In this document: positions 1-64,000 of the stretch, piece by piece | How the letters are laid out: every line of letters begins with the position of its first letter | Position numbering within the stretch: position 1 is the stretch's first letter | IMG/VR virus record: IMGVR_UViG_3300018080_000004 | Direction: 5' to 3' (one strand) | Length of the DNA stretch: 64,000 nucleotides | Source of the DNA: a virus | The notes under the pieces: model-generated | What the model saw: only the letters and a program-made list of their open reading frames with translations | Told to the model about the DNA's origin: nothing | Database searches by the model: none | Translations under genes and position numbers: made by a program

Positions 1-3000
1 GGGGCAAGGCCGCGAGGGACCGGCAGCCCAAGCAGAAGGAGAAGCAGGTCGCCGCGAGGCGCGTGGGGCGCCGGGGGCTCGCCCGTCGGACCGCCGCCGC
101 CAAGAAGTGGCACCAGTCGAGCCAGGGCGCCCGATACCACCGGGCCCTCGGCGACTACAACCGGGAATCGCTCCGTGGCCGGTCCCAGGGGTTCGCCCCG
201 CGCCTGTTCGAGGACGGCCTGGACTACTTCTTCGGTGACATGGTGCTGTGGGCCCTCGACAGCCGGTCCCAGGGGGCCCGCGTGGCGCCCGCCGGGAGCC
301 TCATCGAAGGTCCGTCAAGCACCCCCCACCGGGGTGGCCCCGACCCCCTGGGACCGACCGGGATGGCGGATATGTCTCCGCACGGGGAATTTTCTCCGCA
401 CGGGGAAATTTCCGAGGCGGTGGACCAGCCGGACCTCATCGAGTTCTGGCCGAAGACGGGATTCATCCATGTGGCCTCGACGGACCGGCAGCGGCTCGGC
501 GACGTGGAGCTCGTGTTCAACCGGCATTTCGGGGACCTGGGGGAGTTCGATTCTTTCGGTCCCGTGAAGAAGACGGGGACGGGGTACTACCTTTCGATCT
601 TCGAGCCCCAGGACGAGGACCTCTATTTCCCCACGGAACAGGAGGTGAGGCGAGCGGCACGGTCGGCGGGGCGGGACCTCGAAGGGATCAAGGTGGTGTA
701 CGCCGCGAAGGGGGTGCGGGCGGCCTACGAGGGTCTGGGTGAGGGCAAGTACAGGGTGGACATCCCGGCGAGCGACAAGCAGGCGGGGGCCATGTTCAAG
801 GTGCAGGCGAAGGACGCGGGCATGGGGGTGTACGCCGATCCGAGCGGGAAGTTCCTCATCGTCACGACCGGCGACGCCAAGACCCTGGGCGGTCTTCTCC
901 AGCGCCACCGCCTGGGGGCCCAGCCCATGGAGGCCGTTCTGCGCGAGTGGGAGACCACGCGGTTCGGTCCGCTCAAGGGTGGTGCCGTGGGTGTCTTCCG
1001 GTTCGACTCCTCGGCGGATGCGGGGCGGTTCGAGGCGGCGGTCGAGAAGATCATCGCGGGCTACGACTTGGCGGGCATCTACCGTAAGGACGCTTTCACG
1101 CGGTCGGTGGAGCTCCCCCCGGAGGCGGCGGGTCTCCGTGGCGAGATCGAGGACCTCGCCAAGACGCACCGGGGCAAGGTCTGGGAGGGCGCGGTCCGGG
1201 AGGCGTTCTTCGAGTACCCCCGTATCGCAAACCGTCGTCTTCGCAAAGCCCTGGAAGACTTCCGGGAGGTCGTGGAGCAGCGCGACGGCGAGCAGTACGG
1301 CTACTACCTGGACTCCCTCGTGGCCTACTACACCCAGGGGCGCACCGGGGTCCGCGACGTGAAGAAGCCCACCCCGCGTGCCCCCGGCCTGGACCCCGCC
1401 ACGTGCGCGAAGATCGAACAGGAATTGAAGTCCCTCATGCGAATCGCAGGCGCGACACCCCACGGCGAGTCCCTGGGTGAGGCGGACAGGAGCAGGGAGG
1501 AGATCGCCCGCTGGACCGGTATCATCAAGAAGACGGGGAGCAGGGGCGTGGAAAGACTGCGCCGCTACCTGGGTTCCCTCGCCCTGGGGCGCGACTTCGA
1601 CGAGACGATGGAGGCGTACCTGGAGCGCAAGGGACTGGTGGCCTTCGACGAGTGGGCCCAGGACGTGGTGCACGGGCGCATCGCGGTGGAGCGTCTGGGG
1701 GAGGCCACCACCACCGACTACGAGCCCGCGCCCGGTCTCATCTTCCGGGTGAAGAAGCAGGGGGCCTTCAACTATCTGACCATCCTGCACGGGCCGAGCG
1801 GGACACTCATCCGGCGGGTGCAGCTCCCTATCAAGTTCGTGAGGGACTTCGTGGAGCTGGCGAAGGTGACGCTGGGCAAGGTGGACTGGGACAAGCCTTT
1901 CGATCAGGTGGATATGGGGGCCGCGAGGCGGGCTGTCGGGGAGTACGACAAGTGGGTCGAGCGTATCTCCCCGGACGTGGGCGTTCTCGTGGTGTCGATG
2001 GACGCCCCCATCCGGCGGCGGGATCGGGTGGAAGCGAAGGAGGTGATGGACATCGGGTTCCTCAAGTCCAAGGACCCCTACACGGTGATGTACGCCTGGA
2101 AGCGCCAGGGCCCGGTCATGCTGGCGGTGGTGTCCGGGAAGAAGGAAGCCGAGAGGTTCCTCGACGACATCAAGAATCAGGGCGGCAACGGGACGATCTT
2201 CAAGGGGGACAGGAAGAACGAGTCCCTGGGCGAGGGCATGCAGAAGTACCTCATCAAGTTCTCGTCGGGGGGAACCCAGTCCAGTTTCTCGCGGGAGCTG
2301 ACGACACGGTTCGGGAGCAGGAGCCACAAGCTTTGGGGGACTTCCTTCGCCCCGGAGGGCGGCGTCCTGGCGCGGTATGAGATCGACATCCCGAAGGAAG
2401 AAGTGGAGCGCCTCGTCCAGTACGGGCAGGGGAAGATCGTGGCGCTCACGTGGGAGTCCGTCCTGGACGAGGCCCTTCCCCGCCGTCTGCAAAAGGCCAT
2501 GGACGACTACCTGGACACCGTGCGGAGCCGCTTCGGCGAGTACGAGGATTTCGCCGCCGCCTGCATCATGTACTACACGCAGCCGAAGCACGGCGGCGTG
2601 CAGCGCCCCACCATCTCCGGCACGGGGCTCAGTCCGAAGATCGCCAAGAAGATCGAGACGGAAATTGAGGGGCTCATCCGGATGGCGGGATACACGCCGT
2701 ACGGCTCGATCACCGTGCGACCCGGCCGCACGGAGGGCCTGGACGAGGCCAAGGTAACGGGTCCCTGGCCGAAAAGCAGAGGGCACCTCGCCTTTCTCAA
2801 GGGCGCCCATTCGCCGGAGCCTTACGAGTTCTACCTCGATGCGCGGGGCGAGCTGTGGCGTGCGCCGGTCAGCGCGGTGATCGACATCGACACCGGCTAC
2901 CGGATCGGGCGGTGGGAAGCGCCGAAGCACATGGCGAAGCGGATGTTCGATCAGGCCGTCAAGGCGTTCGAGAGCGTCGGGAGCGCCGTCGAGTACGAGC

Positions 3001-6000
3001 GCCGCGAGATCGGGCGCCTCCGGGAAGAGCTGCGCGTGGCGCTGCAAAGGGGGGACCGGCAGAAGGAGGCGGCGGTCCGCTACGCCCTCGGCATGGCCGA
3101 AGCCGCCCTTGAGATCGCCCTGCGCGAGGCGCGGAGCGGGAAGGACATCGCCGGGGACATCAAGGTGTCCCACCCCGGCGTCGAGGTGAAGGTCTTGCGC
3201 GACCGGGGCGACGACATCCTGCTCCAGGTCAAGGGCACCACGGACGAGGCCGGGATCATCCGAAGCCTCCAGGACGTGTCCGGGAAATACTGGAAGCGGG
3301 CCGGGGGCGACGCCAGGAAGGGGTACAAGTACGCGGTCGCGGACAGCCCCTTCGGCAGGAAGGGAATGGACGAGGCGACGGAGGGGCCGAGGCTCCCCCA
3401 CGACTTCGTGGTGGCGAACCAGCCCACGTGGCAGACCGTGAACGCGCCGGACGGCGGAACGCGGGTCGAGGTCCTCCGGGTGAAGGACTCGAAGTACGTG
3501 GCCGTTCCCGAAAGCGGCAGGCGCAACGCCCGGCGTTTCGCCATCGTCGAAGTCAAGCACGGCGACTACGTGACCCAGGTGAACAACCGTGAAGTGGTCG
3601 GGTGGCTCGTGCGGGCTTTCTACCGCGAGACCGTCGGCGAGTCCCTGGGGGAGGGGATCAATATCCCGAAATACTACGCCTGGGTGAAAACCCTCAAAGT
3701 CGGCGACGAGATCGAGGCGCGGTGGGGCCGGGGCAACCGGGCGCGGGCGCGGATCACCGGGGTGGGCAGTCGGCTCATCACGGCCGCCCTCCTCGAACCG
3801 GTGGGCCAGTGGAAGAAGGGCTTCGACATGACCCTTCCGAAGCCGAGGTCCGGCTCGACGAACTGGGACATCGACGACGGCCCCTTCCCCCTGGACATGG
3901 GCCTCGTGAGCGAGAGCCTCGCCGAGGCGGACGAGTTTGTCCTTCCGGCGGACCCGAAGGAGCGGCCCAAGGTCTACAAGCTCACCCCCAAAGACAAGCG
4001 CCTCCTCAAGCGGACCGTCCACGACGCACTCAAGACCACGTACTTCCGCAGCGCGGGCGAGGCCGTTACCTGGGTGTCCCAGGCCCTCGACAAGATCGGC
4101 TACCAGTTCGGCGGGACCTTCACGGACCGCCTCCAGAACGCACCCGGCTCGGACCTGAAACGGAGCCTGTTCCTCCAGCGGATGACGAACGACCCCTTCT
4201 GGCCGCTCGACGTTACGAACGGCTCGGTCTACCTGACCTTCTACCGGATGGACAGCGGGCGCGTGGAAGTCGTGGGGTACTTCACCGAGGACGTGGAGCG
4301 CGTGGGGGACACCATCGTCGAGGGGATCAATGATCCCTACATCTTCAAGGCCGTGTTCCTCGCGGGCGGTCCGGGCTCCGGCAAGAGCTTCATCGCCAAT
4401 CAGATGTTCGCCGGGACCGGGCTCAAGTTCCTGAACAGCGACCTCGCCTTCGAGTACCTGCTCCGGAAGCGGGACCTCCCGTTCAACATCGACCCGAAGG
4501 ACAATCTCACATACGCGAAGCAGATGGGCGCCAGGGGCCGGGCCAAGGAGATCACCGACCTCCGGAAGGACCTCTGGCTCAACGGCATGCTGGGCCTCGT
4601 GGTGGACGGCACCGGAAGGGACTACGACAAGATCAGCCACATGGCCTCGAACCTCAAAGCCCTGGGCTACGATACGTCCATGGTCTTCGTGAACACGACC
4701 CTCGACGTGGCGAAGCAGCGGAACCTGGAGCGGGAGCGGTCCGTCCCGGAAGAGGTCGTGGTCAACGCTTGGCAGGAAGTCCAGTCGAACATGGGCAAAT
4801 TCCAGGCGTATTTCGGGGGCGACAACTTTGTCATCGTGGACAATAGCAAAGCCCTCGACAAGGCCGGGATCGACCAGATCGGCATGCAGCTCCGGAAGAA
4901 AGCCCTCAAGCTCGTGGGCAAGCCCGTGAAGAACCCGGTGGGCAAGGCGGTCATCGACACGCTCAAGCGGACCGGCGGGAGGACCATGAGCGACCTCGCC
5001 CAGGCCCAGGCCGTCGCGGCTTCGCGCATGCCCAAGTTCATCGGCCACTGCATCGCCGAGTTCGCCGGGCTCTCCGGGTCCGAGATCGAGGGCCTCCTCG
5101 GCGAGGGGAACACCTTCTTCGTCCCGATGGGAGACTCCGCCCCGGCGTACGGCGCGTGGCTCCTCACACGGGCGCACCGGCTCACGGAGGACGAAGAAGA
5201 CAAGCTGACCCCGGAGGAGCGTGCAAGCATCGTGCCCAAAGTCTTCGCATGGCTCCAGGGCGAAGCCGATCCGTGCGACGACGAGTTCCATGCCTGGGCG
5301 GAATCCCAGGGGCTCAACGTGCACAAGGCCGAGGCGGCCGCCTACGACCTCGCCAAGCGGTTCGTGGAGATGCTCACCGGAGGCAAGAGCAAGGGACAGG
5401 TCCCGGCGGGCATCGAGCAAGCTGCCATCGACAAGGGCGTCGCGGTGGAGTACGAGCACACCGGAAACAAGGAGATAGCCCGGAAGATCGCCCTCGATCA
5501 TCTCACCGAGTTCCCGAACTACTACGAAGCCCTGGCGAAGATGGAGGCCGATCTCAAGGCGGCCAAGGGCGGCGCCCCCGCCCCGGCCGAGAGCGTCCAG
5601 GAGAACGTGGGTGTCGTCTACTACAAGGGCGGCAAGGCCGCCACGGTCATGGGCCCTTACCTGACCGTCTCGGACGCCATGCTCGCGGCTGACCGGGTGT
5701 ATCCCCTGCGCGGGAACGAGCAGTGGGAGGACGCCACGGACGAGAACCAGAAGCGCATCACTACGGACGGCTACGTCGAGACCATGCCCTGGGGCGACGC
5801 GGAGGTCATCTCCTCGAAGCCGGGGGCCGTCCTCTACCACGAGGACAGGGTGGGCGCCTCCCTCGACGCGGGGCGCCTACAGGCGCTCCGGGCCACCCTC
5901 GCGGAGCACTTCGCTGGGGACGCCGAGGTCATCGACGAGTTCGTCGGAAGCATCTCGGACACGGGGACGAGCGACGCGGCGGACAAGTTCGCCGTGGAGC

Positions 6001-7193
6001 TCCAGAAGAAGCTCGATTCGGTGGTGCCCGCTCCCCAGATCGTCAAGGTCCAGGCGGATCATCGGTTCGATCCCAGGACCTCCTCGGTGGCAATCTTCTA
6101 CCACGCGGACCCGAACCCCCCGAACGGGATCGTCCACAATGACCCGACCTACACGATCATCCACGTGTGGGGATTCATGAAGGGTGGCGCGGACACGGCG
6201 AAGGTCGAGGCCGAGGCCGGGCTGCGGGCCCGCAAGCCCTATCCCTTCCTCCGGAAGCGGACGGCTGCCCCCGGTGCCATCCAAGACTACATCGTCAAGT
6301 GGTTCCGGACGCAGATGCTCCCGGCCGTCAAGAACACGTCTGAGGGCGTTTTCGTCGAAGCCAAGGACGACATGGAAATCGCTTTCGACATCGTGGCGGC
6401 GGTGGCGTCGGACGCCGGGGCGGACGACGAGACTCTCTACCGGGACCTCGTTCGGGACCCCAAGGCGTTCTTCCGTCGCTGGAAGAAGTACATCCCCAGG
6501 GAGTATTACATCTTCTTCGAGCGGACGGACCTGGACGCGGCCGTCAAGCGGCTCGAAGAGAAGATGCCCCCGTGGGGGTACACCGGCGGCCTGCCCAAGG
6601 GGGTCCCTCACAAGCGGGGCCGCACGGCCTTTCCCAGCAAGCGGCAGATCACCTTCGCCGCCCGGAAAGCCGGGCTGCCCTACGACGAGGCGTGGCTCGT
6701 GGCGCGGGACTACTTCGCCTACGGGATGCCCATCGACAAGATTCTCAAGATGCACAGCGGGATGGACCCGGCCAAGGTTACGGCGGCCGTGGCCTACCTC
6801 CTGACCCGGTACGACCAGCCGAGGACCATGCGGGCCCGGCAGGAGTCCTTCCTGTCCCTGGCGGACCTCTACGGGGAGGCGTGGTACGATGAGGAGCCGG
6901 TGGACGTGTCCAGGTGGCGCGACGCCATCGACCGCATCGGGACCATGCTCAAGTCCAAGCAGTACGTCCAGAGCATCACGGCCGTGGCCGACTCGGCGGC
7001 GGAGGATGCGGTGCGGGAGGCCCAGTCCCTCCGCGACGCTCCGAAGGACGCTTTCCTGACCCTCGCCACGGAGTTCACGGAAGTAGCCCAGCTCCTCCGG
7101 CAGGGCAAGCCCTTCGCCGATGCCCTCCAGCGCCTCATGGGCGTGGAGATCGCCCTCGGCAACGTGGAGGCGGCCCTCGACGAGGAGAGATAG
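1..7193 (+). CDS. Giant modular head-associated polyprotein-like protein, 5'-truncated (>2390 aa)
   Basis: The frame is open from base 3 (GKAARDRQPKQKEK...), so the true start lies upstream of the window. Strong G/C-ending codon bias. More than 20 short modules separated by ESLGE[AG]/ESLAEA/ESVQEN/EGAVREA-type linkers. Confidence 0.85.
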   Translation, partial: GKAARDRQPKQKEKQVAARRVGRRGLARRTAAAKKWHQSSQGARYHRALGDYNRESLRGRSQGFAPRLFEDGLDYFFGDMVLWALDSRSQGARVAPAGSLIEGPSSTPHRGGPDPLGPTGMADMSPHGEFSPHGEISEAVDQPDLIEFWPKTGFIHVASTDRQRLGDVELVFNRHFGDLGEFDSFGPVKKTGTGYYLSIFEPQDEDLYFPTEQEVRRAARSAGRDLEGIKVVYAAKGVRAAYEGLGEGKYRVDIPASDKQAGAMFKVQAKDAGMGVYADPSGKFLIVTTGDAKTLGGLLQRHRLGAQPMEAVLREWETTRFGPLKGGAVGVFRFDSSADAGRFEAAVEKIIAGYDLAGIYRKDAFTRSVELPPEAAGLRGEIEDLAKTHRGKVWEGAVREAFFEYPRIANRRLRKALEDFREVVEQRDGEQYGYYLDSLVAYYTQGRTGVRDVKKPTPRAPGLDPATCAKIEQELKSLMRIAGATPHGESLGEADRSREEIARWTGIIKKTGSRGVERLRRYLGSLALGRDFDETMEAYLERKGLVAFDEWAQDVVHGRIAVERLGEATTTDYEPAPGLIFRVKKQGAFNYLTILHGPSGTLIRRVQLPIKFVRDFVELAKVTLGKVDWDKPFDQVDMGAARRAVGEYDKWVERISPDVGVLVVSMDAPIRRRDRVEAKEVMDIGFLKSKDPYTVMYAWKRQGPVMLAVVSGKKEAERFLDDIKNQGGNGTIFKGDRKNESLGEGMQKYLIKFSSGGTQSSFSRELTTRFGSRSHKLWGTSFAPEGGVLARYEIDIPKEEVERLVQYGQGKIVALTWESVLDEALPRRLQKAMDDYLDTVRSRFGEYEDFAAACIMYYTQPKHGGVQRPTISGTGLSPKIAKKIETEIEGLIRMAGYTPYGSITVRPGRTEGLDEAKVTGPWPKSRGHLAFLKGAHSPEPYEFYLDARGELWRAPVSAVIDIDTGYRIGRWEAPKHMAKRMFDQAVKAFESVGSAVEYERREIGRLREELRVALQRGDRQKEAAVRYALGMAEAALEIALREARSGKDIAGDIKVSHPGVEVKVLRDRGDDILLQVKGTTDEAGIIRSLQDVSGKYWKRAGGDARKGYKYAVADSPFGRKGMDEATEGPRLPHDFVVANQPTWQTVNAPDGGTRVEVLRVKDSKYVAVPESGRRNARRFAIVEVKHGDYVTQVNNREVVGWLVRAFYRETVGESLGEGINIPKYYAWVKTLKVGDEIEARWGRGNRARARITGVGSRLITAALLEPVGQWKKGFDMTLPKPRSGSTNWDIDDGPFPLDMGLVSESLAEADEFVLPADPKERPKVYKLTPKDKRLLKRTVHDALKTTYFRSAGEAVTWVSQALDKIGYQFGGTFTDRLQNAPGSDLKRSLFLQRMTNDPFWPLDVTNGSVYLTFYRMDSGRVEVVGYFTEDVERVGDTIVEGINDPYIFKAVFLAGGPGSGKSFIANQMFAGTGLKFLNSDLAFEYLLRKRDLPFNIDPKDNLTYAKQMGARGRAKEITDLRKDLWLNGMLGLVVDGTGRDYDKISHMASNLKALGYDTSMVFVNTTLDVAKQRNLERERSVPEEVVVNAWQEVQSNMGKFQAYFGGDNFVIVDNSKALDKAGIDQIGMQLRKKALKLVGKPVKNPVGKAVIDTLKRTGGRTMSDLAQAQAVAASRMPKFIGHCIAEFAGLSGSEIEGLLGEGNTFFVPMGDSAPAYGAWLLTRAHRLTEDEEDKLTPEERASIVPKVFAWLQGEADPCDDEFHAWAESQGLNVHKAEAAAYDLAKRFVEMLTGGKSKGQVPAGIEQAAIDKGVAVEYEHTGNKEIARKIALDHLTEFPNYYEALAKMEADLKAAKGGAPAPAESVQENVGVVYYKGGKAATVMGPYLTVSDAMLAADRVYPLRGNEQWEDATDENQKRITTDGYVETMPWGDAEVISSKPGAVLYHEDRVGASLDAGRLQALRATLAEHFAGDAEVIDEFVGSISDTGTSDAADKFAVELQKKLDSVVPAPQIVKVQADHRFDPRTSSVAIFYHADPNPPNGIVHNDPTYTIIHVWGFMKGGADTAKVEAEAGLRARKPYPFLRKRTAAPGAIQDYIVKWFRTQMLPAVKNTSEGVFVEAKDDMEIAFDIVAAVASDAGADDETLYRDLVRDPKAFFRRWKKYIPREYYIFFERTDLDAAVKRLEEKMPPWGYTGGLPKGVPHKRGRTAFPSKRQITFAARKAGLPYDEAWLVARDYFAYGMPIDKILKMHSGMDPAKVTAAVAYLLTRYDQPRTMRARQESFLSLADLYGEAWYDEEPVDVSRWRDAIDRIGTMLKSKQYVQSITAVADSAAEDAVREAQSLRDAPKDAFLTLATEFTEVAQLLRQGKPFADALQRLMGVEIALGNVEAALDEER
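4323..4985 (+). other. P-loop kinase module (AAA_33/Zeta-toxin-like) inside ORF1
   Basis: GINDPYIFKAVFLAGGPGSGKS Walker A, FLNSD, LVVDGTGRDY, MVFVNTTLDVAKQRNLERER lid motif. Confidence 0.8.
5230..5570 (+). other. DUF5661-like module inside ORF1
   Basis: DDEFHAWAE..G...HKAE followed by KGVAVEYEHT..KEIARKIALDHLTEFPNYYEALAKME, which matches my recollection of this phage domain. Confidence 0.65.
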
Positions 7194-7208
7194 CCCAGAG
7201 AGGTAAAG

Positions 7209-9827
7209 ATGAAGTCCATACTCGAAAAGATCGGCCTCGCCAGTCCGGGCGAGACAACCTTCTTCCGGCTCGCGGTCGCGGGATACGACCCGGACTTCTT
7301 CGTGCCCGTCGTGCCGGTGCTCGAAGCGGCCCAGCCCGCCGGGAGCCTCCGGTGGCTCCTTGGCGAGGCGCCGTCCCTCTGGGACATCCTCTCCCTCCAC
7401 AAGGCGGTCCTGGAGAGCCGGGAGTACCGGGACGCCAACGGCGTGGAGTACGAACAGTTCGAGGACGGTGGAGACGTGTACGTCTTCAACCGGGTCTTCC
7501 CCGGAAGCCTCCAGCTCTTCACTCCCCTCGGCGAGGAGATCAATTACAAGCCGTGCGGCGTGTGCGGGGTCAGCCCGGCGGCGGAGATGTACCACGGCCC
7601 CAACCTGTGCGCCGAGTGCGCCGGGGTGGTCATCGAGAAGATCAAGGCCGAGGACGGGAAGCGGGTGGGCGTCCACACGGCCGAGGCCAAGCGGTGGTGC
7701 TCCGAAGCGGGCATCTTCCAGAAGCGGTGCATCCCGTTCGCGGACAAGATCGAGGACATGCCCGCCCTCCTCGCCAAGGCCACGGGGGAGTTCCGGGTGG
7801 CCGAGGATTCCAGGAGCACTGTCGCCCTCGTGGCGCGGCGCGTGGAGCGCGGGCTGCTCGATCCCAAGGTCGCCGAGGCGTTCCTCGTCGAGGAGGACTT
7901 GCCCACCACGGTTCCCCGCCGGGTGCTCTTGCCCACCGTCCCGGTGGACAACGATTTCGTAACGGCGGAGGCCATCGAGGAGTGGTTCGAGGACTGTCAG
8001 GAGGAGTTCGGCTACCGGACCCGCGAGGCCATGCCCCATGGGGTGGCCTACTTCGGCGAGGACGAGGTGGTCGTGGTGGCTTTCGATCACCTGCTTTCCG
8101 AGGAGGCCAAGGACCTCGTGGTGGGGGCGGCGGACGCTCAGCGCGTCCTGGAGGGCCTCATCGCCCCCGCCGAGGCCAGCACGTCCTTCCACTCGGTCCT
8201 CGTGCCCAAGGAGCGCGGCCCGGCTTTCCTGGAGGCCCTGGGGTTCTCCACCGAGACAGGGAGCGAGGAGCGTAAGCGCGTACGTTACCTCCAAGCCCCA
8301 TCGGAGCGGTTCGCTCCCGGTTCGATCAAGCGTGCCATTCTGGCCGACGGGACGGAGATCACCTTCGGCGAGAGGCTGGAGCGCCCGGACGATCTCATGG
8401 AGAAGGCGTGGGAGGAGTTCGACGCGGCCGTCTCCGGGAAGGACCCGGCCGAGATCGAGGCCGGGCTCGTGAAACATCTGGACGGGGGCGCGAGCGGCCT
8501 GGGCGGGGCGGCCGAGGCGGCGCTCCAGAAGCTCGACGCGCTCGCCGATCCGGCGCCGGAGAACCCGGCCGACATCAAGGCCCGGCTCATGACCGAGAAG
8601 ATGAAAGTCCAGAAGCTCCTCTTTCCGGTCTCGAAGTACAGCACGGAGGAGGCCAAGGCCAAGGCCAAGAAGCTGGGTTTCTCTCCCCAGGAGGCCGAGA
8701 CGCGGGACGAGTACGTCCACGTGCGGGTGGCGAAACCGAAGCAGGGCGTCGTGACCCGCACCTTCGACTTCGGGAAGGGCATCAAGGCCGTGGGGCAGCG
8801 CGTGGCCGACTCCCAGGTCCGGGTCTACGACGACCCGGCGGACATGGGGCGCCTGCTCCGCGAGATCGCCCTCCACAACCTCGTGGAGGGGGCGGACAAG
8901 GTGGCGATCACCGGGCCACGGTCCTGGGCCCTGGGCTACCCCACCGGGGACGCCTCCCTCCTCGTCTACTTCCCCCGGCACGGGATCGCCCGCGTCTACG
9001 CCAGGGAAGACCTCGCCTTTCGGTTCGAGGATGAGGCCCTCAGCGAGCAGGCCATCCCGAATCCGCCCCCGGACACCGAGGCGGAGAACATGGACCAGAT
9101 GCTCGACGGGATCGTCCGGAAGCTCATCTTGAGCGGCTCCCTCGATGCCCTCCAGGACGTGGAGTTCGACGAGGACACGTCGAGCATTTACCTCTTCTTT
9201 TCGGCAGGCGTCCAGCGCGACGAGATCGACGAGATCATGCGGGACCTCTCCCGGCAGTACGCCCAGACCCAGCTCGTGGCGTCGCCGGATCAATCCCTCC
9301 CGGACGAGGTGGGCGAGTCGGACTGGTGGGTCGTCTTCGTCCCCGGCAAGGATTCGGAGGGGGCTTTCGGAACGCCAGACCCGGCCAAGTGGGGCGCGGC
9401 CAATCTGCCCTCCACGGTGCCCCAGGGCTTCTCCCAGTACATGGACCAGGACACGGCCCAGTCCATCGCCAAGGGCCTCAGCCTGGACAAGGCCATCGAC
9501 GCCCTCACCACCGAGGACCTCGACGGGCTCAAGGAGGTGGACTTCAACCCGTACACCTTCGCCCTGGCGTTCGCCGGGCACTTCGGCCTCGACGAGAAGG
9601 CCATCACGTCCTCGCCGCTCGCCCCCGGCACCGTGTTCCTCAACGTGGCGAACGAGTCGGGGGTCGTGAAGCGGCTCGACTTCACCCAGCCCGGCGTCGG
9701 CGCCGGTGTCAACGTCGTGGTCACCGACGCGGCCAACGGCCGCAAGGAGACCGTGGGGAACTTCAAGCAGCCCTCGATCATGGGGCTCCTGGACAGGCTG
9801 GGAGAGAACCCGGCATGGAGAGCGTAG
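7209..9827 (+). CDS. Large head-region hypothetical protein (872 aa) with a Zn-finger-like segment
   Basis: ATG after an AGAGG SD. CGVC...CAEC motif. VQKLLFPVSKYSTEEAKAKAKKLGF segment resembles small phage head-protein domains. LGE/LE-type sites present. Confidence 0.75.
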   Translation: MKSILEKIGLASPGETTFFRLAVAGYDPDFFVPVVPVLEAAQPAGSLRWLLGEAPSLWDILSLHKAVLESREYRDANGVEYEQFEDGGDVYVFNRVFPGSLQLFTPLGEEINYKPCGVCGVSPAAEMYHGPNLCAECAGVVIEKIKAEDGKRVGVHTAEAKRWCSEAGIFQKRCIPFADKIEDMPALLAKATGEFRVAEDSRSTVALVARRVERGLLDPKVAEAFLVEEDLPTTVPRRVLLPTVPVDNDFVTAEAIEEWFEDCQEEFGYRTREAMPHGVAYFGEDEVVVVAFDHLLSEEAKDLVVGAADAQRVLEGLIAPAEASTSFHSVLVPKERGPAFLEALGFSTETGSEERKRVRYLQAPSERFAPGSIKRAILADGTEITFGERLERPDDLMEKAWEEFDAAVSGKDPAEIEAGLVKHLDGGASGLGGAAEAALQKLDALADPAPENPADIKARLMTEKMKVQKLLFPVSKYSTEEAKAKAKKLGFSPQEAETRDEYVHVRVAKPKQGVVTRTFDFGKGIKAVGQRVADSQVRVYDDPADMGRLLREIALHNLVEGADKVAITGPRSWALGYPTGDASLLVYFPRHGIARVYAREDLAFRFEDEALSEQAIPNPPPDTEAENMDQMLDGIVRKLILSGSLDALQDVEFDEDTSSIYLFFSAGVQRDEIDEIMRDLSRQYAQTQLVASPDQSLPDEVGESDWWVVFVPGKDSEGAFGTPDPAKWGAANLPSTVPQGFSQYMDQDTAQSIAKGLSLDKAIDALTTEDLDGLKEVDFNPYTFALAFAGHFGLDEKAITSSPLAPGTVFLNVANESGVVKRLDFTQPGVGAGVNVVVTDAANGRKETVGNFKQPSIMGLLDRLGENPAWRA

Positions 9828-11863
9828 CCCGACGACTTGCGGCCCGGCGCGAGACGCTTACCGAGAAGGTGCACATACCTCCCGGTTCTCTGGGGATTCC
9901 CCGCGCCGACATGCCGCAGGTGAAGAGCACGGACGTTCCGGAGTTCCTCCAGTGGCTCGGAGGGCGCGGGGTCTCGACCCGGCGCACCCAGGTCCAGGTG
10001 GACAAGATCAAGCCGACCCAGCGCGAGATCGACATCGACAAGGTGGCGGCCATGGTGGCGGCGGCGCCGGAGGCGGCCCTTGCCAAGCCGGTCATCATCT
10101 CCAAGGACTTCTACCTCCTCGACGGCCACCACCGATGGCTCGCCCTCGTGAACCGGGACAGGGAGTTCCGGATCAAGACGGTCCAGGTGGACGTTCCGAT
10201 CCGGACACTCTTGGACCTCACTGGGAGATTCCCGAAGACGACCCACAAGCGCATGGGGGAGGCTCGGCGCAAGCGGAAGGTTACGCCAGGGATCAAGCAG
10301 TCCGGCCTCCCGAAGAATTTTCGCTCGAAAATCACCTCGATCAATAAGGCAATAAAAGTTACTACCGAGCTTCAAGGGCTCTGGGACGGGTCGGAGTGGG
10401 ATGCGGTTGCGAATAGGGCCGGAGTGAGCCAGTATAGCAGTGCTCCGGAGGACAAGAAAAAGGTCTCGGACACGTGGTTCGACACGCTCTATCGGGTCAT
10501 TGAGAAGTTCGACGAGTGGACGAAGACGCTGGAAGACCTTCGTCCCATCTTTGGCCCGGAGAATGTGACCTTCTTCAATATCACGCCGGAGGTCCGCTAC
10601 TCGGATGCCGCCACCGAGGTGGAAAAGGAAATCTATGGGTTGCAGCGTCGATGGAAAAATGCTTTCGATACATTCCCCACCGACATCCGGATTCCAGCGA
10701 CGACTCAGCGGGCCAAGCAAGAGGGACACGGCATCTACTGGATGCGCGACCGCGTGAAGGAGGTCAAGAAGGATCTCGACGATTCTCGCGCCGGAAAACC
10801 CGTGGACATTGGAAGCTCATTCGGCAGCCCTGATTCTCCGTTCGCCGTCGCCATGCACGCCCACAACCGGCTGGGGAATATCTTCGGTTACAATGAGCTC
10901 CAACCGGCGAAGGACGGCCTCCGCGATTTCAAGGATATAGTGCTTCGTATTCTTGAGCTCGCGCCGAAGATGGAGGCCAAGGACTGGAAGGAAGTCCGCG
11001 TCGGGAAGATGGGTCCCTTCGAGATCATCTACCGATTCCAGGGAGGCACGCGCTTCACGTCCGACGAGTCGGACAAGATCAAGGCTTCCGTCGGCGAGGC
11101 GATCCGGGTGCTGCGCCGGTTCAAGATCAAGGATCAGTACGTCTCCGGCATGCTGGTCTTCACACGGCCGAACGACCCACGCCTCGACGACGCGGGCGGC
11201 CGCTACTTCTATTCGTCGGACGAGCTCTACGTGGGGTGGTTCGGATACGGGTCCTCCTCGGCCCAGATCGCTACCGCCACCCAGACCGTCATCCATGAGC
11301 TCGGGCACCGTGTCTGGGGGCGCCTCCCTGGGGGAGCGAAAAAGCAGTGGCGGGCGTTCTTCGATTTTCTCACGGAGCCCCTCCCGGCCGCTGTCAAGAA
11401 GGACCTTCCATGGCTCCGGGACCTCTACCAGGATGCGGCAAGCCACGGCGAGTACAAGCCGAAGCGCAAGTCCTACGACCCGCCCTTCCGGACGTTCAAG
11501 TGGCTCGAGGAGAAACACCCCCTCGCGGGTGCGGTGATCCGCCTGGAGCAGTGGCGGACGGATGAGGACTTCCTCCGCGTGGTGGACAAGATCGAGAAGG
11601 GTGGTATCGCCCGGAAGTTCGTGACGGCCTACGGGAACACCACGGCCACCGAGGCGTTCCCGGAGGTCTTTGTGGGGATGCTCTATCCGAGCACGGCCAG
11701 CAAGGAATACACTCGGCCGGAGCCGCTCGTGGCAGAATACTTCAAGTACATCCTGGGGAGCATGCGCGAAGATGAAGAAGACAACGAAAAGCAAAGGATC
11801 GTCGAAGAAGCCGAGCGGCGCGTCCGCGCCCGGCGGCAACGGCGCCCCAAGCATCCACGATAA
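9815..11863 (+). CDS. Two-module protein: ParB/Srx-like N-terminal domain plus zincin (HExxH) metallopeptidase
   Basis: Start moved to ATG 9815 (GGAGAG SD). IPRADMPQ...KPTQ...VIISKDFYLLDGHHRW is ParB-like. After MGE|A come AGGRY, VIHELGHRVW (11294-11308) and YGNTTATEAFPEVF, a lethal-factor/MPTase-like pattern. Confidence 0.8.
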   Translation: MESVARRLAARRETLTEKVHIPPGSLGIPRADMPQVKSTDVPEFLQWLGGRGVSTRRTQVQVDKIKPTQREIDIDKVAAMVAAAPEAALAKPVIISKDFYLLDGHHRWLALVNRDREFRIKTVQVDVPIRTLLDLTGRFPKTTHKRMGEARRKRKVTPGIKQSGLPKNFRSKITSINKAIKVTTELQGLWDGSEWDAVANRAGVSQYSSAPEDKKKVSDTWFDTLYRVIEKFDEWTKTLEDLRPIFGPENVTFFNITPEVRYSDAATEVEKEIYGLQRRWKNAFDTFPTDIRIPATTQRAKQEGHGIYWMRDRVKEVKKDLDDSRAGKPVDIGSSFGSPDSPFAVAMHAHNRLGNIFGYNELQPAKDGLRDFKDIVLRILELAPKMEAKDWKEVRVGKMGPFEIIYRFQGGTRFTSDESDKIKASVGEAIRVLRRFKIKDQYVSGMLVFTRPNDPRLDDAGGRYFYSSDELYVGWFGYGSSSAQIATATQTVIHELGHRVWGRLPGGAKKQWRAFFDFLTEPLPAAVKKDLPWLRDLYQDAASHGEYKPKRKSYDPPFRTFKWLEEKHPLAGAVIRLEQWRTDEDFLRVVDKIEKGGIARKFVTAYGNTTATEAFPEVFVGMLYPSTASKEYTRPEPLVAEYFKYILGSMREDEEDNEKQRIVEEAERRVRARRQRRPKHPR

Positions 11864-12602
11864 GTCTCGGCTCGTTCCGATCCGGTCGCTCAAGCCGAAC
11901 TCGTGGAACCCGAACATCGTGCCGAACGACGTGCTCGTGTCCATCGTGGCGGGCATCCATCGGCACGGGTTCGTGGGCTCCATTCTCGTGTGGAAGGGGC
12001 GCGACATCATCATCGACGGCGAGCACCGCTGGATCGCCGCCAAGAAAGCCGGGCTCGCCCAGATTCCCGTCATCGAGCTTGACGTGGACGAGGCTACGGC
12101 CCGCGAGCTGACCATCGCGTTCAATCAGAAGCGCGGCTACTTCGATCCCGACAAGCTGACCGACGTGGTGCAGTTCATCGCCGAGACGACGAACGCGGCC
12201 CGGAAGGAGCTCCAGGTCATGCTCGGCTTCTCGGCGAAGGAGATCGACGAGATGCTCCACGACGCGGCCTCCGAGGCCGAGAAGGAGATGGCCGGGAAGA
12301 TCAAGGGTGAGGTGCCCAAGGCCGGGGGTGGCGTGAAGGTCAACACCGCTCCGCTCCCTCCCCCTCCGGACGACGACGACCTGGAAGCGGTCGCCGACGA
12401 CACGACCGCCCCGGCGTACGGCGCGGAGACGGTCGCCGAGGCGAGCCCGACCGGGAAATTCCCCTTCACTTTTTACGCGCCGACGATAAAAGACTACGAG
12501 CGCATGCGCGAAATCTTTTACGAGGACGGCAAATTCTCATTCACGAAGCTGAACGAGATCGTGGAGGCTGCTATCGAGACAACCCAGCCCGCCGCAGAAT
12601 AG
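11772..12602 (+). CDS. ParB N-terminal-domain protein
   Basis: LKPNSWNPN...GFVGSILV...IIIDGEHRWIAAKKAG. The start at ATG 11772 is inferred. Confidence 0.8.
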   Translation: MKKTTKSKGSSKKPSGASAPGGNGAPSIHDKSRLVPIRSLKPNSWNPNIVPNDVLVSIVAGIHRHGFVGSILVWKGRDIIIDGEHRWIAAKKAGLAQIPVIELDVDEATARELTIAFNQKRGYFDPDKLTDVVQFIAETTNAARKELQVMLGFSAKEIDEMLHDAASEAEKEMAGKIKGEVPKAGGGVKVNTAPLPPPPDDDDLEAVADDTTAPAYGAETVAEASPTGKFPFTFYAPTIKDYERMREIFYEDGKFSFTKLNEIVEAAIETTQPAAE

Positions 12603-12624
12603 CGGCATTATCGGAGAACACGAG

Positions 12625-12999
12625 ATGACGAAGGGACGGCATATTCTCGTGGACCTCATCCAGGTCCCAAAGGACGCCCTCGCCGACGCCGACAGCGTGG
12701 TCGAGCTCATGAAGCGGGCGGCCAGACAAGCCGGAGCAACGGTCCAGGGCTCCCTCTGGACGCGCCTCGATCCGCCAGGGTTCGCGGCCGTCGTCCTCCT
12801 GAACGAGAGCCACATATCGCTTCACGTGTACTCCGAAGAGCAGACGGCCGCCCTGGACGCTTTTTGCTGCGGAAAGGCCGATCCGAGGGTGGCCGTGGAG
12901 ATCATCTGCTCCGAGCTGGGAGGGATCATCACCAACGCGGAAGATAGGCCCCGGTTCCTGGAGCGCCCCCCAGGAGAAGATCAAGAAAAATCTTCTTGA
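12625..12999 (+). CDS. speD: S-adenosylmethionine decarboxylase proenzyme (short prokaryotic pyruvoyl type)
   Basis: G(R)HILVDL N-terminus, GAT, VVLLNE|SHISLHVY self-cleavage site, LDAFCCG with the catalytic Cys. Confidence 0.9.
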   Translation: MTKGRHILVDLIQVPKDALADADSVVELMKRAARQAGATVQGSLWTRLDPPGFAAVVLLNESHISLHVYSEEQTAALDAFCCGKADPRVAVEIICSELGGIITNAEDRPRFLERPPGEDQEKSS

Positions 13000-13026
13000 C
13001 TCCCTTGGTGTTCGGCGCTCTACTGT
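12996..13026 (+). promoter_or_regulatory. Possible sigma70-like promoter upstream of the 2481-aa gene
   Basis: TTGACT (12996) and TACTGT (13021) in an AT-richer gap. The 19-bp spacer is non-optimal. Confidence 0.4.
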
Positions 13027-13053
13027 ACTGAGACCGGGATACAAAAATCGCTC

Positions 13054-13094
13054 GACTGTCGCTACCAACAGTCTGACTGTCGGTAGCAACAGTC
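13054..13094. repeat. Two oppositely oriented copies of an 18-bp palindromic element
   Basis: gACTGTCG-CTAC-CAACAGTc (13054-13073) and gACTGTCG-GTAG-CAACAGTc (13075-13094). Perfect copies occur at 40284 and 55924. Confidence 0.9.
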
Positions 13095-13122
13095 GCGCCT
13101 CTGCACGTGTAGGAGGGCTCCC

Positions 13123-16100
13123 GTGCCTGGAAAAGCCGCTCTTGCCTTTAGGATTTACTGCTCGCTATCTGCTTCACCGAAGCCTGTCAGCGAGTTCTCC
13201 CTCCTCGACGACAAGTCCCTACTGACCGCCCTCGCGGAATCCGGCGCCCACCTGGAGGAAGACCTTTTCTCCGCCCTGGGCGAGCGGGCCCGGCGCTGGG
13301 TCCGGGACGCCGTTCTCCACTTCGAGCCCTTCGACCTTCGGGAGGTGGACACGACCGGGAAGGTGGACTTCGACGAGTTCTGGTCCTTCCCGACCGAGGA
13401 CAAGGCGCGGTCCTTCGCGGCCGGTCTCCCCGGCAACGTGGAGAAGGAAGTCCGGGACAATATCGTCGGCTTCCGGGGGACCCTGGAGGAGCCCATCGAG
13501 CAGAAGGCCATCGCGGCCGGGGGCCAGCCGTCGAGCTACCTGGAGTTCCACAGCGCCATAAACATCCAGGCCACCGAGGCGGACCTGAACCTACCGGCCC
13601 GGCTATGCGCCCGGTACAACGCGCACGACGTTCGCACCCTTCCCGCTGCCATCCCTTCCGAGCATCTCCGACCCCAGCGCGAGAACTTCGCCAAGTTCAT
13701 CTCCCTCCTCGAAACCGTCGAGCCCTACGATCCGGCCGATGCCGTCGTCGAGAAGTTCGTCAAGGTCCCGTGGGAGTCCGAGCTGCTCGACCATCTCCTC
13801 GCCGACATCCCCAGCACGGGGATCAATCCGAGCGAGCTGCAAGAGCGCCTGCACTCCATCGTGAACTACCTGCCCCGTACCCTGCTCGCGCTCCCTCCGA
13901 GCGCCTACACGAGCCGCCTCGGCGAGAACGTGGCGCTCGCCCTCTTGGAGTTCATCCACTGGGCGTTCCCCGGCGTCGCCGAGATGGACCCGGACCCGGC
14001 AGGCACCGAGGTGGACGGGGGCGATCCCTCGAACCCGTCGAACCGGGCCGCAGAGCCCGGCGCCTCCGTCCCCAGCCGCGAGGAGCAGGACGACGAGGAC
14101 GGGGACGAAGAGGACGACGAAGAGGAACCGGAGCAGGAGGAGCAGGACGAGGAGCCCGACGACGAGGAGGACGACGAGGAGGAGATGGGGGAGCGTCGCC
14201 TTCGGGAGAAGGTGCAGATCGAGCCGAACTACGCCCTCGTCTACTTCGATCACGGCGATCAGGTGAAGCTCATGCAGGCGGCGCAGGCCGACGGCTACGT
14301 CAAGCGCGGGATCGGCGACATCGACGGCTTGCTGGACTGGCTCCACGGGGTCCACAGGATCAATTACGTGGGAAGCATGTCCCCGAAGGGCCTCGGCGGT
14401 CTCGCGCTCTACCTGCCGGGAGACCAGCTCCGGACCTTCCGGAAGCTCCTGGGCGAGATCGGGATTCAGGAGTCGAGCACGGAGATCATCCGCAAGGACT
14501 CCATCACGGAGTGGGAGCCGTTCGTACCCTCCGGTCCGAGCCCGAAAGAGCGTGCCATCGAGTTCGGGATTCAGAACCCCGACTCCTCGAACATGGGCTT
14601 CCACCCGGAGCACGCCAAGAACCCCTTCCATAACATCCTCACCGGCGCGGGGCTGGACTACAGCCACTCTGTCGTCGTGGGCCACGGCCGCGAGGACTAC
14701 CGCCTCCACCACGCCTACCGCTTGAACAGGGACTTCGCCATCGGTGTCTATCCCTCGAAGTCCGGAGCGTGGCTCTGGGAGGTGAGCTCCTCGTCGCGTG
14801 GTCGCGGCGCGGGCAAGACGCCACAGGACCTCGCCAAGTACCTGAAAAACGCGCTCAAGAAGTTCGGCGAGGGCGCGGTCCGGGAGGACCTTTACAAGGA
14901 GTTCCCCGGAACGTACGGCGCCTCGGAAGAGAAAGCCATGACGTGGGCGCGGGAGATGGCCCGGAAGTACCGGAAGCCGTTCTACGTCTACACCCTCGGC
15001 AGGAGCTACTTCGCCGACGAGAGCCCTTCCGGACAGGCGGTCCTCCAGGTCAAGGTGAACCCCAGCGGCACCGCAAGCGACTACTACGAGTCCGTCGAGT
15101 CGCTCAAGATGGCGCCGAGGACGGGGAGGGCACAGGAGCGCCTCTCCCGTATCCGGGACATGGTTCTCAAGGAGTACACGCCCAGGGAGGGCGAGCACAC
15201 GCCGAAGCAGCGGAAGCACGGCGGCTCGAACTACGTCTACCCGCCGACCGACAAGGACCCCTACGGCCGCTACCCCATGAGCAATGCCAAGCAGGCCCGT
15301 AACGCCCTGGCGCGTGCGGGGGCCTGCGACAAGCAATCGCCCTGGATGAAGGCCAGAGGTGTCTCGTGCGCCGAGCTGAAAAAGCGGGTGAACAACGCGG
15401 TCAAGAAGGAATACCCTTCCATCGAGGTGGGTGAGGGCGTTGTGTTCGAGAGACAGGACACGGAGCGCGTGGTCCAGCAACTCTTTCAGAAGTACAACGC
15501 CAAGGACTACTTCGGCCTTCAAGGAGCGGACCAGCGCTCCATCGACAAGCAGCTTGCCTTCCTGAACGCTGTCGGAAGCGAGATAGCGTCCGGGAGTATC
15601 AGCGATAAGACCCGTCGGATGCTTATCGACAGGAACAATAAGCTCATGCGCGAGCTGTTCTACCTCATCACAAGGGTAGACATCCGCAGGGTCAACCGCA
15701 ATGCAGCCGAGACGGCCATCTCCTCCTGGGAAGCCACGGGGGAGTCCGTTGTCTGGGAAGCCTACCCCGAAGGCGACACGCCGATCTCCCTCGTGTTCCC
15801 CGGCGGCAACGCCGACACGGCCCGCGAGTGGGCGGACGAGTGGAAGGGCCTGGGCTACATCAAGTCCTACACCATCGGCGCCGAGGGCGACGGAGTTCGG
15901 CTCGACATCGTGTCGAACAACCCGGCCCAGGTCCGGATCGCCGCCCTCATGCTGGGGGACTACATCGAGCCCACCGACCCGGCCTACGGCACGCCGTCCG
16001 AGGGCGTGGTCGAAGACCGCAGCTCCGCCTGGAACGCCCTCCGGAGTTTCGCAAGTGAGACGCGCCGGATGGACGGCGAGCAGTACGCGGATTTCGTCTA

Positions 16101-19100
16101 CGATCTCGGAAACTACTACATCGACGGGAAGGGACCCAGGCCCGACAGAAACGTGCGGGCCAAGACGACGTACGATTTCGATGCGGGGTGGGCCGAGGAG
16201 GTCGAGAAGGAAGCCATCAAGGTTCTCCGGAAGAACGGCATCGCCGTCCGCGAGGGTCTCGGCGAGGCGAAGGAGTACGCTCTGTGGGCCAAGCCTACGG
16301 GCGAAGACGGACCACTGAGCCAGAAGCTCCTCCTCGGCGGCCCGAACGTCACCAAGCAGGACGTGAAGAAGGTGATGACCCTCGCCGCGAAAGAGGGGTG
16401 GCACGACTTCCGCATCCAGGTGATCGACCTCTCGAAGCCGTTCAACGCCAGTCAGGCGTTCGTGAACGCCATCGACATGCGGGCCGTGGACCGGATCATG
16501 CGCGGTGAGGGTGTGGGAGTGTCCACCCAGGACATCCTCCAGTCCATCGCCGACGGCGTGGCCGAGCATCTGGGGCGCCCCGTCGCGGTCGAGGTGGACG
16601 CCATCGGCGGCGGCCTCTGCCGGGGCTACGTCGAGCCCACGTCCGCCCTGGAGGTCTTCGCCGAGGCGCTGACCCACCTGGGCGAGGCCGAGACGTATCG
16701 GACCACGAAAGTCGTGGCGCTCTACGGTAAGGGGCGTGACCAGATCAACCTCGAAGTGGGCACCGTGCTCAAGGACATGGGCGGCGGTAAGTACAAGGTC
16801 GTTTCGGACACCTTCGGGAAGGGCCAGATCGGGACACTCTCCGACGAGGGGAAGAAGGGCCTCGCCTCCGAATCTGTCGAGGTCGTCATCGACCGGAACG
16901 AGTCCATCTTCCGGGCCATCGGCCTACCCCTCGCCTTTGGCGCGGACGTGCAGGGAGGCAAGGCGGTCGAGGCGCTCAGCGCCGAGGCCCTGGGCGAGGA
17001 CAGCCTCTTCGCCCCCACCAAGGTGAAGCCCAAGGGCGAGGAGGACAACCCGTCCAACCGGGCCGCCAAGGCCGGAAAGGCCGTCCTGAGCAAGGGCGGA
17101 TCGAAGAAGGCCGCCAAGGACCCCAAGACCGTGAACCGGGACGACTCCGGCGACAAGGCCGGGGGCAAGACCCCGAAGACCGTCCCCACGGACGCCAGCG
17201 GCGGACCGGGGACCTCCGGCGAGGCCGACCCGGCCGCCGGATATTCCAAGGCCACCGTGGGCGTGAAGGGCAGCCTCTTCACGGTCATGGGCAAGAAGAA
17301 GGGCATCCCCGGTCCCAAGGCCCAGGGCGGCGAGGCCAGCGGCGCGGTGGTGACGCCGGGCGTGGACATCAAGTCCTTCGAGGCCCTGTGCCCCCACTGC
17401 TCGAACAGCGTCAAGGAGAACGTCCTCCGGCGCTACGCCCCGCGCCTCGTGGAGCAGGACCCCGTGTCCGGCGGCGGGCAGGCGGCCACCTCCCCGGCGA
17501 ACGACAAGCCGGGCAGCGTCGAGGCCCCGCCCGGCGCGGCCTCCACCCCTCCGAAGAGCGAACCGGCCAAGGAGCCGGAGAAGCCCACGGAGATGGAGCC
17601 CACGAAGAAGGAGCCCGACCAGGAGAAGGGCGGCCCGACCCAGGGCCTCGTGTGCCCCTTCTGCGGGAAGGAAATCCCCAGGGACGTGCTCAAGGGCATG
17701 ATGGGCGAACTCCTCGCCCAGCTCGCGGCCCAGCTCCAGCAAGGCTCGACGAAGCCGCCGGAGACAAGCGGCCAGCCGGAGGGCGAACCCGAAGAGGAAG
17801 AGCCGGAAGAGGAAACCCCGGCCGCCCCGGCGGAGCCCCCGAAGGAAGCCCCTGAGACTCCGGCGGGCGAGACGCCCCCGGCGGCACCCCAAGCCGAGAA
17901 ACCGAAGGAGTCGTGGCTCAGGGAGAAGGCTCCCAAGCTGCTCGGAGCGCGTCTGACCGCCGACGACTGGCGCAAGCTCGCTCCCGAACTGGGGAACGCC
18001 ACGGCAGACCGCCGCAAGCGTTTCCTCAACAGCTTCGTGAGTGGAGACGCCGCTTTGGACGTTTACACGTCTGGAGGGGGATCGTCGTCGATCAGCCTCG
18101 GAGGGAAAAGCAACGCCAAGGCGCTGAACAAGCTCTTCCAGGACAGGGGCCTCGACGTGCGCGTGGAGTCCGTCCAGGAGGCCGGGCGCACCGACTTCGT
18201 GAGCGAGTTCGCGGGCTTCCAGATCACCTACTACAACGCGAACGAGGGCTTCGACGCCTACGACGACCAGGAACTCCAGAACGCCATCGAAGCAAGGTTC
18301 CCTGGAAGCTTCAAGGGGATGGTGGTGGACACGGGCAGGTACTTCCTCGTGAAGGTTCCGGTGAATCAGGCGGCCAAGTTCCGCCAGATGATCTCCCAGC
18401 AACTCCTCAAGGTTCAGACGCCCGCCTATTTGTCCGCGTCGGCACGTTCCCAGGTCTACCACCAGGGGGTCCTCCGCCTGACCGAGGCGGGGCTCTTCGA
18501 GGTCCTCGAACAGCGGACCGCCCCCGTCGGCACCGGCGAGCCCGGCGGCCAGATCGTGTTCTCCACCGACGTGAACGCGGCCGGGCGCCAGGGCATCCTC
18601 GGCAAGCTCGTGAATTGGTTCAAGACCAGGATCAATCGGGTGATGTCCACCTCGAAGGTGGGCGAGGTCCTGGGCAAGGCGGGGAAGGAGTTCGGCTACT
18701 CCATCGGGCGTACGTTCCGTGGACGCTACGTGGACGCCGAGGGCAAGACCTACGACGAGAAGAGCTTGAGCGTCGAGATTCTCGGCGTGCCCAAGCAGTT
18801 TCTCCTCAAGGTCGGCGAGGCCCTCGCCAAGGCGTTCGAGCAGGAGGCCGTTCTCGTGCGCTCTTACGTGGACCAGAAGCCCCTCTTCGTCTACGCCGAG
18901 AGCCTCGGAGAAGCGAGGGACATCACGGTCGAGATGAATCGCTACGGCCACCTCGAAATCTCCGACGGCCGCAAGTCTCTCTACGTCCAGCGCGACTACG
19001 ACGTGGACAGCGTGCTCGACAGCCTCACGAAAGAGGAACAAGAAGAAGTGCGGCAGGGCTGGGAAGTTACGATCAAGTCGCGGGAGCCTCGATACTCGAT

Positions 19101-20568
19101 CTTCCAGGACTACGTGTCCATGGGCGAGTCGAAGCATCTCGTGGGCGAGCTGGGGGTCGGCGTCGAGGTGGACGGGCGGGAAGTCCCTGCCGGGGTCCGT
19201 GTCCGGATTCTGGACAGTCATCGAGGGAAAGCCCAGGTGGACCTCGGAGGGCGTGTGGCTGAGGTGGACGCGGACAACGTGCTCGTGTACCCCGACGAGG
19301 CCACTGTCGAGGCTTGCCTCGCGGCCCTGGAGCGCGGGGAATCCTTGGGCGAAGTCGCCAAGCGGCGCCTGACCTCCATGTCCAGCGCGGTCCGTCTGAG
19401 CGCCTTGGGAGAGGCAACGGAAGGATCGGCCGGGAGGTTCCTGACCATGTACTTCCCCAGCGTGAACGCCTGCGCGACGGCCAAGTCGTCCATCAAGGCG
19501 CTGGGGAGCAAGATCATGGAGGGCACGGAGCTCTCCTTCCAGGCGGAGCCCTTGAACGGGGAGGCCGCCCGCATCCGGAGCATCGCCGAACGCCTCGGCG
19601 GGGCGGTGGTCCGAACCTCGTGGCCGCTCCGGGTCGTGGCGGAGCAACTCGACATCGACACCGACGGGGCGGACACCGGGGAGGTGAACAACCTCTTCCA
19701 GGGTGCCCTCGCCTCGATCAAGGGGGCCCGCGACATGCTCATTCAGGCTCAGACGGGCGACATGGCCCGTGCGGTGGCCCTGCTCAAGAGCATGGGGGCG
19801 AAGGGGAAGGTCCTCACGGCCATCCAGAAGGTGGCGGACACCATCGAGGACCACGGGAACACCATCAAGGACCTCCTCGTGGACCTGGACAAGGCCCACG
19901 ACGTGTTCTCCAAGGCGTACCCCGACGCGGGGAACGGCAAGGAAGCCGCCCCGGAGAACGGGAATGGCGAGGCTCCGCCCGCCGAGCAGCCTCCGGCCGA
20001 GGCGCCCCCCGCCAACGGCAACGGCGAGGCGCCACCTCCGGCCAACGGCAACGGCAACGGCGAGGCGCCTCCGGCCGCTCCGGCGACCGGGAACGGCGAA
20101 CAGCCGCCCCAGGCCGCGCCCACCGAGGCCATCAATCGCCTCCTGGGGGAGATGCGCCGGTCGAGGCACTGGAACCTCATCCGATACTCGCTCCACGAGG
20201 GCGACTACGGGACCTTCGGGAACTTCGTCCGGGTCGTGAACCCGAACGTGACGGCGGCCCAGGTCGCCGAACTCTACGAAACCATCCAGGAAGTAACCGA
20301 GATGGAGCTGGCCCTGGAGGCCGGGATCGTCCACGGCGCGAAGTTCCTCGCCAAGGGCGACATGGAGATGCCCGGAGAGATCACGGGCCCCACCATCGGG
20401 GGGCAGGAGACGCCCCGAATCCTGGGCGGCCAGACCATCAAGATCAAGGGCCTCTACTACGGCGAGGACGGGAAGCTCCGGGTCAACGTGTTCGAGCCGC
20501 TGGAGATGACCCTCTACGCGGACGACATGATGACCGCCATCGAGAGCGGCCAGCTCGTGGCCGATTAG
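13123..20568 (+). CDS. Giant modular head-associated polyprotein-like protein (2481 aa)
   Basis: GTG after AGGAGG. Modules separated by EGLGEA/ESLGEA/ESLGEV/ESVQEA/EGAVRED linkers. Contains acidic and Pro-rich low-complexity tracts, two CxxC motifs, and a YPMSNAKQARNALARA segment resembling DUF6582. Confidence 0.85.
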   Translation: MPGKAALAFRIYCSLSASPKPVSEFSLLDDKSLLTALAESGAHLEEDLFSALGERARRWVRDAVLHFEPFDLREVDTTGKVDFDEFWSFPTEDKARSFAAGLPGNVEKEVRDNIVGFRGTLEEPIEQKAIAAGGQPSSYLEFHSAINIQATEADLNLPARLCARYNAHDVRTLPAAIPSEHLRPQRENFAKFISLLETVEPYDPADAVVEKFVKVPWESELLDHLLADIPSTGINPSELQERLHSIVNYLPRTLLALPPSAYTSRLGENVALALLEFIHWAFPGVAEMDPDPAGTEVDGGDPSNPSNRAAEPGASVPSREEQDDEDGDEEDDEEEPEQEEQDEEPDDEEDDEEEMGERRLREKVQIEPNYALVYFDHGDQVKLMQAAQADGYVKRGIGDIDGLLDWLHGVHRINYVGSMSPKGLGGLALYLPGDQLRTFRKLLGEIGIQESSTEIIRKDSITEWEPFVPSGPSPKERAIEFGIQNPDSSNMGFHPEHAKNPFHNILTGAGLDYSHSVVVGHGREDYRLHHAYRLNRDFAIGVYPSKSGAWLWEVSSSSRGRGAGKTPQDLAKYLKNALKKFGEGAVREDLYKEFPGTYGASEEKAMTWAREMARKYRKPFYVYTLGRSYFADESPSGQAVLQVKVNPSGTASDYYESVESLKMAPRTGRAQERLSRIRDMVLKEYTPREGEHTPKQRKHGGSNYVYPPTDKDPYGRYPMSNAKQARNALARAGACDKQSPWMKARGVSCAELKKRVNNAVKKEYPSIEVGEGVVFERQDTERVVQQLFQKYNAKDYFGLQGADQRSIDKQLAFLNAVGSEIASGSISDKTRRMLIDRNNKLMRELFYLITRVDIRRVNRNAAETAISSWEATGESVVWEAYPEGDTPISLVFPGGNADTAREWADEWKGLGYIKSYTIGAEGDGVRLDIVSNNPAQVRIAALMLGDYIEPTDPAYGTPSEGVVEDRSSAWNALRSFASETRRMDGEQYADFVYDLGNYYIDGKGPRPDRNVRAKTTYDFDAGWAEEVEKEAIKVLRKNGIAVREGLGEAKEYALWAKPTGEDGPLSQKLLLGGPNVTKQDVKKVMTLAAKEGWHDFRIQVIDLSKPFNASQAFVNAIDMRAVDRIMRGEGVGVSTQDILQSIADGVAEHLGRPVAVEVDAIGGGLCRGYVEPTSALEVFAEALTHLGEAETYRTTKVVALYGKGRDQINLEVGTVLKDMGGGKYKVVSDTFGKGQIGTLSDEGKKGLASESVEVVIDRNESIFRAIGLPLAFGADVQGGKAVEALSAEALGEDSLFAPTKVKPKGEEDNPSNRAAKAGKAVLSKGGSKKAAKDPKTVNRDDSGDKAGGKTPKTVPTDASGGPGTSGEADPAAGYSKATVGVKGSLFTVMGKKKGIPGPKAQGGEASGAVVTPGVDIKSFEALCPHCSNSVKENVLRRYAPRLVEQDPVSGGGQAATSPANDKPGSVEAPPGAASTPPKSEPAKEPEKPTEMEPTKKEPDQEKGGPTQGLVCPFCGKEIPRDVLKGMMGELLAQLAAQLQQGSTKPPETSGQPEGEPEEEEPEEETPAAPAEPPKEAPETPAGETPPAAPQAEKPKESWLREKAPKLLGARLTADDWRKLAPELGNATADRRKRFLNSFVSGDAALDVYTSGGGSSSISLGGKSNAKALNKLFQDRGLDVRVESVQEAGRTDFVSEFAGFQITYYNANEGFDAYDDQELQNAIEARFPGSFKGMVVDTGRYFLVKVPVNQAAKFRQMISQQLLKVQTPAYLSASARSQVYHQGVLRLTEAGLFEVLEQRTAPVGTGEPGGQIVFSTDVNAAGRQGILGKLVNWFKTRINRVMSTSKVGEVLGKAGKEFGYSIGRTFRGRYVDAEGKTYDEKSLSVEILGVPKQFLLKVGEALAKAFEQEAVLVRSYVDQKPLFVYAESLGEARDITVEMNRYGHLEISDGRKSLYVQRDYDVDSVLDSLTKEEQEEVRQGWEVTIKSREPRYSIFQDYVSMGESKHLVGELGVGVEVDGREVPAGVRVRILDSHRGKAQVDLGGRVAEVDADNVLVYPDEATVEACLAALERGESLGEVAKRRLTSMSSAVRLSALGEATEGSAGRFLTMYFPSVNACATAKSSIKALGSKIMEGTELSFQAEPLNGEAARIRSIAERLGGAVVRTSWPLRVVAEQLDIDTDGADTGEVNNLFQGALASIKGARDMLIQAQTGDMARAVALLKSMGAKGKVLTAIQKVADTIEDHGNTIKDLLVDLDKAHDVFSKAYPDAGNGKEAAPENGNGEAPPAEQPPAEAPPANGNGEAPPPANGNGNGEAPPAAPATGNGEQPPQAAPTEAINRLLGEMRRSRHWNLIRYSLHEGDYGTFGNFVRVVNPNVTAAQVAELYETIQEVTEMELALEAGIVHGAKFLAKGDMEMPGEITGPTIGGQETPRILGGQTIKIKGLYYGEDGKLRVNVFEPLEMTLYADDMMTAIESGQLVAD
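18511..18900 (+). other. Putative T3-type SAM lyase (SAMase) module inside the 2481-aa protein
   Basis: RGRYVD...YDEKSLSV...LAKAFEQEAVLV...LFVYAE parallels the T3 gp0.3 pattern as I recall it (GCYRE...EEKTVRV...LACNEWEQDCVLV...LVYAK). Bounded by VLE|Q and YAE|SLGE|A. Confidence 0.65.
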
Positions 20569-20581
20569 GCCGGAGGAAAGC

Positions 20582-20917
20582 ATGATCGACACGAAGGACG
20601 GCAAGTACAACGCCCCGGCCGTGGCGGCCCGCGTGGTGGAGTTCCGGAACGACGGCGACGAGAACCCCACGGTGATCGTCGAGAACCTCGACGACACGAA
20701 CTCCATCGCCCTCAAGTATCAGGAGAGCGACGACGGGAACACCTGGACGGACATCATGGGCACGAACGCCACGGTCAATCCCCTCACGGGGAACTCCCAG
20801 GCGGTCGTGTCCTCGAAGTCGCGCATCGCGCTCCACGCGGGGGGCGACGCCGACTGTACCGTCAAAGTCATCCGGCAGATGAACGGGAACCCCACGAACT
20901 TGGGGCCCATCTGCTAA
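20582..20917 (+). CDS. Small beta-rich virion protein (hypothetical)
   Basis: GGAGG SD, 111 aa, LKYQESDDGNTWTDI motif, located in the head module. Confidence 0.7.
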   Translation: MIDTKDGKYNAPAVAARVVEFRNDGDENPTVIVENLDDTNSIALKYQESDDGNTWTDIMGTNATVNPLTGNSQAVVSSKSRIALHAGGDADCTVKVIRQMNGNPTNLGPIC

Positions 20918-20966
20918 ACCGTGTGAACGCGGCACTTCGCCGCCGGACTTTTTGCAGGAGGTCAAG

Positions 20967-21680
20967 ATGGGTTTCAACATCGGGTACGCGGAGCACGCCG
21001 CAAAGCGGGACGAGATCAAGGTCGGCGTTCCGGGCGGGGGCGCTCCCTCGCAGCCGCAGGCCATCGTCGAGTGTCCGGTGGCCCGTGTGGGCGGTTTCCG
21101 CCTCACGAACCAGGGAGACACGGACTTCGACTACCAGCTCTGCCTCCGGGGCAAGACGCGGAGCGTCGCGGCCGAGGTCCTTTCTGTCGCGGTGGGCATC
21201 GCCAGCCTGCGCGGAGAGTTCGCCAACAAGCAGCTCGTCCCCGGAACCGTGGTGATCGTCGAAGCGGCGGCAGCGCCGGAGACCTTCACCGACAACGGCG
21301 ACGGCACCCTCACGGGCGACAAGGGCGGCAGCGGCACGGTGGACTACGCCAACGGCACCTTCGACGTGACGTTCGCGGCCGTCTCGACCGGCAACACCAC
21401 GGCCGACTACGACACCGTGGGCTGGGAAAGGTACGCGGCGCTGGCAGCCGCCACCCTCGCGGGCGGCGGGGGCGGCCGGTACATCGAGCTGGAGCCCGGC
21501 CAGGGCGACAACTGGGCCGACGCCATCAAGGGCCACACCCACGTGGGGATCGAGGCGTACTGCGCCCTGAGCGGCGAGGACAGCCTCATGGACGTGGAGG
21601 CGACCCACTTCGGCGACGACTCCGAGTTCAAGCTCGTGCAGCCCATCGAGCTCGGCGGCAACCTCAACACGACCTACTAA
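20967..21680 (+). CDS. Virion structural protein carrying the DxGxG...DYxxG insertion domain
   Basis: AGGAGG SD before ATG 20967. LVPGTVVI...FTDNGDGTLTGDKGGSGTVDYANGTFDVTF. Confidence 0.75.
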   Translation: MGFNIGYAEHAAKRDEIKVGVPGGGAPSQPQAIVECPVARVGGFRLTNQGDTDFDYQLCLRGKTRSVAAEVLSVAVGIASLRGEFANKQLVPGTVVIVEAAAAPETFTDNGDGTLTGDKGGSGTVDYANGTFDVTFAAVSTGNTTADYDTVGWERYAALAAATLAGGGGGRYIELEPGQGDNWADAIKGHTHVGIEAYCALSGEDSLMDVEATHFGDDSEFKLVQPIELGGNLNTTY

Positions 21681-21767
21681 GGGTCGTGCGGGCGCTTCGA
21701 GAACCGATGAGGGTCGGCCCACGGTCCGCCGTGGGGCGCTCCTGTACTCTTTCAACGGAGGGATCAG

Positions 21768-22592
21768 ATGGATAGCAGGACCGAATACAGGGCCCGGCTT
21801 ACCCTGCCGTCGCCCTATCTCCTGTTCTGCCCTCCGGCCAACGCGAAGGTCTCGGCGGCCATCCACAATCCGGCCGAACAGGTCCCGACACCCAGAACCC
21901 CGTGGCCTACCGGCCTCTGGGCGCTGGACTACGGCCTCCGGCCGACCTTCTCCGTCCAGGGCGTACAGCAACGGCAGGGGAACGCCATCGTCCTGGACGC
22001 GCAGGGGACCCCCGTTCCGGGCCCTCCTGCGGCCCGCGAGAGCGAGTACGCCTACCCCTACGCTTGGAGCCCCTTCGTGGGTCCCGTGCAGGGGAGCACC
22101 GTTCCGAGGGGGAAGGAAGAGGCGTCCGCCGTCATGGTGCCCGCCAACGTGGGGGTGGACCCTCACGACTTGCGGGTGCTCCGTTTCCGCTGGCGCGGAA
22201 CGGTGGCCGCAGCGGTGCCGGTGGGCGACGGCGACGGATCGCCGGGGCCTTTCAACCTCGACTTCGCGGACCACGGCGGTGTGGGGCCTCCCCCTCCGCA
22301 GCCTCCGCCCATCGTGCCGGGCACGGTCAAGATTTCGGCACCGGGCGGCCTCGTGGTCCAGGACTGGCCGTGGCCCAGGGGCGACTGGCAAGCGGAGTGC
22401 CGATACGGCCGCCTCATCGGAGACGTGGACCCGACGGTGGACTCGTGGATCGACTACACGACGGGTCAAGCCGTGGTCACGTTCAACGCGAACGTCCCGG
22501 CGGCGGCGAACAACATCACGGCCGACTTCGAGCACGAGTGGGTCATGGTGCCCCTGGACATCTTCGTCTCCTGGGACGCGGATTCCATCTGA
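21768..22592 (+). CDS. Virion structural protein carrying the DYxTG insertion domain
   Basis: GGAGG SD. IVPGTVKIS...LIGDVDPTVDSWIDYTTGQAVVTF. Confidence 0.7.
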   Translation: MDSRTEYRARLTLPSPYLLFCPPANAKVSAAIHNPAEQVPTPRTPWPTGLWALDYGLRPTFSVQGVQQRQGNAIVLDAQGTPVPGPPAARESEYAYPYAWSPFVGPVQGSTVPRGKEEASAVMVPANVGVDPHDLRVLRFRWRGTVAAAVPVGDGDGSPGPFNLDFADHGGVGPPPPQPPPIVPGTVKISAPGGLVVQDWPWPRGDWQAECRYGRLIGDVDPTVDSWIDYTTGQAVVTFNANVPAAANNITADFEHEWVMVPLDIFVSWDADSI

Positions 22593-22601
22593 GAGTAGGC
22601 T

Positions 22602-23048
22602 ATGCCTGTACCGGCCCTGAAAAGTCTGGCGAGCAAATCTGGGAAGCCCTTGGCCCAGGTCGAGGAGCTCTGGGCCAAGGCCAAGGCACGGGCGGCAGAG
22701 GAAGGGCACAAGGAAGACTACGCCTACATCATGGGCGTCTTGAAGAAGATGCTCGGACTGGGGGAACGCTACTCGCCGGAGGACGCTATCCTGACCTCGG
22801 CTTTGCTGGGGCAGGAGGTCGCCCAGAAGCTTCTCATGGAAACCATGCCTGCGGGCATCCGCCAATCGCTTTTTCAGAAGTACGTGAACATGGAGCTCCA
22901 GTGGAGGCGGAGGCTTTCGGGCCGTGAGATGAACTGGAACTTCTTCCTGCGGTCTCTCCGAGAGGCCGTTATGATCCTTCTCAACTGGGCGTCCGGTGGG
23001 GAGGTCAAGGAAAGTTCCGGTTCGGAGGACATGCGTGGGGTCATCTAA
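22602..23048 (+). CDS. Head-module hypothetical protein
   Basis: MP...A.KSGK...VEELW.KAK.....DYAYIMGVLKKMLG, a helical module I recall from large-phage head clusters. Followed by an LGE site. Confidence 0.7.
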   Translation: MPVPALKSLASKSGKPLAQVEELWAKAKARAAEEGHKEDYAYIMGVLKKMLGLGERYSPEDAILTSALLGQEVAQKLLMETMPAGIRQSLFQKYVNMELQWRRRLSGREMNWNFFLRSLREAVMILLNWASGGEVKESSGSEDMRGVI

Positions 23049-23434
23049 TGGCCGATCTCAAGCTGCCAGACATCCGGCAGGAAAAGGTGGTGGGTCTCCA
23101 CTACGAGCCGGGCCGTGGGCGCGAGATCGTGGTCATTCAGCTACCCTCGGAGGAGGGATCGAGCACGTACCGGATCAATCTCCGCGAGCCGGAGCACTAC
23201 CGGTATCTTGCCGACCTTCCGAATGGGCGAAGGATCATAGACATTCTCCGGATAGAGGGACACCTTGCGGTGGTCCCCGCCACCGGTGAATACTTGAAAC
23301 TGGAGGATCAAGATGCCGCTGCTTCTTCAGGACTCAATGCCGCTGTCGTTCAAGCTCTTGGAGCGTTCCGAAGCGGCAGATGGCCGCGTCCACGTCCGTG
23401 GGAGGTTCCAGCACTGCGACCTCAAAAACCGTAA
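23048..23434 (+). CDS. Hypothetical protein overlapping the protease start
   Basis: TAATG coupling to the upstream gene. The last 122 nt overlap the protease gene in another frame. Confidence 0.6.
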   Translation: MADLKLPDIRQEKVVGLHYEPGRGREIVVIQLPSEEGSSTYRINLREPEHYRYLADLPNGRRIIDILRIEGHLAVVPATGEYLKLEDQDAAASSGLNAAVVQALGAFRSGRWPRPRPWEVPALRPQKP

Positions 23435-25964
23435 CGGTCGCATCTACCCCCGTTCCGTGTGGGAGCGGCACCTTCGGTCGGACGCCGACTTCATGAAGTC
23501 CATCCGGGATGGCCGCGTGTTCGGCCACCTGGAGCACCCCGACGACGGCCGGTCCAACCTGAACCTTGCCGCCATCAAGATCGAGGGTCTGGAGATCAAG
23601 CCGAACGGCGAGATCATCGGCGAGCTGTCCACGCTCTCGACCCAGGCGGGGAAGACGGCGGCGGCGCTCTTCAACGATGGCCTCAAGATCGGCATCTCCT
23701 CCAGGGGGCACGGTTCCGTCCAGAAGAACGGGGAAGGGATCGACGAGGTGCAGGAGGACTTCGTGCCGGAGGCGTTCGACCTCGTGGCCGAACCTTCGAC
23801 ACCGGGGGCCGACCTCGTGAAGGAAGCCCTGGACAAGTACGTCAAGGCGGAGGCTCTGACAGAGGGGAAAATCCCGGAGGACGTACAGCGGCGCGTCCGT
23901 CGGGAGAACGACCTCGCCATGCTGACCTCCAGGCTGGAGACCATGGAGCGCCTCGTGAAGGCGAAAGCGACGACCTCGGAGATGGTCCACGAAGCTTCGG
24001 ACCTCCTGTTCGACCTCCACAGGAAGTTCAAGAAGACCCTCCGGGCCGACGAGTTCGTGAATCTCGAAGAGCGCATCGTCTCCGTGAAGGAGTTCTCGCG
24101 GGCCTCCATGCCGGAGGACGACGACATGAGCGTCGGCAGCGGCATGTTCCAGGGTGAAGAAGACGACGACCTCGACATGGGCTACGACGAGCCCGAAGAC
24201 GAGGAGGGGTGCGCGACGCCCGGCCAGCGCATCCGCTCCGGCGGGCGCGGGCGCGGGATGGCTCGCGGCGGGGGACGCGGCCCCATGGGGCGCCCCTACG
24301 GCGAGCAGGACGACGAGCCCGACAACGGAGACGACGACGAGGAGATGCCCGGCGAGGAGGAGTGCGGCCCCATGTACCCGGAGATGCGCGGCCGAGTCCG
24401 TTCGCGGGGCGAGCAGGACGACGACGGCTGGACCGACGAGGAGGAGGACGATTTCGACTACGGCATGGACGCCGACGAGTACGAGAGCGTCGTGCGGCGC
24501 CGCTGGCGGAGATACGTGAAGGAGCGCCGCCGGATGGCTCGCCGCATTGCCCTTCGGGAGGTGGCCGATACGGCCGCCGCCGACGAGCTCGTCCTCTTCA
24601 TCGAGAACGACGGCCAGCTCTACCGGCAGCAACACCAGCCCATCCAGAAGAACCTCATCACCAAGTGGGCGAAGGGCGTCTACGACTCCCGGCTCGCCGT
24701 CAAGCTCTTCGGCTACCTCGTGGACAACGGCGCCAAGAAGTACGCCAAGGAGATCGGCGACGGCCAGCCCTGGAATCAGATGTTCGACCGGGACACCCGC
24801 ATCCGGGCGGCCGAGCTGCTCCGGGATTCCTTCGAGGTCTCGGCCAAGGAAGGCGAGTTCGCGGACTACCTGCCCAAGAAGTACGCGGGCTTCGTCCCGG
24901 AGGGGCGTCGCCGTAGGCGCGTACGGGAGCGAGTGCGTTACTCTTCCAACGATGTAGAGACGTACTTTGGGGCGGAAGACCCGGCGCAACTGCTGGATGG
25001 TCGTCCGGTCAAGGTGATCGCCAAAGAATACTGCGATCAGTTTCCGCGTATGTTTGGAGAACCCGCAACGCGACGGGACCGGGAAATAGTATTGTCCATC
25101 TTGCAGGACGCGCAAGATGCGATGGGGGAGCGCCGGGTACGTGAGCAGGCCACGGCCGACCTCTCCCACGAGATCGAGGTCAGCATCGACCTCTCCGACC
25201 TGACCCCGGAGCAGCGCGAGAAGTTCGACGTGTTCCGGACAGGCGAGCCCCTGGAGACCATGGCGACCGTCATCAAGGCCGCGCTCCCGGAGACCCTCGG
25301 CATCGAGGACTGCCACGGCGAGTGGGAGGGGGACAAGATCGTCATCGAGATCGAGTTCACCGGCAATCCCAAGCAGGTGGCGAGCGCCGTCTCCGACGTG
25401 ATGGGGCAGCGGGTCAAGCTGGAATCCAAGATGCGGCCCACGGGCGCGGCTCCTGCCGGATTCCATCCCGACGCGGCCGGGCTCATTCAGGGACTCCGGG
25501 ACAGGTGCCGGGCGCTCATGAGCGAGAACGCCAAGATGGAGACGGAGAACCGGCGCCTCCGGGAACTCGGCGACGCCATGGCCGAGGTGCACCGCCGCGA
25601 GCGGCTCCAGCGGCGCCAGGAGGAGATCATCCGGGACTACCCGGCCCTCCAGGCCGCCCTCGTCGAGCTGAACAAGGCCCGGACCGTGGAAGAACTGGAA
25701 GAGAAAGCCGGGGTCTTCCTGGGCATCCAGGGCGTTACCGTGAACTTCCGGCGTCCCGTGAAGGACTCCGGCAACGGCAAGAAACCCAAGAAAACCGAAA
25801 GCGCACCGAGTCAGGGGAGCACCAGAGTGCAGGAAGGCGTCCCTCGTCCGGGAGAGCTGGGCGGGGGCACGACCGTCACCGACGGGAACGCACGCACCAA
25901 GGGGCCCGTAGAGGAGAGCGAGACGACATTCAGTCGCCTCGGCCGCCACTACCGCACCCGCTGA
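23313..25964 (+). CDS. Prohead maturation protease (T4 gp21-like) fused to cargo modules and a scaffold-like coiled coil
   Basis: KNRNGRIYP, FGHLEHP (His), GISSRGHG (Ser), FDLVAEPST (Asp). GGAGGA SD. About 650 aa C-terminal extension. Confidence 0.93.
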   Translation: MPLLLQDSMPLSFKLLERSEAADGRVHVRGRFQHCDLKNRNGRIYPRSVWERHLRSDADFMKSIRDGRVFGHLEHPDDGRSNLNLAAIKIEGLEIKPNGEIIGELSTLSTQAGKTAAALFNDGLKIGISSRGHGSVQKNGEGIDEVQEDFVPEAFDLVAEPSTPGADLVKEALDKYVKAEALTEGKIPEDVQRRVRRENDLAMLTSRLETMERLVKAKATTSEMVHEASDLLFDLHRKFKKTLRADEFVNLEERIVSVKEFSRASMPEDDDMSVGSGMFQGEEDDDLDMGYDEPEDEEGCATPGQRIRSGGRGRGMARGGGRGPMGRPYGEQDDEPDNGDDDEEMPGEEECGPMYPEMRGRVRSRGEQDDDGWTDEEEDDFDYGMDADEYESVVRRRWRRYVKERRRMARRIALREVADTAAADELVLFIENDGQLYRQQHQPIQKNLITKWAKGVYDSRLAVKLFGYLVDNGAKKYAKEIGDGQPWNQMFDRDTRIRAAELLRDSFEVSAKEGEFADYLPKKYAGFVPEGRRRRRVRERVRYSSNDVETYFGAEDPAQLLDGRPVKVIAKEYCDQFPRMFGEPATRRDREIVLSILQDAQDAMGERRVREQATADLSHEIEVSIDLSDLTPEQREKFDVFRTGEPLETMATVIKAALPETLGIEDCHGEWEGDKIVIEIEFTGNPKQVASAVSDVMGQRVKLESKMRPTGAAPAGFHPDAAGLIQGLRDRCRALMSENAKMETENRRLRELGDAMAEVHRRERLQRRQEEIIRDYPALQAALVELNKARTVEELEEKAGVFLGIQGVTVNFRRPVKDSGNGKKPKKTESAPSQGSTRVQEGVPRPGELGGGTTVTDGNARTKGPVEESETTFSRLGRHYRTR

Positions 25965-26008
25965 CAGCGCAGTCCGTTCGTGACCACCTTTGACAAGGAG
26001 AACCAATC

Positions 26009-27466
26009 ATGATTCGAGGCGCAAAGTCGGGCTACTCGACCGGCTCCTTGAACGAGAAGTTCGTGGCGAAGCACCGCGCCATCGTGGAACGCTTCAAGAA
26101 CTTCACGCTCCCGGAGATCGGGCTGAACGAGAGCCAGAACCCCTTCGAGGCCATGGCCGCCAAGGCGGGCAAGGCCAACGTCGAGGACCTCAACCCCTTC
26201 GCCATGACGAAGGCGGCGATCCTCATGCAGAACTTCGTGAACGAGTCGGTGAAGCACCTGGACGAGACGAGCCGGGCCAACCTCCCCACGTGGATCAAGA
26301 ACGGCCTCGCCCTCATCTCCGTCACCTTCGCCGAGGACATCGTGGACCAGCTCATCTCGGTCCAGCCGATGGCGAACAGGAAGGGCCTCGTGCACTACCT
26401 GGACATCATCACCGAGGCGAGCAAGGGCAACATCGCGGCGGGCACGCGGCTCTTCAACGCCCTCCAGGGCTTCCGGGGAACGGAGAACTACTCCTCGGAG
26501 AAGGTCGTGGGCGAGCCCATCGGCGCGGCGGGGGCCACGGACTACAACCCGACCCTCGGCTACCGCCCGATCATCCCCGGCACCTTCGTGATGACGGACG
26601 GGGCGCTCATCATCCGCGACGACCGCAACGGCAACCTCATCGGCGACATCGGCGGCGGCGGCCCGGCCAACACCATCAACTACGTGTCGGGCGTGGTGGA
26701 CGCTCGGTTTTCGGCCATCACCACGGGGCCGGTGGTCGCAAACTACGAGTACAACATCGAAGCGGCCCTGCTCCTTCCGGAGTACGGGATCGTGCTGCGC
26801 CAGGAGTCTCTCGAAGCACGGCCGAGGGCCCTGGGGGCCACCTGGAGCCAGCAAGCGGTGTTCGACTTCCTCAACGATTTCGGCATCGACGCCGAACCCA
26901 CCATCATCGACGCGGGCGCCCGCATCATCCAGATGGAGACGTGCAAGCACGTCATCAACTTCCTGACCAACGTGGCGGCCGGGGGCAGCGTGGTCTTCGA
27001 CAACGCTCCTCCCGCGACGGCGGTGCCCTACACCCTGCACATCAAGACGTTCTCCTTCTACGTGAGCCGCCTCCAGAACCTCATCTGGGAGAAGACCCAG
27101 ACGGTGCGGCCGAACGTCCTGGTGATCTCGCCCGACATCTGGTTCATCGTCGCGGCGCAGGACGGGTTCGAGGGCGTCACCCCGGTGGCGAACGACGGGA
27201 TCGCCGGTCCTCGCAAGATCGGCACCCTCACGCGCCACGGGATCGAAGTCTTCGCGGACCCGACCTACTCCCAGGAAAGCGGGGTGCTCACCTACAGGGG
27301 GCCGGAGTTCGTCTCCACGGCGGCCGTGATGGGGATGTATATCCCCCTCTACAAGAGCCCGGTCCACGTGCGCGGGTTCCGCAAGGACGTGGCGCTGCTC
27401 TCCGAGTACGCGCTGCACGTCGTGGACTCGCAGCAGATCGGCCTGCTCTCGGTCATCAATCTCTGA
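26009..27466 (+). CDS. Major capsid protein (T4 gp23-like)
   Basis: Follows the protease. Propeptide ends NESVKHLDE|TS, then DQLISVQPM, LEARPRALGATWS (the R.L.A.W motif) and a typical C-terminus. AAGGAG SD. Confidence 0.92.
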   Translation: MIRGAKSGYSTGSLNEKFVAKHRAIVERFKNFTLPEIGLNESQNPFEAMAAKAGKANVEDLNPFAMTKAAILMQNFVNESVKHLDETSRANLPTWIKNGLALISVTFAEDIVDQLISVQPMANRKGLVHYLDIITEASKGNIAAGTRLFNALQGFRGTENYSSEKVVGEPIGAAGATDYNPTLGYRPIIPGTFVMTDGALIIRDDRNGNLIGDIGGGGPANTINYVSGVVDARFSAITTGPVVANYEYNIEAALLLPEYGIVLRQESLEARPRALGATWSQQAVFDFLNDFGIDAEPTIIDAGARIIQMETCKHVINFLTNVAAGGSVVFDNAPPATAVPYTLHIKTFSFYVSRLQNLIWEKTQTVRPNVLVISPDIWFIVAAQDGFEGVTPVANDGIAGPRKIGTLTRHGIEVFADPTYSQESGVLTYRGPEFVSTAAVMGMYIPLYKSPVHVRGFRKDVALLSEYALHVVDSQQIGLLSVINL

Positions 27467-27507
27467 TTCCTGAACCGAGCGCGGCGTAGGGTCTGGGGGC
27501 CCGATTC

Positions 27508-27708
27508 ATGGCGAAGAAAAAGAAGGTCAAGAAAAAGGCCGTCCCCAAGCGAAAGCCTGGGCGCAAGAAGAAGGTCCCCAAGAAGAAGACCCAGCAAGGC
27601 GGCAAGGGGCGGAAGTTCGCCAAGGCGAAGTCGCTCCCCGGTCGCAAGAAAGCCAAGCGCAAAGAACGGGAAGAGAAAGAGAAGCCGAAGTACGGCGAAG
27701 GCGAGTAA
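27508..27708 (+). CDS. Small Lys/Arg-rich basic protein
   Basis: 66 aa, MAKKKKVKKKAVPKRKPGRKKK..., located between the capsid gene and a terminator. Confidence 0.65.
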   Translation: MAKKKKVKKKAVPKRKPGRKKKVPKKKTQQGGKGRKFAKAKSLPGRKKAKRKEREEKEKPKYGEGE

Positions 27709-27755
27709 CGGGAAGGGAGAGGTCCATTTCGGGCCTCTCCCTCTCCCCGTTTTTT
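27708..27755 (+). terminator. Rho-independent terminator
   Basis: ACGGGAAGGGAGAGGTCC-ATTTC-GGGCCTCTCCCTCTCCCCG followed by T6. Confidence 0.85.
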
Positions 27756-27769
27756 CCATGCTATGAGCG

Positions 27770-28879
27770 GTGGGCGTGCTGACAGCGGAAACCAAGGCGC
27801 AGAAGTGCCACGTCGCTTTCAAGGGAGACGTGTGGTGCCCCTTTCCCCTCAAGGTTGACACCTATCAGGGGTGCGGCCATGAGTGCCTCTACTGCTCCGC
27901 CCGCCTCCAGCGCAGAACAGCCTACCAGCGCACCTTCCACGTGCCCAGGTCCATCGAGAGCCTCAAGCGACAGATGGCCGGGAGAACCGAGTCCACGGCC
28001 TGGAAGCTCGCCCTGGAGGGCCTGACCATTCAATGGGGCTACGCGGCCGACCCCTTCCCTCCCATCGAGATCGAGCATAAGACCTCCCTCGACGCCCTCC
28101 GGCTCTTCGCCCATGTGGGCCTTTCCATCTCCATCTGCACGAAGTCCACCATCCCAGGGCAGAAGCCCTACCTCCAGGAGCTCAAGCGGCTGGGGAACAA
28201 GGTTCTCTTCCGCATGTCCCTGTCCACTCTGGACGACGAAACGGCGGCAATCCTCGAACCGAACGCCCCGCCACCGTCCGAGCGCCTCGCCCTCCTCCGG
28301 CGACTCAAGGACGCGGGCCTCCACACCCTCGTCCGGCTCTCGCCCACGATCCCAGGCGTTACGTTTGAGCGCGTAACACCGGAGGAGATCGGCAAGACGC
28401 TCCGACGGCTGCGGGAAGCATGCGACTACGTGAACTTCCACCCCCTCCAGGTGGACTTCCGGTCCGAGGACACGGCCTGGAAACCCATGTTCGAGGCCCT
28501 CGGCCTGTCCTATTCGAGCTGGAAGAAGCTCTACTTGGACCGAGCGAGGGGGCGGGAGAGTCATTTCCTCACCCCGGCGGACCACTGGCGCACAGCCCTC
28601 ATACGAAACGCCCGGCAGGCGGCCGACGAGGAGGGGGTCAAAGTGGGATTCGACTCCGGGCCGGGGACCATGGGGGCTTTTCTATCGGACGGTCCCACGT
28701 GCTGCGGGGGCTGGGACGGCATCCGGCACAATCCGGACGCCATCATCCCCATGGTGCGCGACGGCCGAGTGAACTCCATGGAGTTCAAGCGGGACTTTTC
28801 TCTTCCTCCGAAGCACTTGGGGGAGGTTAGGGCGGCTATTTACAAGCTCTTCGGCAAGGCGCGGAGGGCGCGGACATGA
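27770..28879 (+). CDS. Radical SAM protein (SplB/Rv2578c-like)
   Basis: VDTYQGCGHECLYCSAR (CxxxCxxC), ADPFPPIE, SICTKS, LEPNAPPPSERL. Confidence 0.88.
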   Translation: MGVLTAETKAQKCHVAFKGDVWCPFPLKVDTYQGCGHECLYCSARLQRRTAYQRTFHVPRSIESLKRQMAGRTESTAWKLALEGLTIQWGYAADPFPPIEIEHKTSLDALRLFAHVGLSISICTKSTIPGQKPYLQELKRLGNKVLFRMSLSTLDDETAAILEPNAPPPSERLALLRRLKDAGLHTLVRLSPTIPGVTFERVTPEEIGKTLRRLREACDYVNFHPLQVDFRSEDTAWKPMFEALGLSYSSWKKLYLDRARGRESHFLTPADHWRTALIRNARQAADEEGVKVGFDSGPGTMGAFLSDGPTCCGGWDGIRHNPDAIIPMVRDGRVNSMEFKRDFSLPPKHLGEVRAAIYKLFGKARRART

Positions 28880-29769
28880 AAATCTGGCACGAAAAGATCG
28901 ACCCGGCGCTCATCGAGGCGCATCCGGACAACGCGAACGAGCAGACGGAGCACGTTTTCAACACTTTGACAGCGAATATCCGGAAGCGCGGGATGCTCAG
29001 CACCCCCCTCGTGCGCGTGGCGGAGTGGTCAGGGAAAGGGAAGAGCCGGAAAGCGGCCCGCTATCAGTGTATCGACGGGCACCACAGGATCGAGGCGTAC
29101 AAAGCGGCCGGAAAAACGGAGCCCATCCTGTGCATCGTGGCGGACATGACCGATCTCGAAGCGGCCGAGCACCTAATGTCCATGAACTCCCTCACCGGCG
29201 AGCCCAACACCCGGAAGCTGGGAGCCCTCATCGACAAGATGCTCGACGAGCTGGGGGCTTCGGCGGTCGAAATCTCACAGCACACGGGCTACTCCCCGGC
29301 CGAGATAGACTCTTTTCTGGAGCAGGCGGCCGAGGAGGCGGACGTGTTCATGGGGCTCGAAGTGGGCGGAGGCCCGGCCCCGGCCGAGGGGGAGGGGGAG
29401 GAAGAAGTCGAGCAGTGGGTCTTCTACGTCGAGGAGAACCAGGGGCAGGTGATCCACCGAGCCCTGGAGCAGGCCAAGAAGCTGAACAAAACGGAGAGCG
29501 AGAACCCGGAGGCGGACGCCCTGGAGTTCGTGTGCTCCTTCTTCCTCTCGAAGAAGAGCAAGCACCTGGAGGACGGCGTGCTCCTCACGGTCCCGCTGCC
29601 CGTGAAAAAGCAGTTCCTCGACCTGTGGGAGCGGTTCCGGGCCGCGAACCCAGGGAAGGACATGGAAGACTTCATGTTTGCCCTCATGGGCCCGCTGGAG
29701 GACAATCTCCCTGCCATCGCGGTCGGTGGCAAGGTTGGAAGGGTCGAAAAATCAAAGGCCCTGGGCTAA
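28876..29769 (+). CDS. ParB N-terminal-domain protein
   Basis: IEAHPDNAN...IRKRG...YQCIDGHHRIEA. ATGA overlap with the radical SAM gene. Confidence 0.82.
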   Translation: MKIWHEKIDPALIEAHPDNANEQTEHVFNTLTANIRKRGMLSTPLVRVAEWSGKGKSRKAARYQCIDGHHRIEAYKAAGKTEPILCIVADMTDLEAAEHLMSMNSLTGEPNTRKLGALIDKMLDELGASAVEISQHTGYSPAEIDSFLEQAAEEADVFMGLEVGGGPAPAEGEGEEEVEQWVFYVEENQGQVIHRALEQAKKLNKTESENPEADALEFVCSFFLSKKSKHLEDGVLLTVPLPVKKQFLDLWERFRAANPGKDMEDFMFALMGPLEDNLPAIAVGGKVGRVEKSKALG

Positions 29770-29772
29770 AAT
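29744..29772 (+). promoter_or_regulatory. Sigma70-like promoter
   Basis: TCGAAA-17 bp-TAAAAT at a gene boundary, upstream of AGGAGAG and ATG 29815. Confidence 0.55.
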
Positions 29773-29814
29773 AGGTGGGGCTTCGGACAGTAACGCTTTT
29801 AGGAGAGAAGAACC

Positions 29815-30303
29815 ATGGCAAAGGACCCGTACGGAAGAACCAGGGAAACCCGCGCAGCGTGGGAGGCCATCAAGCCGAAGGACCGGGTGAAGATGGAGAT
29901 GGAGGAAGTCGCCAAGATCAGGGGGCTCGACCTCGACGTATTCATCAATGCCGGGACCTCCTCGATCATCCTCCCCGCCGTCGGCGAGGGGGGCGGCCAC
30001 GGCTCCAGGCTGGAACCGGGCGACTTCGTGAAGGGGGACTACTACGAGAAGTGCCTCCGGCACGCCAGGGGTCTCCAGCGCATCTGCAACGTGGACGACG
30101 AGCGCCTCGACACCCTCGCCAAGCAGAAGCGCATCCGGGACGGCGAGGAGTACCCGGACTGGGTGAAGGAAGCCAAGTCCAAGCTCGGCACGAAGCCGGG
30201 AACGACCGGCCAGTCCACGGACCAGTTCATGGACGAGGACCCGGCCGACCGGCTCATGCGGGCCGCCGCCGAGGCACGCCCGCACGCGGCCGACGAGAAG
30301 TGA
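29815..30303 (+). CDS. Hypothetical protein
   Basis: Good SD and codon bias, 162 aa. Confidence 0.7.
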   Translation: MAKDPYGRTRETRAAWEAIKPKDRVKMEMEEVAKIRGLDLDVFINAGTSSIILPAVGEGGGHGSRLEPGDFVKGDYYEKCLRHARGLQRICNVDDERLDTLAKQKRIRDGEEYPDWVKEAKSKLGTKPGTTGQSTDQFMDEDPADRLMRAAAEARPHAADEK

Positions 30304-30340
30304 ACGACGGCGGCCACCGGTCGCCCGGAAGGAGGAAAGC

Positions 30341-30799
30341 ATGGCAAAGCACGAGTACGTGGTGGTGTCCAAGGGGGCGCTAATCCTCCCCACCGAGAAC
30401 GGGGGGACGAAGCGGCTCTCGCCCGGCCAGATCGTGGTCGGACCCCACTTCGCCAAGTTCGTGGGCAAGGGCCTCCGGCCGCACGTGCAGGCGGTTCCCA
30501 AGCCCACCCCGGCACAGATGCCCCCGCCCTTCCAGAAAGCGGGGACCGTCCAGGCCGAGGAGGCGCCGAAGGGCAAGGAGGTGGCGCGGTCGAAGCCTGC
30601 CGAGGAGCCCAAGGCCACCGAACCCCCGGCCGAGGCGCCGGAGGAAACGGCCGAAGTGGACACCCTCCCGTCGAACAAGTCCGAGCTGGAAAAGATGCTC
30701 AAGGAAGACGTGGTGGCGCTCGCCGCCGAGCTCGGCCTGGACACGGAAGGGAACAAGGCCGACGTGGTGAAGCGCGTCGCCAAGGAGCTCGGTCTCTGA
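30341..30799 (+). CDS. Protein with a C-terminal SAP/HeH (Rho-N-like) nucleic-acid-binding domain
   Basis: Pro/Ala/Glu linker, then MLKEDVVALAAELGLDTEGNKADVVKRV. Confidence 0.75.
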   Translation: MAKHEYVVVSKGALILPTENGGTKRLSPGQIVVGPHFAKFVGKGLRPHVQAVPKPTPAQMPPPFQKAGTVQAEEAPKGKEVARSKPAEEPKATEPPAEAPEETAEVDTLPSNKSELEKMLKEDVVALAAELGLDTEGNKADVVKRVAKELGL

Positions 30800-30800
30800 G

Positions 30801-31508
30801 ATGGGCATCCCACTCGTAGACATGCGCCGTCATATCCTGGACTCCCTCGGCGACGAGGGGGTGGACGTGGAGCTGTCTGAGCGGCAGCTCGACACGTGTA
30901 TCCGGAAGGCGCTCCAGCTCTGGACGAAGTACCAGCCGGTCTGTCGCTGGGTGAACCTCGGCGAGATCGGCCCGGCCCTGACCACCACGTACACGCCTAC
31001 AGAGGATGAAGTCGGGATCGCCGGGGTCGTGGACGTGAAGTTCATGGACATCGACCCCCAGACCCGACCCTACATCACCCCCTCCACCTACGAGCTACGG
31101 TGGGGGATGAGGGGGCCTCGCCTGTTCTTCGAGCTTCATATTGCCGAGAGGCGCATGGAGCGGTTTACGGGCGAGGCCCCCGACTGGTACTGGGAGCCGG
31201 AGGCGGGGGTCCTCTACATCTACAACCCGATCCGGCCGGTCAAGGTCATGGCGCTCTTCCTCAAGAAGGTAACGCTGGACGATGTGAAGGAGTGGCAGCG
31301 AGACGAGTTCGAGACCGCTTGTGTGGCGGAGGCGAAGTATCTTTTGGCAAGAATCCTGGGGAAGTTCGGTTCCATCCCTGGGGCGGACGGAGAGATTCAG
31401 ACCGACGCCGACCGGCTCCGGGACGAGGCGAAGGAGGACCGAGAGGCCGTGCGCCGGAGGCTGGAGCGGTCGCTCAGGTCCGTGCCGCCGCCGCGCTGGG
31501 TCGGATAA
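30801..31508 (+). CDS. Neck/head-completion protein (T4 gp13-like)
   Basis: LG...VDVELSERQLDTCIRKALQLW N-terminus, and AKYLLARILGKF...G.I..DA..L.DEA C-terminus. Confidence 0.8.
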   Translation: MGIPLVDMRRHILDSLGDEGVDVELSERQLDTCIRKALQLWTKYQPVCRWVNLGEIGPALTTTYTPTEDEVGIAGVVDVKFMDIDPQTRPYITPSTYELRWGMRGPRLFFELHIAERRMERFTGEAPDWYWEPEAGVLYIYNPIRPVKVMALFLKKVTLDDVKEWQRDEFETACVAEAKYLLARILGKFGSIPGADGEIQTDADRLRDEAKEDREAVRRRLERSLRSVPPPRWVG

Positions 31509-31532
31509 TCGGTTTGAGCACCATGACGGTCG

Positions 31533-32090
31533 ATGAGCTTTCCAGTTTACTATCCCGTCCAAGAAGGAGACTTCCGACGGGGGATCAAGCCCCCGCAGGT
31601 GGGCGGACACTCGTTCCCGTGTAGCGCGACCAACGCCTTCTACGGGATCGAACCTTTTGACACGATCAAGGAAGCTTTTGAGAAACTCTTTCCTGGGGGC
31701 GGCCCAGGAACCGACGACGTTGAGTACGTCTTCACAAGTAGAACCAAGACACCTGCCAGTGGAGTCCTATACCTCGAAATAGGCGAAGTGAACTGCCGGG
31801 TGGCCGGTGTCACGGCAATCACGAACACCCTTTTGACGGGAGTTTCGGTCCGGGTGGACGTGGCGGACGGCACGAGAGACTTCGACATCGAGGTAGTAAC
31901 GGACCCAAGTACAGCCCCGGCGCCGATAGGAACTCTCGCCCTCCCCAAGACCACCCTGTCCGCCCAGAGAAACGACCTCACCACTTGGATCGCCCTGGGG
32001 ACCGAGTGGGGGGTTAGAATAGTCTTGAAGTCGGGAGTGGGGCGCTCCGACTTTTCCAATATCGTAGTGGCCGTAAGACTGAGGAACTGA
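31533..32090 (+). CDS. Virion protein sharing its C-terminal beta domain with the collagen fibre
   Basis: GVSVRVDVADGTRDFDIEVV...GRSDFS versus [20 protein letters not shown]...GRSDFS in 32094-33851. Confidence 0.75.
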   Translation: MSFPVYYPVQEGDFRRGIKPPQVGGHSFPCSATNAFYGIEPFDTIKEAFEKLFPGGGPGTDDVEYVFTSRTKTPASGVLYLEIGEVNCRVAGVTAITNTLLTGVSVRVDVADGTRDFDIEVVTDPSTAPAPIGTLALPKTTLSAQRNDLTTWIALGTEWGVRIVLKSGVGRSDFSNIVVAVRLRN

Positions 32091-33851
<1,761 letters not shown>

Positions 33852-33854
33852 TAG

Positions 33855-34730
33855 GTGGCAATCGTTCTCGTAGTGAAGAACGAGGGGGCGCAGAGCGTCC
33901 TCATCGAGGACCTTGGAATCGCCATCGCAGGGGAGTCCGAGGAGACGGCGAACGACCTCCGGGACATCCGCGAGTGGCTCATGTCCGAGGACCTCCGACA
34001 GCTCGCCCTATCGAGCACCCTCAAATTGAACGACGGAGAGAACGACATCCCCGTTGACGAGGTGGACGATTTTATTCAGTACCACAATACGGGAGCGGAT
34101 CAGGCGTGTGAGCTGTGCGTGGACACGGATGCGTTCAGCGGCCATCTCGCGGGGTGCACCGGAAACGTCCAGTGTGCCTTCCAGAAGATCGACCAGCTCC
34201 GGATGGAGACGGGGCCGACCGGGGCTCCCGGCCCTTCGGGGCCGACCGGACCGGCGGGGGTCGGGGACACCGGCCCGACAGGACCGTCCGGGCCTTCGGG
34301 ACCGGCGGGGGATACCGGGCCTTCGGGCCCGACTGGACCCACGGGACCCGGCGGGGGCAGTGGTTCTCTCGATTCGGACGACACCGGCACAGGCGGCTAC
34401 GCTCTTCACACGACCTCCCAGACTCCAGTCCTCACGGACTTGGTGTACTCCAATCCGGAAGCTGGAACCTACCTCGTGTGGTTTTCGGCGCGGATGGCCG
34501 TGGGAGGGAACGACGGCACCGTGTACGCCGCCATCTACAAGGGGGGAACGAGAATCGACAAGACCCAGCGACAGACGAACTTCTACCGGGCGTCCGAGCG
34601 CGGGGTGCTCGCCGCCCAGACAAAGGTGACGCTGAGCGGGAGTGAAGACCTCGACGTGCGGTGGTGGACGACGCCAGGGGGATCGGCCACGATGGCCGAG
34701 CGCACCTTCACGATACTAAAGGTGGGATAG
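33855..34730 (+). CDS. Short collagen-like virion protein, N-terminal paralog of 32094
   Basis: N-terminus LVVKN...DLGIA...[20 protein letters not shown] is shared with 32094. GPT/GPS tract at about 34210-34360. Confidence 0.85.
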
Positions 34731-34731
34731 C

Positions 34732-35595
34732 ATGGCCCTCACGAAATACGACTACAGCGTATCGCAGGACTTCACGGGACTCGTCCCACCGTACACGGAG
34801 CCCAACCTCCGGCGGTTGACGCTGGACATCCAGACGAGCGACATCAAGACCGCCCTGGATCACATAGACCTCGCCGGGGACGTGTGCGCCATCTGGTTCA
34901 AGGCCACCCTCGACCAGGACGACGAAGACACCCTCGACGGCGTGGTGGCGGCGCACACGGGTCTCCCCCTGGGTGACTCCCCCATGCCCGTCCGGTCGGT
35001 GGACACCGAGGGCCTCGACCCTGACACCGCGCTGAACTGCACGGAGGGCATCGACATCCAGGTACAGAGCGGCGTGAACCCGACGGTCAAGAACCTCATC
35101 TACCCGTTTCCAATAGACGCGGTGGCGGCCCGCTACGTTTTCGACAATCCGGAGTGGGAGATCGGTGATAAGTTCGACGCTTTCGGCATCGCTGCCGGAG
35201 ACCCCTCCGTGGGCGTCGTCACCGCTCCGGTGGCCCAGGGAGAGACGGTGATTCCCGTCTATCCCACCGTCTTCCAGTACGTCCGGCGCGGTCTCTTCGT
35301 CAAGCTCGGATCAGCCGAGAAGGAGTACCGCGTGGCGTCGGTGGACCTGAGCGGCGGCACAATAACCCTCATGGAAGAGCTGGCAGCTCCCCTCTCAGGC
35401 GGGGAGGAGATCAGGCCCAGGCGGCCGTTCGCCGTGAACATCCGCGTACACAAGGGCGTCCTCTACCCCGTGGGGGACCTCACGTCGGGGTCCTCGATCA
35501 TGGCGGCCGGGGACGCCCTTCGGGTTAGGTACTTCCACAAGACGGAACCGACCACGGGCTACTACATGGGGTGTGATCTCATCACCTACTTCTGA
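34732..35595 (+). CDS. Putative virion structural protein
   Basis: LTLDIQTSDIKTALDHI..GD.CAIWFKATL...LDGVVAAHTGLPL, an N-terminal motif I recall from large-phage structural genes. Confidence 0.7.
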   Translation: MALTKYDYSVSQDFTGLVPPYTEPNLRRLTLDIQTSDIKTALDHIDLAGDVCAIWFKATLDQDDEDTLDGVVAAHTGLPLGDSPMPVRSVDTEGLDPDTALNCTEGIDIQVQSGVNPTVKNLIYPFPIDAVAARYVFDNPEWEIGDKFDAFGIAAGDPSVGVVTAPVAQGETVIPVYPTVFQYVRRGLFVKLGSAEKEYRVASVDLSGGTITLMEELAAPLSGGEEIRPRRPFAVNIRVHKGVLYPVGDLTSGSSIMAAGDALRVRYFHKTEPTTGYYMGCDLITYF

Positions 35596-35606
35596 CAGGT
35601 ATAGAG

Positions 35607-36182
35607 ATGGTGAAGGACCTACGAGGCTGCATCGGTTTCATGCGCTCCACCGGGAGCGGATGCGGGGCCGTCCTTTCGCGGGCCATCCGGATGTTCACGG
35701 CCGGGGAATGGTCTCACGTCTTCGTGGTCCTCGACCGGGCCCCGTTGTCCGACGACTACTACATCATCGAGGCGGGAGAGTTCGGCGTGCGCTTGAGCCT
35801 CCTGAGCGAGTACGTGGGCGAGCCGGGCATCGAGTTCGCCCTCTACAAGCCCAAGGTCGAGGACTCCGCCCTGTACGAGGGCTTCGAGGCGGTCATCAAG
35901 CTCAACGGGCGGTCCTACGGCTACGCCCAGTTCCTCGGCTTCGTCCTCGTCTGGCCCTACTACATGGTGACGGGGAAGCGCCGGAAGAACCCTTTCGGCT
36001 CCGGGATCATCTGCTCCGAGCTGGGGCTCATCTACCTCCAGGCCACCAAGGTCCGGCCGGAGGTGTTCGACGGGATGGACAAGAACCTGACCTCTCCGGA
36101 GGACCTCAATGACGAGATCGACACCGACCGGGATCGCTTCGATCTCGCCCTGACCCACAAGGACGTGCCAGGATCGCTATGA
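35607..36182 (+). CDS. Permuted papain-like NlpC/P60 (YiiX/YebB, peptidase C92-like) enzyme
   Basis: EWSHVFVV (His) precedes IIEA, Y.Y and GIICSEL (Cys). Confidence 0.8.
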   Translation: MVKDLRGCIGFMRSTGSGCGAVLSRAIRMFTAGEWSHVFVVLDRAPLSDDYYIIEAGEFGVRLSLLSEYVGEPGIEFALYKPKVEDSALYEGFEAVIKLNGRSYGYAQFLGFVLVWPYYMVTGKRRKNPFGSGIICSELGLIYLQATKVRPEVFDGMDKNLTSPEDLNDEIDTDRDRFDLALTHKDVPGSL

Positions 36183-37177
36183 CGAATGTAATGCTACACG
36201 TGCACAACGTCCTCATTCTGGGCGGAGTCCCCACCTTCATCTACGACCTCGCGGCGGCCTTTCCCCAGTTCACCCATTTCGCCATGCACGTGAAGGACGT
36301 TTCGGAACGAAGCGCGGCCCAGATGCTCAATGACCAGGGCGTCCGGGTGCTGCACGGACCCCTGACCGAGGCCGTCGTCCGAGAGATCGACCCGGCGATC
36401 CTCGTGCTCCACAATATCAGCGGGAACTCCGTCGAGGGGGAGTCGCCCTGGGCGTGGCTCCGACAGTGGCCTACGATTTACTGGCACCACAGCAAGGTGG
36501 CCCCGGCAGTCAAGGCCGATCTCCATGTCTTCGTTTCACACTACCTCAAGGGCCAATACTCCAACCTCACGGCGGGAGGCTTCATTCAGCGGCACAAGGT
36601 CATCCCTCCCTGCATCCAGACGAGCCGGTTCGCCAAGGTCGAGCGGGCGAAAGATCGGTCCATCGGGAAGCTCGCCACCCCCACCCGGCCGGAGAAGTAT
36701 CCTTACGTGCTCGTAAAGGTGGCGAAAGCCACCGACAGCAAGCTCGTGATGCCTGGGGCAAACAAGTTCTACCAGAGCGACAACGGGCGCCTCGTGTCGC
36801 TCCTGCCCTCGTGGCACAAGGTCCCGTGGTTCCTGTCCCGGATGGGCATCTTCGTCTACGTGAACGCGCCCTCCTTCGGCCCGGAGACGTGGTGCCGGGG
36901 CGTTACCGAGGCCCTGGCGGCCGGGCTCCCGGTGATCGCAGAGGATCGTGGGGGCATCCGGGAGCAAATTACAGACCGCCAGACGGGTTTCCTCGTGGCC
37001 CCCGACGACGAATATCTCATCCGGGCCCGCATCGAGGAGCTCTACGAGAACCCGGACCTCGCCAAGCAGATCGGCGCGGCCGGGCGCAAGTGGGCCCAGG
37101 AGAACGCGGACATCAAGGTCTTGCAGCGGGAGCTGACCGAGGAGCTCCTGAGCATGGTAGTAGGGAGGCCCCTGTAG
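36179..37177 (+). CDS. Glycosyltransferase, GT4/GT-B fold
   Basis: ILGGVPTF N-terminus, LHVFVSHY, VIPPCI, PETWCRGVTEALAAGLPVIAEDRGGIREQITD..TGFLV. Confidence 0.88.
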   Translation: MTNVMLHVHNVLILGGVPTFIYDLAAAFPQFTHFAMHVKDVSERSAAQMLNDQGVRVLHGPLTEAVVREIDPAILVLHNISGNSVEGESPWAWLRQWPTIYWHHSKVAPAVKADLHVFVSHYLKGQYSNLTAGGFIQRHKVIPPCIQTSRFAKVERAKDRSIGKLATPTRPEKYPYVLVKVAKATDSKLVMPGANKFYQSDNGRLVSLLPSWHKVPWFLSRMGIFVYVNAPSFGPETWCRGVTEALAAGLPVIAEDRGGIREQITDRQTGFLVAPDDEYLIRARIEELYENPDLAKQIGAAGRKWAQENADIKVLQRELTEELLSMVVGRPL

Positions 37178-37704
37178 TGCCGATCTCGTACCCGGACGCG
37201 CTGAGCCGCATCGGCTGGAAAATCCTCCAGGTGCGCCCCCGGACCGTCCTCGACATCGGCTGCGGCTGCGGCCTGTTCGGCCTCCTCGCCCGCGAGTACA
37301 CGGACATCGACAAGCGGCGCCTCCATAAGGAAGCCTGGGAGGCCCGGATCGACGCCATCGAGGTATTCCCGGAGTACATCACGAGCGTCCACGACTGGGC
37401 CTACGACCGGGTGTTCATCGGTGATGCTCTGGAGGTCCTCCCAGACCTCGACCCCTACGACCTCGTGATATGCACCGACGTGCTGGAGCACTTTTCTTTT
37501 GCGGACGGTTCAAGGCTTCTCGATATAATCCGGGGAAAGGCGGCCCACGCCGTTATCAGCACCCCCGCGAAGTGGATTCCCCAGAAGGGCGTCTTCGGGA
37601 ACGAGTACGAGACGCATCGGCACCACTGGAAGGGAGAGGAGCTGGCCGCGTGGGGGGTGGTGGCGCAGATCGGGAGCACCCTCGTACTGGAGATGAAACG
37701 ATGA
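37177..37704 (+). CDS. Class I SAM-dependent methyltransferase
   Basis: GTG start overlaps the upstream TAG. VLDIGCGCGLFG, IDAIE, YDLVICTDVLEHF. Confidence 0.85.
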   Translation: MPISYPDALSRIGWKILQVRPRTVLDIGCGCGLFGLLAREYTDIDKRRLHKEAWEARIDAIEVFPEYITSVHDWAYDRVFIGDALEVLPDLDPYDLVICTDVLEHFSFADGSRLLDIIRGKAAHAVISTPAKWIPQKGVFGNEYETHRHHWKGEELAAWGVVAQIGSTLVLEMKR

Positions 37705-38267
37705 GCATCCCTACGAAAGCAGAACTCAAGAAGATGTTCAGCCGGGCCTGGGCGTCCGGCGGGGAGACCCCGTGCGGGCAGGGCTCCCGACTGGCGAACA
37801 CGGCCACGATGCGCGAGGCGCTCAAGCTCCTCCTCTGGAAGTACGGGGTGGACGCCATCGACGACTGCGGGTGCGGAGACTTCAACTGGGTCAAGTCCCT
37901 CCCACTATACGGGGTCGTCTATCGGGGCTACGACGTGGTGGACCGGAAGCGCCGCGACCTCCCCTTCGAGGTCAAGGACGTGATTTCCGAGGAGCTCGCC
38001 CCTTGCGATCTCATCATCTGCAAGGACGTGTTCATCCACTGGACCAATGAGATGATAATGGCCGCCCTGGCGAATTTCCGGAAGTACGGGGAGTATCTCT
38101 TCGCGGAGAGCACGCCGGGCCTCGACAACTCCCAGCGGGTTATCACTCCGGGAGGCTTCGCCAAGGTCAACCTGGAGGCGCTCCCCTTCAACCTGGGTCC
38201 CCCGATGGAGAAGATCGAGGACCCCACGTTCCGGCGCTACTACGGGTGGTGGGACATCAATATCTGA
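37701..38267 (+). CDS. Class I SAM-dependent methyltransferase-like protein
   Basis: ATGA overlap. ETPCGQGS, IDDCGCGDFNW, YRGYDVV, CDLIICKDVFIH. Confidence 0.78.
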   Translation: MSIPTKAELKKMFSRAWASGGETPCGQGSRLANTATMREALKLLLWKYGVDAIDDCGCGDFNWVKSLPLYGVVYRGYDVVDRKRRDLPFEVKDVISEELAPCDLIICKDVFIHWTNEMIMAALANFRKYGEYLFAESTPGLDNSQRVITPGGFAKVNLEALPFNLGPPMEKIEDPTFRRYYGWWDINI

Positions 38268-38276
38268 GAGGCTTTC

Positions 38277-39041
38277 ATGTTTTACAGGTTCGTGAAGAGC
38301 GGCGTGCGCCTCCCGGTGGACCTGGACGACCTGTACCAGGACGAGGCGTGCTTCATCGCGGGAGGGGCCCCGATCCTCGCGGAGTTCGCGGAGCTCCTGG
38401 GCGACCTCCGCCCGCATATCCTTGCGATCAATAACGCGGCCACGAAGGTCCCGGCCACCATGTGGATCGGCGGCGACAAGCCGGACTGCATCGACCGGTC
38501 CATCCTCCTCGACCCGACCATCATGAAGTTCGCGGTGATAAGCCGCCGGGACTATGACGTGGAGGGGGTGCCGTGGAAGTTCCGGCCCGGCACGTTCTTC
38601 TTTGGGACGAAGGAGGGCTTCAATCAGCGGAACTTCCTGGAGCGGCATCGGGACCTGTGCTGGTGGAAGAACACCTTCTTCCTCGCGCTCCAGCTTGCCT
38701 ACCGGCTCGGCTTCCGGACCGTCTACCTCGTGGGGTGCGGATTCCAGATCGAGCAGGACAAGCAATACGCCTGGGACACCGCCCTCTCGGCCGAGGAGGT
38801 CTCCTGGAACCAGCGGCTTTACAATAATTCTCTTATTCGCTTGAAGGAACTCAAACCGCTTTTCGAGAAGAAGGGGTTTAGGGTGGTGAGCTCGACGCCC
38901 GGCTCCCTGGCGAACGAGGTTCTGGAGTACAGGGACCCGGCGCAAGTGCTCGACGAGTTTGCAAAGGCCATCCCACGCCCCAACACGGTGGCGCTCCCGC
39001 ACAGCTCCAAGGTATCGAAAAACGCCTCCGTGAACGCATGA
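38277..39041 (+). CDS. DUF115/MptE-like (sialyltransferase/Maf-like fold) protein
   Basis: CFIAGGAPIL, ILAINNA, WIGGDK, LQLAYRLGFRTVYLVGCGF. Confidence 0.7.
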   Translation: MFYRFVKSGVRLPVDLDDLYQDEACFIAGGAPILAEFAELLGDLRPHILAINNAATKVPATMWIGGDKPDCIDRSILLDPTIMKFAVISRRDYDVEGVPWKFRPGTFFFGTKEGFNQRNFLERHRDLCWWKNTFFLALQLAYRLGFRTVYLVGCGFQIEQDKQYAWDTALSAEEVSWNQRLYNNSLIRLKELKPLFEKKGFRVVSSTPGSLANEVLEYRDPAQVLDEFAKAIPRPNTVALPHSSKVSKNASVNA

Positions 39042-39075
39042 ACCGGCACGGCGCCTGAATGGGACGAGGATACGA

Positions 39076-39444
39076 ATGGACATTCCACAAGAAGCAGTGC
39101 GGACCCTGAGCGACACGGCCTGGGGGGCTATCTGGCTCACCACCGTGGCCTGCATGGGCAGTGCGATCACCTATCTGGTGGTTTACATACGCTCACTGAA
39201 CCGGACGATAAACGGCCTGGGTGAGAAGCGGACCCAGGACGCGAAGGATAATGCAGAGGCAGCCCAGAAGCTCGTGCGCGAGGCGCTGGAGGCCCTCGGA
39301 AAGGCCACCCGCGCCGTCGAGGAGCTGAACCGGACGGTGGGCGACTCGAATCGGAACACGTGCACGGAGCTCGGCCGCGTGGCCGAGGCGCTGAACTGCC
39401 GGAGCTGCCCCGCTCGCGCTCAGGCCCTTGGGTCCGGAGGATAG
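39076..39444 (+). CDS. Holin-like membrane protein
   Basis: One N-terminal hydrophobic helix (WGAIWLTTVACMGSAITYLVVYI) followed by a coiled coil, 122 aa. Confidence 0.55.
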   Translation: MDIPQEAVRTLSDTAWGAIWLTTVACMGSAITYLVVYIRSLNRTINGLGEKRTQDAKDNAEAAQKLVREALEALGKATRAVEELNRTVGDSNRNTCTELGRVAEALNCRSCPARAQALGSGG

Positions 39445-39446
39445 TG

Positions 39447-39677
39447 ATGAGCCTATTCGGCAGGATTGTGGGGGCCATCCTGGGCCGGAACGGCTTCGAC
39501 GAGGCCAAGCACGAGGCGGAAGTCCAGGGCCTCCAGGAGCAGGCCAAAGCGTGCAACGATGAGACCCAGGTGCATCTCGGTCGCATGCGCGACGCTTTCG
39601 AGGGCATCGACCTCGACGCGGCTGCCAAGATCGAGGAGCCGGAAGACGCCGAAGAGCGGGTGCCCCCAGACCGATAG
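39447..39677 (+). CDS. Small protein with an amphipathic N-terminus, coupled to the holin-like gene
   Basis: GGAGG SD. MSLFGRIVGAILG followed by a helical coiled coil. Confidence 0.55.
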   Translation: MSLFGRIVGAILGRNGFDEAKHEAEVQGLQEQAKACNDETQVHLGRMRDAFEGIDLDAAAKIEEPEDAEERVPPDR

Positions 39678-39686
39678 GAGGTCAAT

Positions 39687-39908
39687 GTGGTAGCGGAAGA
39701 TGAGGTAAAGGTGCTTCTATCGGCCGTCATCCCTTCCGACAGGGCCGCCCAGGATGCCCTCGCTTTCGCCGTCCTCCTGGACGAGGGGCGCGGGGAAGAT
39801 ACTGTGCGGAATATCCTCATGAGACTGGAAGAGGAGTTCGAGCTTGCTCCCGACGCCCTGGACGCGGTGTGGGCGTTCGCCGGGCTGGAGCGGGGGTGGC
39901 CCTCCTAA
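39687..39908 (+). CDS. Hypothetical protein
   Basis: AGGAGG SD, GTG start, 73 aa. Confidence 0.55.
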   Translation: MVAEDEVKVLLSAVIPSDRAAQDALAFAVLLDEGRGEDTVRNILMRLEEEFELAPDALDAVWAFAGLERGWPS

Positions 39909-39916
39909 TTTTCCCT

Positions 39917-39944
39917 TTGTTTTTCGGGGGGATGCGCGTAGAAT
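39917..39944 (+). promoter_or_regulatory. Possible sigma70-like promoter
   Basis: TTGTTT-16 bp-TAGAAT in an intergenic T-rich gap. Confidence 0.45.
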
Positions 39945-40028
39945 CATGGTGTCCCAGGGCGGGGCACGGACTCCAGCCGGACTCGAACAGCGACCACCAT
40001 AGCTCGCTGGCGCGTCCGAGGAGGTACG

Positions 40029-40316
40029 ATGGCAACCCAGGCGGGCCTCGCCCGTAGTTTCTACGGGTGGCTCTCTAAGGTCGAGACGGAGCTAAAGCGC
40101 GACCGAGGCGCGGCGCCCATCCTTTCGCAACTCCCCAAGACACGCCCCACTTCCCTCTCCGAGCTAACCCAGGTCAGCGTAAGCGCGTACGCTGCCCTAA
40201 CAGGCACGAAGCACGAGGAGCGTGCGGCCTATTGGAAGGGGCTCTTCGAGGGGATAGAGCGAGAGGGGTGGCGCGAGGGCGCGACTGTCGGTAGCGACAG
40301 TGGAGGCGAGACCTAA
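40029..40316 (+). CDS. Hypothetical protein
   Basis: GAGGAGG SD, 95 aa, TAATG-coupled to the next gene. Confidence 0.6.
   Translation: MATQAGLARSFYGWLSKVETELKRDRGAAPILSQLPKTRPTSLSELTQVSVSAYAALTGTKHEERAAYWKGLFEGIEREGWREGATVGSDSGGET
40284..40301. repeat. Perfect copy of the palindrome ACTGTCG-GTAG-CGACAGT
   Basis: Read directly; 15 bp upstream of the gp14-like start. Confidence 0.9.
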
Positions 40317-40891
40317 TGCCGTGGCCGACCCGATACCCGGCTTTCATCCGGACCGTCCTCCGAATCCAGGAGGAGTTCGACGTGCGCCGGGTTCCACGGG
40401 TCTGGTTCTGGCGGTTCAATCTGGAGTCCACGGACGAGGACTCGGTGTACGGCGAGGCCGCCGAGGTCCTCAGAAAGTATCACGACCCCATCGGGGCGCA
40501 CCTGTTCATCCGGAACTGGGAGAAGCAGGAAGGCCCTACCAAGATGGGCGTGGACAAGGACGTGGACCTCAAGGTTACGATCTCCCTCGCCGAAGCGGCC
40601 CGGCTCGGTCTTCACTACGCCCTGGAGGACGAGGCGGAGCAGGGCTACATCCCGCACGCGGACGACGTGTTCCAGTGGCGGGGCGAGCTCTACACAATCA
40701 CCGAGAGGTTCCGCGTCGAGAAGATGATCGGCCCCACGAAGTGGGTGGGGCTGTATTCCGGCGCGGCGGTCAAGATGATTCACGACTCCACGGACATGGA
40801 CAAGCCCCTGGAGGAGCGGCCGGACGAGCCGCCCCAGCCGGAGTGGCCCGTCGAGATGAGGAGTGATGGCGTCCGTCAAGGTACACCATAA
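40316..40891 (+). CDS. Head-closure/neck protein (T4 gp14-like)
   Basis: NLESTDEDSVYGEA, MGVDKDVD, PHADDVFQWRGELYTI. Confidence 0.75.
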   Translation: MPWPTRYPAFIRTVLRIQEEFDVRRVPRVWFWRFNLESTDEDSVYGEAAEVLRKYHDPIGAHLFIRNWEKQEGPTKMGVDKDVDLKVTISLAEAARLGLHYALEDEAEQGYIPHADDVFQWRGELYTITERFRVEKMIGPTKWVGLYSGAAVKMIHDSTDMDKPLEERPDEPPQPEWPVEMRSDGVRQGTP

Positions 40892-41486
40892 CGTGCAGGT
40901 CGGGGGCCGGGTCTACAAGCTGAGGACCCGAAAGCCCTTCATCGGGACCCTCGCGGAGTCCCAGATGACCGCCACCATCCCCCAGATGCGAAACGTCGCC
41001 TGGGAGACGCGGGACCTCCTCATCGACAAGGCGCTCGCCGGAAGCGCCCAGGGGCGACCCACCGTCCTGACCAGGGGCGACTTCCCACGGTCCAAGGCGA
41101 AAGGGCGCAGGGCGCCCAGGCAGCCCTACCCCTTCGACCGGGATCGGCGCCTCCGGCTCCAGGAAGACTACGTGGACTGGAAGGTCCGGGAAGGGTACGA
41201 TCCCAGGCCGCTGCTCGCCAGGGGCGACTACTTCCGGGCCATCGTCGTGTTCGAGTCCAGGACGAAGAAGGGCGTCACCTTCGAGGTGCGCCTCAAGCGC
41301 GGCCGGTCCAAGCGGACGGGCATCCCCTTCTCGGTCCTGTGGCGGTGGCTTGAGTTCGGCAACTCCCGCACCAAGCCCCGGCCCCACTGGAGGCCAGCCG
41401 CCAGGATCGTGGCCCAGATAGTGAAGCGCATCCCGGAGAACGCCAGGGTCCAGGCGGTCCGGGACGCGCTGAGGAGCATACAGTGA
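40866..41486 (+). CDS. Neck/tail-completion protein (HK97 gp10-like)
   Basis: Basic protein. WLEFGNSRTKPRPHWRPA motif. Position after the gp14-like gene. Confidence 0.65.
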   Translation: MASVKVHHNVQVGGRVYKLRTRKPFIGTLAESQMTATIPQMRNVAWETRDLLIDKALAGSAQGRPTVLTRGDFPRSKAKGRRAPRQPYPFDRDRRLRLQEDYVDWKVREGYDPRPLLARGDYFRAIVVFESRTKKGVTFEVRLKRGRSKRTGIPFSVLWRWLEFGNSRTKPRPHWRPAARIVAQIVKRIPENARVQAVRDALRSIQ

Positions 41487-44400
41487 CGTACAGGATGACC
41501 GGCGATTGCGACGCGGGGCTCTTCGCCTGGAAGAACCTAAAATTCGAGGCCCTGGCCGCGCTGCCCGTCTGGGACGCCTCCTACGAGGGGCGGGTGATCT
41601 TCATCACAACTCCGGGCGGGAACTACGGCATGTGGCTCGGCGGCACGGCCGGGTGGGTGCGCCCGCCCAGCGCCTCCCCCGTCGGGGTCTACACGGTCGG
41701 CTCGGACCCGAACGACGACTTCACGAACGCCTACGACGCCCTGGACCACGTGAAGGACGAAGCGGTGGTCCAGTACGCCATCCTCCTCATCCGGGACTCT
41801 CAGAACTTCTCGACCGGGGCCGGGGTGGCTTCGATCCTACTGACCGAAAAGACCATCCGCTTCGTGGGCATGCCTTCCGCCACCCAGGGACGCCCCACCA
41901 TCACCGCCGCCAACACCACCTCCCAGACCGTCCAGATGCAGCGGGGCGCTCTCATCTTCGAGAACATCAAGATCAGCTTCACGGGCCTCATGGTCTCGGC
42001 TACGAATCGCCTCTTCGACATGCTCACGCCGAGTCCCATCTACTTGTGGGGAGCGGAGCTTGTCGGCGAGGGCGGTTCCGTGGGCTCCGTCATCGGCCTC
42101 GGCGCGGACGGCAGCGTCTCCGGGGAGAACGTCAACGTGTGGGCTTTCGGGTCCAGGTGCGAACACCTCTCCAGCGGCGTGGTGTTCTCTCACAAGGGCC
42201 CCGTGGCCTCGGCCGCGAACCTCCTCACCGTGTGGTCTTTCGGCTCGGAGTGGGGCGCACAGTGCACCGAGAACGAGTCCACCGACGGCACCACCACGCA
42301 GATCACATCGGTCTATCTCTCGACGGGGTGCAGGGTCACGAGCGCGAACGCTTTCAACACTGTCGGCAGGAAGACCTGCATCGTGTACGTTCCCCCCGAC
42401 TACCACACTTACACGGCCCAGGCCGCGCCGGGGATCACCGAGACGTATCTGGGTGCGGATGCGAAGGTCGAAGGGACCTACGCCCCGGTATTCTACGCGC
42501 CCGTGGGGGGCACGAAGCTATACCACCATCTCGCCGGGATCGACGCGGCCCTCGGCGCTGGCGCTGGGCCTCCTGGACTCGCCATCGTCCCCGGCTTTGG
42601 GAACTACGGGTCCCTGAGCGCGGCCGTGGCGGCCGCTCCCGGACTTGGGGCGCTCTATCCGCCTGTGATGTCGAACTTCGCCGAGGAGTTCGGCACCGTC
42701 ACAATCCTACCGCCCCTTCCTGGGACGGCCGGGCTACGCGCAGCCCTGGAGGGCCGAGCTGTCGGGTCCATCCAGGCGAACGACCAAGACCTACTCCTAC
42801 ACGGGAACGGGAAGGACAACTGCATCCGGAACGTCACCTCCACCAACCTCAAGGGCGTACCCGTCGGCCCCTACCCCTACCCTCGCGGCACCTTCGACTA
42901 CCTCTCCCTGACCTGCCTCGGCGTTCGAGACGACAACGAACTCATCGCCGGGGACGCGGGGTCGCCCTACTTCGCCGAGGGCTTCACCTTCCTGGGCGGA
43001 GGCTACTGGAAGTGGAAGCTTCAGTGCTGCGAAATCCGGAGGGGGATCAATCTCCTCGGAATCGACTACGGTGTCTCGGCCTTCGAGCTCGACTGGCAGT
43101 TCACCAAGTTCTACGTGCCCGTCGAGGACATCCCGCTCGACCCGGCCGCGCCCCAGAACATCAACGGGTGCGAGTTTTTCTCGACTTTCACGCTCGAAGC
43201 CCCGTCTCCGGTCGCTGTCGCCGCCGAGGCGTGCTACTTCGCAACGGAGCCCCTCGTGGACGCCGATGTCACGCTGGAGCTCTACGACTGCGTTGTCGGG
43301 AATAAATACTACAGCCACGCGGTCATCACGAACGCGGGGATCGTCGAGGCGTCCATCGGCATCCCCACCCTCCAAGAGGCTCAGATTCTCGCCATGGTGC
43401 CCGCCACGGGCATGGTGGTCTTCAACACGACCCGGAGCGTGGCCCAGTTCTACGACGGGACCCAGTGGGTGGACATGACGGGTGATCTCCTACCCCCGAA
43501 CGTGTACGCGCTGCCGCTGACCGGGGACCCTTCCGTCGTCCTACCTACCCTCCCGCCAGGGTCCACCCTGTGGCTCGGCGCGGGCCTCTACACGTGCGCG
43601 GACTTCATCGACTTCTCGACGAAGCCGTACAGGCTCCAGGGGCAGGGGAGAGATAAGACTCAGCTCTTGTGGCCTGCCGGAGTCCCGTCCGGCAACCCCC
43701 ATATCCTCATCGGACAGGCCGATTCCGAAGTCCTCGACATGACCATCATCTTCGCGGACGCCTCGGTCGCGGGGATCGCCTCCGGGCCCTCCGCCGACCG
43801 ACTGCGCCTGGAGGACCTGTACCTCTACGGGACATGCACGACCGCGCTGTCCCTCCAGGGGCCCGCGCCCTACATGGAGCGCGTGCAGGCCGAGAACTTC
43901 ACCCCCGGTGGCGACGTGCTGAACATCGCGGGGACCGCCGCCGACCCCACCGCCCTCTACTGCATCTTCTACGGTCTTGGCGACATCACCCCCATGACCG
44001 CCATCGCGGCTCAGAACGGCCGTTTCCGGAACTCCCTCTTCCGGACCGCCTCGACGAACGCCATGTGCGTCTACCTTGCGGCCGGATCGGACTACACCGA
44101 GATCGTGGACAACGAAATCCTCGCCGACGACGGCTTCACCTGGGGGGTGGACGTAAACTCCGCCTCTTGCCGGGTGTCCAAAAACCGCACCCACGGCAAC
44201 GGGCAGATTCTCGGCGTCCGGGTCCAGGAGCTCAGGACGGAGGTAAAGCGCAACCGGATCGTGTCAGACACCGGCGGCGTCGTGTGGGCCATCGTCCTCA
44301 ACTCCGGCACGAATCAGAACGTCTGCGAGAACGAGATCGTGATGGAGGACGCCCTGGGGAACATCGGGATTGACATCATCGGGGACCAGACGCGCTCGAT

Positions 44401-44584
44401 CTTCAATGACAATACCATCACCCAGAGCGGACCCGTCCCGAACGGGCCTTTCCTGAACGCCGTCCCGATCAGCACGACGGTCGCGGTGACGTTCTCGGTG
44501 GTGGACGGAAACATCTTCTCGGCCGCCATCGGCGGTGCGGGCTTCGCGGCAAGCTCGGTTCTTGGAGCGAACCTCCTGACCTAA
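41483..44584 (+). CDS. Beta-helix (pectin-lyase-like) appendage/tailspike protein
   Basis: 1033 aa. LPPGSTLWLGAGLYT, LQGQGRDKT, repeated Asn-ladder strands, fibre-joint motif GMVVFNTT...QFYDGTQW. Confidence 0.7.
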   Translation: MTYRMTGDCDAGLFAWKNLKFEALAALPVWDASYEGRVIFITTPGGNYGMWLGGTAGWVRPPSASPVGVYTVGSDPNDDFTNAYDALDHVKDEAVVQYAILLIRDSQNFSTGAGVASILLTEKTIRFVGMPSATQGRPTITAANTTSQTVQMQRGALIFENIKISFTGLMVSATNRLFDMLTPSPIYLWGAELVGEGGSVGSVIGLGADGSVSGENVNVWAFGSRCEHLSSGVVFSHKGPVASAANLLTVWSFGSEWGAQCTENESTDGTTTQITSVYLSTGCRVTSANAFNTVGRKTCIVYVPPDYHTYTAQAAPGITETYLGADAKVEGTYAPVFYAPVGGTKLYHHLAGIDAALGAGAGPPGLAIVPGFGNYGSLSAAVAAAPGLGALYPPVMSNFAEEFGTVTILPPLPGTAGLRAALEGRAVGSIQANDQDLLLHGNGKDNCIRNVTSTNLKGVPVGPYPYPRGTFDYLSLTCLGVRDDNELIAGDAGSPYFAEGFTFLGGGYWKWKLQCCEIRRGINLLGIDYGVSAFELDWQFTKFYVPVEDIPLDPAAPQNINGCEFFSTFTLEAPSPVAVAAEACYFATEPLVDADVTLELYDCVVGNKYYSHAVITNAGIVEASIGIPTLQEAQILAMVPATGMVVFNTTRSVAQFYDGTQWVDMTGDLLPPNVYALPLTGDPSVVLPTLPPGSTLWLGAGLYTCADFIDFSTKPYRLQGQGRDKTQLLWPAGVPSGNPHILIGQADSEVLDMTIIFADASVAGIASGPSADRLRLEDLYLYGTCTTALSLQGPAPYMERVQAENFTPGGDVLNIAGTAADPTALYCIFYGLGDITPMTAIAAQNGRFRNSLFRTASTNAMCVYLAAGSDYTEIVDNEILADDGFTWGVDVNSASCRVSKNRTHGNGQILGVRVQELRTEVKRNRIVSDTGGVVWAIVLNSGTNQNVCENEIVMEDALGNIGIDIIGDQTRSIFNDNTITQSGPVPNGPFLNAVPISTTVAVTFSVVDGNIFSAAIGGAGFAASSVLGANLLT

Positions 44585-45312
44585 TGATTCGACCGATAGA
44601 CGAGGCTCTGAAAGGGTTCTTCGGCCGCCTGCTCTGGGGCGGGCGCTCGATCCCCGTCGTCTACGCCTCCCCGGACCGGGCCTACGGGGAGATCATCCGG
44701 TGGCTCGCCAAGAACAACCGGATCAAGGTGAGCACCGTCGAGGAGCAGATCAGGGCGAAGAAGCTGAAAATCCCGATGCCCTTCTGCTCGGTTTGGACGG
44801 AATCCCCGGACTTCGACGCGGAGAGGTTTAGCCCGGCCCGGATCAGGGGCTTCGATCTCGACGAGGAAGCGGGCACCGCGAAGGTCATGCTCGTGCCCAA
44901 GCCGGTCGTGGCGACTCTCCAGGCCGACTTCTGGATGAAAAACATACACGAGGCCAAGATTCTGGAAACCCAACTGGAGCTCCAGTTCTGGGACAATGAG
45001 CGGTCAATACCGGTGGACTTCTCGGACGAGCGGCACTACACTCCGCCCTACGACGCGCTCATTCACATGAAAGTTCTGGGCCAGACGCGCTTCTGGCTCC
45101 GGAAGACGGGGCCCCTCTCCGACAATAGCGACCTGGAGACGGAGGGGAAGCTCCGGGGGATTCGACGGACGTTTTCGGGCGAGGTCCGGGCGCAGCTCCC
45201 GCACGTGCCGTACGTGCACAAGGTACTCCGCAGTCTGACCTACGCCTTCATCGACGAAACGACGGACACCGAGCTGGAGACGCTCGATGTCCAAATCTCT
45301 GGAGGACCGTAA
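44584..45312 (+). CDS. Tail terminator/sheath stabiliser (T4 gp15-like)
   Basis: IPVVYASPDRAY...IPMPFCSV, located directly before the sheath gene. Confidence 0.75.
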   Translation: MIRPIDEALKGFFGRLLWGGRSIPVVYASPDRAYGEIIRWLAKNNRIKVSTVEEQIRAKKLKIPMPFCSVWTESPDFDAERFSPARIRGFDLDEEAGTAKVMLVPKPVVATLQADFWMKNIHEAKILETQLELQFWDNERSIPVDFSDERHYTPPYDALIHMKVLGQTRFWLRKTGPLSDNSDLETEGKLRGIRRTFSGEVRAQLPHVPYVHKVLRSLTYAFIDETTDTELETLDVQISGGP

Positions 45313-45313
45313 C

Positions 45314-48310
45314 ATGGCTCAAGGCGTCGCTGGAATCGACATCCGGGAAATCGACCTTTCCCTGTACGTCCCGACGGGCTCCAACGCAATCTTCGGCGTC
45401 GTGGGCCCGGCCTCCAAGGGACAGGTGGACATCCTCGAAACCTTCACGGACGAGGGCAACTTCGTGAACAACCGGGGACGCCCCGTGAACCGGCAGCACA
45501 GCGTCCGGGCGGGCATCCGATACCTGCGGAACGGGAACCAGCTCAAGCACGTCCGCATCGCGGGCACCCTCCTCGGCACGGCCGTGCTGACACTGCGGAA
45601 CGCCACGGCGGACAAGGACATCCTGACCTTCTCGGCCAAGTCGTCGGGGACCTGGGCGAACGGCAACGTCCAGATCGCCATCATCCACAACGGCTCGCCC
45701 GCCACGTCCTACGACGTGTACGTCTACTTCTACGGGGTCCGGGTGGACGGCGGCGCGTACGTGAACCTCACGAACTCCATCGTCGAGACCGTCATGGCGA
45801 ACGACCCCTACGTGGACGTGGCGCTCGACACGGGGGCCGGGACCGACTTCCCGGACGCCACGGTGGACTCGGTGACCGAGCAGATCGTCCCCGAAGCCCT
45901 GGCGGGCGGCGAGGACGGGGCTTTCGCCTCGACGCGCTCGGACGACTCCAGCACGGGCGGCATTGGCGAGCAGCTCGCCTACACGAACCAGCTCCTCTTC
46001 GCGGGGACGGCCGCCCTGGCCTACTCCGGTAGCGTGAGCATGCCGGTTTCGCCCGGCTCGTTCATCGTCACGTCCCCCGGCCCGGCGGTCTGGACCGACG
46101 ACGGGGAAGGCAATCTCGCCGAAGCGGGGGGCCCCAACGCGGGCTTCGTGGACTACGCCACCGGCGACTACATACTCTTCTTCACGGCCGTACCCGTGGG
46201 GAACGTGACCGCCTCGTGGCTCCGGGGCTGGAGCGAGACGGCCGGGACCATCGTGGCCGCCACGCTGGCCTACAGCGGCACCGCCTCGCGGCCGGGCGTC
46301 TATCCTGGTGCGGCCCTGGGTGCGAACAAGGTCCTCATGACCCACGTCCTCGCCACGGCGGCGGCGGGAGTGGGCGGCGGCGCGGCCGTCGTGCTCTTTC
46401 CGGCCCTTTTCGGCGGAAAGACCTTCGTGTCCAGCGACATCGAAATCCAGGCCACCATCGCGGCCACCCTCATCACCTTCACCTGGGACGGCACGCTGAC
46501 CTCGGCGGGGCTCATGAACCTCGCGGGCGACAGCGGCGGCCACACGGCGGCGGTGGACCCGGCCACCGGCGACACGACGTTCTCGACCGGACCGGACAAC
46601 GCCACGAACATCGACATCGAGGCCCGCTACCCGGCCTGGGACGACGGCACGGGCACCCTCACGGGCTACAACGTGGCCTCCGGCTCCGTGGATTACCAGA
46701 CGGGGGCCTGGAGCCTCACATTCACCGCACAGCCCACCGTGGGCACCACCATCGGCCTCTACTACGAGCACTGCACGGTGCTCGGAACGGGGACGGGCGG
46801 CATCACCGACTTCTCCGGAACCCTGGACGAGTACCCCGTCCGGCCGGGGACCGTCTACATCACCGACGGGACGGAGAACTTCACGGACAACGGGGACGGG
46901 ACGCTCACGGGGAGCTTGGGGGGCTCCGGGACGGTGGACTACTGGACCGGCGCCGTGGCGGTTTCCTTCAACGCCGCCCCGGCCCTGGGGGCCGAGGTGG
47001 TCGTCGAAAGCGCCCGCGTCCTGGCCCACGTGACCTCGGTCCTGCCGGGCCCCATCGGGAACGAGCGCACCATCACGGGGGGCGTCCTCACGGACGGCCT
47101 CTACTGCATCCTGGACGCCGGGTCGGTTTCCGGCCTCCGGTTCCGGGTCATGTTCAACGGGACGGCCGTCGAGACCTACGACAACGTGGCCGACCTCGCC
47201 ACCCTCATCACCACGGTGAACGGGGTTTCCGAGTACGTGAACCTGGAGAGCGTGGTCACGACCTCCGCGCCGGACGTAACGGCGGCCCAGAATATCGGCA
47301 TGGCCGGGGCGTTCACGAACGCGGACGTGGTGGGGGCCAAGGTGGGCGCGACCTACACCGGCCTCCAGTGCTTCTCCAACCCCGACCTCGTTCCCTGCCA
47401 CTTCATCACCACGCCGGGCATCTTCCACCGGCAGGTCCAGAACGCGGGCATCGCCCTGTGCGAAACCCCCGGCCGCCGGTGCATCTGGGTCCACAGCATG
47501 CCCGACTTCACTCCTCCGGACCAGATGACGGAGGCCCTCCCCGGCGTGAACTCGGCCGATCCCGTCCAGGACATGGCGGACTTCCACAACGGGAACTACA
47601 CGGCCTCGGCCAAGGTCCCCTACCCCCCGCTCGCGGCCTGGAACACGTCCTTCTCGGCCGTCTTCGGAACCTGGGTGAACTACTACGACCAGTACACCGA
47701 CAGCGACGTGTGGGAGCCGCCCGAAGGGGACATCGGCGCCCTGGCAGCCTACACGGATAACAACGCTTATCCGTGGTATCCCATCGCGGGCGAGAAGCGC
47801 GGCGGCATCCGGGACATCAACACCATCCGGTACAGCCCGGACAAGAACGAGCGCCGGATTCTGTGCCCCACCACCTCTACGAGCACCCCGAACTGCATCA
47901 ATCCTCTGGTGCGGTTCGAGGGCCGGGGCATCTTCCTCTACGGGCAGCGGACGACCCAGCGCAACCCCACCGCCCTCGACCGGATCAATGTCCGGTGGAT
48001 GCTCAACGTCGTGGAGAACCAGATCGACGTGGTGTCCAGGACCTTCCCCTTCGAGATCAATGACGACGTGCTCTGGGGGCAGATCGAGGACACCGTGAAG
48101 AGCATCGTGGACCCCGTGGCCGAGCTTCGCGGGATGACGGGGGTCCGGGTGGTCTGCGACGAGACCACGAACACCCCGGACGTGATTTCGGGATACCGGG
48201 CCATCTGCAAGGTGTTCATCCAGCCCGCCCTCGCCATGGAGGAGCTGGAGTACCAGATGGTCCTCACCCCGCAAGGAGTGGACTTCGACGCGGTGGCCCC
48301 CGTCGGCTAA
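45314..48310 (+). CDS. Contractile tail sheath protein with a large repeated insertion
   Basis: GIDIREIDLS N-terminus. C-terminal W.PPEG, PW.PIAGEKRG, INPLV, YGQRT, ALDRINVR, FEINDD, FIQP. Start at ATG 45314. Confidence 0.93.
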   Translation: MAQGVAGIDIREIDLSLYVPTGSNAIFGVVGPASKGQVDILETFTDEGNFVNNRGRPVNRQHSVRAGIRYLRNGNQLKHVRIAGTLLGTAVLTLRNATADKDILTFSAKSSGTWANGNVQIAIIHNGSPATSYDVYVYFYGVRVDGGAYVNLTNSIVETVMANDPYVDVALDTGAGTDFPDATVDSVTEQIVPEALAGGEDGAFASTRSDDSSTGGIGEQLAYTNQLLFAGTAALAYSGSVSMPVSPGSFIVTSPGPAVWTDDGEGNLAEAGGPNAGFVDYATGDYILFFTAVPVGNVTASWLRGWSETAGTIVAATLAYSGTASRPGVYPGAALGANKVLMTHVLATAAAGVGGGAAVVLFPALFGGKTFVSSDIEIQATIAATLITFTWDGTLTSAGLMNLAGDSGGHTAAVDPATGDTTFSTGPDNATNIDIEARYPAWDDGTGTLTGYNVASGSVDYQTGAWSLTFTAQPTVGTTIGLYYEHCTVLGTGTGGITDFSGTLDEYPVRPGTVYITDGTENFTDNGDGTLTGSLGGSGTVDYWTGAVAVSFNAAPALGAEVVVESARVLAHVTSVLPGPIGNERTITGGVLTDGLYCILDAGSVSGLRFRVMFNGTAVETYDNVADLATLITTVNGVSEYVNLESVVTTSAPDVTAAQNIGMAGAFTNADVVGAKVGATYTGLQCFSNPDLVPCHFITTPGIFHRQVQNAGIALCETPGRRCIWVHSMPDFTPPDQMTEALPGVNSADPVQDMADFHNGNYTASAKVPYPPLAAWNTSFSAVFGTWVNYYDQYTDSDVWEPPEGDIGALAAYTDNNAYPWYPIAGEKRGGIRDINTIRYSPDKNERRILCPTTSTSTPNCINPLVRFEGRGIFLYGQRTTQRNPTALDRINVRWMLNVVENQIDVVSRTFPFEINDDVLWGQIEDTVKSIVDPVAELRGMTGVRVVCDETTNTPDVISGYRAICKVFIQPALAMEELEYQMVLTPQGVDFDAVAPVG

Positions 48311-48350
48311 GCCGGGGACGAACTGAGACCGAATTGATAGGAGAAACGCC

Positions 48351-48890
48351 ATGGCTCTCGCCTACCGCTACGCCGCCGGACACCTGCGCCACGCTCAGGG
48401 CCGGTGGAACGAGCAGAAAAGCAACATGGGGATGCTGGAGTTCCACGTGGACCGCCTCGGCATCCCCGGCGGCCAGGAAATCCTCTCGCTTTCCTTCTCG
48501 GAAGCGACGATCCCCGGCCGCAAGATCACCAGGGGGCAGATCGAGTACCTCAACGGGACGGTCTTCTTCCCCCAGAGGCCGGAGCCGCTGGGCGAGCTCT
48601 CGGCCGTCTTCCGCGACTACATCGACTCGAACACGCGCCTGACCATCGAGCGGTGGTTCGACAAGGTGTACGACGAGGACACGGGCCTCATGACCGTTAC
48701 CAACCGCCTCAAGGTTACGGGGCGGCTCGTCCTCTTCGGGTCGGACGGGATCACTGGGGTCCGGCGCTACCGGCTCTTCGGGGTCTTCCCCATGGGCGAG
48801 CCGGACATCCGGGTGGACCACAAGTCCGGGGAGCAGATTCTCATGGAGATGAGCTTCTCGGTGGACCTCATCCAGGGACTCCAGAAGTAG
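48351..48890 (+). CDS. Tail tube protein (T4 gp19-like)
   Basis: Follows the sheath. ATIPGRKI...IEYLNG...LSAVFRD...RW.DKVYD...LFGVFP...FSVD. Confidence 0.85.
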   Translation: MALAYRYAAGHLRHAQGRWNEQKSNMGMLEFHVDRLGIPGGQEILSLSFSEATIPGRKITRGQIEYLNGTVFFPQRPEPLGELSAVFRDYIDSNTRLTIERWFDKVYDEDTGLMTVTNRLKVTGRLVLFGSDGITGVRRYRLFGVFPMGEPDIRVDHKSGEQILMEMSFSVDLIQGLQK

Positions 48891-48899
48891 GAAGGTGGA

Positions 48900-48921
48900 A
48901 GGGGGCCTCCGGGGGCCCCCT
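48900..48921 (+). terminator. GC-rich hairpin after the tube gene (no U-tract)
   Basis: AGGGGGCC-TCCGGG-GGCCCCCT. Confidence 0.45.
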
Positions 48922-48964
48922 CTGCCCTCACATGGCAGGATTTTGACATGAAAGGGGCGTTACA

Positions 48965-49852
48965 ATGGCAGACGACGTTCGGAACGAGGACGCAGCGGGG
49001 ACGGGACACCCGGCTGCGGCCACCGAAACCCCCAGACCGACGGAGGAGAAGGCGGTAGCGGAACCCAAGGGGATCAGTCTTCCCTACACGCTGCCCTCGC
49101 GGGGCGTTCTCTACGGGGGCAAGTGCCCCGGTGGCAAGGTCATCATCTACCCCATCCGGGGGGAGCAGGAAGAGCTCCTCGCCGGGGCTGGCGAGGGCGT
49201 CGAGGCCACCCCGGTCTTCCGATACGTGGTCGCCCAGCTCGTGGACCTCAAGGGACTCCCCTACGAGGACCTCCTCTTGAGCGACTGGGTGGCCCTCCTC
49301 ATGAACCTGCTCGCTTTCTCCTACGATCCCATCATGCGGTTCCGGCCCAGGTGCCCGCACTGCCACAAGTTCTTCCCCAAGATGGTGAACATCGAGGAGA
49401 TGGAGTGCAAGACCATCGAAGACAGTGAGGCGCACAAGTGGCGAGAGCCCTTCGAGGCGCCCCCGCTGCCTCTGAGCAAGGCCAAGGTGTCGTGGAAGCT
49501 CCTCCGGCTTCGGGACATGATCTCGGCCGAGGACTGGGCGCGGCAGCAAGAGAGCATCCAGACCCATCCGGGGAGCCCTCTCCACACGTACACCCTCGCC
49601 AAGCACATTGTGTCGGTGGGGGGCAAGGCCATGAAGATACTCGACGCCATCGACTGGGTGCGCGAGGCCGTCGCCCGCGACCTCCGGGCCCTCTCGGAGG
49701 CGTTCCGGAGGCGCGAAACGGGCTACGACCTGACCCCGCGCTTCGATTGCCCGCACTGCGGGGGCTATTTCCGCACGAGGCTCCCGCTGGACGGCAGCTT
49801 TTTTCGTGCGGCAAGTTCCGGACCTGGAGATTCTCCGCCGCCAGAGGTTTGA
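48965..49852 (+). CDS. Tail/baseplate hub assembly chaperone (gp26-like)
   Basis: YTLPSRGVLY...IYPIRGEQEELL, two CxxC motifs (CPHC), ends LDGSFF plus a short tail. Confidence 0.78.
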   Translation: MADDVRNEDAAGTGHPAAATETPRPTEEKAVAEPKGISLPYTLPSRGVLYGGKCPGGKVIIYPIRGEQEELLAGAGEGVEATPVFRYVVAQLVDLKGLPYEDLLLSDWVALLMNLLAFSYDPIMRFRPRCPHCHKFFPKMVNIEEMECKTIEDSEAHKWREPFEAPPLPLSKAKVSWKLLRLRDMISAEDWARQQESIQTHPGSPLHTYTLAKHIVSVGGKAMKILDAIDWVREAVARDLRALSEAFRRRETGYDLTPRFDCPHCGGYFRTRLPLDGSFFRAASSGPGDSPPPEV

Positions 49853-50009
49853 CATCATGGTGCACGGGCGCCAGCCCTACGAGGCGTGGGCCTCGATGAC
49901 CTCGTGGCAGCGGGAGGACTTCGTGAAGCGCCTCGCGGACAAGTTCCGGGAGGACAAAGCACAGCACGACAAGGCTCTCAGGGAGGCGCGGAGTGGCCGA
50001 CGCCGTTGA
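49806..50009 (+). CDS. Small chaperone partner (gp51-like or frameshift extension)
   Basis: YEAWASMTSWQREDFVKRL. Overlaps the end of the chaperone and the start of the tape measure. Confidence 0.65.
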   Translation: MRQVPDLEILRRQRFDIMVHGRQPYEAWASMTSWQREDFVKRLADKFREDKAQHDKALREARSGRRR

Positions 50010-52212
50010 AAATCTCGGTTTCGTCTTCTCGGCGACGGACCTCGCCAGTGGCGTGGTCACCAAAGCCGAGGAGAACGTCGAAGCCGCCACCAAAGCGGCC
50101 GAGGTTCACGTCGAGGACCTCGCCGAGAGTGCCGAAAAGGCCACCCAGAGCATGGGGACCGCCACGGATACTGTCGCTACGACCATCGAGGCCGGGTTCA
50201 ATCAGACGAACATGATCCTTCGGTCCCTGACCATGGCCCTGACCTCCTCCGTTACCGAGGTCAAAAAGGTGGCGCGAGACGCGGCGGGCGCCATGGGGGA
50301 GTTCGACACGGAGACAATGCGGGCGAGCAAGTCGGCCCGCAGAATGAAGAAGGAATCCGAGGGCCTCTTCGGGCAGCTCAACTTCGTTCGAGGGGCCCTC
50401 GGCCAGATCATCAAGATCGGAGGAGTCGGCGCCATCTTCGGGGCCGGGATGGAGGCGGGGAAGCGCACCCTGGGCTTTGTCTGGGACACGCTCAAGGACA
50501 CCATCGGCCCCGGAATCGAGGTCCTCCAGAACGCTTTCAAGACCACCCTGGCGCCGCTGACCGAGGAGTTCTACAAGCTCTCCGTGAAGCTCGCGCCGAT
50601 GCTCTCCGAAGCCCTGACCCCCATCGTGGACATCGTGACGAACCTGATTCCCCTCGTGGGGGACTTCGTGTCCGGCCTGAGCGAGGGGGGAGGGGTGATC
50701 TCGACCGTCTTCGGGGCCATCAAGAAGCTCTGGGACGGTCTCAAGGAGCCTCTGGGCCGCATCATTTCCTCCCTCACGGACCTCGCCGAGAAGGTCCTAC
50801 CGATCATCCTCCGGGTCGTGAACATGATCCTCGAAACGGCCATCATTCCCATTCTCACCAAGGCCGTGGACATCATCTCGAAGCTCGTCGAGAAGCTCGT
50901 CCCGATCATGGTGGCCGGATTCGAGCGCCTGGAGCCCCTCCTGGGGGTGATAATCGGGGCGATTTTCAGGGTAGCGGACACCTTCCTGGACACTCTCGAA
51001 CCGGCGATCATGCCGATCATCGACCTCTTCGCCAAGATGGCCGAGGATCAGGCGCCGCTCATTCAGGAGCTCGTGGAGATTTTCGTCGAGCTCGTGGACG
51101 CGCTGCTCCCCATCGTGCCCCCTCTCGTGAAGATCGTGGGGCTGCTCCTCAAGATGTCCATCGAGACCCAGGCGAAGTACATGATGTGGATGGTCAAGGC
51201 ATGGCTCCAGATCGCCAAAGTCCTCATGGTGGTGATCGACCCCCTGGCGAAGGTGGTGGGGTGGCTCGCGGAGATACTCGCTATCGGCCTGGAAGAGTGG
51301 ATGACCATCATCAAGGACGCCTGGGCCGGGCTCGCTGACATCCTGGAGCGGGCGTGGGGCATCCTGAAAGGGGTGGTGAAGGCCATCTGGGACTTCATCG
51401 GACCGCCGATCATCCGAGCTTTCACGATTTACATCAATATCTGGAAGATGATTTACAAGATCGTGAAGGCGCTCGTCGTCCCGATCTTCGAGAAGGTCGT
51501 GGGGATCGTGAAAAACATGCTCTCCTTCTGGAAGGAAGTGGGCAAGGTGGTCGTGGGCGTGTGGAAAAGCGTGAAGGATGCGGCCTGGAACGCCATCACC
51601 TGGGCCTGGACGACGCTCGAATCGGGCTTCAAGAAGGTCAAAGACTTCTTTTTCGGGGTCGTGGACACCATAAAAACGTCTTTCGTCAAGGCCATGGACT
51701 GGATCAAAGAGAAGATAATGAGCCTCCTGGAGCTTGTGGGGCTCAAATCGGTCGGAAAAATGGCCGGGAAATTCATCGACACGATAAAGGGGCTCGTAAC
51801 GGCCCCTGTGGAGACCATAAAAGACCTCATCAATAGCACGATTATCGACACAATCAATAGCCTCCTCCGGTGGAAGGTGCCGGTGATCGGTGGGACGCTG
51901 GGAGGAAACCTCGGCCTGGGCTCTCTAAGCTACCTCCAAGAGGGCGGTATCGTGACGGAGCCGACGGCGACGACCCTCGTGGAGCGCGGGATTCCCGAAA
52001 TGGTGCTCCCGCTGGAGAAGACCTACATCCAGAGGTTCATGGCGAGCGTTCTACCCCTCATGGCGCCCGTGGAAATGGGCCCCATGAAGGTTGAAACGGA
52101 CCTGGAGCTGAAAGACCTCCTCAAGCAGGCGGTCGGGCAGCTCGGAAAGATCGTGAATCTGCTCTCGCGGGACGAGCGGGTGCGCCCGCCCGCCCTCGAA
52201 GGAGGGTTCTAA
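49993..52212 (+). CDS. Tape measure protein
   Basis: LGFVFSATDLAS N-terminus, helical Trp/Phe-periodic repeats, C-terminal QEGGIVTEPT...PEMVLPL. Confidence 0.9.
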   Translation: MADAVENLGFVFSATDLASGVVTKAEENVEAATKAAEVHVEDLAESAEKATQSMGTATDTVATTIEAGFNQTNMILRSLTMALTSSVTEVKKVARDAAGAMGEFDTETMRASKSARRMKKESEGLFGQLNFVRGALGQIIKIGGVGAIFGAGMEAGKRTLGFVWDTLKDTIGPGIEVLQNAFKTTLAPLTEEFYKLSVKLAPMLSEALTPIVDIVTNLIPLVGDFVSGLSEGGGVISTVFGAIKKLWDGLKEPLGRIISSLTDLAEKVLPIILRVVNMILETAIIPILTKAVDIISKLVEKLVPIMVAGFERLEPLLGVIIGAIFRVADTFLDTLEPAIMPIIDLFAKMAEDQAPLIQELVEIFVELVDALLPIVPPLVKIVGLLLKMSIETQAKYMMWMVKAWLQIAKVLMVVIDPLAKVVGWLAEILAIGLEEWMTIIKDAWAGLADILERAWGILKGVVKAIWDFIGPPIIRAFTIYINIWKMIYKIVKALVVPIFEKVVGIVKNMLSFWKEVGKVVVGVWKSVKDAAWNAITWAWTTLESGFKKVKDFFFGVVDTIKTSFVKAMDWIKEKIMSLLELVGLKSVGKMAGKFIDTIKGLVTAPVETIKDLINSTIIDTINSLLRWKVPVIGGTLGGNLGLGSLSYLQEGGIVTEPTATTLVERGIPEMVLPLEKTYIQRFMASVLPLMAPVEMGPMKVETDLELKDLLKQAVGQLGKIVNLLSRDERVRPPALEGGF

Positions 52213-52838
52213 TGCCTGTGGGGCCTCCAGTCATGTGCTCTCTGGTCCTCGAAAAGGACCCGAATCAGCGTCTCAACTTCGAGAGCTTCCCCACGGACGA
52301 GGGAATCCCGGAGCAGTATCAGAGCAACTGGCAGCCGGTGATCGACGCGGGCGCTTCGGAGCCCCTCTCGTGGAAGTGGACCGGCGGAGGGTGGGCAAAC
52401 TGGACCCTCACGCTCAAGTTCCAGGCCGGAGTAGGCTCCCAAGCGCAGGAATCGGCGTCCGATGACACCGTTCTCCAGCAAATGGAGAGGAAATTGAGGT
52501 GGCTCCAGGCCCTCGGAGCGCCGCGAGGCCGGAAAAGGTCGCCGGACAAGCTCCGGACGAACGCCCGACCCGGCGATCCGCCCTTCGTTCTCGTCGTTTT
52601 CGGGTCTTTCATGACCCTCCGGTGCGTCTGCCTCGGCACGAACGTCCGCTGGACGGGTCCTTTCGACCCCAGGACCGTCCGTCCGCACGGCGCAAAGGCC
52701 GAAATCACGCTCCAGCGCGTTTCCGGCTTCTATCCGGACTGGTTCACCATCGCCGAGGGCAAGACGACGCTCACGGGGCCGAGCAATCCCATCTATCAGG
52801 CACCCCCGCAGACGGGGGTGGTAGCTATTCCGGGGTAG
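52212..52838 (+). CDS. Tube initiator/CIS-tube-like baseplate protein
   Basis: Follows the tape measure. Contains NWQ..., LTLKF, PPFVLVVFG, AEITL. Confidence 0.7.
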   Translation: MPVGPPVMCSLVLEKDPNQRLNFESFPTDEGIPEQYQSNWQPVIDAGASEPLSWKWTGGGWANWTLTLKFQAGVGSQAQESASDDTVLQQMERKLRWLQALGAPRGRKRSPDKLRTNARPGDPPFVLVVFGSFMTLRCVCLGTNVRWTGPFDPRTVRPHGAKAEITLQRVSGFYPDWFTIAEGKTTLTGPSNPIYQAPPQTGVVAIPG

Positions 52839-52842
52839 AAAC

Positions 52843-53193
52843 ATGGCGGACAAGGAGAAATTCGAGCTGGAATTGCCCTTCACGTCGCCGTTCAAGGAGA
52901 CGCCCCTCTTCCTGGACAAGGGAAAGGCGTTTTTCGGCATCTGGAGGCCCCCGGAGATACAGATTGACGGCGACGAGGACCGTGTGATCGTGGACGAGGC
53001 CCACGCGGGCGACCTCACGGGCTACGCCTACGAGTATTACGGGGACAAGAACCTCTTCTGGGTCATCGGGCACGTGAACAAGATCAATTATCCCCCCAGG
53101 GACGTGGTGCGGGGGCTCACAATCATCATTCCGAAGGAAGAGCACGTGATGGCGGCTCTCCAGGCGGCCCAGGAACGGAAGCAAAACATTTAG
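52843..53193 (+). CDS. Baseplate LysM/gp53-like protein
   Basis: GDLTGYAYEYYGDKNLFWVIGHVNKI...GLTIIIP. Confidence 0.8.
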   Translation: MADKEKFELELPFTSPFKETPLFLDKGKAFFGIWRPPEIQIDGDEDRVIVDEAHAGDLTGYAYEYYGDKNLFWVIGHVNKINYPPRDVVRGLTIIIPKEEHVMAALQAAQERKQNI

Positions 53194-54408
53194 ATGTTCA
53201 GCAAGCAGATAAAAATCGAGATTCTGGACCCCACGACGGGCGCGAAAGACGCTACGCCGCTCGTGGAGAGCTTTTCCATCCTCCACAGCGCCCTCAAGCA
53301 CGGGCGCCGCTGGGAAATTGTCTTCGCGGACTCGGACTGGGCCTTCTGGGAGCCCTACGTCTCCGGTACGACGCCCCTCAAGGTGCGCCTGACCTTCTCG
53401 AAGTCCAACACCCAGGAGACCACGGGGTGGCTCGACCTCCACGTGGACGCTTCCGAGTCCGATTTCAGTCGCCAGTACCTCCACGGGACCCTTCGAGGCG
53501 CCGACGCCCTCCTCCAGACGGCCATAAAGGCCGAGATCGGGGCCTACCCTCTCGCCACGGTGGATTCTGTGGTGCGCCTCCTGGGGGCCCGCTACGGCTT
53601 CGTGGTGGACACGGTGAAGATGGACGGCCAGAGGACGTGGTATCAGCTCGAAGACAGCGACTTTGACTTTCTCAAGTACCTCCTCGACTGGGCCGCTACT
53701 CCGGCCGGGCGCGGGGACGTGTGGTTTTGGTTTGACAACGGCACCCTCCACTTCCGCCCCTTCGACTTCAAGCAGCCCTCGACGGACAAGTACCTCCTGG
53801 GCGGCGTGGACGACCGGGCGGCACACTCGCCCGTGAGCTTCTACGGGGGCGAAGTGGACCGGGGTGGGGGGCGCCGGTACGGGGTCTATTCCTTCGACGT
53901 TACGAAGAAGACGGGATTCTACTTCGAGGCCGGGCTTACCTCGGCAGGGGGCCCTGCCCTCTCAACTTACGTTCCGCGCCTCCCTTCCGGCGGCCTGTGC
54001 AGCGAGAACGTGGCCGGGGCCGACCTCGCCCTCGTGCGGGCAGCCGCCAGGGCGCGGTGGGCCAAGCTGGGGATGCGCTACTACGGGATCACCCTCCAGA
54101 CGAAGGGAGACCTCCGGGTCTCCGTGGGGGACATGATCGAGGTGGACTTCCTCAAGGAAGTCCCGGCGAAGGGGGCGTTCATCCGAGGGCGTTACCCCGT
54201 CTTCGAGGTCGAGCACAAGTACGCCAAAGGAGGCAAGTTCACGACGAATATCACCGGCTACCGCCGCGAGGCGGAGGCCGGAGAGCAGGCGGCCGGAGGG
54301 GCGAACGTGTCCTCCTCGCGGGGGCAGGACGCCTATCTCCTGTCGCTGACAACGGGAGCTCAGGGGCTCGGACAGACTATAAAGGTATCGGCGAGGGCGC
54401 TGGGATGA
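53194..54408 (+). CDS. Baseplate hub protein (gp27/late control D-like)
   Basis: Gene position. WYQLEDSDFDFL, FWFDNGTLHFRP, GDLRVSVGD, GRYPVFEVEH. Confidence 0.8.
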   Translation: MFSKQIKIEILDPTTGAKDATPLVESFSILHSALKHGRRWEIVFADSDWAFWEPYVSGTTPLKVRLTFSKSNTQETTGWLDLHVDASESDFSRQYLHGTLRGADALLQTAIKAEIGAYPLATVDSVVRLLGARYGFVVDTVKMDGQRTWYQLEDSDFDFLKYLLDWAATPAGRGDVWFWFDNGTLHFRPFDFKQPSTDKYLLGGVDDRAAHSPVSFYGGEVDRGGGRRYGVYSFDVTKKTGFYFEAGLTSAGGPALSTYVPRLPSGGLCSENVAGADLALVRAAARARWAKLGMRYYGITLQTKGDLRVSVGDMIEVDFLKEVPAKGAFIRGRYPVFEVEHKYAKGGKFTTNITGYRREAEAGEQAAGGANVSSSRGQDAYLLSLTTGAQGLGQTIKVSARALG

Positions 54409-55043
54409 AAGAACGGCACGGCCTGTGGCCTGGGCAGGTAGTGGACACGAAGGACCCGCTGGGGCTCCGGCGGGTCAAGGTCCGCGTCCCCGCCATCCAC
54501 GGGACCGTAACGGACCAGGACATCAAGGACACGGACCTCCCCTGGGCGCTCCCGTGCTTCCCATTCGGGGGGCCGACGTACGGCGACGACTTCGTGCCCG
54601 GAGTGGGGGCCCAGGTCTGGATTCTGTTCCAGCAAGGCGACCCCCACGTGCCGGTCTGGGTCGGGGTTCCCTACGGGACCGGCGAGGGCCCGAACCCGGA
54701 GATGTCCTCGACCGGCCCAGCAAACAGCGAGCCGAAAGGAAATTATCGGAAGACGGCCGGGGGGTGGCTCATCGGGTTCGATGAGAAGAGCCCGAACAGC
54801 AAATTCGAGATCAAAGCCCCGGCCGACGCCATGGTCTTCACCATGGACACCACGCAGAACGAGATGTCCCTCCTCGACAGTCGGGGCGTGGGCATCAAGA
54901 TCAGTCTGACAACCGGGAAGGTCCAGCTCATCGGGTTCCCTGGGGTGCTCATCCCGGCGGGGATCGTGACAAAGAACCACGTGTGCGCGTACACGGGATC
55001 GCCCCACCCCCAAGGGTCCCTCGAAATCGAAGCGAGCGGATGA
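54405..55043 (+). CDS. Central spike (gp5/gpV OB-fold)
   Basis: GQVVDTKDPLGLRRVKVRVP...LPWALP...VPGVGAQVWILFQQGDPHVPVWVG. C-terminal HVCAYTGSPH. Confidence 0.88.
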   Translation: MKERHGLWPGQVVDTKDPLGLRRVKVRVPAIHGTVTDQDIKDTDLPWALPCFPFGGPTYGDDFVPGVGAQVWILFQQGDPHVPVWVGVPYGTGEGPNPEMSSTGPANSEPKGNYRKTAGGWLIGFDEKSPNSKFEIKAPADAMVFTMDTTQNEMSLLDSRGVGIKISLTTGKVQLIGFPGVLIPAGIVTKNHVCAYTGSPHPQGSLEIEASG

Positions 55044-55270
55044 TAGCGATCAAGGAGGGCGAACCCTTCAAGGCCAGAGGGGTCTGGCGCGGCACGAAGC
55101 GGAGGGACGGCAGGCGGTCGGCCCTCGTGTCGTGCCCGGAGTGTGGACAAACGTGCTCACTCTCCCAGCACAAGATAGAGAAGAACGGAGAAGTACGGCC
55201 CAGCGTCGTGTGCCCTGTCGAGGGGTGCACTTTTCACGCCTGGGTGAGGCTGGAAGGATGGAAGCCATAA
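55040..55270 (+). CDS. Small Zn-ribbon protein
   Basis: CPECG...PSVVCPVEGCTFHAWV. ATGA-coupled to the spike gene. Confidence 0.65.
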   Translation: MIAIKEGEPFKARGVWRGTKRRDGRRSALVSCPECGQTCSLSQHKIEKNGEVRPSVVCPVEGCTFHAWVRLEGWKP

Positions 55271-55273
55271 GGC

Positions 55274-55924
55274 ATGCCACTCGTAGCGACGACAATGCGG
55301 GAGGCCATCATCGCGGCGCTCAATGCCAAGACGTGGACGGACCCCGACACGGGGGAGTCCAGGCCGATGTTCGCCGTCCAGGCTGGGAACGCCCCCTACG
55401 TCTTCCTCGACGCGGCCTGCTCCCACTTCGTCACGCTCTGGCCGACCATAGGGCTCGACATGCAGCCGGGCACGGGGCCCCCGCCACCGGCTCCTCCTGG
55501 GACGTACACCCACGCCCACACGATGCTCGGCACGACGCTCTCGGCGCTCGTGACGGCCTACAAGACGGCCATCGAGGCGACTGCCCTTGTGAGCGGCCTC
55601 TTCACGGCCGGGCAGGGGGGCTGGGAGGTCTTCGTGGACGCCTGGGCCCAGGGGCTACTCCAGCACGTGGACAGCGTGGAGCTCATCACGCTCCCGATAG
55701 ACGGGGCGGTCCTGCACACCCACGAGTGGGCCTCCGTCCCGCTCCCGGCCGCAATCACGGCCACTGTTCTCTCGCTCCTGCCGGTGGTGGCCCCATCGGG
55801 GGGATACCCGTGGTTCGTGCAGGAGCTCGTGCTCGCGGCGGCGACGGAGTTCTCGCGGGCGATCCAGGTAGATTCTCTTCTTGCCCCGGCGCTGGGTCCG
55901 GGGCATATTCATGTGTTGAGCTGA
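55274..55924 (+). CDS. Hypothetical baseplate-region protein with three HxH motifs
   Basis: THAHT, LHTHE, GHIHV. Confidence 0.65.
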   Translation: MPLVATTMREAIIAALNAKTWTDPDTGESRPMFAVQAGNAPYVFLDAACSHFVTLWPTIGLDMQPGTGPPPPAPPGTYTHAHTMLGTTLSALVTAYKTAIEATALVSGLFTAGQGGWEVFVDAWAQGLLQHVDSVELITLPIDGAVLHTHEWASVPLPAAITATVLSLLPVVAPSGGYPWFVQELVLAAATEFSRAIQVDSLLAPALGPGHIHVLS

Positions 55925-55941
55925 CTGTCGGTAGCGACAGT
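55924..55941. repeat. Perfect copy of the palindrome ACTGTCG-GTAG-CGACAGT
   Basis: Read directly; lies between the upstream stop and the gp25-like start. Confidence 0.9.
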
Positions 55942-55951
55942 GGGGTGGAAG

Positions 55952-56365
55952 ATGGCCCTTGACATCATGCCGATCAGCGGGGTCTGGACGGGCCCGGCGT
56001 TCCCGTTTCGATACGGGGTGATGGGGGTCCTCGGCCCGAAGAGCGACGACGAGGTTCTGGCGACCGCCATCCAGGTTATCCTCAAGACGCGGGTGGGTTC
56101 CTGGAGGCCGGACCCTTCCTTCGGTTCGCACCTGTGGGACCTCATCTTCGATCCCCTCGACTCGGTTACGACACAGCTCGTCCAGTATTACACGGTGAAG
56201 GACCTCGCGGACAACTTGCCCTATATCGAGGTGCAGGGCGTCTCGGTCGCGGAGTTCCCGGCGCAGCACCTCGTCGAGGTCAAGATCGCCTACGTGCGCC
56301 AGAGCGACCCCACGGGCGCCAAGAAGCAGACGGCGGTGATCTTCGACAAGCAAAAGGCGGCATAG
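55952..56365 (+). CDS. Baseplate wedge protein (gp25/gpW-like)
   Basis: ILKTRVGSWRPDPSFGSHLWDLIFDP. Confidence 0.9.
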   Translation: MALDIMPISGVWTGPAFPFRYGVMGVLGPKSDDEVLATAIQVILKTRVGSWRPDPSFGSHLWDLIFDPLDSVTTQLVQYYTVKDLADNLPYIEVQGVSVAEFPAQHLVEVKIAYVRQSDPTGAKKQTAVIFDKQKAA

Positions 56366-56366
56366 C

Positions 56367-59282
56367 ATGGCGTCTCCAGAAGTAACGTACACGGAGCGCA
56401 CCCAGGACGCGGTGCTGCGGGCCCTGAACAAGCTCGTGCGGGTGCGGTTTCCGACCGAGTGGAAAGACGTGTTCAAGGCGGGAGTCGGGCAGGGGTGCCT
56501 GACCGCCCTGGCGTGGATGCACGGGCAGAGGACGTACTACTACAACCGCCTCTCCATCAATGCTTTCCTGGACACGTGCGACGAGCGCGAAGCTTGCCGA
56601 GCCCTGTGCAAGGCCCTGGGCTACACCATGCGCCCGGCCTCCAGCGCCTCGGTGGCCGTACGCGCTTACCCCACGCCGCCCCAGGCCGTCCCGGTGACCC
56701 TCCGGCGCGGGACCCAGCTCCAAGTGGACGACCTCATTTTCGAGGTTCCCCAGGACTACACCATTCCTGCCGGGAAGTCCTATTGGCCCGACGAGACCAC
56801 GGACAACCTAATCTCCCTCGTGGAAGGGGCCACGGAGGAGGACTCCTTCGTGGGGGACGGAACGGCCTTCCAGGAGTTCGATGTCTCGAAGGAGGGGGTG
56901 ATCGAGGGAAGCATCGAGGTATCGGTGGCCGGGGAAGTCTGGGACATCGTGGACTCGGTGATCTTCACCGAGGGGGACGGTTACGGGCGCGACTTTTTCA
57001 CCGGAGACGGGACCGACAGCCAGACCTACGAGCTCGCCCTCCTGTACGCTATCATTGACCCGGACAGTGAGGATGCGCCCATCGTTCTCGTGGGTGGCAC
57101 GAGGTGGCTTCTCGTGGACTCTTTCACCGGGGCGGCCGAGGAGTGCATCATCACCCAAGACGTGGACGGCGTTTCCACCGTCGTCTTCGGGTGGGCGGCG
57201 GACGGGTCGGCCCCTCCGAACCTCTCCCAGATCGACGTGATTTACCAGATCACCGGCCCGCAGCAACGGGTCGAAGTGAAGTACGACGACGACGACCGGG
57301 CCACCGTCGTGGCGGGCGACGGGGACTCCGGGCTCATCCCTGCCGACGGCGCGGCCGTCGTCGTCTCCTACCGCGTGGGGGGCGGCTCGCGGGGGAACCT
57401 CGACATCGGGGCGCTGGACACCACCATCCGGGGGTTCCTCCCCGACGGCAAGGAGATCAATGTCCGGCTCTATAACTACGAGCCCGGCAGCGGGGGCGAG
57501 CCCCGCGAGACCCTGAACCACGCCAAGTTCTACGCTCCGCGAGTCGCCAAGGCGAACAACCGGGCGGTCCGCAAAGAGGACTACGACGCCCTGGGGTCCA
57601 CCTACATCGACGCCCTGTACGGCGCCCCCGCCTACGCCTCGGCGAAGCTCAAGCAGGAGAAGCCGGAGCTGAACACGGTCGAGGTCGCGGTCTGGAGCCG
57701 GGACGCCGACGGCCACCTCGCCACGGCCCAGGACGCTCTCAAGGAGGCCCTTCGGGGGCACCTCCTTACGAGGCGTGTGGAGACGGTCTCCATCGAGATG
57801 GTGGACGGCACGGTGATCCACTTCGACATCGAGCTCGGAGTCTCCCTCTACGACGGCTACTACGCCGACACCGTGTTCTCGGCCATCACGACGGCGGTCC
57901 AGAAGTTCTTCGACTCCGCCCTCGTGAAGCCCGGCGACGACCTCTCGATCTCCCAGCTCTACAAGGTGCTCCAGGACATCGAGGGGGTCTACCGGGTGGT
58001 GATTTACAACCTCACCGGCACGATCAAGCAGCTCCTCACCATGACCGGGGACGGCACGTCCAAGGCGTTCTCGGACCAGTTCGTGAAGCCGGACGGCTTG
58101 GACATCAAGGGGGGCTCCATCCTCATCGAGGAGCCGAATCAATCCAACCCCACTCAGTCCGCCACGGACGACGGGGAGGGCTCCTTCGTGGGGGACATCG
58201 ACAGCGGAGGAACGAACTCGGTGGACTACGATACGGGCGTGTTCACCATCACTTTCGCCTCACCGCCCGCCACCGGCTCGACCATCTACGCCGAGGCCCG
58301 CTACATCGCCAACCTCGCCTGGGAGGAGACGCTCGACTCTTCGGACGGAACCCTCGTGGACCTCGACATCGTGTCCGAATACGCCCCCATCGTGAAGACG
58401 CCGCCCAGGGGCGTGGCTTACGGCCAGACGGTCTCTTTCACTCTTCCAGACTATCTCATGCCCGCCGAGCCGGGTCGGCTCTTCCTCGTGGGCGGCTACG
58501 GCAGCGGGGAGCTCATCGCCTACGACGATGGGGATGGGAACATCTGCGGGGACGTGGACCCGACGTACACGAACGAGATCGACTACGAGACGGGCCTTGT
58601 GTCGTTCAAGTGGAACACCACGCCGCCAGGAAGCGGAGCAGCCGCCGTCTTCAACATCTCCCCGGCCCCGGATGGCACGACTACTCGTTTCACCATCAAT
58701 GCGAGCGGGACCGTGGCGTGGCTTGCTATCCTCGCGGCCGGAAACTACAAGGGGAGGCTCCGGTTCGAGTTCTCCACCGCCTGGGCCGCCGACGGGTTCC
58801 GGGACGTGTTTGATAACTGGCAGGGACGCCTCGACGGGGAGGACGTGGATCATTTCGCCGGGGCTCAGCTCGACTATGCGAGCGGGATCGGATACCTCAA
58901 CTTCCTGTCCGCCCCCACGAGCGCCTGGGCCACGGCGGTCGGGGCTTACGTGGACCCCGTAACCGTCGCCATCTACTCGAATTTCGTGTGGTATGTGAAG
59001 ACCTCTGGAGCCCCAGGGCACGACCACTACCTCTACGCGGACAATGAGGGGCGGCTCTGGGGCGAGCCCGGATCGGCCTACCCCACGAATCAGCTCATCC
59101 ACAAGACCGGGAACCTCATCGCTCAGATTGCTTCCGGGCCCGTGGGGGCGGGGAAATCTCCCATGCTTTCTTACGATGCCTGGAGGCAGTCGGACCGGAA
59201 GGACATCCCGATAGACGCCCTCGAAATCGGCGGCCTGGGCCGTGTGATCGCCGAGGAGCTTGCGAAGGAGATCGACCTCTAA
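56367..59282 (+). CDS. Baseplate J/gp6-like wedge protein with inserted domains
   Basis: FLDTCDERE...LGY.MRP, GDGDSGLIP, YRVGGGSRGN, GGEPRET, NRAVRKEDY, KPGDDLSISQLY. Confidence 0.9.
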   Translation: MASPEVTYTERTQDAVLRALNKLVRVRFPTEWKDVFKAGVGQGCLTALAWMHGQRTYYYNRLSINAFLDTCDEREACRALCKALGYTMRPASSASVAVRAYPTPPQAVPVTLRRGTQLQVDDLIFEVPQDYTIPAGKSYWPDETTDNLISLVEGATEEDSFVGDGTAFQEFDVSKEGVIEGSIEVSVAGEVWDIVDSVIFTEGDGYGRDFFTGDGTDSQTYELALLYAIIDPDSEDAPIVLVGGTRWLLVDSFTGAAEECIITQDVDGVSTVVFGWAADGSAPPNLSQIDVIYQITGPQQRVEVKYDDDDRATVVAGDGDSGLIPADGAAVVVSYRVGGGSRGNLDIGALDTTIRGFLPDGKEINVRLYNYEPGSGGEPRETLNHAKFYAPRVAKANNRAVRKEDYDALGSTYIDALYGAPAYASAKLKQEKPELNTVEVAVWSRDADGHLATAQDALKEALRGHLLTRRVETVSIEMVDGTVIHFDIELGVSLYDGYYADTVFSAITTAVQKFFDSALVKPGDDLSISQLYKVLQDIEGVYRVVIYNLTGTIKQLLTMTGDGTSKAFSDQFVKPDGLDIKGGSILIEEPNQSNPTQSATDDGEGSFVGDIDSGGTNSVDYDTGVFTITFASPPATGSTIYAEARYIANLAWEETLDSSDGTLVDLDIVSEYAPIVKTPPRGVAYGQTVSFTLPDYLMPAEPGRLFLVGGYGSGELIAYDDGDGNICGDVDPTYTNEIDYETGLVSFKWNTTPPGSGAAAVFNISPAPDGTTTRFTINASGTVAWLAILAAGNYKGRLRFEFSTAWAADGFRDVFDNWQGRLDGEDVDHFAGAQLDYASGIGYLNFLSAPTSAWATAVGAYVDPVTVAIYSNFVWYVKTSGAPGHDHYLYADNEGRLWGEPGSAYPTNQLIHKTGNLIAQIASGPVGAGKSPMLSYDAWRQSDRKDIPIDALEIGGLGRVIAEELAKEIDL

Positions 59283-61300
59283 TGGCTCTTGCCCATCCAA
59301 TTTTCGTGCCGCTCTACGTGTCCGGAACACCGGTCAGCGTCTTGAAGATCGTACAGGGTGGCTCCTCCACGGTCGCTGGCGACGAGAACGGCGCCTGCGT
59401 CGCTTCCGTCGCCGACAGCTATCAGAAAACGGTGTTCGTGTGGAACGGCAACATCTTCATGCCCGTCGGGCACCCGACAAATTCCAATCTGGGGTGGGTC
59501 TCTTTCAACCCCAGGACGGGCAAGTTCCAGTTCGAGGTGCTCCGGAGCTACCAGGACACCCCGATCCCTATCGGGGACCGTGTGGGGATCATCCAGTATT
59601 CCTTCCACCAAAGCGGGCCTTCTCCGCGCTACATGGATCACGCCGGGGGTGCGGGTGTAAGCTTGACGGTGAACGAGTGGGCGGCTCTCGGAGACATGGT
59701 TTTATGCGCCTCAAATGGGGGGAACACCATCGTGTGGTCGTACCCCTTCACGTCGCCACCTGGGTCCGCTGCCGCCACTGTGAAAAAGCTGTGCCCGTTC
59801 AAGGGAGTCATGATGGGCGCCATGTATACCACTTCCAGTGGAGTTAGGATCTCACAGTACACGGGGGGAGCTTGGGTCAATCTGGCGGCGTATCAGCCGA
59901 TCTCCGATCAAGCTGACCTCCAGGACCATTCCGCAGAAGCGGCCTTTTTCGAGGCCGGGGACAAGCTGTGGATTCTCCTTTCGTATAACACCGGGAGCGC
60001 GACCCAGCTCCAGCGGCTCTACGAGGTGGACGAGGTTGCCGGGACAATCACGGAGCGAAATGATCTCGTCCCGGCCGGATGGAAAGTGGCTCCCGGAAAT
60101 AACTACCGACAGGTTTTCGAGGTCGTGGACGACACAGGGGGCGACCGTCTCGTCTACCTGATAGGGCATAACGGCGTAGCAACCGGATGGGACTGCTACG
60201 AGTTCGACGGGGTGAATCCCATGACTTTTGTCGCTTCCGGCGGCCACCGCCTCGGAGCGACGGCCGGGGCCATCTGGGACGAGGGGGCCCACGGGTGCCA
60301 CGTGGAGCAGTCCTTCGACTCGTCTCCTTCGGAGTACGCCACGATCAAGCACAGGGTCTACGATCTCCAGGCGAACGCCGCCGTGGACGTGGACCTCCGA
60401 TACGAGGACCTGAACGACCCCACACGGCACCCGGTGTTCCCCCAGTGCTCGGAGAAGTCCGGGGTGGGAAGTGAGGGCAAGACAAGCCTCATCTCGAAGC
60501 CTGCGGGCATCGCCGTCCTGTCCGACCTGGACGACGACTTCGAGGACGGGGTGATCGACCCAATTCTCTGGGAGCCCGTCAACATCGCCATGCGAACGGT
60601 CTCCGGTCAGGACTACGGCTTTATCAATGTGAACAATGCCCGCGTGTTCTACAAACTCGTGGAAGAAAATGGCGAGATCAGGTCCGGCGGCACGAGCCCG
60701 TCGGCCGTCGTAGCTGCATACACCGGCGTGGGGATCAAGTCTCGATGGGGCTTGAATGGTGAGTTTGTAGTCCGGGCCACCCTCGCCAATCTTGCCGCCC
60801 TTTCCTCTAACTCCTCCAAGTATTACAGAATGGTTTTCATGGTGAAGGAGGGGACGGGGAGGGCGTACGGGATTCTCATCCACAGGAACGGCCCGGTCCT
60901 GGCGGAGGCGTTTTCGGCCTCGATAGATGGTCCGATCAGTGTGGGGGCCATCGGGGCCACCGGCCTCCTGGACGGCATGGTCATCGAGATCGCCCGCGAC
61001 GCGCTGGGGAACTTCACCATGACGGTGGACGTGGGGGGCACCCCGGAAGTCCTCGGCGCCCCCGCACTCCTGCCGGTCTATACCGGCGAGATGCAGGCGT
61101 GGCTCGGAGCTTTCACGGAAACCACGAGCCAGTGGACGAATCAATCGTCCGGACCCGGTTTCGGGGACTTCAACGTATCGGGCGCCGGGAGTCTCGGAAG
61201 GTTCGAGGGGGGTGTCCTTCACGACTTCATGTGGGACCACGTGCTCGACCTGGGCGTGGGCCAGAACATCGCGGCGGCAATTCACGCGGACACGGACTAA
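59282..61300 (+). CDS. Beta-rich baseplate/receptor-binding-like structural protein
   Basis: 672 aa, Gly/Trp-rich beta strands, DDDFEDGVIDPILW (lectin/ConA-like start), TAATG-coupled. Confidence 0.65.
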   Translation: MALAHPIFVPLYVSGTPVSVLKIVQGGSSTVAGDENGACVASVADSYQKTVFVWNGNIFMPVGHPTNSNLGWVSFNPRTGKFQFEVLRSYQDTPIPIGDRVGIIQYSFHQSGPSPRYMDHAGGAGVSLTVNEWAALGDMVLCASNGGNTIVWSYPFTSPPGSAAATVKKLCPFKGVMMGAMYTTSSGVRISQYTGGAWVNLAAYQPISDQADLQDHSAEAAFFEAGDKLWILLSYNTGSATQLQRLYEVDEVAGTITERNDLVPAGWKVAPGNNYRQVFEVVDDTGGDRLVYLIGHNGVATGWDCYEFDGVNPMTFVASGGHRLGATAGAIWDEGAHGCHVEQSFDSSPSEYATIKHRVYDLQANAAVDVDLRYEDLNDPTRHPVFPQCSEKSGVGSEGKTSLISKPAGIAVLSDLDDDFEDGVIDPILWEPVNIAMRTVSGQDYGFINVNNARVFYKLVEENGEIRSGGTSPSAVVAAYTGVGIKSRWGLNGEFVVRATLANLAALSSNSSKYYRMVFMVKEGTGRAYGILIHRNGPVLAEAFSASIDGPISVGAIGATGLLDGMVIEIARDALGNFTMTVDVGGTPEVLGAPALLPVYTGEMQAWLGAFTETTSQWTNQSSGPGFGDFNVSGAGSLGRFEGGVLHDFMWDHVLDLGVGQNIAAAIHADTD

Positions 61301-62290
61301 ATGAGCGACTACCAGACAACGAAAGGCGCTACTTTCGGGATTTACTCCCGCAAGTCTTACGGTCCCGCGAGGGGGAGCACCTTCGGGGTCTACCAGCGCA
61401 AATCCTACGGCCCCTCCCAGGCGGCCGAGGTCGGGGTGGACTCCAGGAACACCACCTACATCCGGATCACCAGCGCGGTCCAGAGGCCCATCTCGAACAT
61501 CGTGGACGTGTACGGGAAGGTATACGACGATCAGGCCATGGGGATCACCCTCAAGAAAGTCCAGTGGAGCCTCTCGGAGAGTGGGCCGTGGACCGATGGG
61601 GATATTCTCGTGCTCGACCCCGCGTACACGTGGCCCGCCGCCGGGAGCCCTACCGGCTCGAACTACCGCGTGCCCTTGGACATCATCGGGGCCCCGACGG
61701 GAGCCCTGTGGTTCCGCATCGAAATGGACTACGACTCGACCACGACGGACCACGTGGCCGGGACTTTCGACTTCACGGCCTACGCGCCCGTCCCTACTCT
61801 CCCGGACTTCCTCGTGGTCCCGGAGGAGAGCCATACCGGCGACTACCGCGTGTACTGGGGCGGGGGCTTCTTGACGGACTACTACGAGGTCGAGGAGGCC
61901 ACGAACGAGGACTTCGAGGATGCCGTGCAGGTCTACTCCGGGACCGAGATCGAGCTCGACGTGGAGGGGAAAGCAGACGGGACCTACTACTACCGTGTTA
62001 GGGGGGTGAATCAGTACAACGTGGGCCCGTGGCTCGAAGGGGACAACCCTGTCGAGGTCCTCCCCCCGGTGGTTCCGTCTGTGGTTTCCGTGCCGCCGGA
62101 GTCGAGCACGGGAGCCTTTCGGATCACCTGGACCCCCTCAGAGGGGGCGGAATGGTATGAGCTCCAGGAAGCCAGGAGCAACGCTTTCTCGAACCCGACG
62201 ACGCTCTACCACGGGCCGGACGTGTTCTTCGACGTATACGGCCGCACGAATGGCCGGTACTATTACAGGGTCAGGGCAGGGAGAGGATAA
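61301..62290 (+). CDS. Fibronectin type III repeat protein
   Basis: Two FN3-like repeats (YRVYW...YEVEE...YYYRVRG; FRITW...YELQE...YYYRVRA). The second lacks its final strand. Confidence 0.8.
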   Translation: MSDYQTTKGATFGIYSRKSYGPARGSTFGVYQRKSYGPSQAAEVGVDSRNTTYIRITSAVQRPISNIVDVYGKVYDDQAMGITLKKVQWSLSESGPWTDGDILVLDPAYTWPAAGSPTGSNYRVPLDIIGAPTGALWFRIEMDYDSTTTDHVAGTFDFTAYAPVPTLPDFLVVPEESHTGDYRVYWGGGFLTDYYEVEEATNEDFEDAVQVYSGTEIELDVEGKADGTYYYRVRGVNQYNVGPWLEGDNPVEVLPPVVPSVVSVPPESSTGAFRITWTPSEGAEWYELQEARSNAFSNPTTLYHGPDVFFDVYGRTNGRYYYRVRAGRG

Positions 62291-63516
62291 TGGGAAGCTA
62301 CAGCTCGTGGGTTGTGGGGACTGACTATTGTGAGGTTCGCCGGACGCCTCGGCCGGACCTCTACAATCTCCTTCCCCGCGAGATCATCGAGCAGGATCAG
62401 CAAAGCGGGCACATGACCTATCTCGACTTCTGGGACGACCCGGAAGAGAGCGGGGTCTCCCTCTGGGACGAGGCGGGGGCCATCTGGGACAGGACCGGAT
62501 ACAAGCCTGTCCTGGAGAGCCTCTTCTGGGTTATGGAAAACGAGAGCAAGGAGGACCTCATCGAGCTGGAAAACCTGGAAGACCTCCGGGACCCGGACAG
62601 GTGCCCAGTGGAGTTCCTCCCCATCTGGGCCCGCTCCTTGGGGCACGCCCTTGAGGAGGGGCTCTCCGAAAAGGCCCAGCGAGAGACCCTCCAGGCCATC
62701 GTCCCGCTGAACAAGATCAGGGGAAAACCGATCTCGTACGTCATCTTCTATCGCATGCTCGGATACCGCATCTCGGCGTGGCCCCTGTGGAAAAAAGCCG
62801 TCCACGAGGCCCAGGACCGCTACGCCAGGACGCGCTTCGACAGCGTGTCGGCCGTGTCCGGGGAGACACTGACCACGATTCCTGTGGGGACTCTGGCGTC
62901 CCCTCCGGTGCGGCCCACGTCGCTCAGGATCACCGACGGCGTGGAGACCTTCCGGGACGACGGCAAGGGCGGCCTCATCGGGAACCAGGGCGGCACGGGT
63001 TCAATCATCTACGCCACGGGCGCGTACCGGGTGAACTTCGCCACTCCCCCTGCCGGAGCCGTCTCGGCCGACTACGACCACGTGGACGACGAATACCCGT
63101 ACCACGCCGCCCGGATCGACCTGGACGTATTCCTTGTGCCCATCGGGGGCGGTCCCCCCGCCGTCGTGGACGCCACTTTTGTCAAGAATATCCTCGACCG
63201 GCTGGACGAGGTGAACCCGATCCACGTGCTCGTGCGGGCCTTCTCATTCATATACGAGGACTCGGACACGGTGAGCGACTTCGCCAGGGACGGGGCGGGG
63301 TGCGGTCCGGAGATGGTGGAGGACTTCTGGGATGGGGGTCAGGACTTCTACGTCGGCGACCTCGGCATCGAGGGGGAGGACGGCTACCTCCAGATTTCGA
63401 GGAGCGACGGCTTCGAGGAGATTGTCCTCGACGACTTGGCTCCCCTCGTGTGCCCCGCGAGCGATACAATGACAATCACCAGCACCCCGGCGCAACCGCA
63501 CGACGGGGTGTGGTAG
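62290..63516 (+). CDS. Baseplate wedge/tail protein I (P2 gpI, T4 gp7-like)
   Basis: LYNLLP, DPDRCPVEFLPIWARSLG, KIRGKP, LDEVNPIHV. Contains one DDGxG...YxTG domain. Confidence 0.8.
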   Translation: MGSYSSWVVGTDYCEVRRTPRPDLYNLLPREIIEQDQQSGHMTYLDFWDDPEESGVSLWDEAGAIWDRTGYKPVLESLFWVMENESKEDLIELENLEDLRDPDRCPVEFLPIWARSLGHALEEGLSEKAQRETLQAIVPLNKIRGKPISYVIFYRMLGYRISAWPLWKKAVHEAQDRYARTRFDSVSAVSGETLTTIPVGTLASPPVRPTSLRITDGVETFRDDGKGGLIGNQGGTGSIIYATGAYRVNFATPPAGAVSADYDHVDDEYPYHAARIDLDVFLVPIGGGPPAVVDATFVKNILDRLDEVNPIHVLVRAFSFIYEDSDTVSDFARDGAGCGPEMVEDFWDGGQDFYVGDLGIEGEDGYLQISRSDGFEEIVLDDLAPLVCPASDTMTITSTPAQPHDGVW

Positions 63517-63526
63517 GAGGAAACGG

Positions 63527-63988
63527 ATGGCGCTACCGACCTATACGCCCATCTTCCTGTGGGACGTGCCCGCCACGAAGGCGCAGCTCCTCTCGAAGAT
63601 CGTCCGGGACAACCTGGGCTTTCTGGGGCAGCTCAACATCACGACGGACGCGGCCTACCCCCCGAACCCCAGGGACGGGATGCCCCGCATCCTCGCCGAC
63701 GACGAGACGAACGTCCGTTTCCAGATTTACTTCAACGGAGCCTGGAGGACCATCTTCCAGCACATTGAGCTGGGCATCCCGGCGCCCTTCAAGTTCATCG
63801 CCACCATCGTCGCGCCGGGGGCCGCCATCTGGACGGTGGACCACAACCTGGGCGCGTACTGCATGGTGCAGTGCTTCGACCAGAACTGGAGGCTCTTGCA
63901 GCCGTCGGACATCCAGCAAACCTCGGTGAACCGCGTGGTCATCACCCACGCCGCCGCAGAGGCCGGGTTCGCCGTCTGCATCGGATAG
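63527..63988 (+). CDS. Tail-fibre-associated structural protein
   Basis: GGAGG SD. PPNPRDG...QIYFNGAW joint motif and a WTVDHNLG domain. Confidence 0.7.
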   Translation: MALPTYTPIFLWDVPATKAQLLSKIVRDNLGFLGQLNITTDAAYPPNPRDGMPRILADDETNVRFQIYFNGAWRTIFQHIELGIPAPFKFIATIVAPGAAIWTVDHNLGAYCMVQCFDQNWRLLQPSDIQQTSVNRVVITHAAAEAGFAVCIG

Positions 63989-64000
63989 GAGAATACGATG

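Follow-up and report, generated by a model that had tools for sequence, protein, structure and literature searches.

Two giant genes, ORF1 and ORF6, of the virus record IMGVR_UViG_3300018080_000004 are chains of small, otherwise free-standing modules joined by one recurring linker peptide. They were examined in a stretch of 64,000 nucleotides (referred to here as the window; all features given below are on its plus strand), and their modular anatomy, the position and residue specificity of the linker, its conservation at the peptide level, and the gain and loss of cassettes at linkers are directly established. Taken as a whole, the data are best explained, with a probability of roughly 0.55, by polyvalent chains that would be loaded into the prohead and cut at the linkers by the S77 prohead protease of the phage. 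What we infer from this anatomy is that the chains are cut, which protease does so, and that the modules are packaged, ejected and serve as effectors; read from the sequence, it suggests a polyprotein of accessory proteins which is loaded into the head and cut.

ORF1 (3-7193; GC3 of 0.91) is cut at its 5' end by the window edge and carries seven strict and four looser linker sites; its full length is 2,678 aa (P0007, L025:1949-9982). ORF6 (13123-20568) encodes 2,481 aa with five strict and four looser sites. The linkers delimit at least 11 segments in ORF1 and at least nine in ORF6, and the modules identified in the giants (A to E, m90, a kinase and a DUF5661 module) are unrelated to one another. 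ORF2 (7209-9827, 872 aa) does not contain the linker motif and is a separate gene here, starting downstream of a TAG stop and with a Shine-Dalgarno-like sequence of its own; in the relative G001 its homologue and that of ORF1 are fused into a single 4,064-aa frame, with the junction at EGMLTGE↓A (here and below the arrow marks the putative cut). ORF1 and ORF2 share a frame in the window and are separated by the TAG and five codons, but programmed stop-codon read-through is unlikely because the two genes occupy different frames in L035 and ORF2 is served by a separate ribosome-binding site. All that is known of this uncultured phage comes from metagenomes of sediment and seawater, and a search with full-length ORF6 matched just one relative besides itself.

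Together, the two giant ORFs contain 12 matches to the pattern E-[SG]-[LVI]-x-E, where about one is expected, and the remaining ~15,400 residues encoded in the window contain four. In the strict form used for scanning, E[SG][LVIM].E, it was found seven times in ORF1 and five times in ORF6 (0.3 and 0.7 expected from shuffles) and is missing from nearly all other window proteins; together with a small P1' residue it occurs nine times in the 4,877 aa of the giants versus once in 15,414 aa elsewhere. The enrichment in the giants is approximately 10- to 28-fold. When all 4-of-5 residue patterns were scanned without bias, E.LGE (nine observed, 0.25 expected) and ESL.E ranked highest in the window giants, and ESV.E was among the top non-low-complexity patterns in the giants of one relative. 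The result was replicated in G001, with 15 sites in its giants versus one in its other proteins, and in the giants of L035 and L036, with five sites each (0.41 and 0.28 expected, respectively). The P1' residue is A, G or S at 28 of 37 sites from four related phages, against a background of 30% (P = 1e-8), and this residue was not in the search pattern when the preference was counted. These counts confirm the linker, which is clearly more frequent than chance would give. Codon usage at the sites varies (TCC or AGC for Ser; CTG, CTC or TTG for Leu), so that it is the peptide which is under selection and not the nucleotide sequence; a DNA recombination site was ruled out on the same grounds, as the codons differ between sites.

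The individual linkers named in the original prediction were all found at the correct coordinates: ESLGEA at 1467 and 18898, ESLGEG at 2220 and 3639, ESLAEA at 3912, ESVQEN at 5589, EGLGEA at 16252, ESVQEA at 18166 and ESLGEV at 19339. Looser six-residue forms start at 1185, 2454, 6342, 15742 and 17908. Two of its more general expectations did not hold. Generic [LIV]-x-E sites are not enriched (18.7 per 1000 in the giants versus 16.1 per 1000 elsewhere), and enrichment of [LIV]-x-E or [LIV]-x-E[AGS] is non-significant or marginal, so that the signal is found only in the extended motif. A module spacing of 50-150 aa had also been proposed, and the inter-site segments measure 79-588 aa; some of the longer ones are subdivided by additional boundaries (L-G-E↓A or M-D-E↓A, for example).

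Within ORF1, the strict scan detects EGLGE↓G at 729-743. The first m90 copy (1203-1481; P0007 residues 683-775) has the looser EGAVRE↓A (1185-1202) as its N-terminal boundary, ends in ESLGE↓A (1467-1481) and is followed by module A (1482-1703; residues 776-849), which ends in ERLGE↓A and has 29 free-standing homologues (median 73 aa) with projected ends at residues 774 and 840. Module D ends in ESLGE↓G (2220-2234). The second m90 copy (residues 1106-1197) is enclosed by ESVLDE↓A and EGLDE↓A, the whole spanning 2454-2747, and then comes module B (2748-2972; residues 1198-1272), for which 32 free-standing homologues (median 74 aa) give a projected N-terminus at 1198, right after the putative cut at 1197. 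Module E, a helical hairpin (2982-3131; residues 1276-1325), has a free-standing homologue of 52 aa (P0152) and occupies a different place in the chain in G001. The unit at 3366-3653 comprises a G-M-D-E↓A boundary, module C (residues 1407-1499) and ESLGE↓G (3639-3653), and the 20 free-standing homologues of module C have a projected C-terminus at 1494. ESLAE↓A (3912-3926) lies directly before the module leading into a P-loop kinase (4347-4850; Pfam AAA_33 and Zeta_toxin; phrog_12810), and the homology block common with G001 stops exactly at the looser EGLLGE↓G (5088-5105). A DUF5661 module was located by domain search at 5436-5546, followed by ESVQE↓N (5589-5603), which is kept in L035 as ESVQE↓D, and by the looser EGVFVE↓A (6342-6359) from the motif scan.

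ORF6 contains a variable cassette (15433-15759) between EGVVFE↓R and ESVVWE↓A, the content of which is different in each of three relatives while the flanks are kept ([VI]-x-E↓A before AYPEGDTP). An m90 copy (ORF6 aa 965-1048) between EGVVE↓D and EGLGE↓A makes up a linker-flanked unit at 16000-16266; this unit is precisely missing from the L035 homologue, in which one merged linker remains. The looser ESWLRE↓K (17908-17925) is at the end of a low-complexity tract, and homology with G001 (ESIEE↓R) begins exactly at ESVQE↓A (18166-18180). A weakly SAM-lyase-like stretch (ORF6 aa 1860-1924) together with ESLGE↓A (18898-18912) spans 18700-18912; its identity as a SAM lyase is possible, and a PDB sequence search with this module gave no match. 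The last site from the strict scan is ESLGE↓V (19339-19353). Word-index homologue searches with two ORF6 modules returned nothing.

The linker sits at true module boundaries. Free-standing homologues, homology breakpoints and cassette loss all agree with the prediction that these genes are chains of autonomous modules with linkers at their boundaries. More than 100 free-standing metagenome proteins (cluster representatives of 52-140 aa) each correspond to one module, with termini that project onto the sites. Among 68 homology breakpoints from three phages, 21 are within 10 aa of a site versus 4.9 expected, a count reached in none of 10,000 randomisations. All five copies of the clade-specific m90 family end in a strict site, and four of them (the window copies and G1_D) also have a regex-matching site at the start, with G1_A showing only a looser I-R-E↓G upstream. 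Predicted folds were likewise expected to respect the linkers, and for ORF1, which gave the only adequately confident AF2 model, they do: all four sites covered by it are in coil with pLDDT <50 between folded units, and both linkers of the second m90 copy score below 50. For ORF6 the model is too poor at most sites (aa 583-1201 from a 3-sequence alignment; mean pLDDT of 44) and is interpretable for the m90 module only. The junction of modules B and E is predicted as one continuous helix and therefore not every module boundary is a linker. A fold search with the ORF1 model in AFDB clusters gave nothing usable (TM <=0.19).

The same modules were found in other giant proteins (~550-4,200 aa) without the motif, where those inspected have P-, E-, T- or K-rich flanks, and the linker is therefore clade-specific. 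That the linker belongs to a homologous domain repeated along the chain was ruled out, as the flanked modules are unrelated, the free-standing homologues stop before the motif, and homologous chains elsewhere do not have it. The free-standing homologues occur in arrays of small accessory genes, one of module A being ~1 kb from an LPD29 gene. Ten members of the free-standing families were scanned and no Pfam family was detected at E<0.01, and modules A and B had a single match among cultured phages and plasmids, in an archaeal virus. A combined alignment of all module homologues was not used because MAFFT stacked unrelated families. Contigs of four other metagenomes placed on the region were short and low-depth with unreliable joints, and cassette variation was unreadable from them.

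The giants are co-oriented and just upstream of the protease and capsid genes, in a region of myophage structural genes on one strand (S77 protease, gp23-like capsid, sheath, tape measure and baseplate). The T4 gp21-type prohead protease (23313-25964) is encoded 2.7 kb downstream of ORF6 and matches Peptidase_S77 over residues 25-167 (E = 1.4e-13) and phrog_207 (E = 1.7e-38). When aligned to T4 gp21 (PDB 5JBL) it has GHLEHP and GISSRG at two positions reading Ala in that chain, which we take to be the catalytic His and Ser of gp21. It has a charged C-terminal extension of ~650 aa that is probably scaffold-like, and the protein contains 26 [LIV].E sites versus 16.7 expected, the tail being enriched in them. 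The gp23-like major capsid protein (26009-27466) has a likely maturation site, L-D-E↓T, at 26258-26266, where the original prediction had the propeptide end in a linker-like pattern; four relatives conserve the site as L-x-E↓T-[SD]-R. The cleavage sites of T4 gp21 follow L/I-x-E, one of them being a Glu-Ala bond, and phiKZ gp175 cuts at S/A-X-E (PMC9026906). In its aliphatic P3, Glu P1 and small P1', the linker fits the form expected for a gp21-type protease.

Other genes lie between the giants: ORF3 (9815-11863, 682 aa), with a ParB/Srx-like N-terminal domain and a C-terminal HELGH zincin, a ParB_N-domain protein (11919-12602, 227 aa) and an S-adenosylmethionine decarboxylase-like protein (12625-12999, 124 aa). 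The ParB and SAM-decarboxylase genes need not encode virion proteins, an observation that counts against the prohead-protease reading. The portal gene is far away in G001 and this is therefore not a compact T4-like head cluster.

The position of ORF3 raises the alternative that its HExxH zincin, and not the S77 protease, cuts the linkers, at a stage that could precede packaging, fall within the head or follow injection. Iyer et al. propose that an embedded MPTase releases the domains of polyvalent proteins that have one (PMC5512222). The HExxH is kept in the window, in G001 and in L035 (two copies); wherever this can be judged, in three relatives, the motif and an HExxH protein occur together. 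The distant G003 and G004 have neither motif-rich giants nor HExxH in the corresponding region, but their S77 protease is also strongly diverged (39-42% identity), and the co-variation of HExxH and motif therefore does not tell the two enzymes apart. Since no Pfam MPTase match was found in ORF3 at E<0.01, and the hydrophobic P3, Glu P1 and small P1' match S77 specificity and the capsid L-x-E↓T, cutting by the zincin is considered unlikely but conceivable.

It is also conceivable that the giants are not cut at all, and are ordinary polyvalent or virion proteins in which the linker, for example, docks to the scaffold or inner capsid surface or acts as a flexible hinge. Some polyvalent proteins, among them N4 vRNAP, ArdC and TraC1, are transferred unprocessed (PMC5512222). 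A plain hinge, however, needs no fixed five-residue pattern with a P1' preference, and the homologous chains inspected elsewhere manage with low-complexity P/E/K-type flanks. The pattern also coincides with the specificity of the adjacent protease, and the fission and fusion of ORF1 and ORF2 and the exact loss of a cassette at linkers indicate that the modules work as separate units, which makes uncut giants unlikely.

If the giants are cut by the prohead protease, the fragments could still be sacrificial core or scaffold that leaves before DNA packaging, and not delivered cargo. In T4, gp22, gp67 and gp68 are broken down by cutting at numerous L/I-x-E sites (PMC9026906), and the giants contain long acidic and low-complexity tracts. 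Against this, the modules have widespread free-standing homologues, small proteins encoded in accessory-gene arrays, and include enzyme-like domains (the kinase and possibly the SAM lyase). The module set is also rapidly shuffled between close relatives with capsid proteins that are 93% identical, which is typical of conflict genes and not of scaffolds. A purely sacrificial role is rated as improbable.

Under the preferred reading, prohead loading followed by cutting by the S77 protease, ORF1 and ORF6 would be late-expressed, phage-type polyvalent proteins, and each of them, with ORF2 as fused to ORF1 in the relative, would consist of about a dozen or more autonomous modules on flexible linkers. 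The linker would be a clade-specific recognition peptide, E-[SG]-[LVI]-x-E then A, G or S. The chains would be co-assembled into the prohead core, and the gp21-type protease would then cut after the second Glu of each linker, as it would cut the capsid protein at L-D-E↓T. The small proteins so released would remain beside the DNA in the head and would probably accompany it into the host; among them would be the zeta/AAA_33-type kinase, the DUF5661 module, the candidate SAM lyase and several families without a known function. The original prediction supposed one head-targeting signal common to the giants and none was found, as ORF1 and ORF6 have only m90 in common; a T4-like leader or N-terminal capsid-targeting sequence is also absent from both. 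Their N- and C-terminal regions are 55-80% identical between relatives and could, on this conservation, act as a prohead-targeting element.

The closest known class is rated to be the polyvalent proteins, of which the window giants are a variant (Iyer et al. 2017, PMC5512222). Both are very large, with many unrelated small domains (2-15 or more) in one polypeptide, lie beside virion genes and are predicted to be packaged and injected, and both show a zeta-like kinase, ParB-plus-metallopeptidase neighbours and rapid domain shuffling. Several giants of ~550-4,200 aa carry modules of the window, and polyvalent proteins have themselves been likened to viral polyproteins (PMC5512222). They differ in that their proposed processing is by an embedded MPTase, whereas the ParB-plus-HExxH protein of the window is a neighbour, and in that prohead-protease-type sites of regular, defined sequence have not been described between their domains, while the window has such a site at every inspected linker. 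No Pfam LPD or MPTase family was found at threshold in the window proteins.

T4 packs diverse anti-defence cargo into the prohead core and injects it together with its DNA (PMC3012670, PMC9026906). The window resembles the T4 system of IPI-III and Alt in its S77 protease, gp23-like capsid and L/I-x-E sites, often before Ala (the cutting itself being known in T4). In T4, however, every cargo protein comes from a separate gene, bears a 10-residue N-terminal targeting sequence of its own and is cut once, whereas many internal cuts would be needed here for about two dozen modules spread over two or three translation units. Many head proteins of phiKZ, 201phi2-1 and SPN3US, including inner-body and ejection proteins, are similarly cut after Glu by a gp21 homologue (gp175/gp245), and some propeptides of this type contain several sites (PMC9026906, PMC10052503). 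In SPN3US, however, 13 of 14 cut sites remove N-terminal propeptides and no chain of independent domains is dissected, and the phiKZ-type motif, S/A-X-E, does not have the P5-P4 extension of the window linker. The Dar proteins of P1 (DarB, DdrB and others) are head-packaged anti-restriction proteins, and DdrB, with a ParB-like domain and C-terminal metallopeptidase, is processed before incorporation (Iyer et al., PMC5512222). ORF3 has the same two-part layout, but its ParB match is weak (Pfam ParBc_2, below threshold), and P1 has no motif-linked polyprotein. Eukaryotic RNA-virus polyproteins also place independent proteins in one translation unit with repeated short protease sites (the cutting is predicted here), but the protease and domains are non-homologous, and the products here would be virion cargo, not replication machinery.

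How the domains of polyvalent proteins are separated has so far been guessed, and if the reading is true the capsid maturation protease does this at defined linkers. The linker, E-[SG]-[LVI]-x-E↓[AGS], could then be used to parse the giant ORFs of this phage clade into functional units, and the free-standing families (>100 cluster representatives) would be probable factors of the first minutes of infection. A wider proposal, held tentatively and at somewhat less than even odds, is that an environmental myophage clade turned what are arrays of separate small accessory genes in other viruses into late, head-loaded polyproteins, in which a portable five-residue prohead-protease site would be both the cutting point, for the co-injection of about two dozen proteins, and the cassette boundary at which modules are gained, lost or swapped. 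If true, this would be a natural design for loading many proteins into a T4-type head via one or two carriers, and a phage counterpart of the RNA-virus polyprotein strategy, applied to effectors delivered by the virion.

The window covers the structural region of an uncultured myophage (65% GC; own contig 127-131 kb), whose DNA occurs in sediment and seawater metagenomes and whose capsid shares only ~24-27% identity with the nearest cultured phages. All real genes in the window are on the plus strand (GC3 0.75-0.95). The first giant gene, ORF1 (3-7193), is cut by the window edge; its full protein (P0007), taken from the phage's own contig, has 2,678 aa. The product of the second, ORF6 (13123-20568), has 2,481 aa. 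Four genes separate the two: ORF2 (872 aa), ORF3 (9815-11863; 682 aa, ParB/Srx-like at the N-terminus and ending in a HELGH zincin), and the genes of a ParB_N protein and a SAM decarboxylase-like protein (12625-12999). The gene of an 883-aa prohead protease is directly upstream of that of the gp23-like major capsid protein (26009-27466; Pfam Gp23, E = 9e-23), and Pfam and PHROG matches downstream of the giants identify a collagen-like fibre, tail sheath, tape measure and baseplate wedge. The fibre protein (32094-33851) has very strong multi-stretch PHROG matches, and a glycosyltransferase-like gene (36179-37177) lies within the structural operon. Two large proteins of the structural region had no PHROG match, one of 1,033 aa (41483-44584), also without a match in the Pfam scan, and one of 672 aa (59282-61300). 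The portal gene is absent from the window; in a relative, G001, it is ~65 kb from the capsid gene.

The original prediction described ORF1 and ORF6 as modules joined by a recurring double-Glu linker. All of its linker coordinates were correct on re-checking and the linker was confirmed by enrichment over shuffles, as E[SG][LVIM].E occurs seven times in ORF1 (0.3 expected) and five times in ORF6 (0.7 expected), versus four times in the window's other 15,414 residues (Fisher P = 2.5e-5, giants versus rest). An unbiased scan of every 4-of-5 residue pattern, independent of the predicted motif, returned E.LGE (9 versus 0.25 expected, P = 8e-12) and ESL.E as the top patterns in the window's giants, and ESV.E was among the top non-low-complexity patterns in those of G001, the closest relative. 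The residue after the second Glu (P1'), which was left outside the search pattern, is Ala, Gly or Ser at 28 of 37 sites in four phages (30% background; P = 1.3e-8). Codons differ between sites (Ser TCC/AGC; Leu CTG/CTC/TTG/CTT; Glu GAG/GAA), so it is the peptide that is conserved, and a conserved DNA site was ruled out. The looser [LIV]-x-E motif, proposed as a check, failed to separate the giants (18.7 per 1000) from the remainder (16.1 per 1000).

Relatives were found by a capsid-based search (G001, capsid 93% identical; G002, G003 and G004, 54-60%), and L035 and L036 were added through protein searches. The giants of G001 carry 15 linker sites versus one in its other proteins, and those of L035 and L036 carry five each, versus 0.41 and 0.28 expected. 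In G003 and G004 the proteins are smaller (947-1,573 aa); their linkers are of PA or KPEE type, and no motif recurs in them. Between relatives the giants are mosaic, with 42-80% identity in patches only, and blocks are missing, replaced or shifted between the two giant genes. A single 4,064-aa frame in G001 holds the homologues of both ORF1 and ORF2, with the junction EGMLTGE/A (slash, predicted cut); at this point in the window a TAG stop, together with a separate ribosome-binding site, divides the genes. Here (7191-7211) ORF1 and ORF2 share a frame, the gap is TAG plus five codons, and GAGAGG precedes the ORF2 ATG. In L035 the two homologues are separate and in different frames. The same modules are found in about twenty other proteins built of several modules (about 550-4,200 aa; unrelated metagenomic sources), which have essentially zero motif copies and, next to the matched modules, mostly P-, E-, T- or K-rich flanks. 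This rules out the motif as part of the modules themselves; it is a lineage-specific linker added to common building blocks.

That the linker sites are module boundaries is strongly supported, as five independent lines agree. With P0007 residues 485-1600 as query, an exhaustive HMMER search recovered 145 proteins; over 100 are free-standing (52-140 aa) and group into families that each correspond to a single module. Projection of their first and last residues onto P0007 placed the termini of family A (29 proteins; median length 73 aa) at 774 and 840, the flanking predicted cuts being after E775 (ESLGE/A) and E849 (ERLGE/A). The family B N-terminus (32 proteins) projects to 1198, immediately after the E1197 cut (EGLDE/A), and family C (20 proteins) begins close to G-M-D-E1406/A and ends at 1494, versus a cut after E1499 (ESLGE/G). 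Free-standing members stop short of the motif; P0013, for example, ends ...AEITGE. Comparison of the giants among three phages gave 68 distinct internal homology breakpoints, 21 of them no more than 10 aa from a site (4.9 at random placement; at least 21 reached in 0 of 10,000 randomisations). A clade-specific module of ~90 aa, m90, has a strict site at the end of all five copies and a regex-matching site at the start of four, the G1_A copy having only a looser I-R-E/G upstream. The L035 homologue of ORF6 lacks an m90 copy exactly between two flanking sites, leaving one merged linker (...PSEG-ALRE/QKEYALW), and this alignment also shows a cassette of ~100 aa that is different in each of the three phages and whose conserved flanks end in [VI]-x-E/A. 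An AlphaFold2 model of P0007 1100-1510 (consistent 58-row alignment; mean pLDDT 66) placed all four sites (1105, 1197, 1406 and 1499) in coil with pLDDT <50 between folded units. The B-to-E junction, which has no strict site, was modelled as one continuous helix, so some family boundaries are not linkers. A second model (ORF6 583-1201) was poor (mean pLDDT 44), its sole confident unit being an m90 copy with low confidence at both flanking sites.

Among the modules, database matches identify a DUF5661 unit and a P-loop kinase (AAA_33 and Zeta_toxin; phrog_12810, E = 1e-44). Three concordant hints weakly suggest a SAM-lyase (T3 gp0.3-type) fold for ORF6 aa ~1797-1930 (18511-18912): over ~1860-1924, followed by ESLGE/A, an Atlas score of 0.88 (191-193 shared features), PF23780 (E = 0.038) and phrog_2226 (E = 0.004). 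A PDB sequence search with this module gave no match. The SAM decarboxylase-like gene is 5.5 kb upstream of it. Pfam scans of the modules of families A, B, C and E gave nothing at E≤1, and no PHROG match was better than E = 0.03; ten of their homologues from the HMMER search, also scanned, matched no Pfam family at E<0.01. Small free-standing proteins (about 62-125 aa) among the search homologues (P0010-P0152) make up at least three families recurrent in metagenomic viruses, with the consensus stretches ..EIERW..I....G..RLR.YL.S..LGR.F.E, KSKGH.AF...YE.Y.D..G.LYRAP.SNVID..TG.RIGRWE and ANQ.EW..VEGV.VLRVKDS.Y.A.P. For two members the genomic context was usable: both lie among closely packed genes of 50-120 aa, one of them ~1 kb from a gene for LPD29 (polyvalent-protein-associated) and the other in an archaeal virus. 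The ORF1 N-terminus (L025:1949-2800, upstream of the window) is Cys4 zinc-ribbon-like, followed by an Arg/Gly-rich basic tract. ORF6 contains a 35-residue Asp/Glu run, a tract rich in Lys, Pro and Gly that includes two CxxC pairs, and NGNGEAPP repeats (14100-14230, 16900-17900 and 19990-20170).

Sequence matches (Peptidase_S77, E = 1.4e-13; phrog_207, E = 1.7e-38) assign the first ~230 residues of the 883-aa protein to the T4 gp21-type prohead proteases. Aligned to T4 gp21 (PDB 5JBL), it has His and Ser at two positions reading Ala in that chain; we take these to be the catalytic residues, which the crystallised construct carries in mutated form. Its charged tail contains 26 [LIV].E matches (16.7 expected), and the capsid proteins of all four relatives read L-x-E/T-[SD]-R where conservation starts. 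In the linker, P3 is aliphatic, P1 is Glu and P1' is small; the cuts made by T4 gp21 fall after L/I-x-E, a Glu-Ala bond among them, and those made by phiKZ gp175 at S/A-X-E (PMC9026906). The simplest reading, to which we give a probability of roughly 55%, is that the giants are predicted prohead cargo polyproteins, which would enter the prohead and be cut at the linkers by the S77 protease. In T4, a short targeting sequence loads diverse anti-restriction internal proteins, of which ~1000 molecules travel with the DNA (PMC3012670); a targeting signal common to ORF1 and ORF6 was looked for and not found. The original cargo-polyprotein interpretation is partly supported: strongly in its modular anatomy, whereas which enzyme acts and what becomes of its products is what we infer.

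A real alternative is that the linkers are cut by the ORF3 zincin, which is encoded between the giants, keeps its HExxH in the window, G001 and L035, and is missing from G003 and G004, as is the motif. The S77 proteases of G003 and G004 are also far more divergent (39-42% identity), so this correlation cannot tell the two enzymes apart. The ParB/Srx-like domain of ORF3 matches phrog_2859 and phrog_11358 (a 3,431-position profile); the L035 homologue (1,108 aa) has two HExxH motifs, and a 1,573-aa protein of G004 has the ParB-like part within it.

The class nearest to the giants is that of the polyvalent proteins described by Iyer et al. 2017, multi-domain giants encoded by phages and conjugative elements and predicted to be injected (PMC5512222). 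Those authors propose that an embedded metallopeptidase frees the domains and draw an explicit analogy with viral polyproteins (PMC5512222). The giants may also remain uncleaved, as is known for some polyvalent proteins. If the S77 protease does cut the giants, they would differ from the prohead-protease substrates of T4, phiKZ and SPN3US, which lose N-terminal propeptides and are not dissected into many independent proteins (PMC9026906, PMC10052503). In the literature searched, regular linkers of prohead-protease type between the domains of polyvalent-type proteins were not found described.

Follow-up and report, generated by a model that had tools for sequence, protein, structure and literature searches.

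A SAM-lyase-family domain embedded in a giant multi-module protein of an uncultured phage, with virion delivery as a plausible route to the host

A SAM-lyase-family domain was identified inside a 2481-aa protein (P0002) encoded by an uncultured, myovirus-like phage contig (65% G+C), within the stretch of 64,000 nucleotides that we analysed in full (hereafter, the window). The assignment of this enzyme domain to the SAM-lyase family is solid, and it is very probably a true member of that family with an intact active site. P0002 1797–1926 is apparently a catalytically competent domain of the SAM-lyase superfamily (Svi3-3 / T3 gp0.3 type), and sequence comparison places it in a large, mostly unannotated branch of the family. 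The gene lies near head genes, and the arrival of such a lyase in the host inside the virion is a plausible delivery route. We assign a probability of roughly 0.6 to the whole of our best explanation, in which the domain is packaged, freed by a protease, and active at DNA entry.

An earlier note, made from the DNA letters, had described a 130-aa module at 18511–18900. Translation yields the residues that it quoted, flanked as claimed by ...F-E-V-L-E↓Q... before and ...V-Y-A-E-S-L-G-E↓A... after the module (arrows mark proposed cleavage points), and homology begins and ends within a few residues of these limits (phmmer span ~1806–1924). A phmmer search against 1.84 billion representatives returned 326 proteins at E ≤ 1e-3, 127 of them at E ≤ 1e-10, corresponding to at least 326 clusters at 50% identity. 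Most of these homologues are stand-alone proteins of 160–210 aa, whose C-terminus coincides with the module end. The module is a discrete domain and represents more than a chance resemblance. The signature of the branch is GG-x-I-V-F-S-T-D-V-N, followed by G-R-Y, then D-E-K-S, and then F-x-Q-E-S-V-L-V, and further loci were found with a degenerate DNA pattern for the motif GG-x-I-[VI]-F-S-T-D-V-N-A. The domain is also contained in two long relatives, one of 1690 aa (P0003), which adjoins ParB_N and a DUF5661 protein, and one of 1566 aa (P0016), which adjoins ART-PolyVal, T4 gp13, and tail genes. Stand-alone relatives occur in two other phages with an S77 protease (G001 and G002), and the other stand-alone homologues were mostly located on short contigs with unannotated neighbours. 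A word-index search restricted to long proteins recovered nothing but the query itself, a tblastn search with the module and a homologue (P0085) found no match in 50,697 GenBank phage records, the whole P0002 ORF had no megablast match, and the matches to unnamed viral clusters from an ESM Atlas feature search all stayed below threshold (0.79). When all the ORFs of the window were searched with the family HMM, no second copy of the domain was found.

Scored alone against the Pfam family S-AdoMet_lyase (PF23780), the only Pfam family that it matched, the module reached 15.4 bits (E 0.019), where the gathering cut-off is 28 bits. PF23780 was matched at E ≤ 0.01 by 41 of 60 module homologues (best E 1.4e-8). 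Because the module and all the long homologues checked score below the PF23780 cut-off, the clade is largely invisible to routine annotation. In a phmmer search of residues 1780–1990 against the PDB, no match was obtained beyond one chance hit. The family profile, searched against the same database, ranked Svi3-3 (6zm9) first (E 7e-5) and the T3 SAMase (7ock) third (E 0.37), and the catalytic motifs were in register in both profile alignments. The T3 pattern given in the earlier note (E-K-T-V-R-V, W-E-Q-D-C-V-L-V, and L-V-Y-A) is visible in PDB chain 7ock_L. The AlphaFold2 (AF2) model of the module (pLDDT 86.3, pTM 0.80), with the element order beta-alpha-beta-beta-alpha-beta-beta, predicts a ferredoxin-like fold of the PII-like beta-alpha-beta-beta-alpha-beta type. 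When the Foldseek comparison with SAM lyase structures that the note had proposed was made, the top six PDB matches were all SAM lyases (probability 1.00), and the matches in BFVD included annotated T7-like SAM hydrolases. In an exhaustive VIA search of 48,161 chains, 6zm9 was the only match at Z ≥ 8 (Z 10.7, rmsd 2.9 Å over 116 residues). The profile and structure searches both rest on one homologue alignment (A1).

The active-site residues lead to the same assignment. The codons quoted for the Tyr at 18727 (Y73), the Glu at 18757 (E83), and E-Q-E at 18838–18846 (E110, Q111, and E112) are correct. In Svi3-3, G56 and Y58 provide ribose packing and a cation–pi contact with the sulfonium, E69 is essential for activity, and Q104-E105 form part of the B-loop, which binds the homoserine moiety (PMC7877911). 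The best-conserved columns among 76 family members correspond to the SAM-binding residues of Svi3-3, and the module retains G71, Y73, E83, S85, Q111, and E112 (Table 1). The SAM-lyase-like nature originally proposed for the module is thus well supported by its fold, by the residues of its active site, and by the profile of its family. Judged from its homology, the domain should convert SAM to methylthioadenosine and homoserine lactone, and should form a trimer with SAM bound at the subunit interfaces.

Table 1. Features of the window discussed in the text, with their coordinates
Feature	Position	Strand	Evidence
SpeD-type S-adenosylmethionine decarboxylase gene, directly preceding the giant ORF	12625..12999	+	Pfam AdoMet_dc E 1.8e-24
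P0002, 2481-aa multi-module ORF carrying the SAM-lyase-like domain	13123..20568	+	Intact; sole window ORF matching the family HMM
V-L-E (E1796), hydrophobic-x-Glu, candidate N-terminal cleavage site	18502..18510	+	Spacing to GG as in a semi-conserved family motif
Module (P0002 1797-1926, 130 residues)	18511..18900	+	Translation; AF2 model
Conserved core of the SAM-lyase-family domain (P0002 1806-1924)	18538..18894	+	Span matched by homologues
G71-R72-Y73 = Svi3-3 G56-V57-Y58	18721..18729	+	Profile-6zm9 alignment; G 76/76, Y 68/76 family members
E83-K84-S85 = Svi3-3 E69-N70-S71	18757..18765	+	Profile-6zm9 alignment; E 69/76, S 75/76
Q111-E112 = Svi3-3 Q104-E105	18841..18846	+	Profile-6zm9 alignment; Q 76/76, E 50/76
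E-S-L-G-E linker directly after the domain, candidate C-terminal cleavage site	18898..18912	+	One of five ESLGE copies in giant ORFs
883-aa protein, N-terminal S77 (T4 gp21-type) prohead protease domain	23313..25964	+	Pfam Peptidase_S77 E 1.4e-13; phrog_207 E 1.7e-38
Gp23-type major capsid protein	26009..27466	+	Pfam Gp23 E 8.6e-23; tblastn matches to phage major capsid proteins

P0002 belongs to a head/tail operon and consists of many segments separated by acidic and Pro/Ala-rich low-complexity spacers; the SAM-lyase domain is the only one that could be named by domain searches. The S77 prohead protease and Gp23-type capsid genes lie 3–5 kb downstream, the neighbouring giant ORFs carry Zeta-toxin/AAA_33 kinase, DUF5661, and ParB-like nuclease domains, and a radical-SAM enzyme is encoded in the same operon. 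The SpeD-type decarboxylase is a second SAM-consuming enzyme encoded beside P0002. S77 (T4-type) prohead proteases cut at motifs with a final Glu, which in T4 read L/I-x-E. In an unbiased tripeptide scan of the giant ORFs, LGE ranked first (20 occurrences vs 4.4 expected, z 7.3), and [LM]-G-E occurs 13 times in P0002, where 2.0 are expected (6-fold). Across the capsid, tail, and other genes (about 10,000 residues), only four [LM]-G-E motifs were found, and LGE was nearly absent from the tail genes. The codons of the ESLGE copies differ at synonymous sites, and therefore selection acts on the peptide; an origin by DNA-level repeat or recombination was rejected on the same grounds. Because no LGE enrichment was found in the related giant proteins of two further loci (L001, with the exception of one ORF, and L005), it is peculiar to this phage and does not characterise the family. 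The likely propeptide sites of the capsid protein read L-N-E or V-N-E, not L-G-E, so LGE is only a candidate protease site. Two features expected of S77 substrates are present for P0002, a co-encoded S77 protease and an enriched motif ending in Glu.

At the C-terminal side of the domain, the linker containing ESLGE has a predicted pLDDT of <50 from about residue 1929. At the N-terminal side, E1796 precedes the first Gly of the conserved GG by 12 positions, with 11 residues in between, and a semi-conserved motif occurs at this spacing in family members, with Glu in 41% against a background of 13%. This candidate site is predicted to lie in a beta-hairpin of moderate confidence, not in a clear linker.

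From this arrangement, we propose that P0002, one of several giant, apparently multi-module ("polyvalent"-type) proteins encoded just upstream of the S77 protease and capsid genes, is incorporated as a precursor into the prohead. The S77 protease would cut after the Glu of hydrophobic-x-Glu motifs, above all [LM]-G-E, and would free a lyase of ~14–15 kDa that starts after the Glu of V-L-E↓Q (or of L-T-E↓A, located eight residues further upstream) and ends at S-L-G-E↓A. The freed lyase would then enter the host with the DNA and lower SAM before phage gene expression, which would weaken defences that depend on SAM, for example BREX and type I/III restriction. Packaging and release by the protease are consistent with the gene order, the enriched [LM]-G-E motif, and the flexible linker after the domain, and we consider that they have an even chance of being correct. 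The cellular SAM pool is roughly 1e5 molecules, as a rough estimate. Svi3-3 turns over about 9.5 times per second (PMC7877911), and a few packaged lyase copies working at this rate may be slow against that pool. Furthermore, the phage cannot afford an unrestrained late lyase because the radical-SAM enzyme of the operon needs SAM, and this was counted against the packaging reading. Precedents for packaging and processing include T4 Alt and the internal proteins, and the ejection proteins of giant phages, which prohead proteases process (PMC5512222, PMC10052503).

Among the alternatives, the one that survives best accepts an active SAM lyase but holds that the giant protein, instead of being a packaged, processed cargo, acts in the infected cell, for example by late action that keeps the progeny DNA unmethylated or by shutting down host SAM metabolism, with LGE serving as a linker or an assembly signal unrelated to the head protease. 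The stand-alone homologues of G001 and G002 argue for this, since they are located among small ORFs, 33–52 kb from the head protease and head genes, so that packaging is not an evident trait of the family, and the absence of LGE from the propeptide region of the capsid protein points in the same direction. On the other hand, the gene is located in a structural operon with an S77 protease, the peptide-level motif ends in Glu, as do T4-type protease sites, and a lyase active late in the cytoplasm would starve the phage's own radical-SAM enzyme. On balance, we regard action in the infected cell as unlikely.

Other alternatives concern what the domain does. It might cleave a SAM-derived signal such as SAM-AMP, not SAM itself, and function as an anti-CRISPR against CorA-type type III systems. 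A SAM-AMP lyase (9gab) was the second-best structural match in the VIA search (Z 7.8) and has in common with this family the conserved Glu and Gln (PMC12255297). However, the family profile matches Svi3-3 and not the SAM-AMP lyase, the structural score of Svi3-3 is higher (10.7), and G-x-Y is conserved as in Svi3-3. In 65 of the 76 family members, Leu stands four residues downstream of the conserved Gln, which resembles the Ile of Svi3-3 and differs from the Thr112 found in the SAM-AMP lyase. Overall, such a specificity is improbable. Members of the PII-like superfamily are mostly non-enzymatic binders, and the module might accordingly be a catalytically dead PII/CutA-like trimerisation or ligand-binding module that organises or oligomerises the giant protein in the capsid. 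Yet all the SAM-contacting residues of Svi3-3 are kept and are also the most conserved columns in 76 diverse homologues, a pattern indicating an enzyme under selection, and we judge a dead module to be highly improbable. A chance match of short motifs, which the single-sequence Pfam E-value of only 0.019 might suggest, is effectively refuted because sequence-profile and structure searches (sharing the A1 alignment) both rank SAM lyases first.

The proposal that the domain of P0002 is a packaged SAM lyase could be extended to the clade as a whole, although we consider it doubtful that this large unannotated group routinely serves as virion cargo, whether built as modules into giant head-associated polyproteins or encoded as small proteins with a pro-sequence. 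In such a scheme, the 50–75-residue N-terminal region of the small members would be a pro-sequence ending in hydrophobic-x-Glu↓Ala/Gly/Ser, placed 12 positions before the first Gly of GG (11 between), which a T4-type prohead protease could remove. SAM depletion would begin with DNA entry, ahead of any transcription, and the lyase, while still an uncleaved precursor, would spare the SAM-dependent enzymes that the phage itself uses late. SAM lyases are familiar as small products of early genes, with which phages weaken type I restriction and BREX. If the domain of P0002 is packaged, lyase activity would be present in the cell before transcription, when the incoming DNA is most exposed, and a metabolite-destroying enzyme would join the catalogue of virion-delivered anti-defence cargo. 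Regardless of the delivery route, a large SAM-lyase branch is defined that is missed by the current Pfam thresholds and GenBank phage annotation.

The closest known enzyme is Svi3-3 (PDB 6ZM9/6ZMG/6ZNB; Guo et al. 2021, PMC7877911), which has the ferredoxin-like PII-type fold in common with the module (Z 10.7 over 116 residues). In the alignment, G56/Y58, E69/S71, and Q104/E105 of Svi3-3 coincide with the G-x-Y, E-x-S, and F-x-Q-E-S/A-V motifs, and its Ile108 is replaced by Leu. However, the identity is only 16–18%, the first helix of the module is longer (about 29 residues), and Svi3-3 is a small stand-alone protein, whereas the module is only a small part of P0002, which is encoded in a structural operon. 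The T3 gp0.3 SAMase (PDB 7OCK, 8BB1) belongs to the same superfamily (Foldseek probability 1.00), and its E-K...E-Q-D/E-x-V-L-V...V-Y-A stretch aligns with the family profile of the module, but its sequence likeness is weaker (E 0.37) than that of Svi3-3. The T3 enzyme is made as the first of the early gene products, and it additionally polymerises host MetK. The SAM-AMP lyase (9gab) has the same fold as the module, at a lower Z (7.8), together with its catalytic Glu and B-loop Gln, whereas the G-x-Y of the module is conserved as in SAM lyases. AMP is bound by Thr110, Thr112, and Tyr122 in the C. botulinum SAM-AMP lyase, and the AMP-contacting Thr residues are not matched in the module family, as read indirectly through the Svi3-3 alignment. 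In its architecture, P0002 may be comparable to the polyvalent proteins (Iyer et al. 2017, PMC5512222) and T4 Alt and the internal proteins. These are giant multi-domain proteins encoded with virion genes, they are predicted or known to be packaged, in some cases after proteolytic processing, and they reach the host along with the DNA and act against it. The full text of PMC5512222 contains no mention of S-adenosylmethionine, SAM hydrolase, or AdoMet, and the SAM-lyase domain appears not to be among the polyvalent-protein domains described there. As in polyvalent proteins, ParB-like and kinase domains are carried by the neighbours of P0002, and one of its relatives adjoins ART-PolyVal. The processing would differ, in that polyvalent proteins rely on an in-built zincin peptidase, whereas P0002 would be cut by the S77 head protease at many internal sites.

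The module, which the earlier note had proposed to be SAM-lyase-like (T3 gp0.3-type), occupies residues 1797–1926 of an uninterrupted 2481-aa ORF (P0002). The window spans 64 kb of an uncultured, myovirus-like genome, has a G+C content of roughly 65%, and contains a single copy of the SAM-lyase-like domain. Its translation was identical to the sequence in that note, and the codons named there were those of Y73, E83, and E110-Q111-E112 (module numbering, counted from residue 1797). GenBank phage records contained no nucleotide match to the window and no match to the module, and the capsid protein of the window shared only 24–27% identity with known Gp23-type capsid proteins. The module is a real domain: when P0002 residues 1780–1990 were used as the query in an exhaustive phmmer search, 326 representative proteins matched at E ≤ 1e-3, 127 of them at E ≤ 1e-10, and the alignment always covered about residues 1806–1924. 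Most homologues were 160–210 aa in length, with the domain at the C-terminus and ending within a few residues of the module end, and the limits originally drawn at V-L-E/Q and Y-A-E/S-L-G-E/A therefore match the natural domain limits. Of the 150 matches listed, eight were longer than 400 aa, three of these measuring 1690, 1566, and 1069 aa. In the last (P0014, metagenomic), the domain occurs at least twice, and a nucleotidyltransferase-like segment (weak NTP_transf_2/Polbeta matches) separates the copies. In three IMG/VR contigs (L012, L014, and L016), the homologue frame ended right after a conserved ...S-T-D-V-N-A-V-D-K-K to give an 89-aa product, and in another contig (L015) a homologue sharing that N-terminus extended to the full 196 aa; the 89-aa frames could have arisen by truncation, by recoding, or through interruption by an intron or an intein-like element.

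Membership of the SAM-lyase superfamily is strongly supported by fold, profile, and active-site residues, all of which agree with the original assignment. The only Pfam family matched by the module alone was PF23780 (S-AdoMet_lyase; E = 0.019, 15.4 bits versus a 28-bit cut-off), and phrog_2226 was also matched (E = 0.007). The family gave far stronger evidence: PF23780 was matched at E ≤ 0.01 by 41 of 60 homologues, the best of them at E = 1.4e-8. When the family profile was compared with the PDB, the phage SAM lyase Svi3-3 (6zm9) ranked first (E = 7e-5) and T3 SAMase (7ock) third (E = 0.37). The domain belongs to a divergent SAM-lyase branch that lies below the Pfam threshold and was not found in GenBank phage records at tblastn sensitivity. 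The AlphaFold2 model of the module (pLDDT 86.3, pTM 0.80) had the secondary-structure order beta-alpha-beta-beta-alpha-beta-beta, and its six best PDB hits in Foldseek, the check suggested in the earlier note, were Svi3-3 and T3 SAMase entries, followed by CutA and PII proteins, the same structural neighbours as those reported for Svi3-3 (PMC7877911). In an exhaustive structure search of 48,161 chains, only Svi3-3 reached Z ≥ 8 (Z 10.7, rmsd 2.9 Å, 116 residues). Matches in BFVD, a viral structure library, included annotated S-adenosyl-L-methionine hydrolases of T7-like phages and several long uncharacterised phage proteins. The latter, among them A0A0C5AMW7 (Cyanophage P-TIM40, 769 aa), A0A1P8DIX9 (923 aa), and A0A4D6BGS1 (1408 aa), contained a domain of the same fold with query-based TM scores of up to 0.61, suggesting a possibly wider spread of SAM-lyase-like modules among large phage proteins.

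In Svi3-3, the strictly conserved residues are Gly56, Glu69, and Gln104; Tyr58 contacts the sulfonium through a cation–pi interaction, Glu105 and Ser71 provide additional contacts, and activity is abolished by E69Q or E69A (Guo et al., PMC7877911). In the profile alignment, these site residues paired with G71, Y73, E83, S85, Q111, and E112 of the module, and their columns were the best conserved among 76 diverse homologues: G71 and Q111 were present in all 76, S85 in 75, E83 in 69, and Y73 in 68 (with Phe in six more). An enzyme under selection for the same chemistry as Svi3-3 would be expected to show this pattern. An alternative is that the domain is a SAM-AMP lyase, such an enzyme (9gab) being second in the exhaustive structure search (Z 7.8); however, four positions after the Gln the module has Leu and Svi3-3 has Ile, whereas the AMP-contacting enzyme has Thr.

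The SAM-lyase-like domain lies in a long co-directional gene series (table below). Three more giant ORFs upstream (3–11863, +) have the LGE/ESLGE motif in common with the 2481-aa ORF. With an intact SpeD-type gene beside the giant ORF, the phage encodes two distinct enzymes that consume SAM, within 6 kb of each other. In the 883-aa protease protein, the S77 domain is confined to the first ~230 residues; the remainder consists of acidic or RGG-like low complexity and additional segments, an unusual architecture for the family.

Genes and domains surrounding the SAM-lyase-like module, in genomic order
Feature	Coordinates	Strand	Remarks
First giant ORF, at least 2376 aa		same strand	Zeta-toxin/AAA_33 kinase and DUF5661 domains (phrog_12810, E 1e-44)
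872-aa ORF		same strand	
Third upstream giant ORF		same strand	ParB-like nuclease domain
ParB_N gene		same strand	
SpeD-type S-adenosylmethionine decarboxylase	12625–12999	+	Pfam AdoMet_dc, E 1.8e-24; directly 5' of 2481-aa ORF
2481-aa ORF	13123–20568	+	followed by three small ORFs
SAM-lyase-like module	18511–18900	+	within 2481-aa ORF
883-aa protein	23313–25964	+	N-terminal S77 (T4 gp21-type) prohead protease
Gp23-type capsid protein gene		same strand	
Radical-SAM enzyme	27770–28879	+	Pfam E 5.1e-11; just 3' of capsid gene, within structural operon
Collagen-like, sheath, tape-measure-like, and baseplate genes		same strand	

As in the earlier note, we infer that the module is part of a head polyprotein and may be released by the head protease; delivery of the SAM-lyase domain in this way is plausible but unproven. 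The 1690-aa homologue (P0003, metagenomic contig) adjoins ParB_N and a 2084-aa DUF5661 protein, and the 1566-aa homologue (P0016, domain C-terminal) is flanked by a T4 gp13-like gene and tail genes and adjoins an ART-PolyVal protein. These neighbourhoods are the setting of the 'polyvalent proteins' for which Iyer et al. predicted packaging and injection (PMC5512222). When the tripeptides of the giant ORFs were scanned without bias, LGE came first (20 observed versus 4.4 expected, z 7.3), with GEA in third place. The 2481-aa ORF has 13 copies of [LM]GE (2.0 expected) and the first giant ORF seven (1.5 expected), whereas capsid, tail, and other proteins totalling about 10,000 residues have only four. 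The codons of the five E-S-L-G-E copies, each followed by Ala, Gly, or Val, show synonymous differences, which means that the peptide, not the DNA, is under constraint. One copy lies directly C-terminal of the domain (residues 1926–1930), where the pLDDT of an extended AlphaFold model is <50 from about residue 1929. T4-type S77 proteases cleave after Glu in L/I-x-E contexts. Many ejection proteins are processed by the head proteases of giant phages (PMC10052503). At the N-terminal boundary, V-L-E/Q is spaced like a motif that is semi-conserved among the homologues, hydrophobic-x-Glu-[Ala/Gly/Ser]-[Ile/Val], which 62 of 101 sequences contain. The Glu of this motif precedes the first Gly of the conserved GG by 12 positions, and the Glu frequency at that position is 41% versus a 13% background. 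V-L-E/Q falls in a moderate-confidence beta-hairpin of the AlphaFold model (pLDDT about 65), which suggests that it may be structural instead of a cleavage site; L-T-E/A, eight residues further N-terminal, is an alternative candidate.

Caution about this delivery is also warranted. The probable propeptide sites of the capsid protein are L-N-E or V-N-E, not L-G-E, and, apart from one ORF, no LGE enrichment was found in the giant proteins of relatives. In two nearly complete IMG/VR phages with S77 proteases, a stand-alone homologue was located among small ORFs, 33–52 kb from the protease. An unrestrained SAM lyase late in infection is unlikely because the radical-SAM enzyme in the operon needs SAM; we speculate that the lyase might stay in precursor form until it is enclosed in the capsid, which would fit this requirement. 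Svi3-3 turns over about 9.5 times per second (PMC7877911). At this rate, if the cellular SAM pool is put at a rough estimate of the order of 1e5 molecules, draining it would take minutes with a few tens of copies packaged.

Full-text literature searches turned up no paper that connects SAM lyases to polyvalent, ejected, or internal head proteins, and term searches of the 2017 polyvalent-protein survey (PMC5512222) found no occurrence of S-adenosylmethionine, SAM hydrolase, or AdoMet. T3 gp0.3 and Svi3-3 are small early proteins, whereas the domain described here is an internal module of a giant head-region protein.
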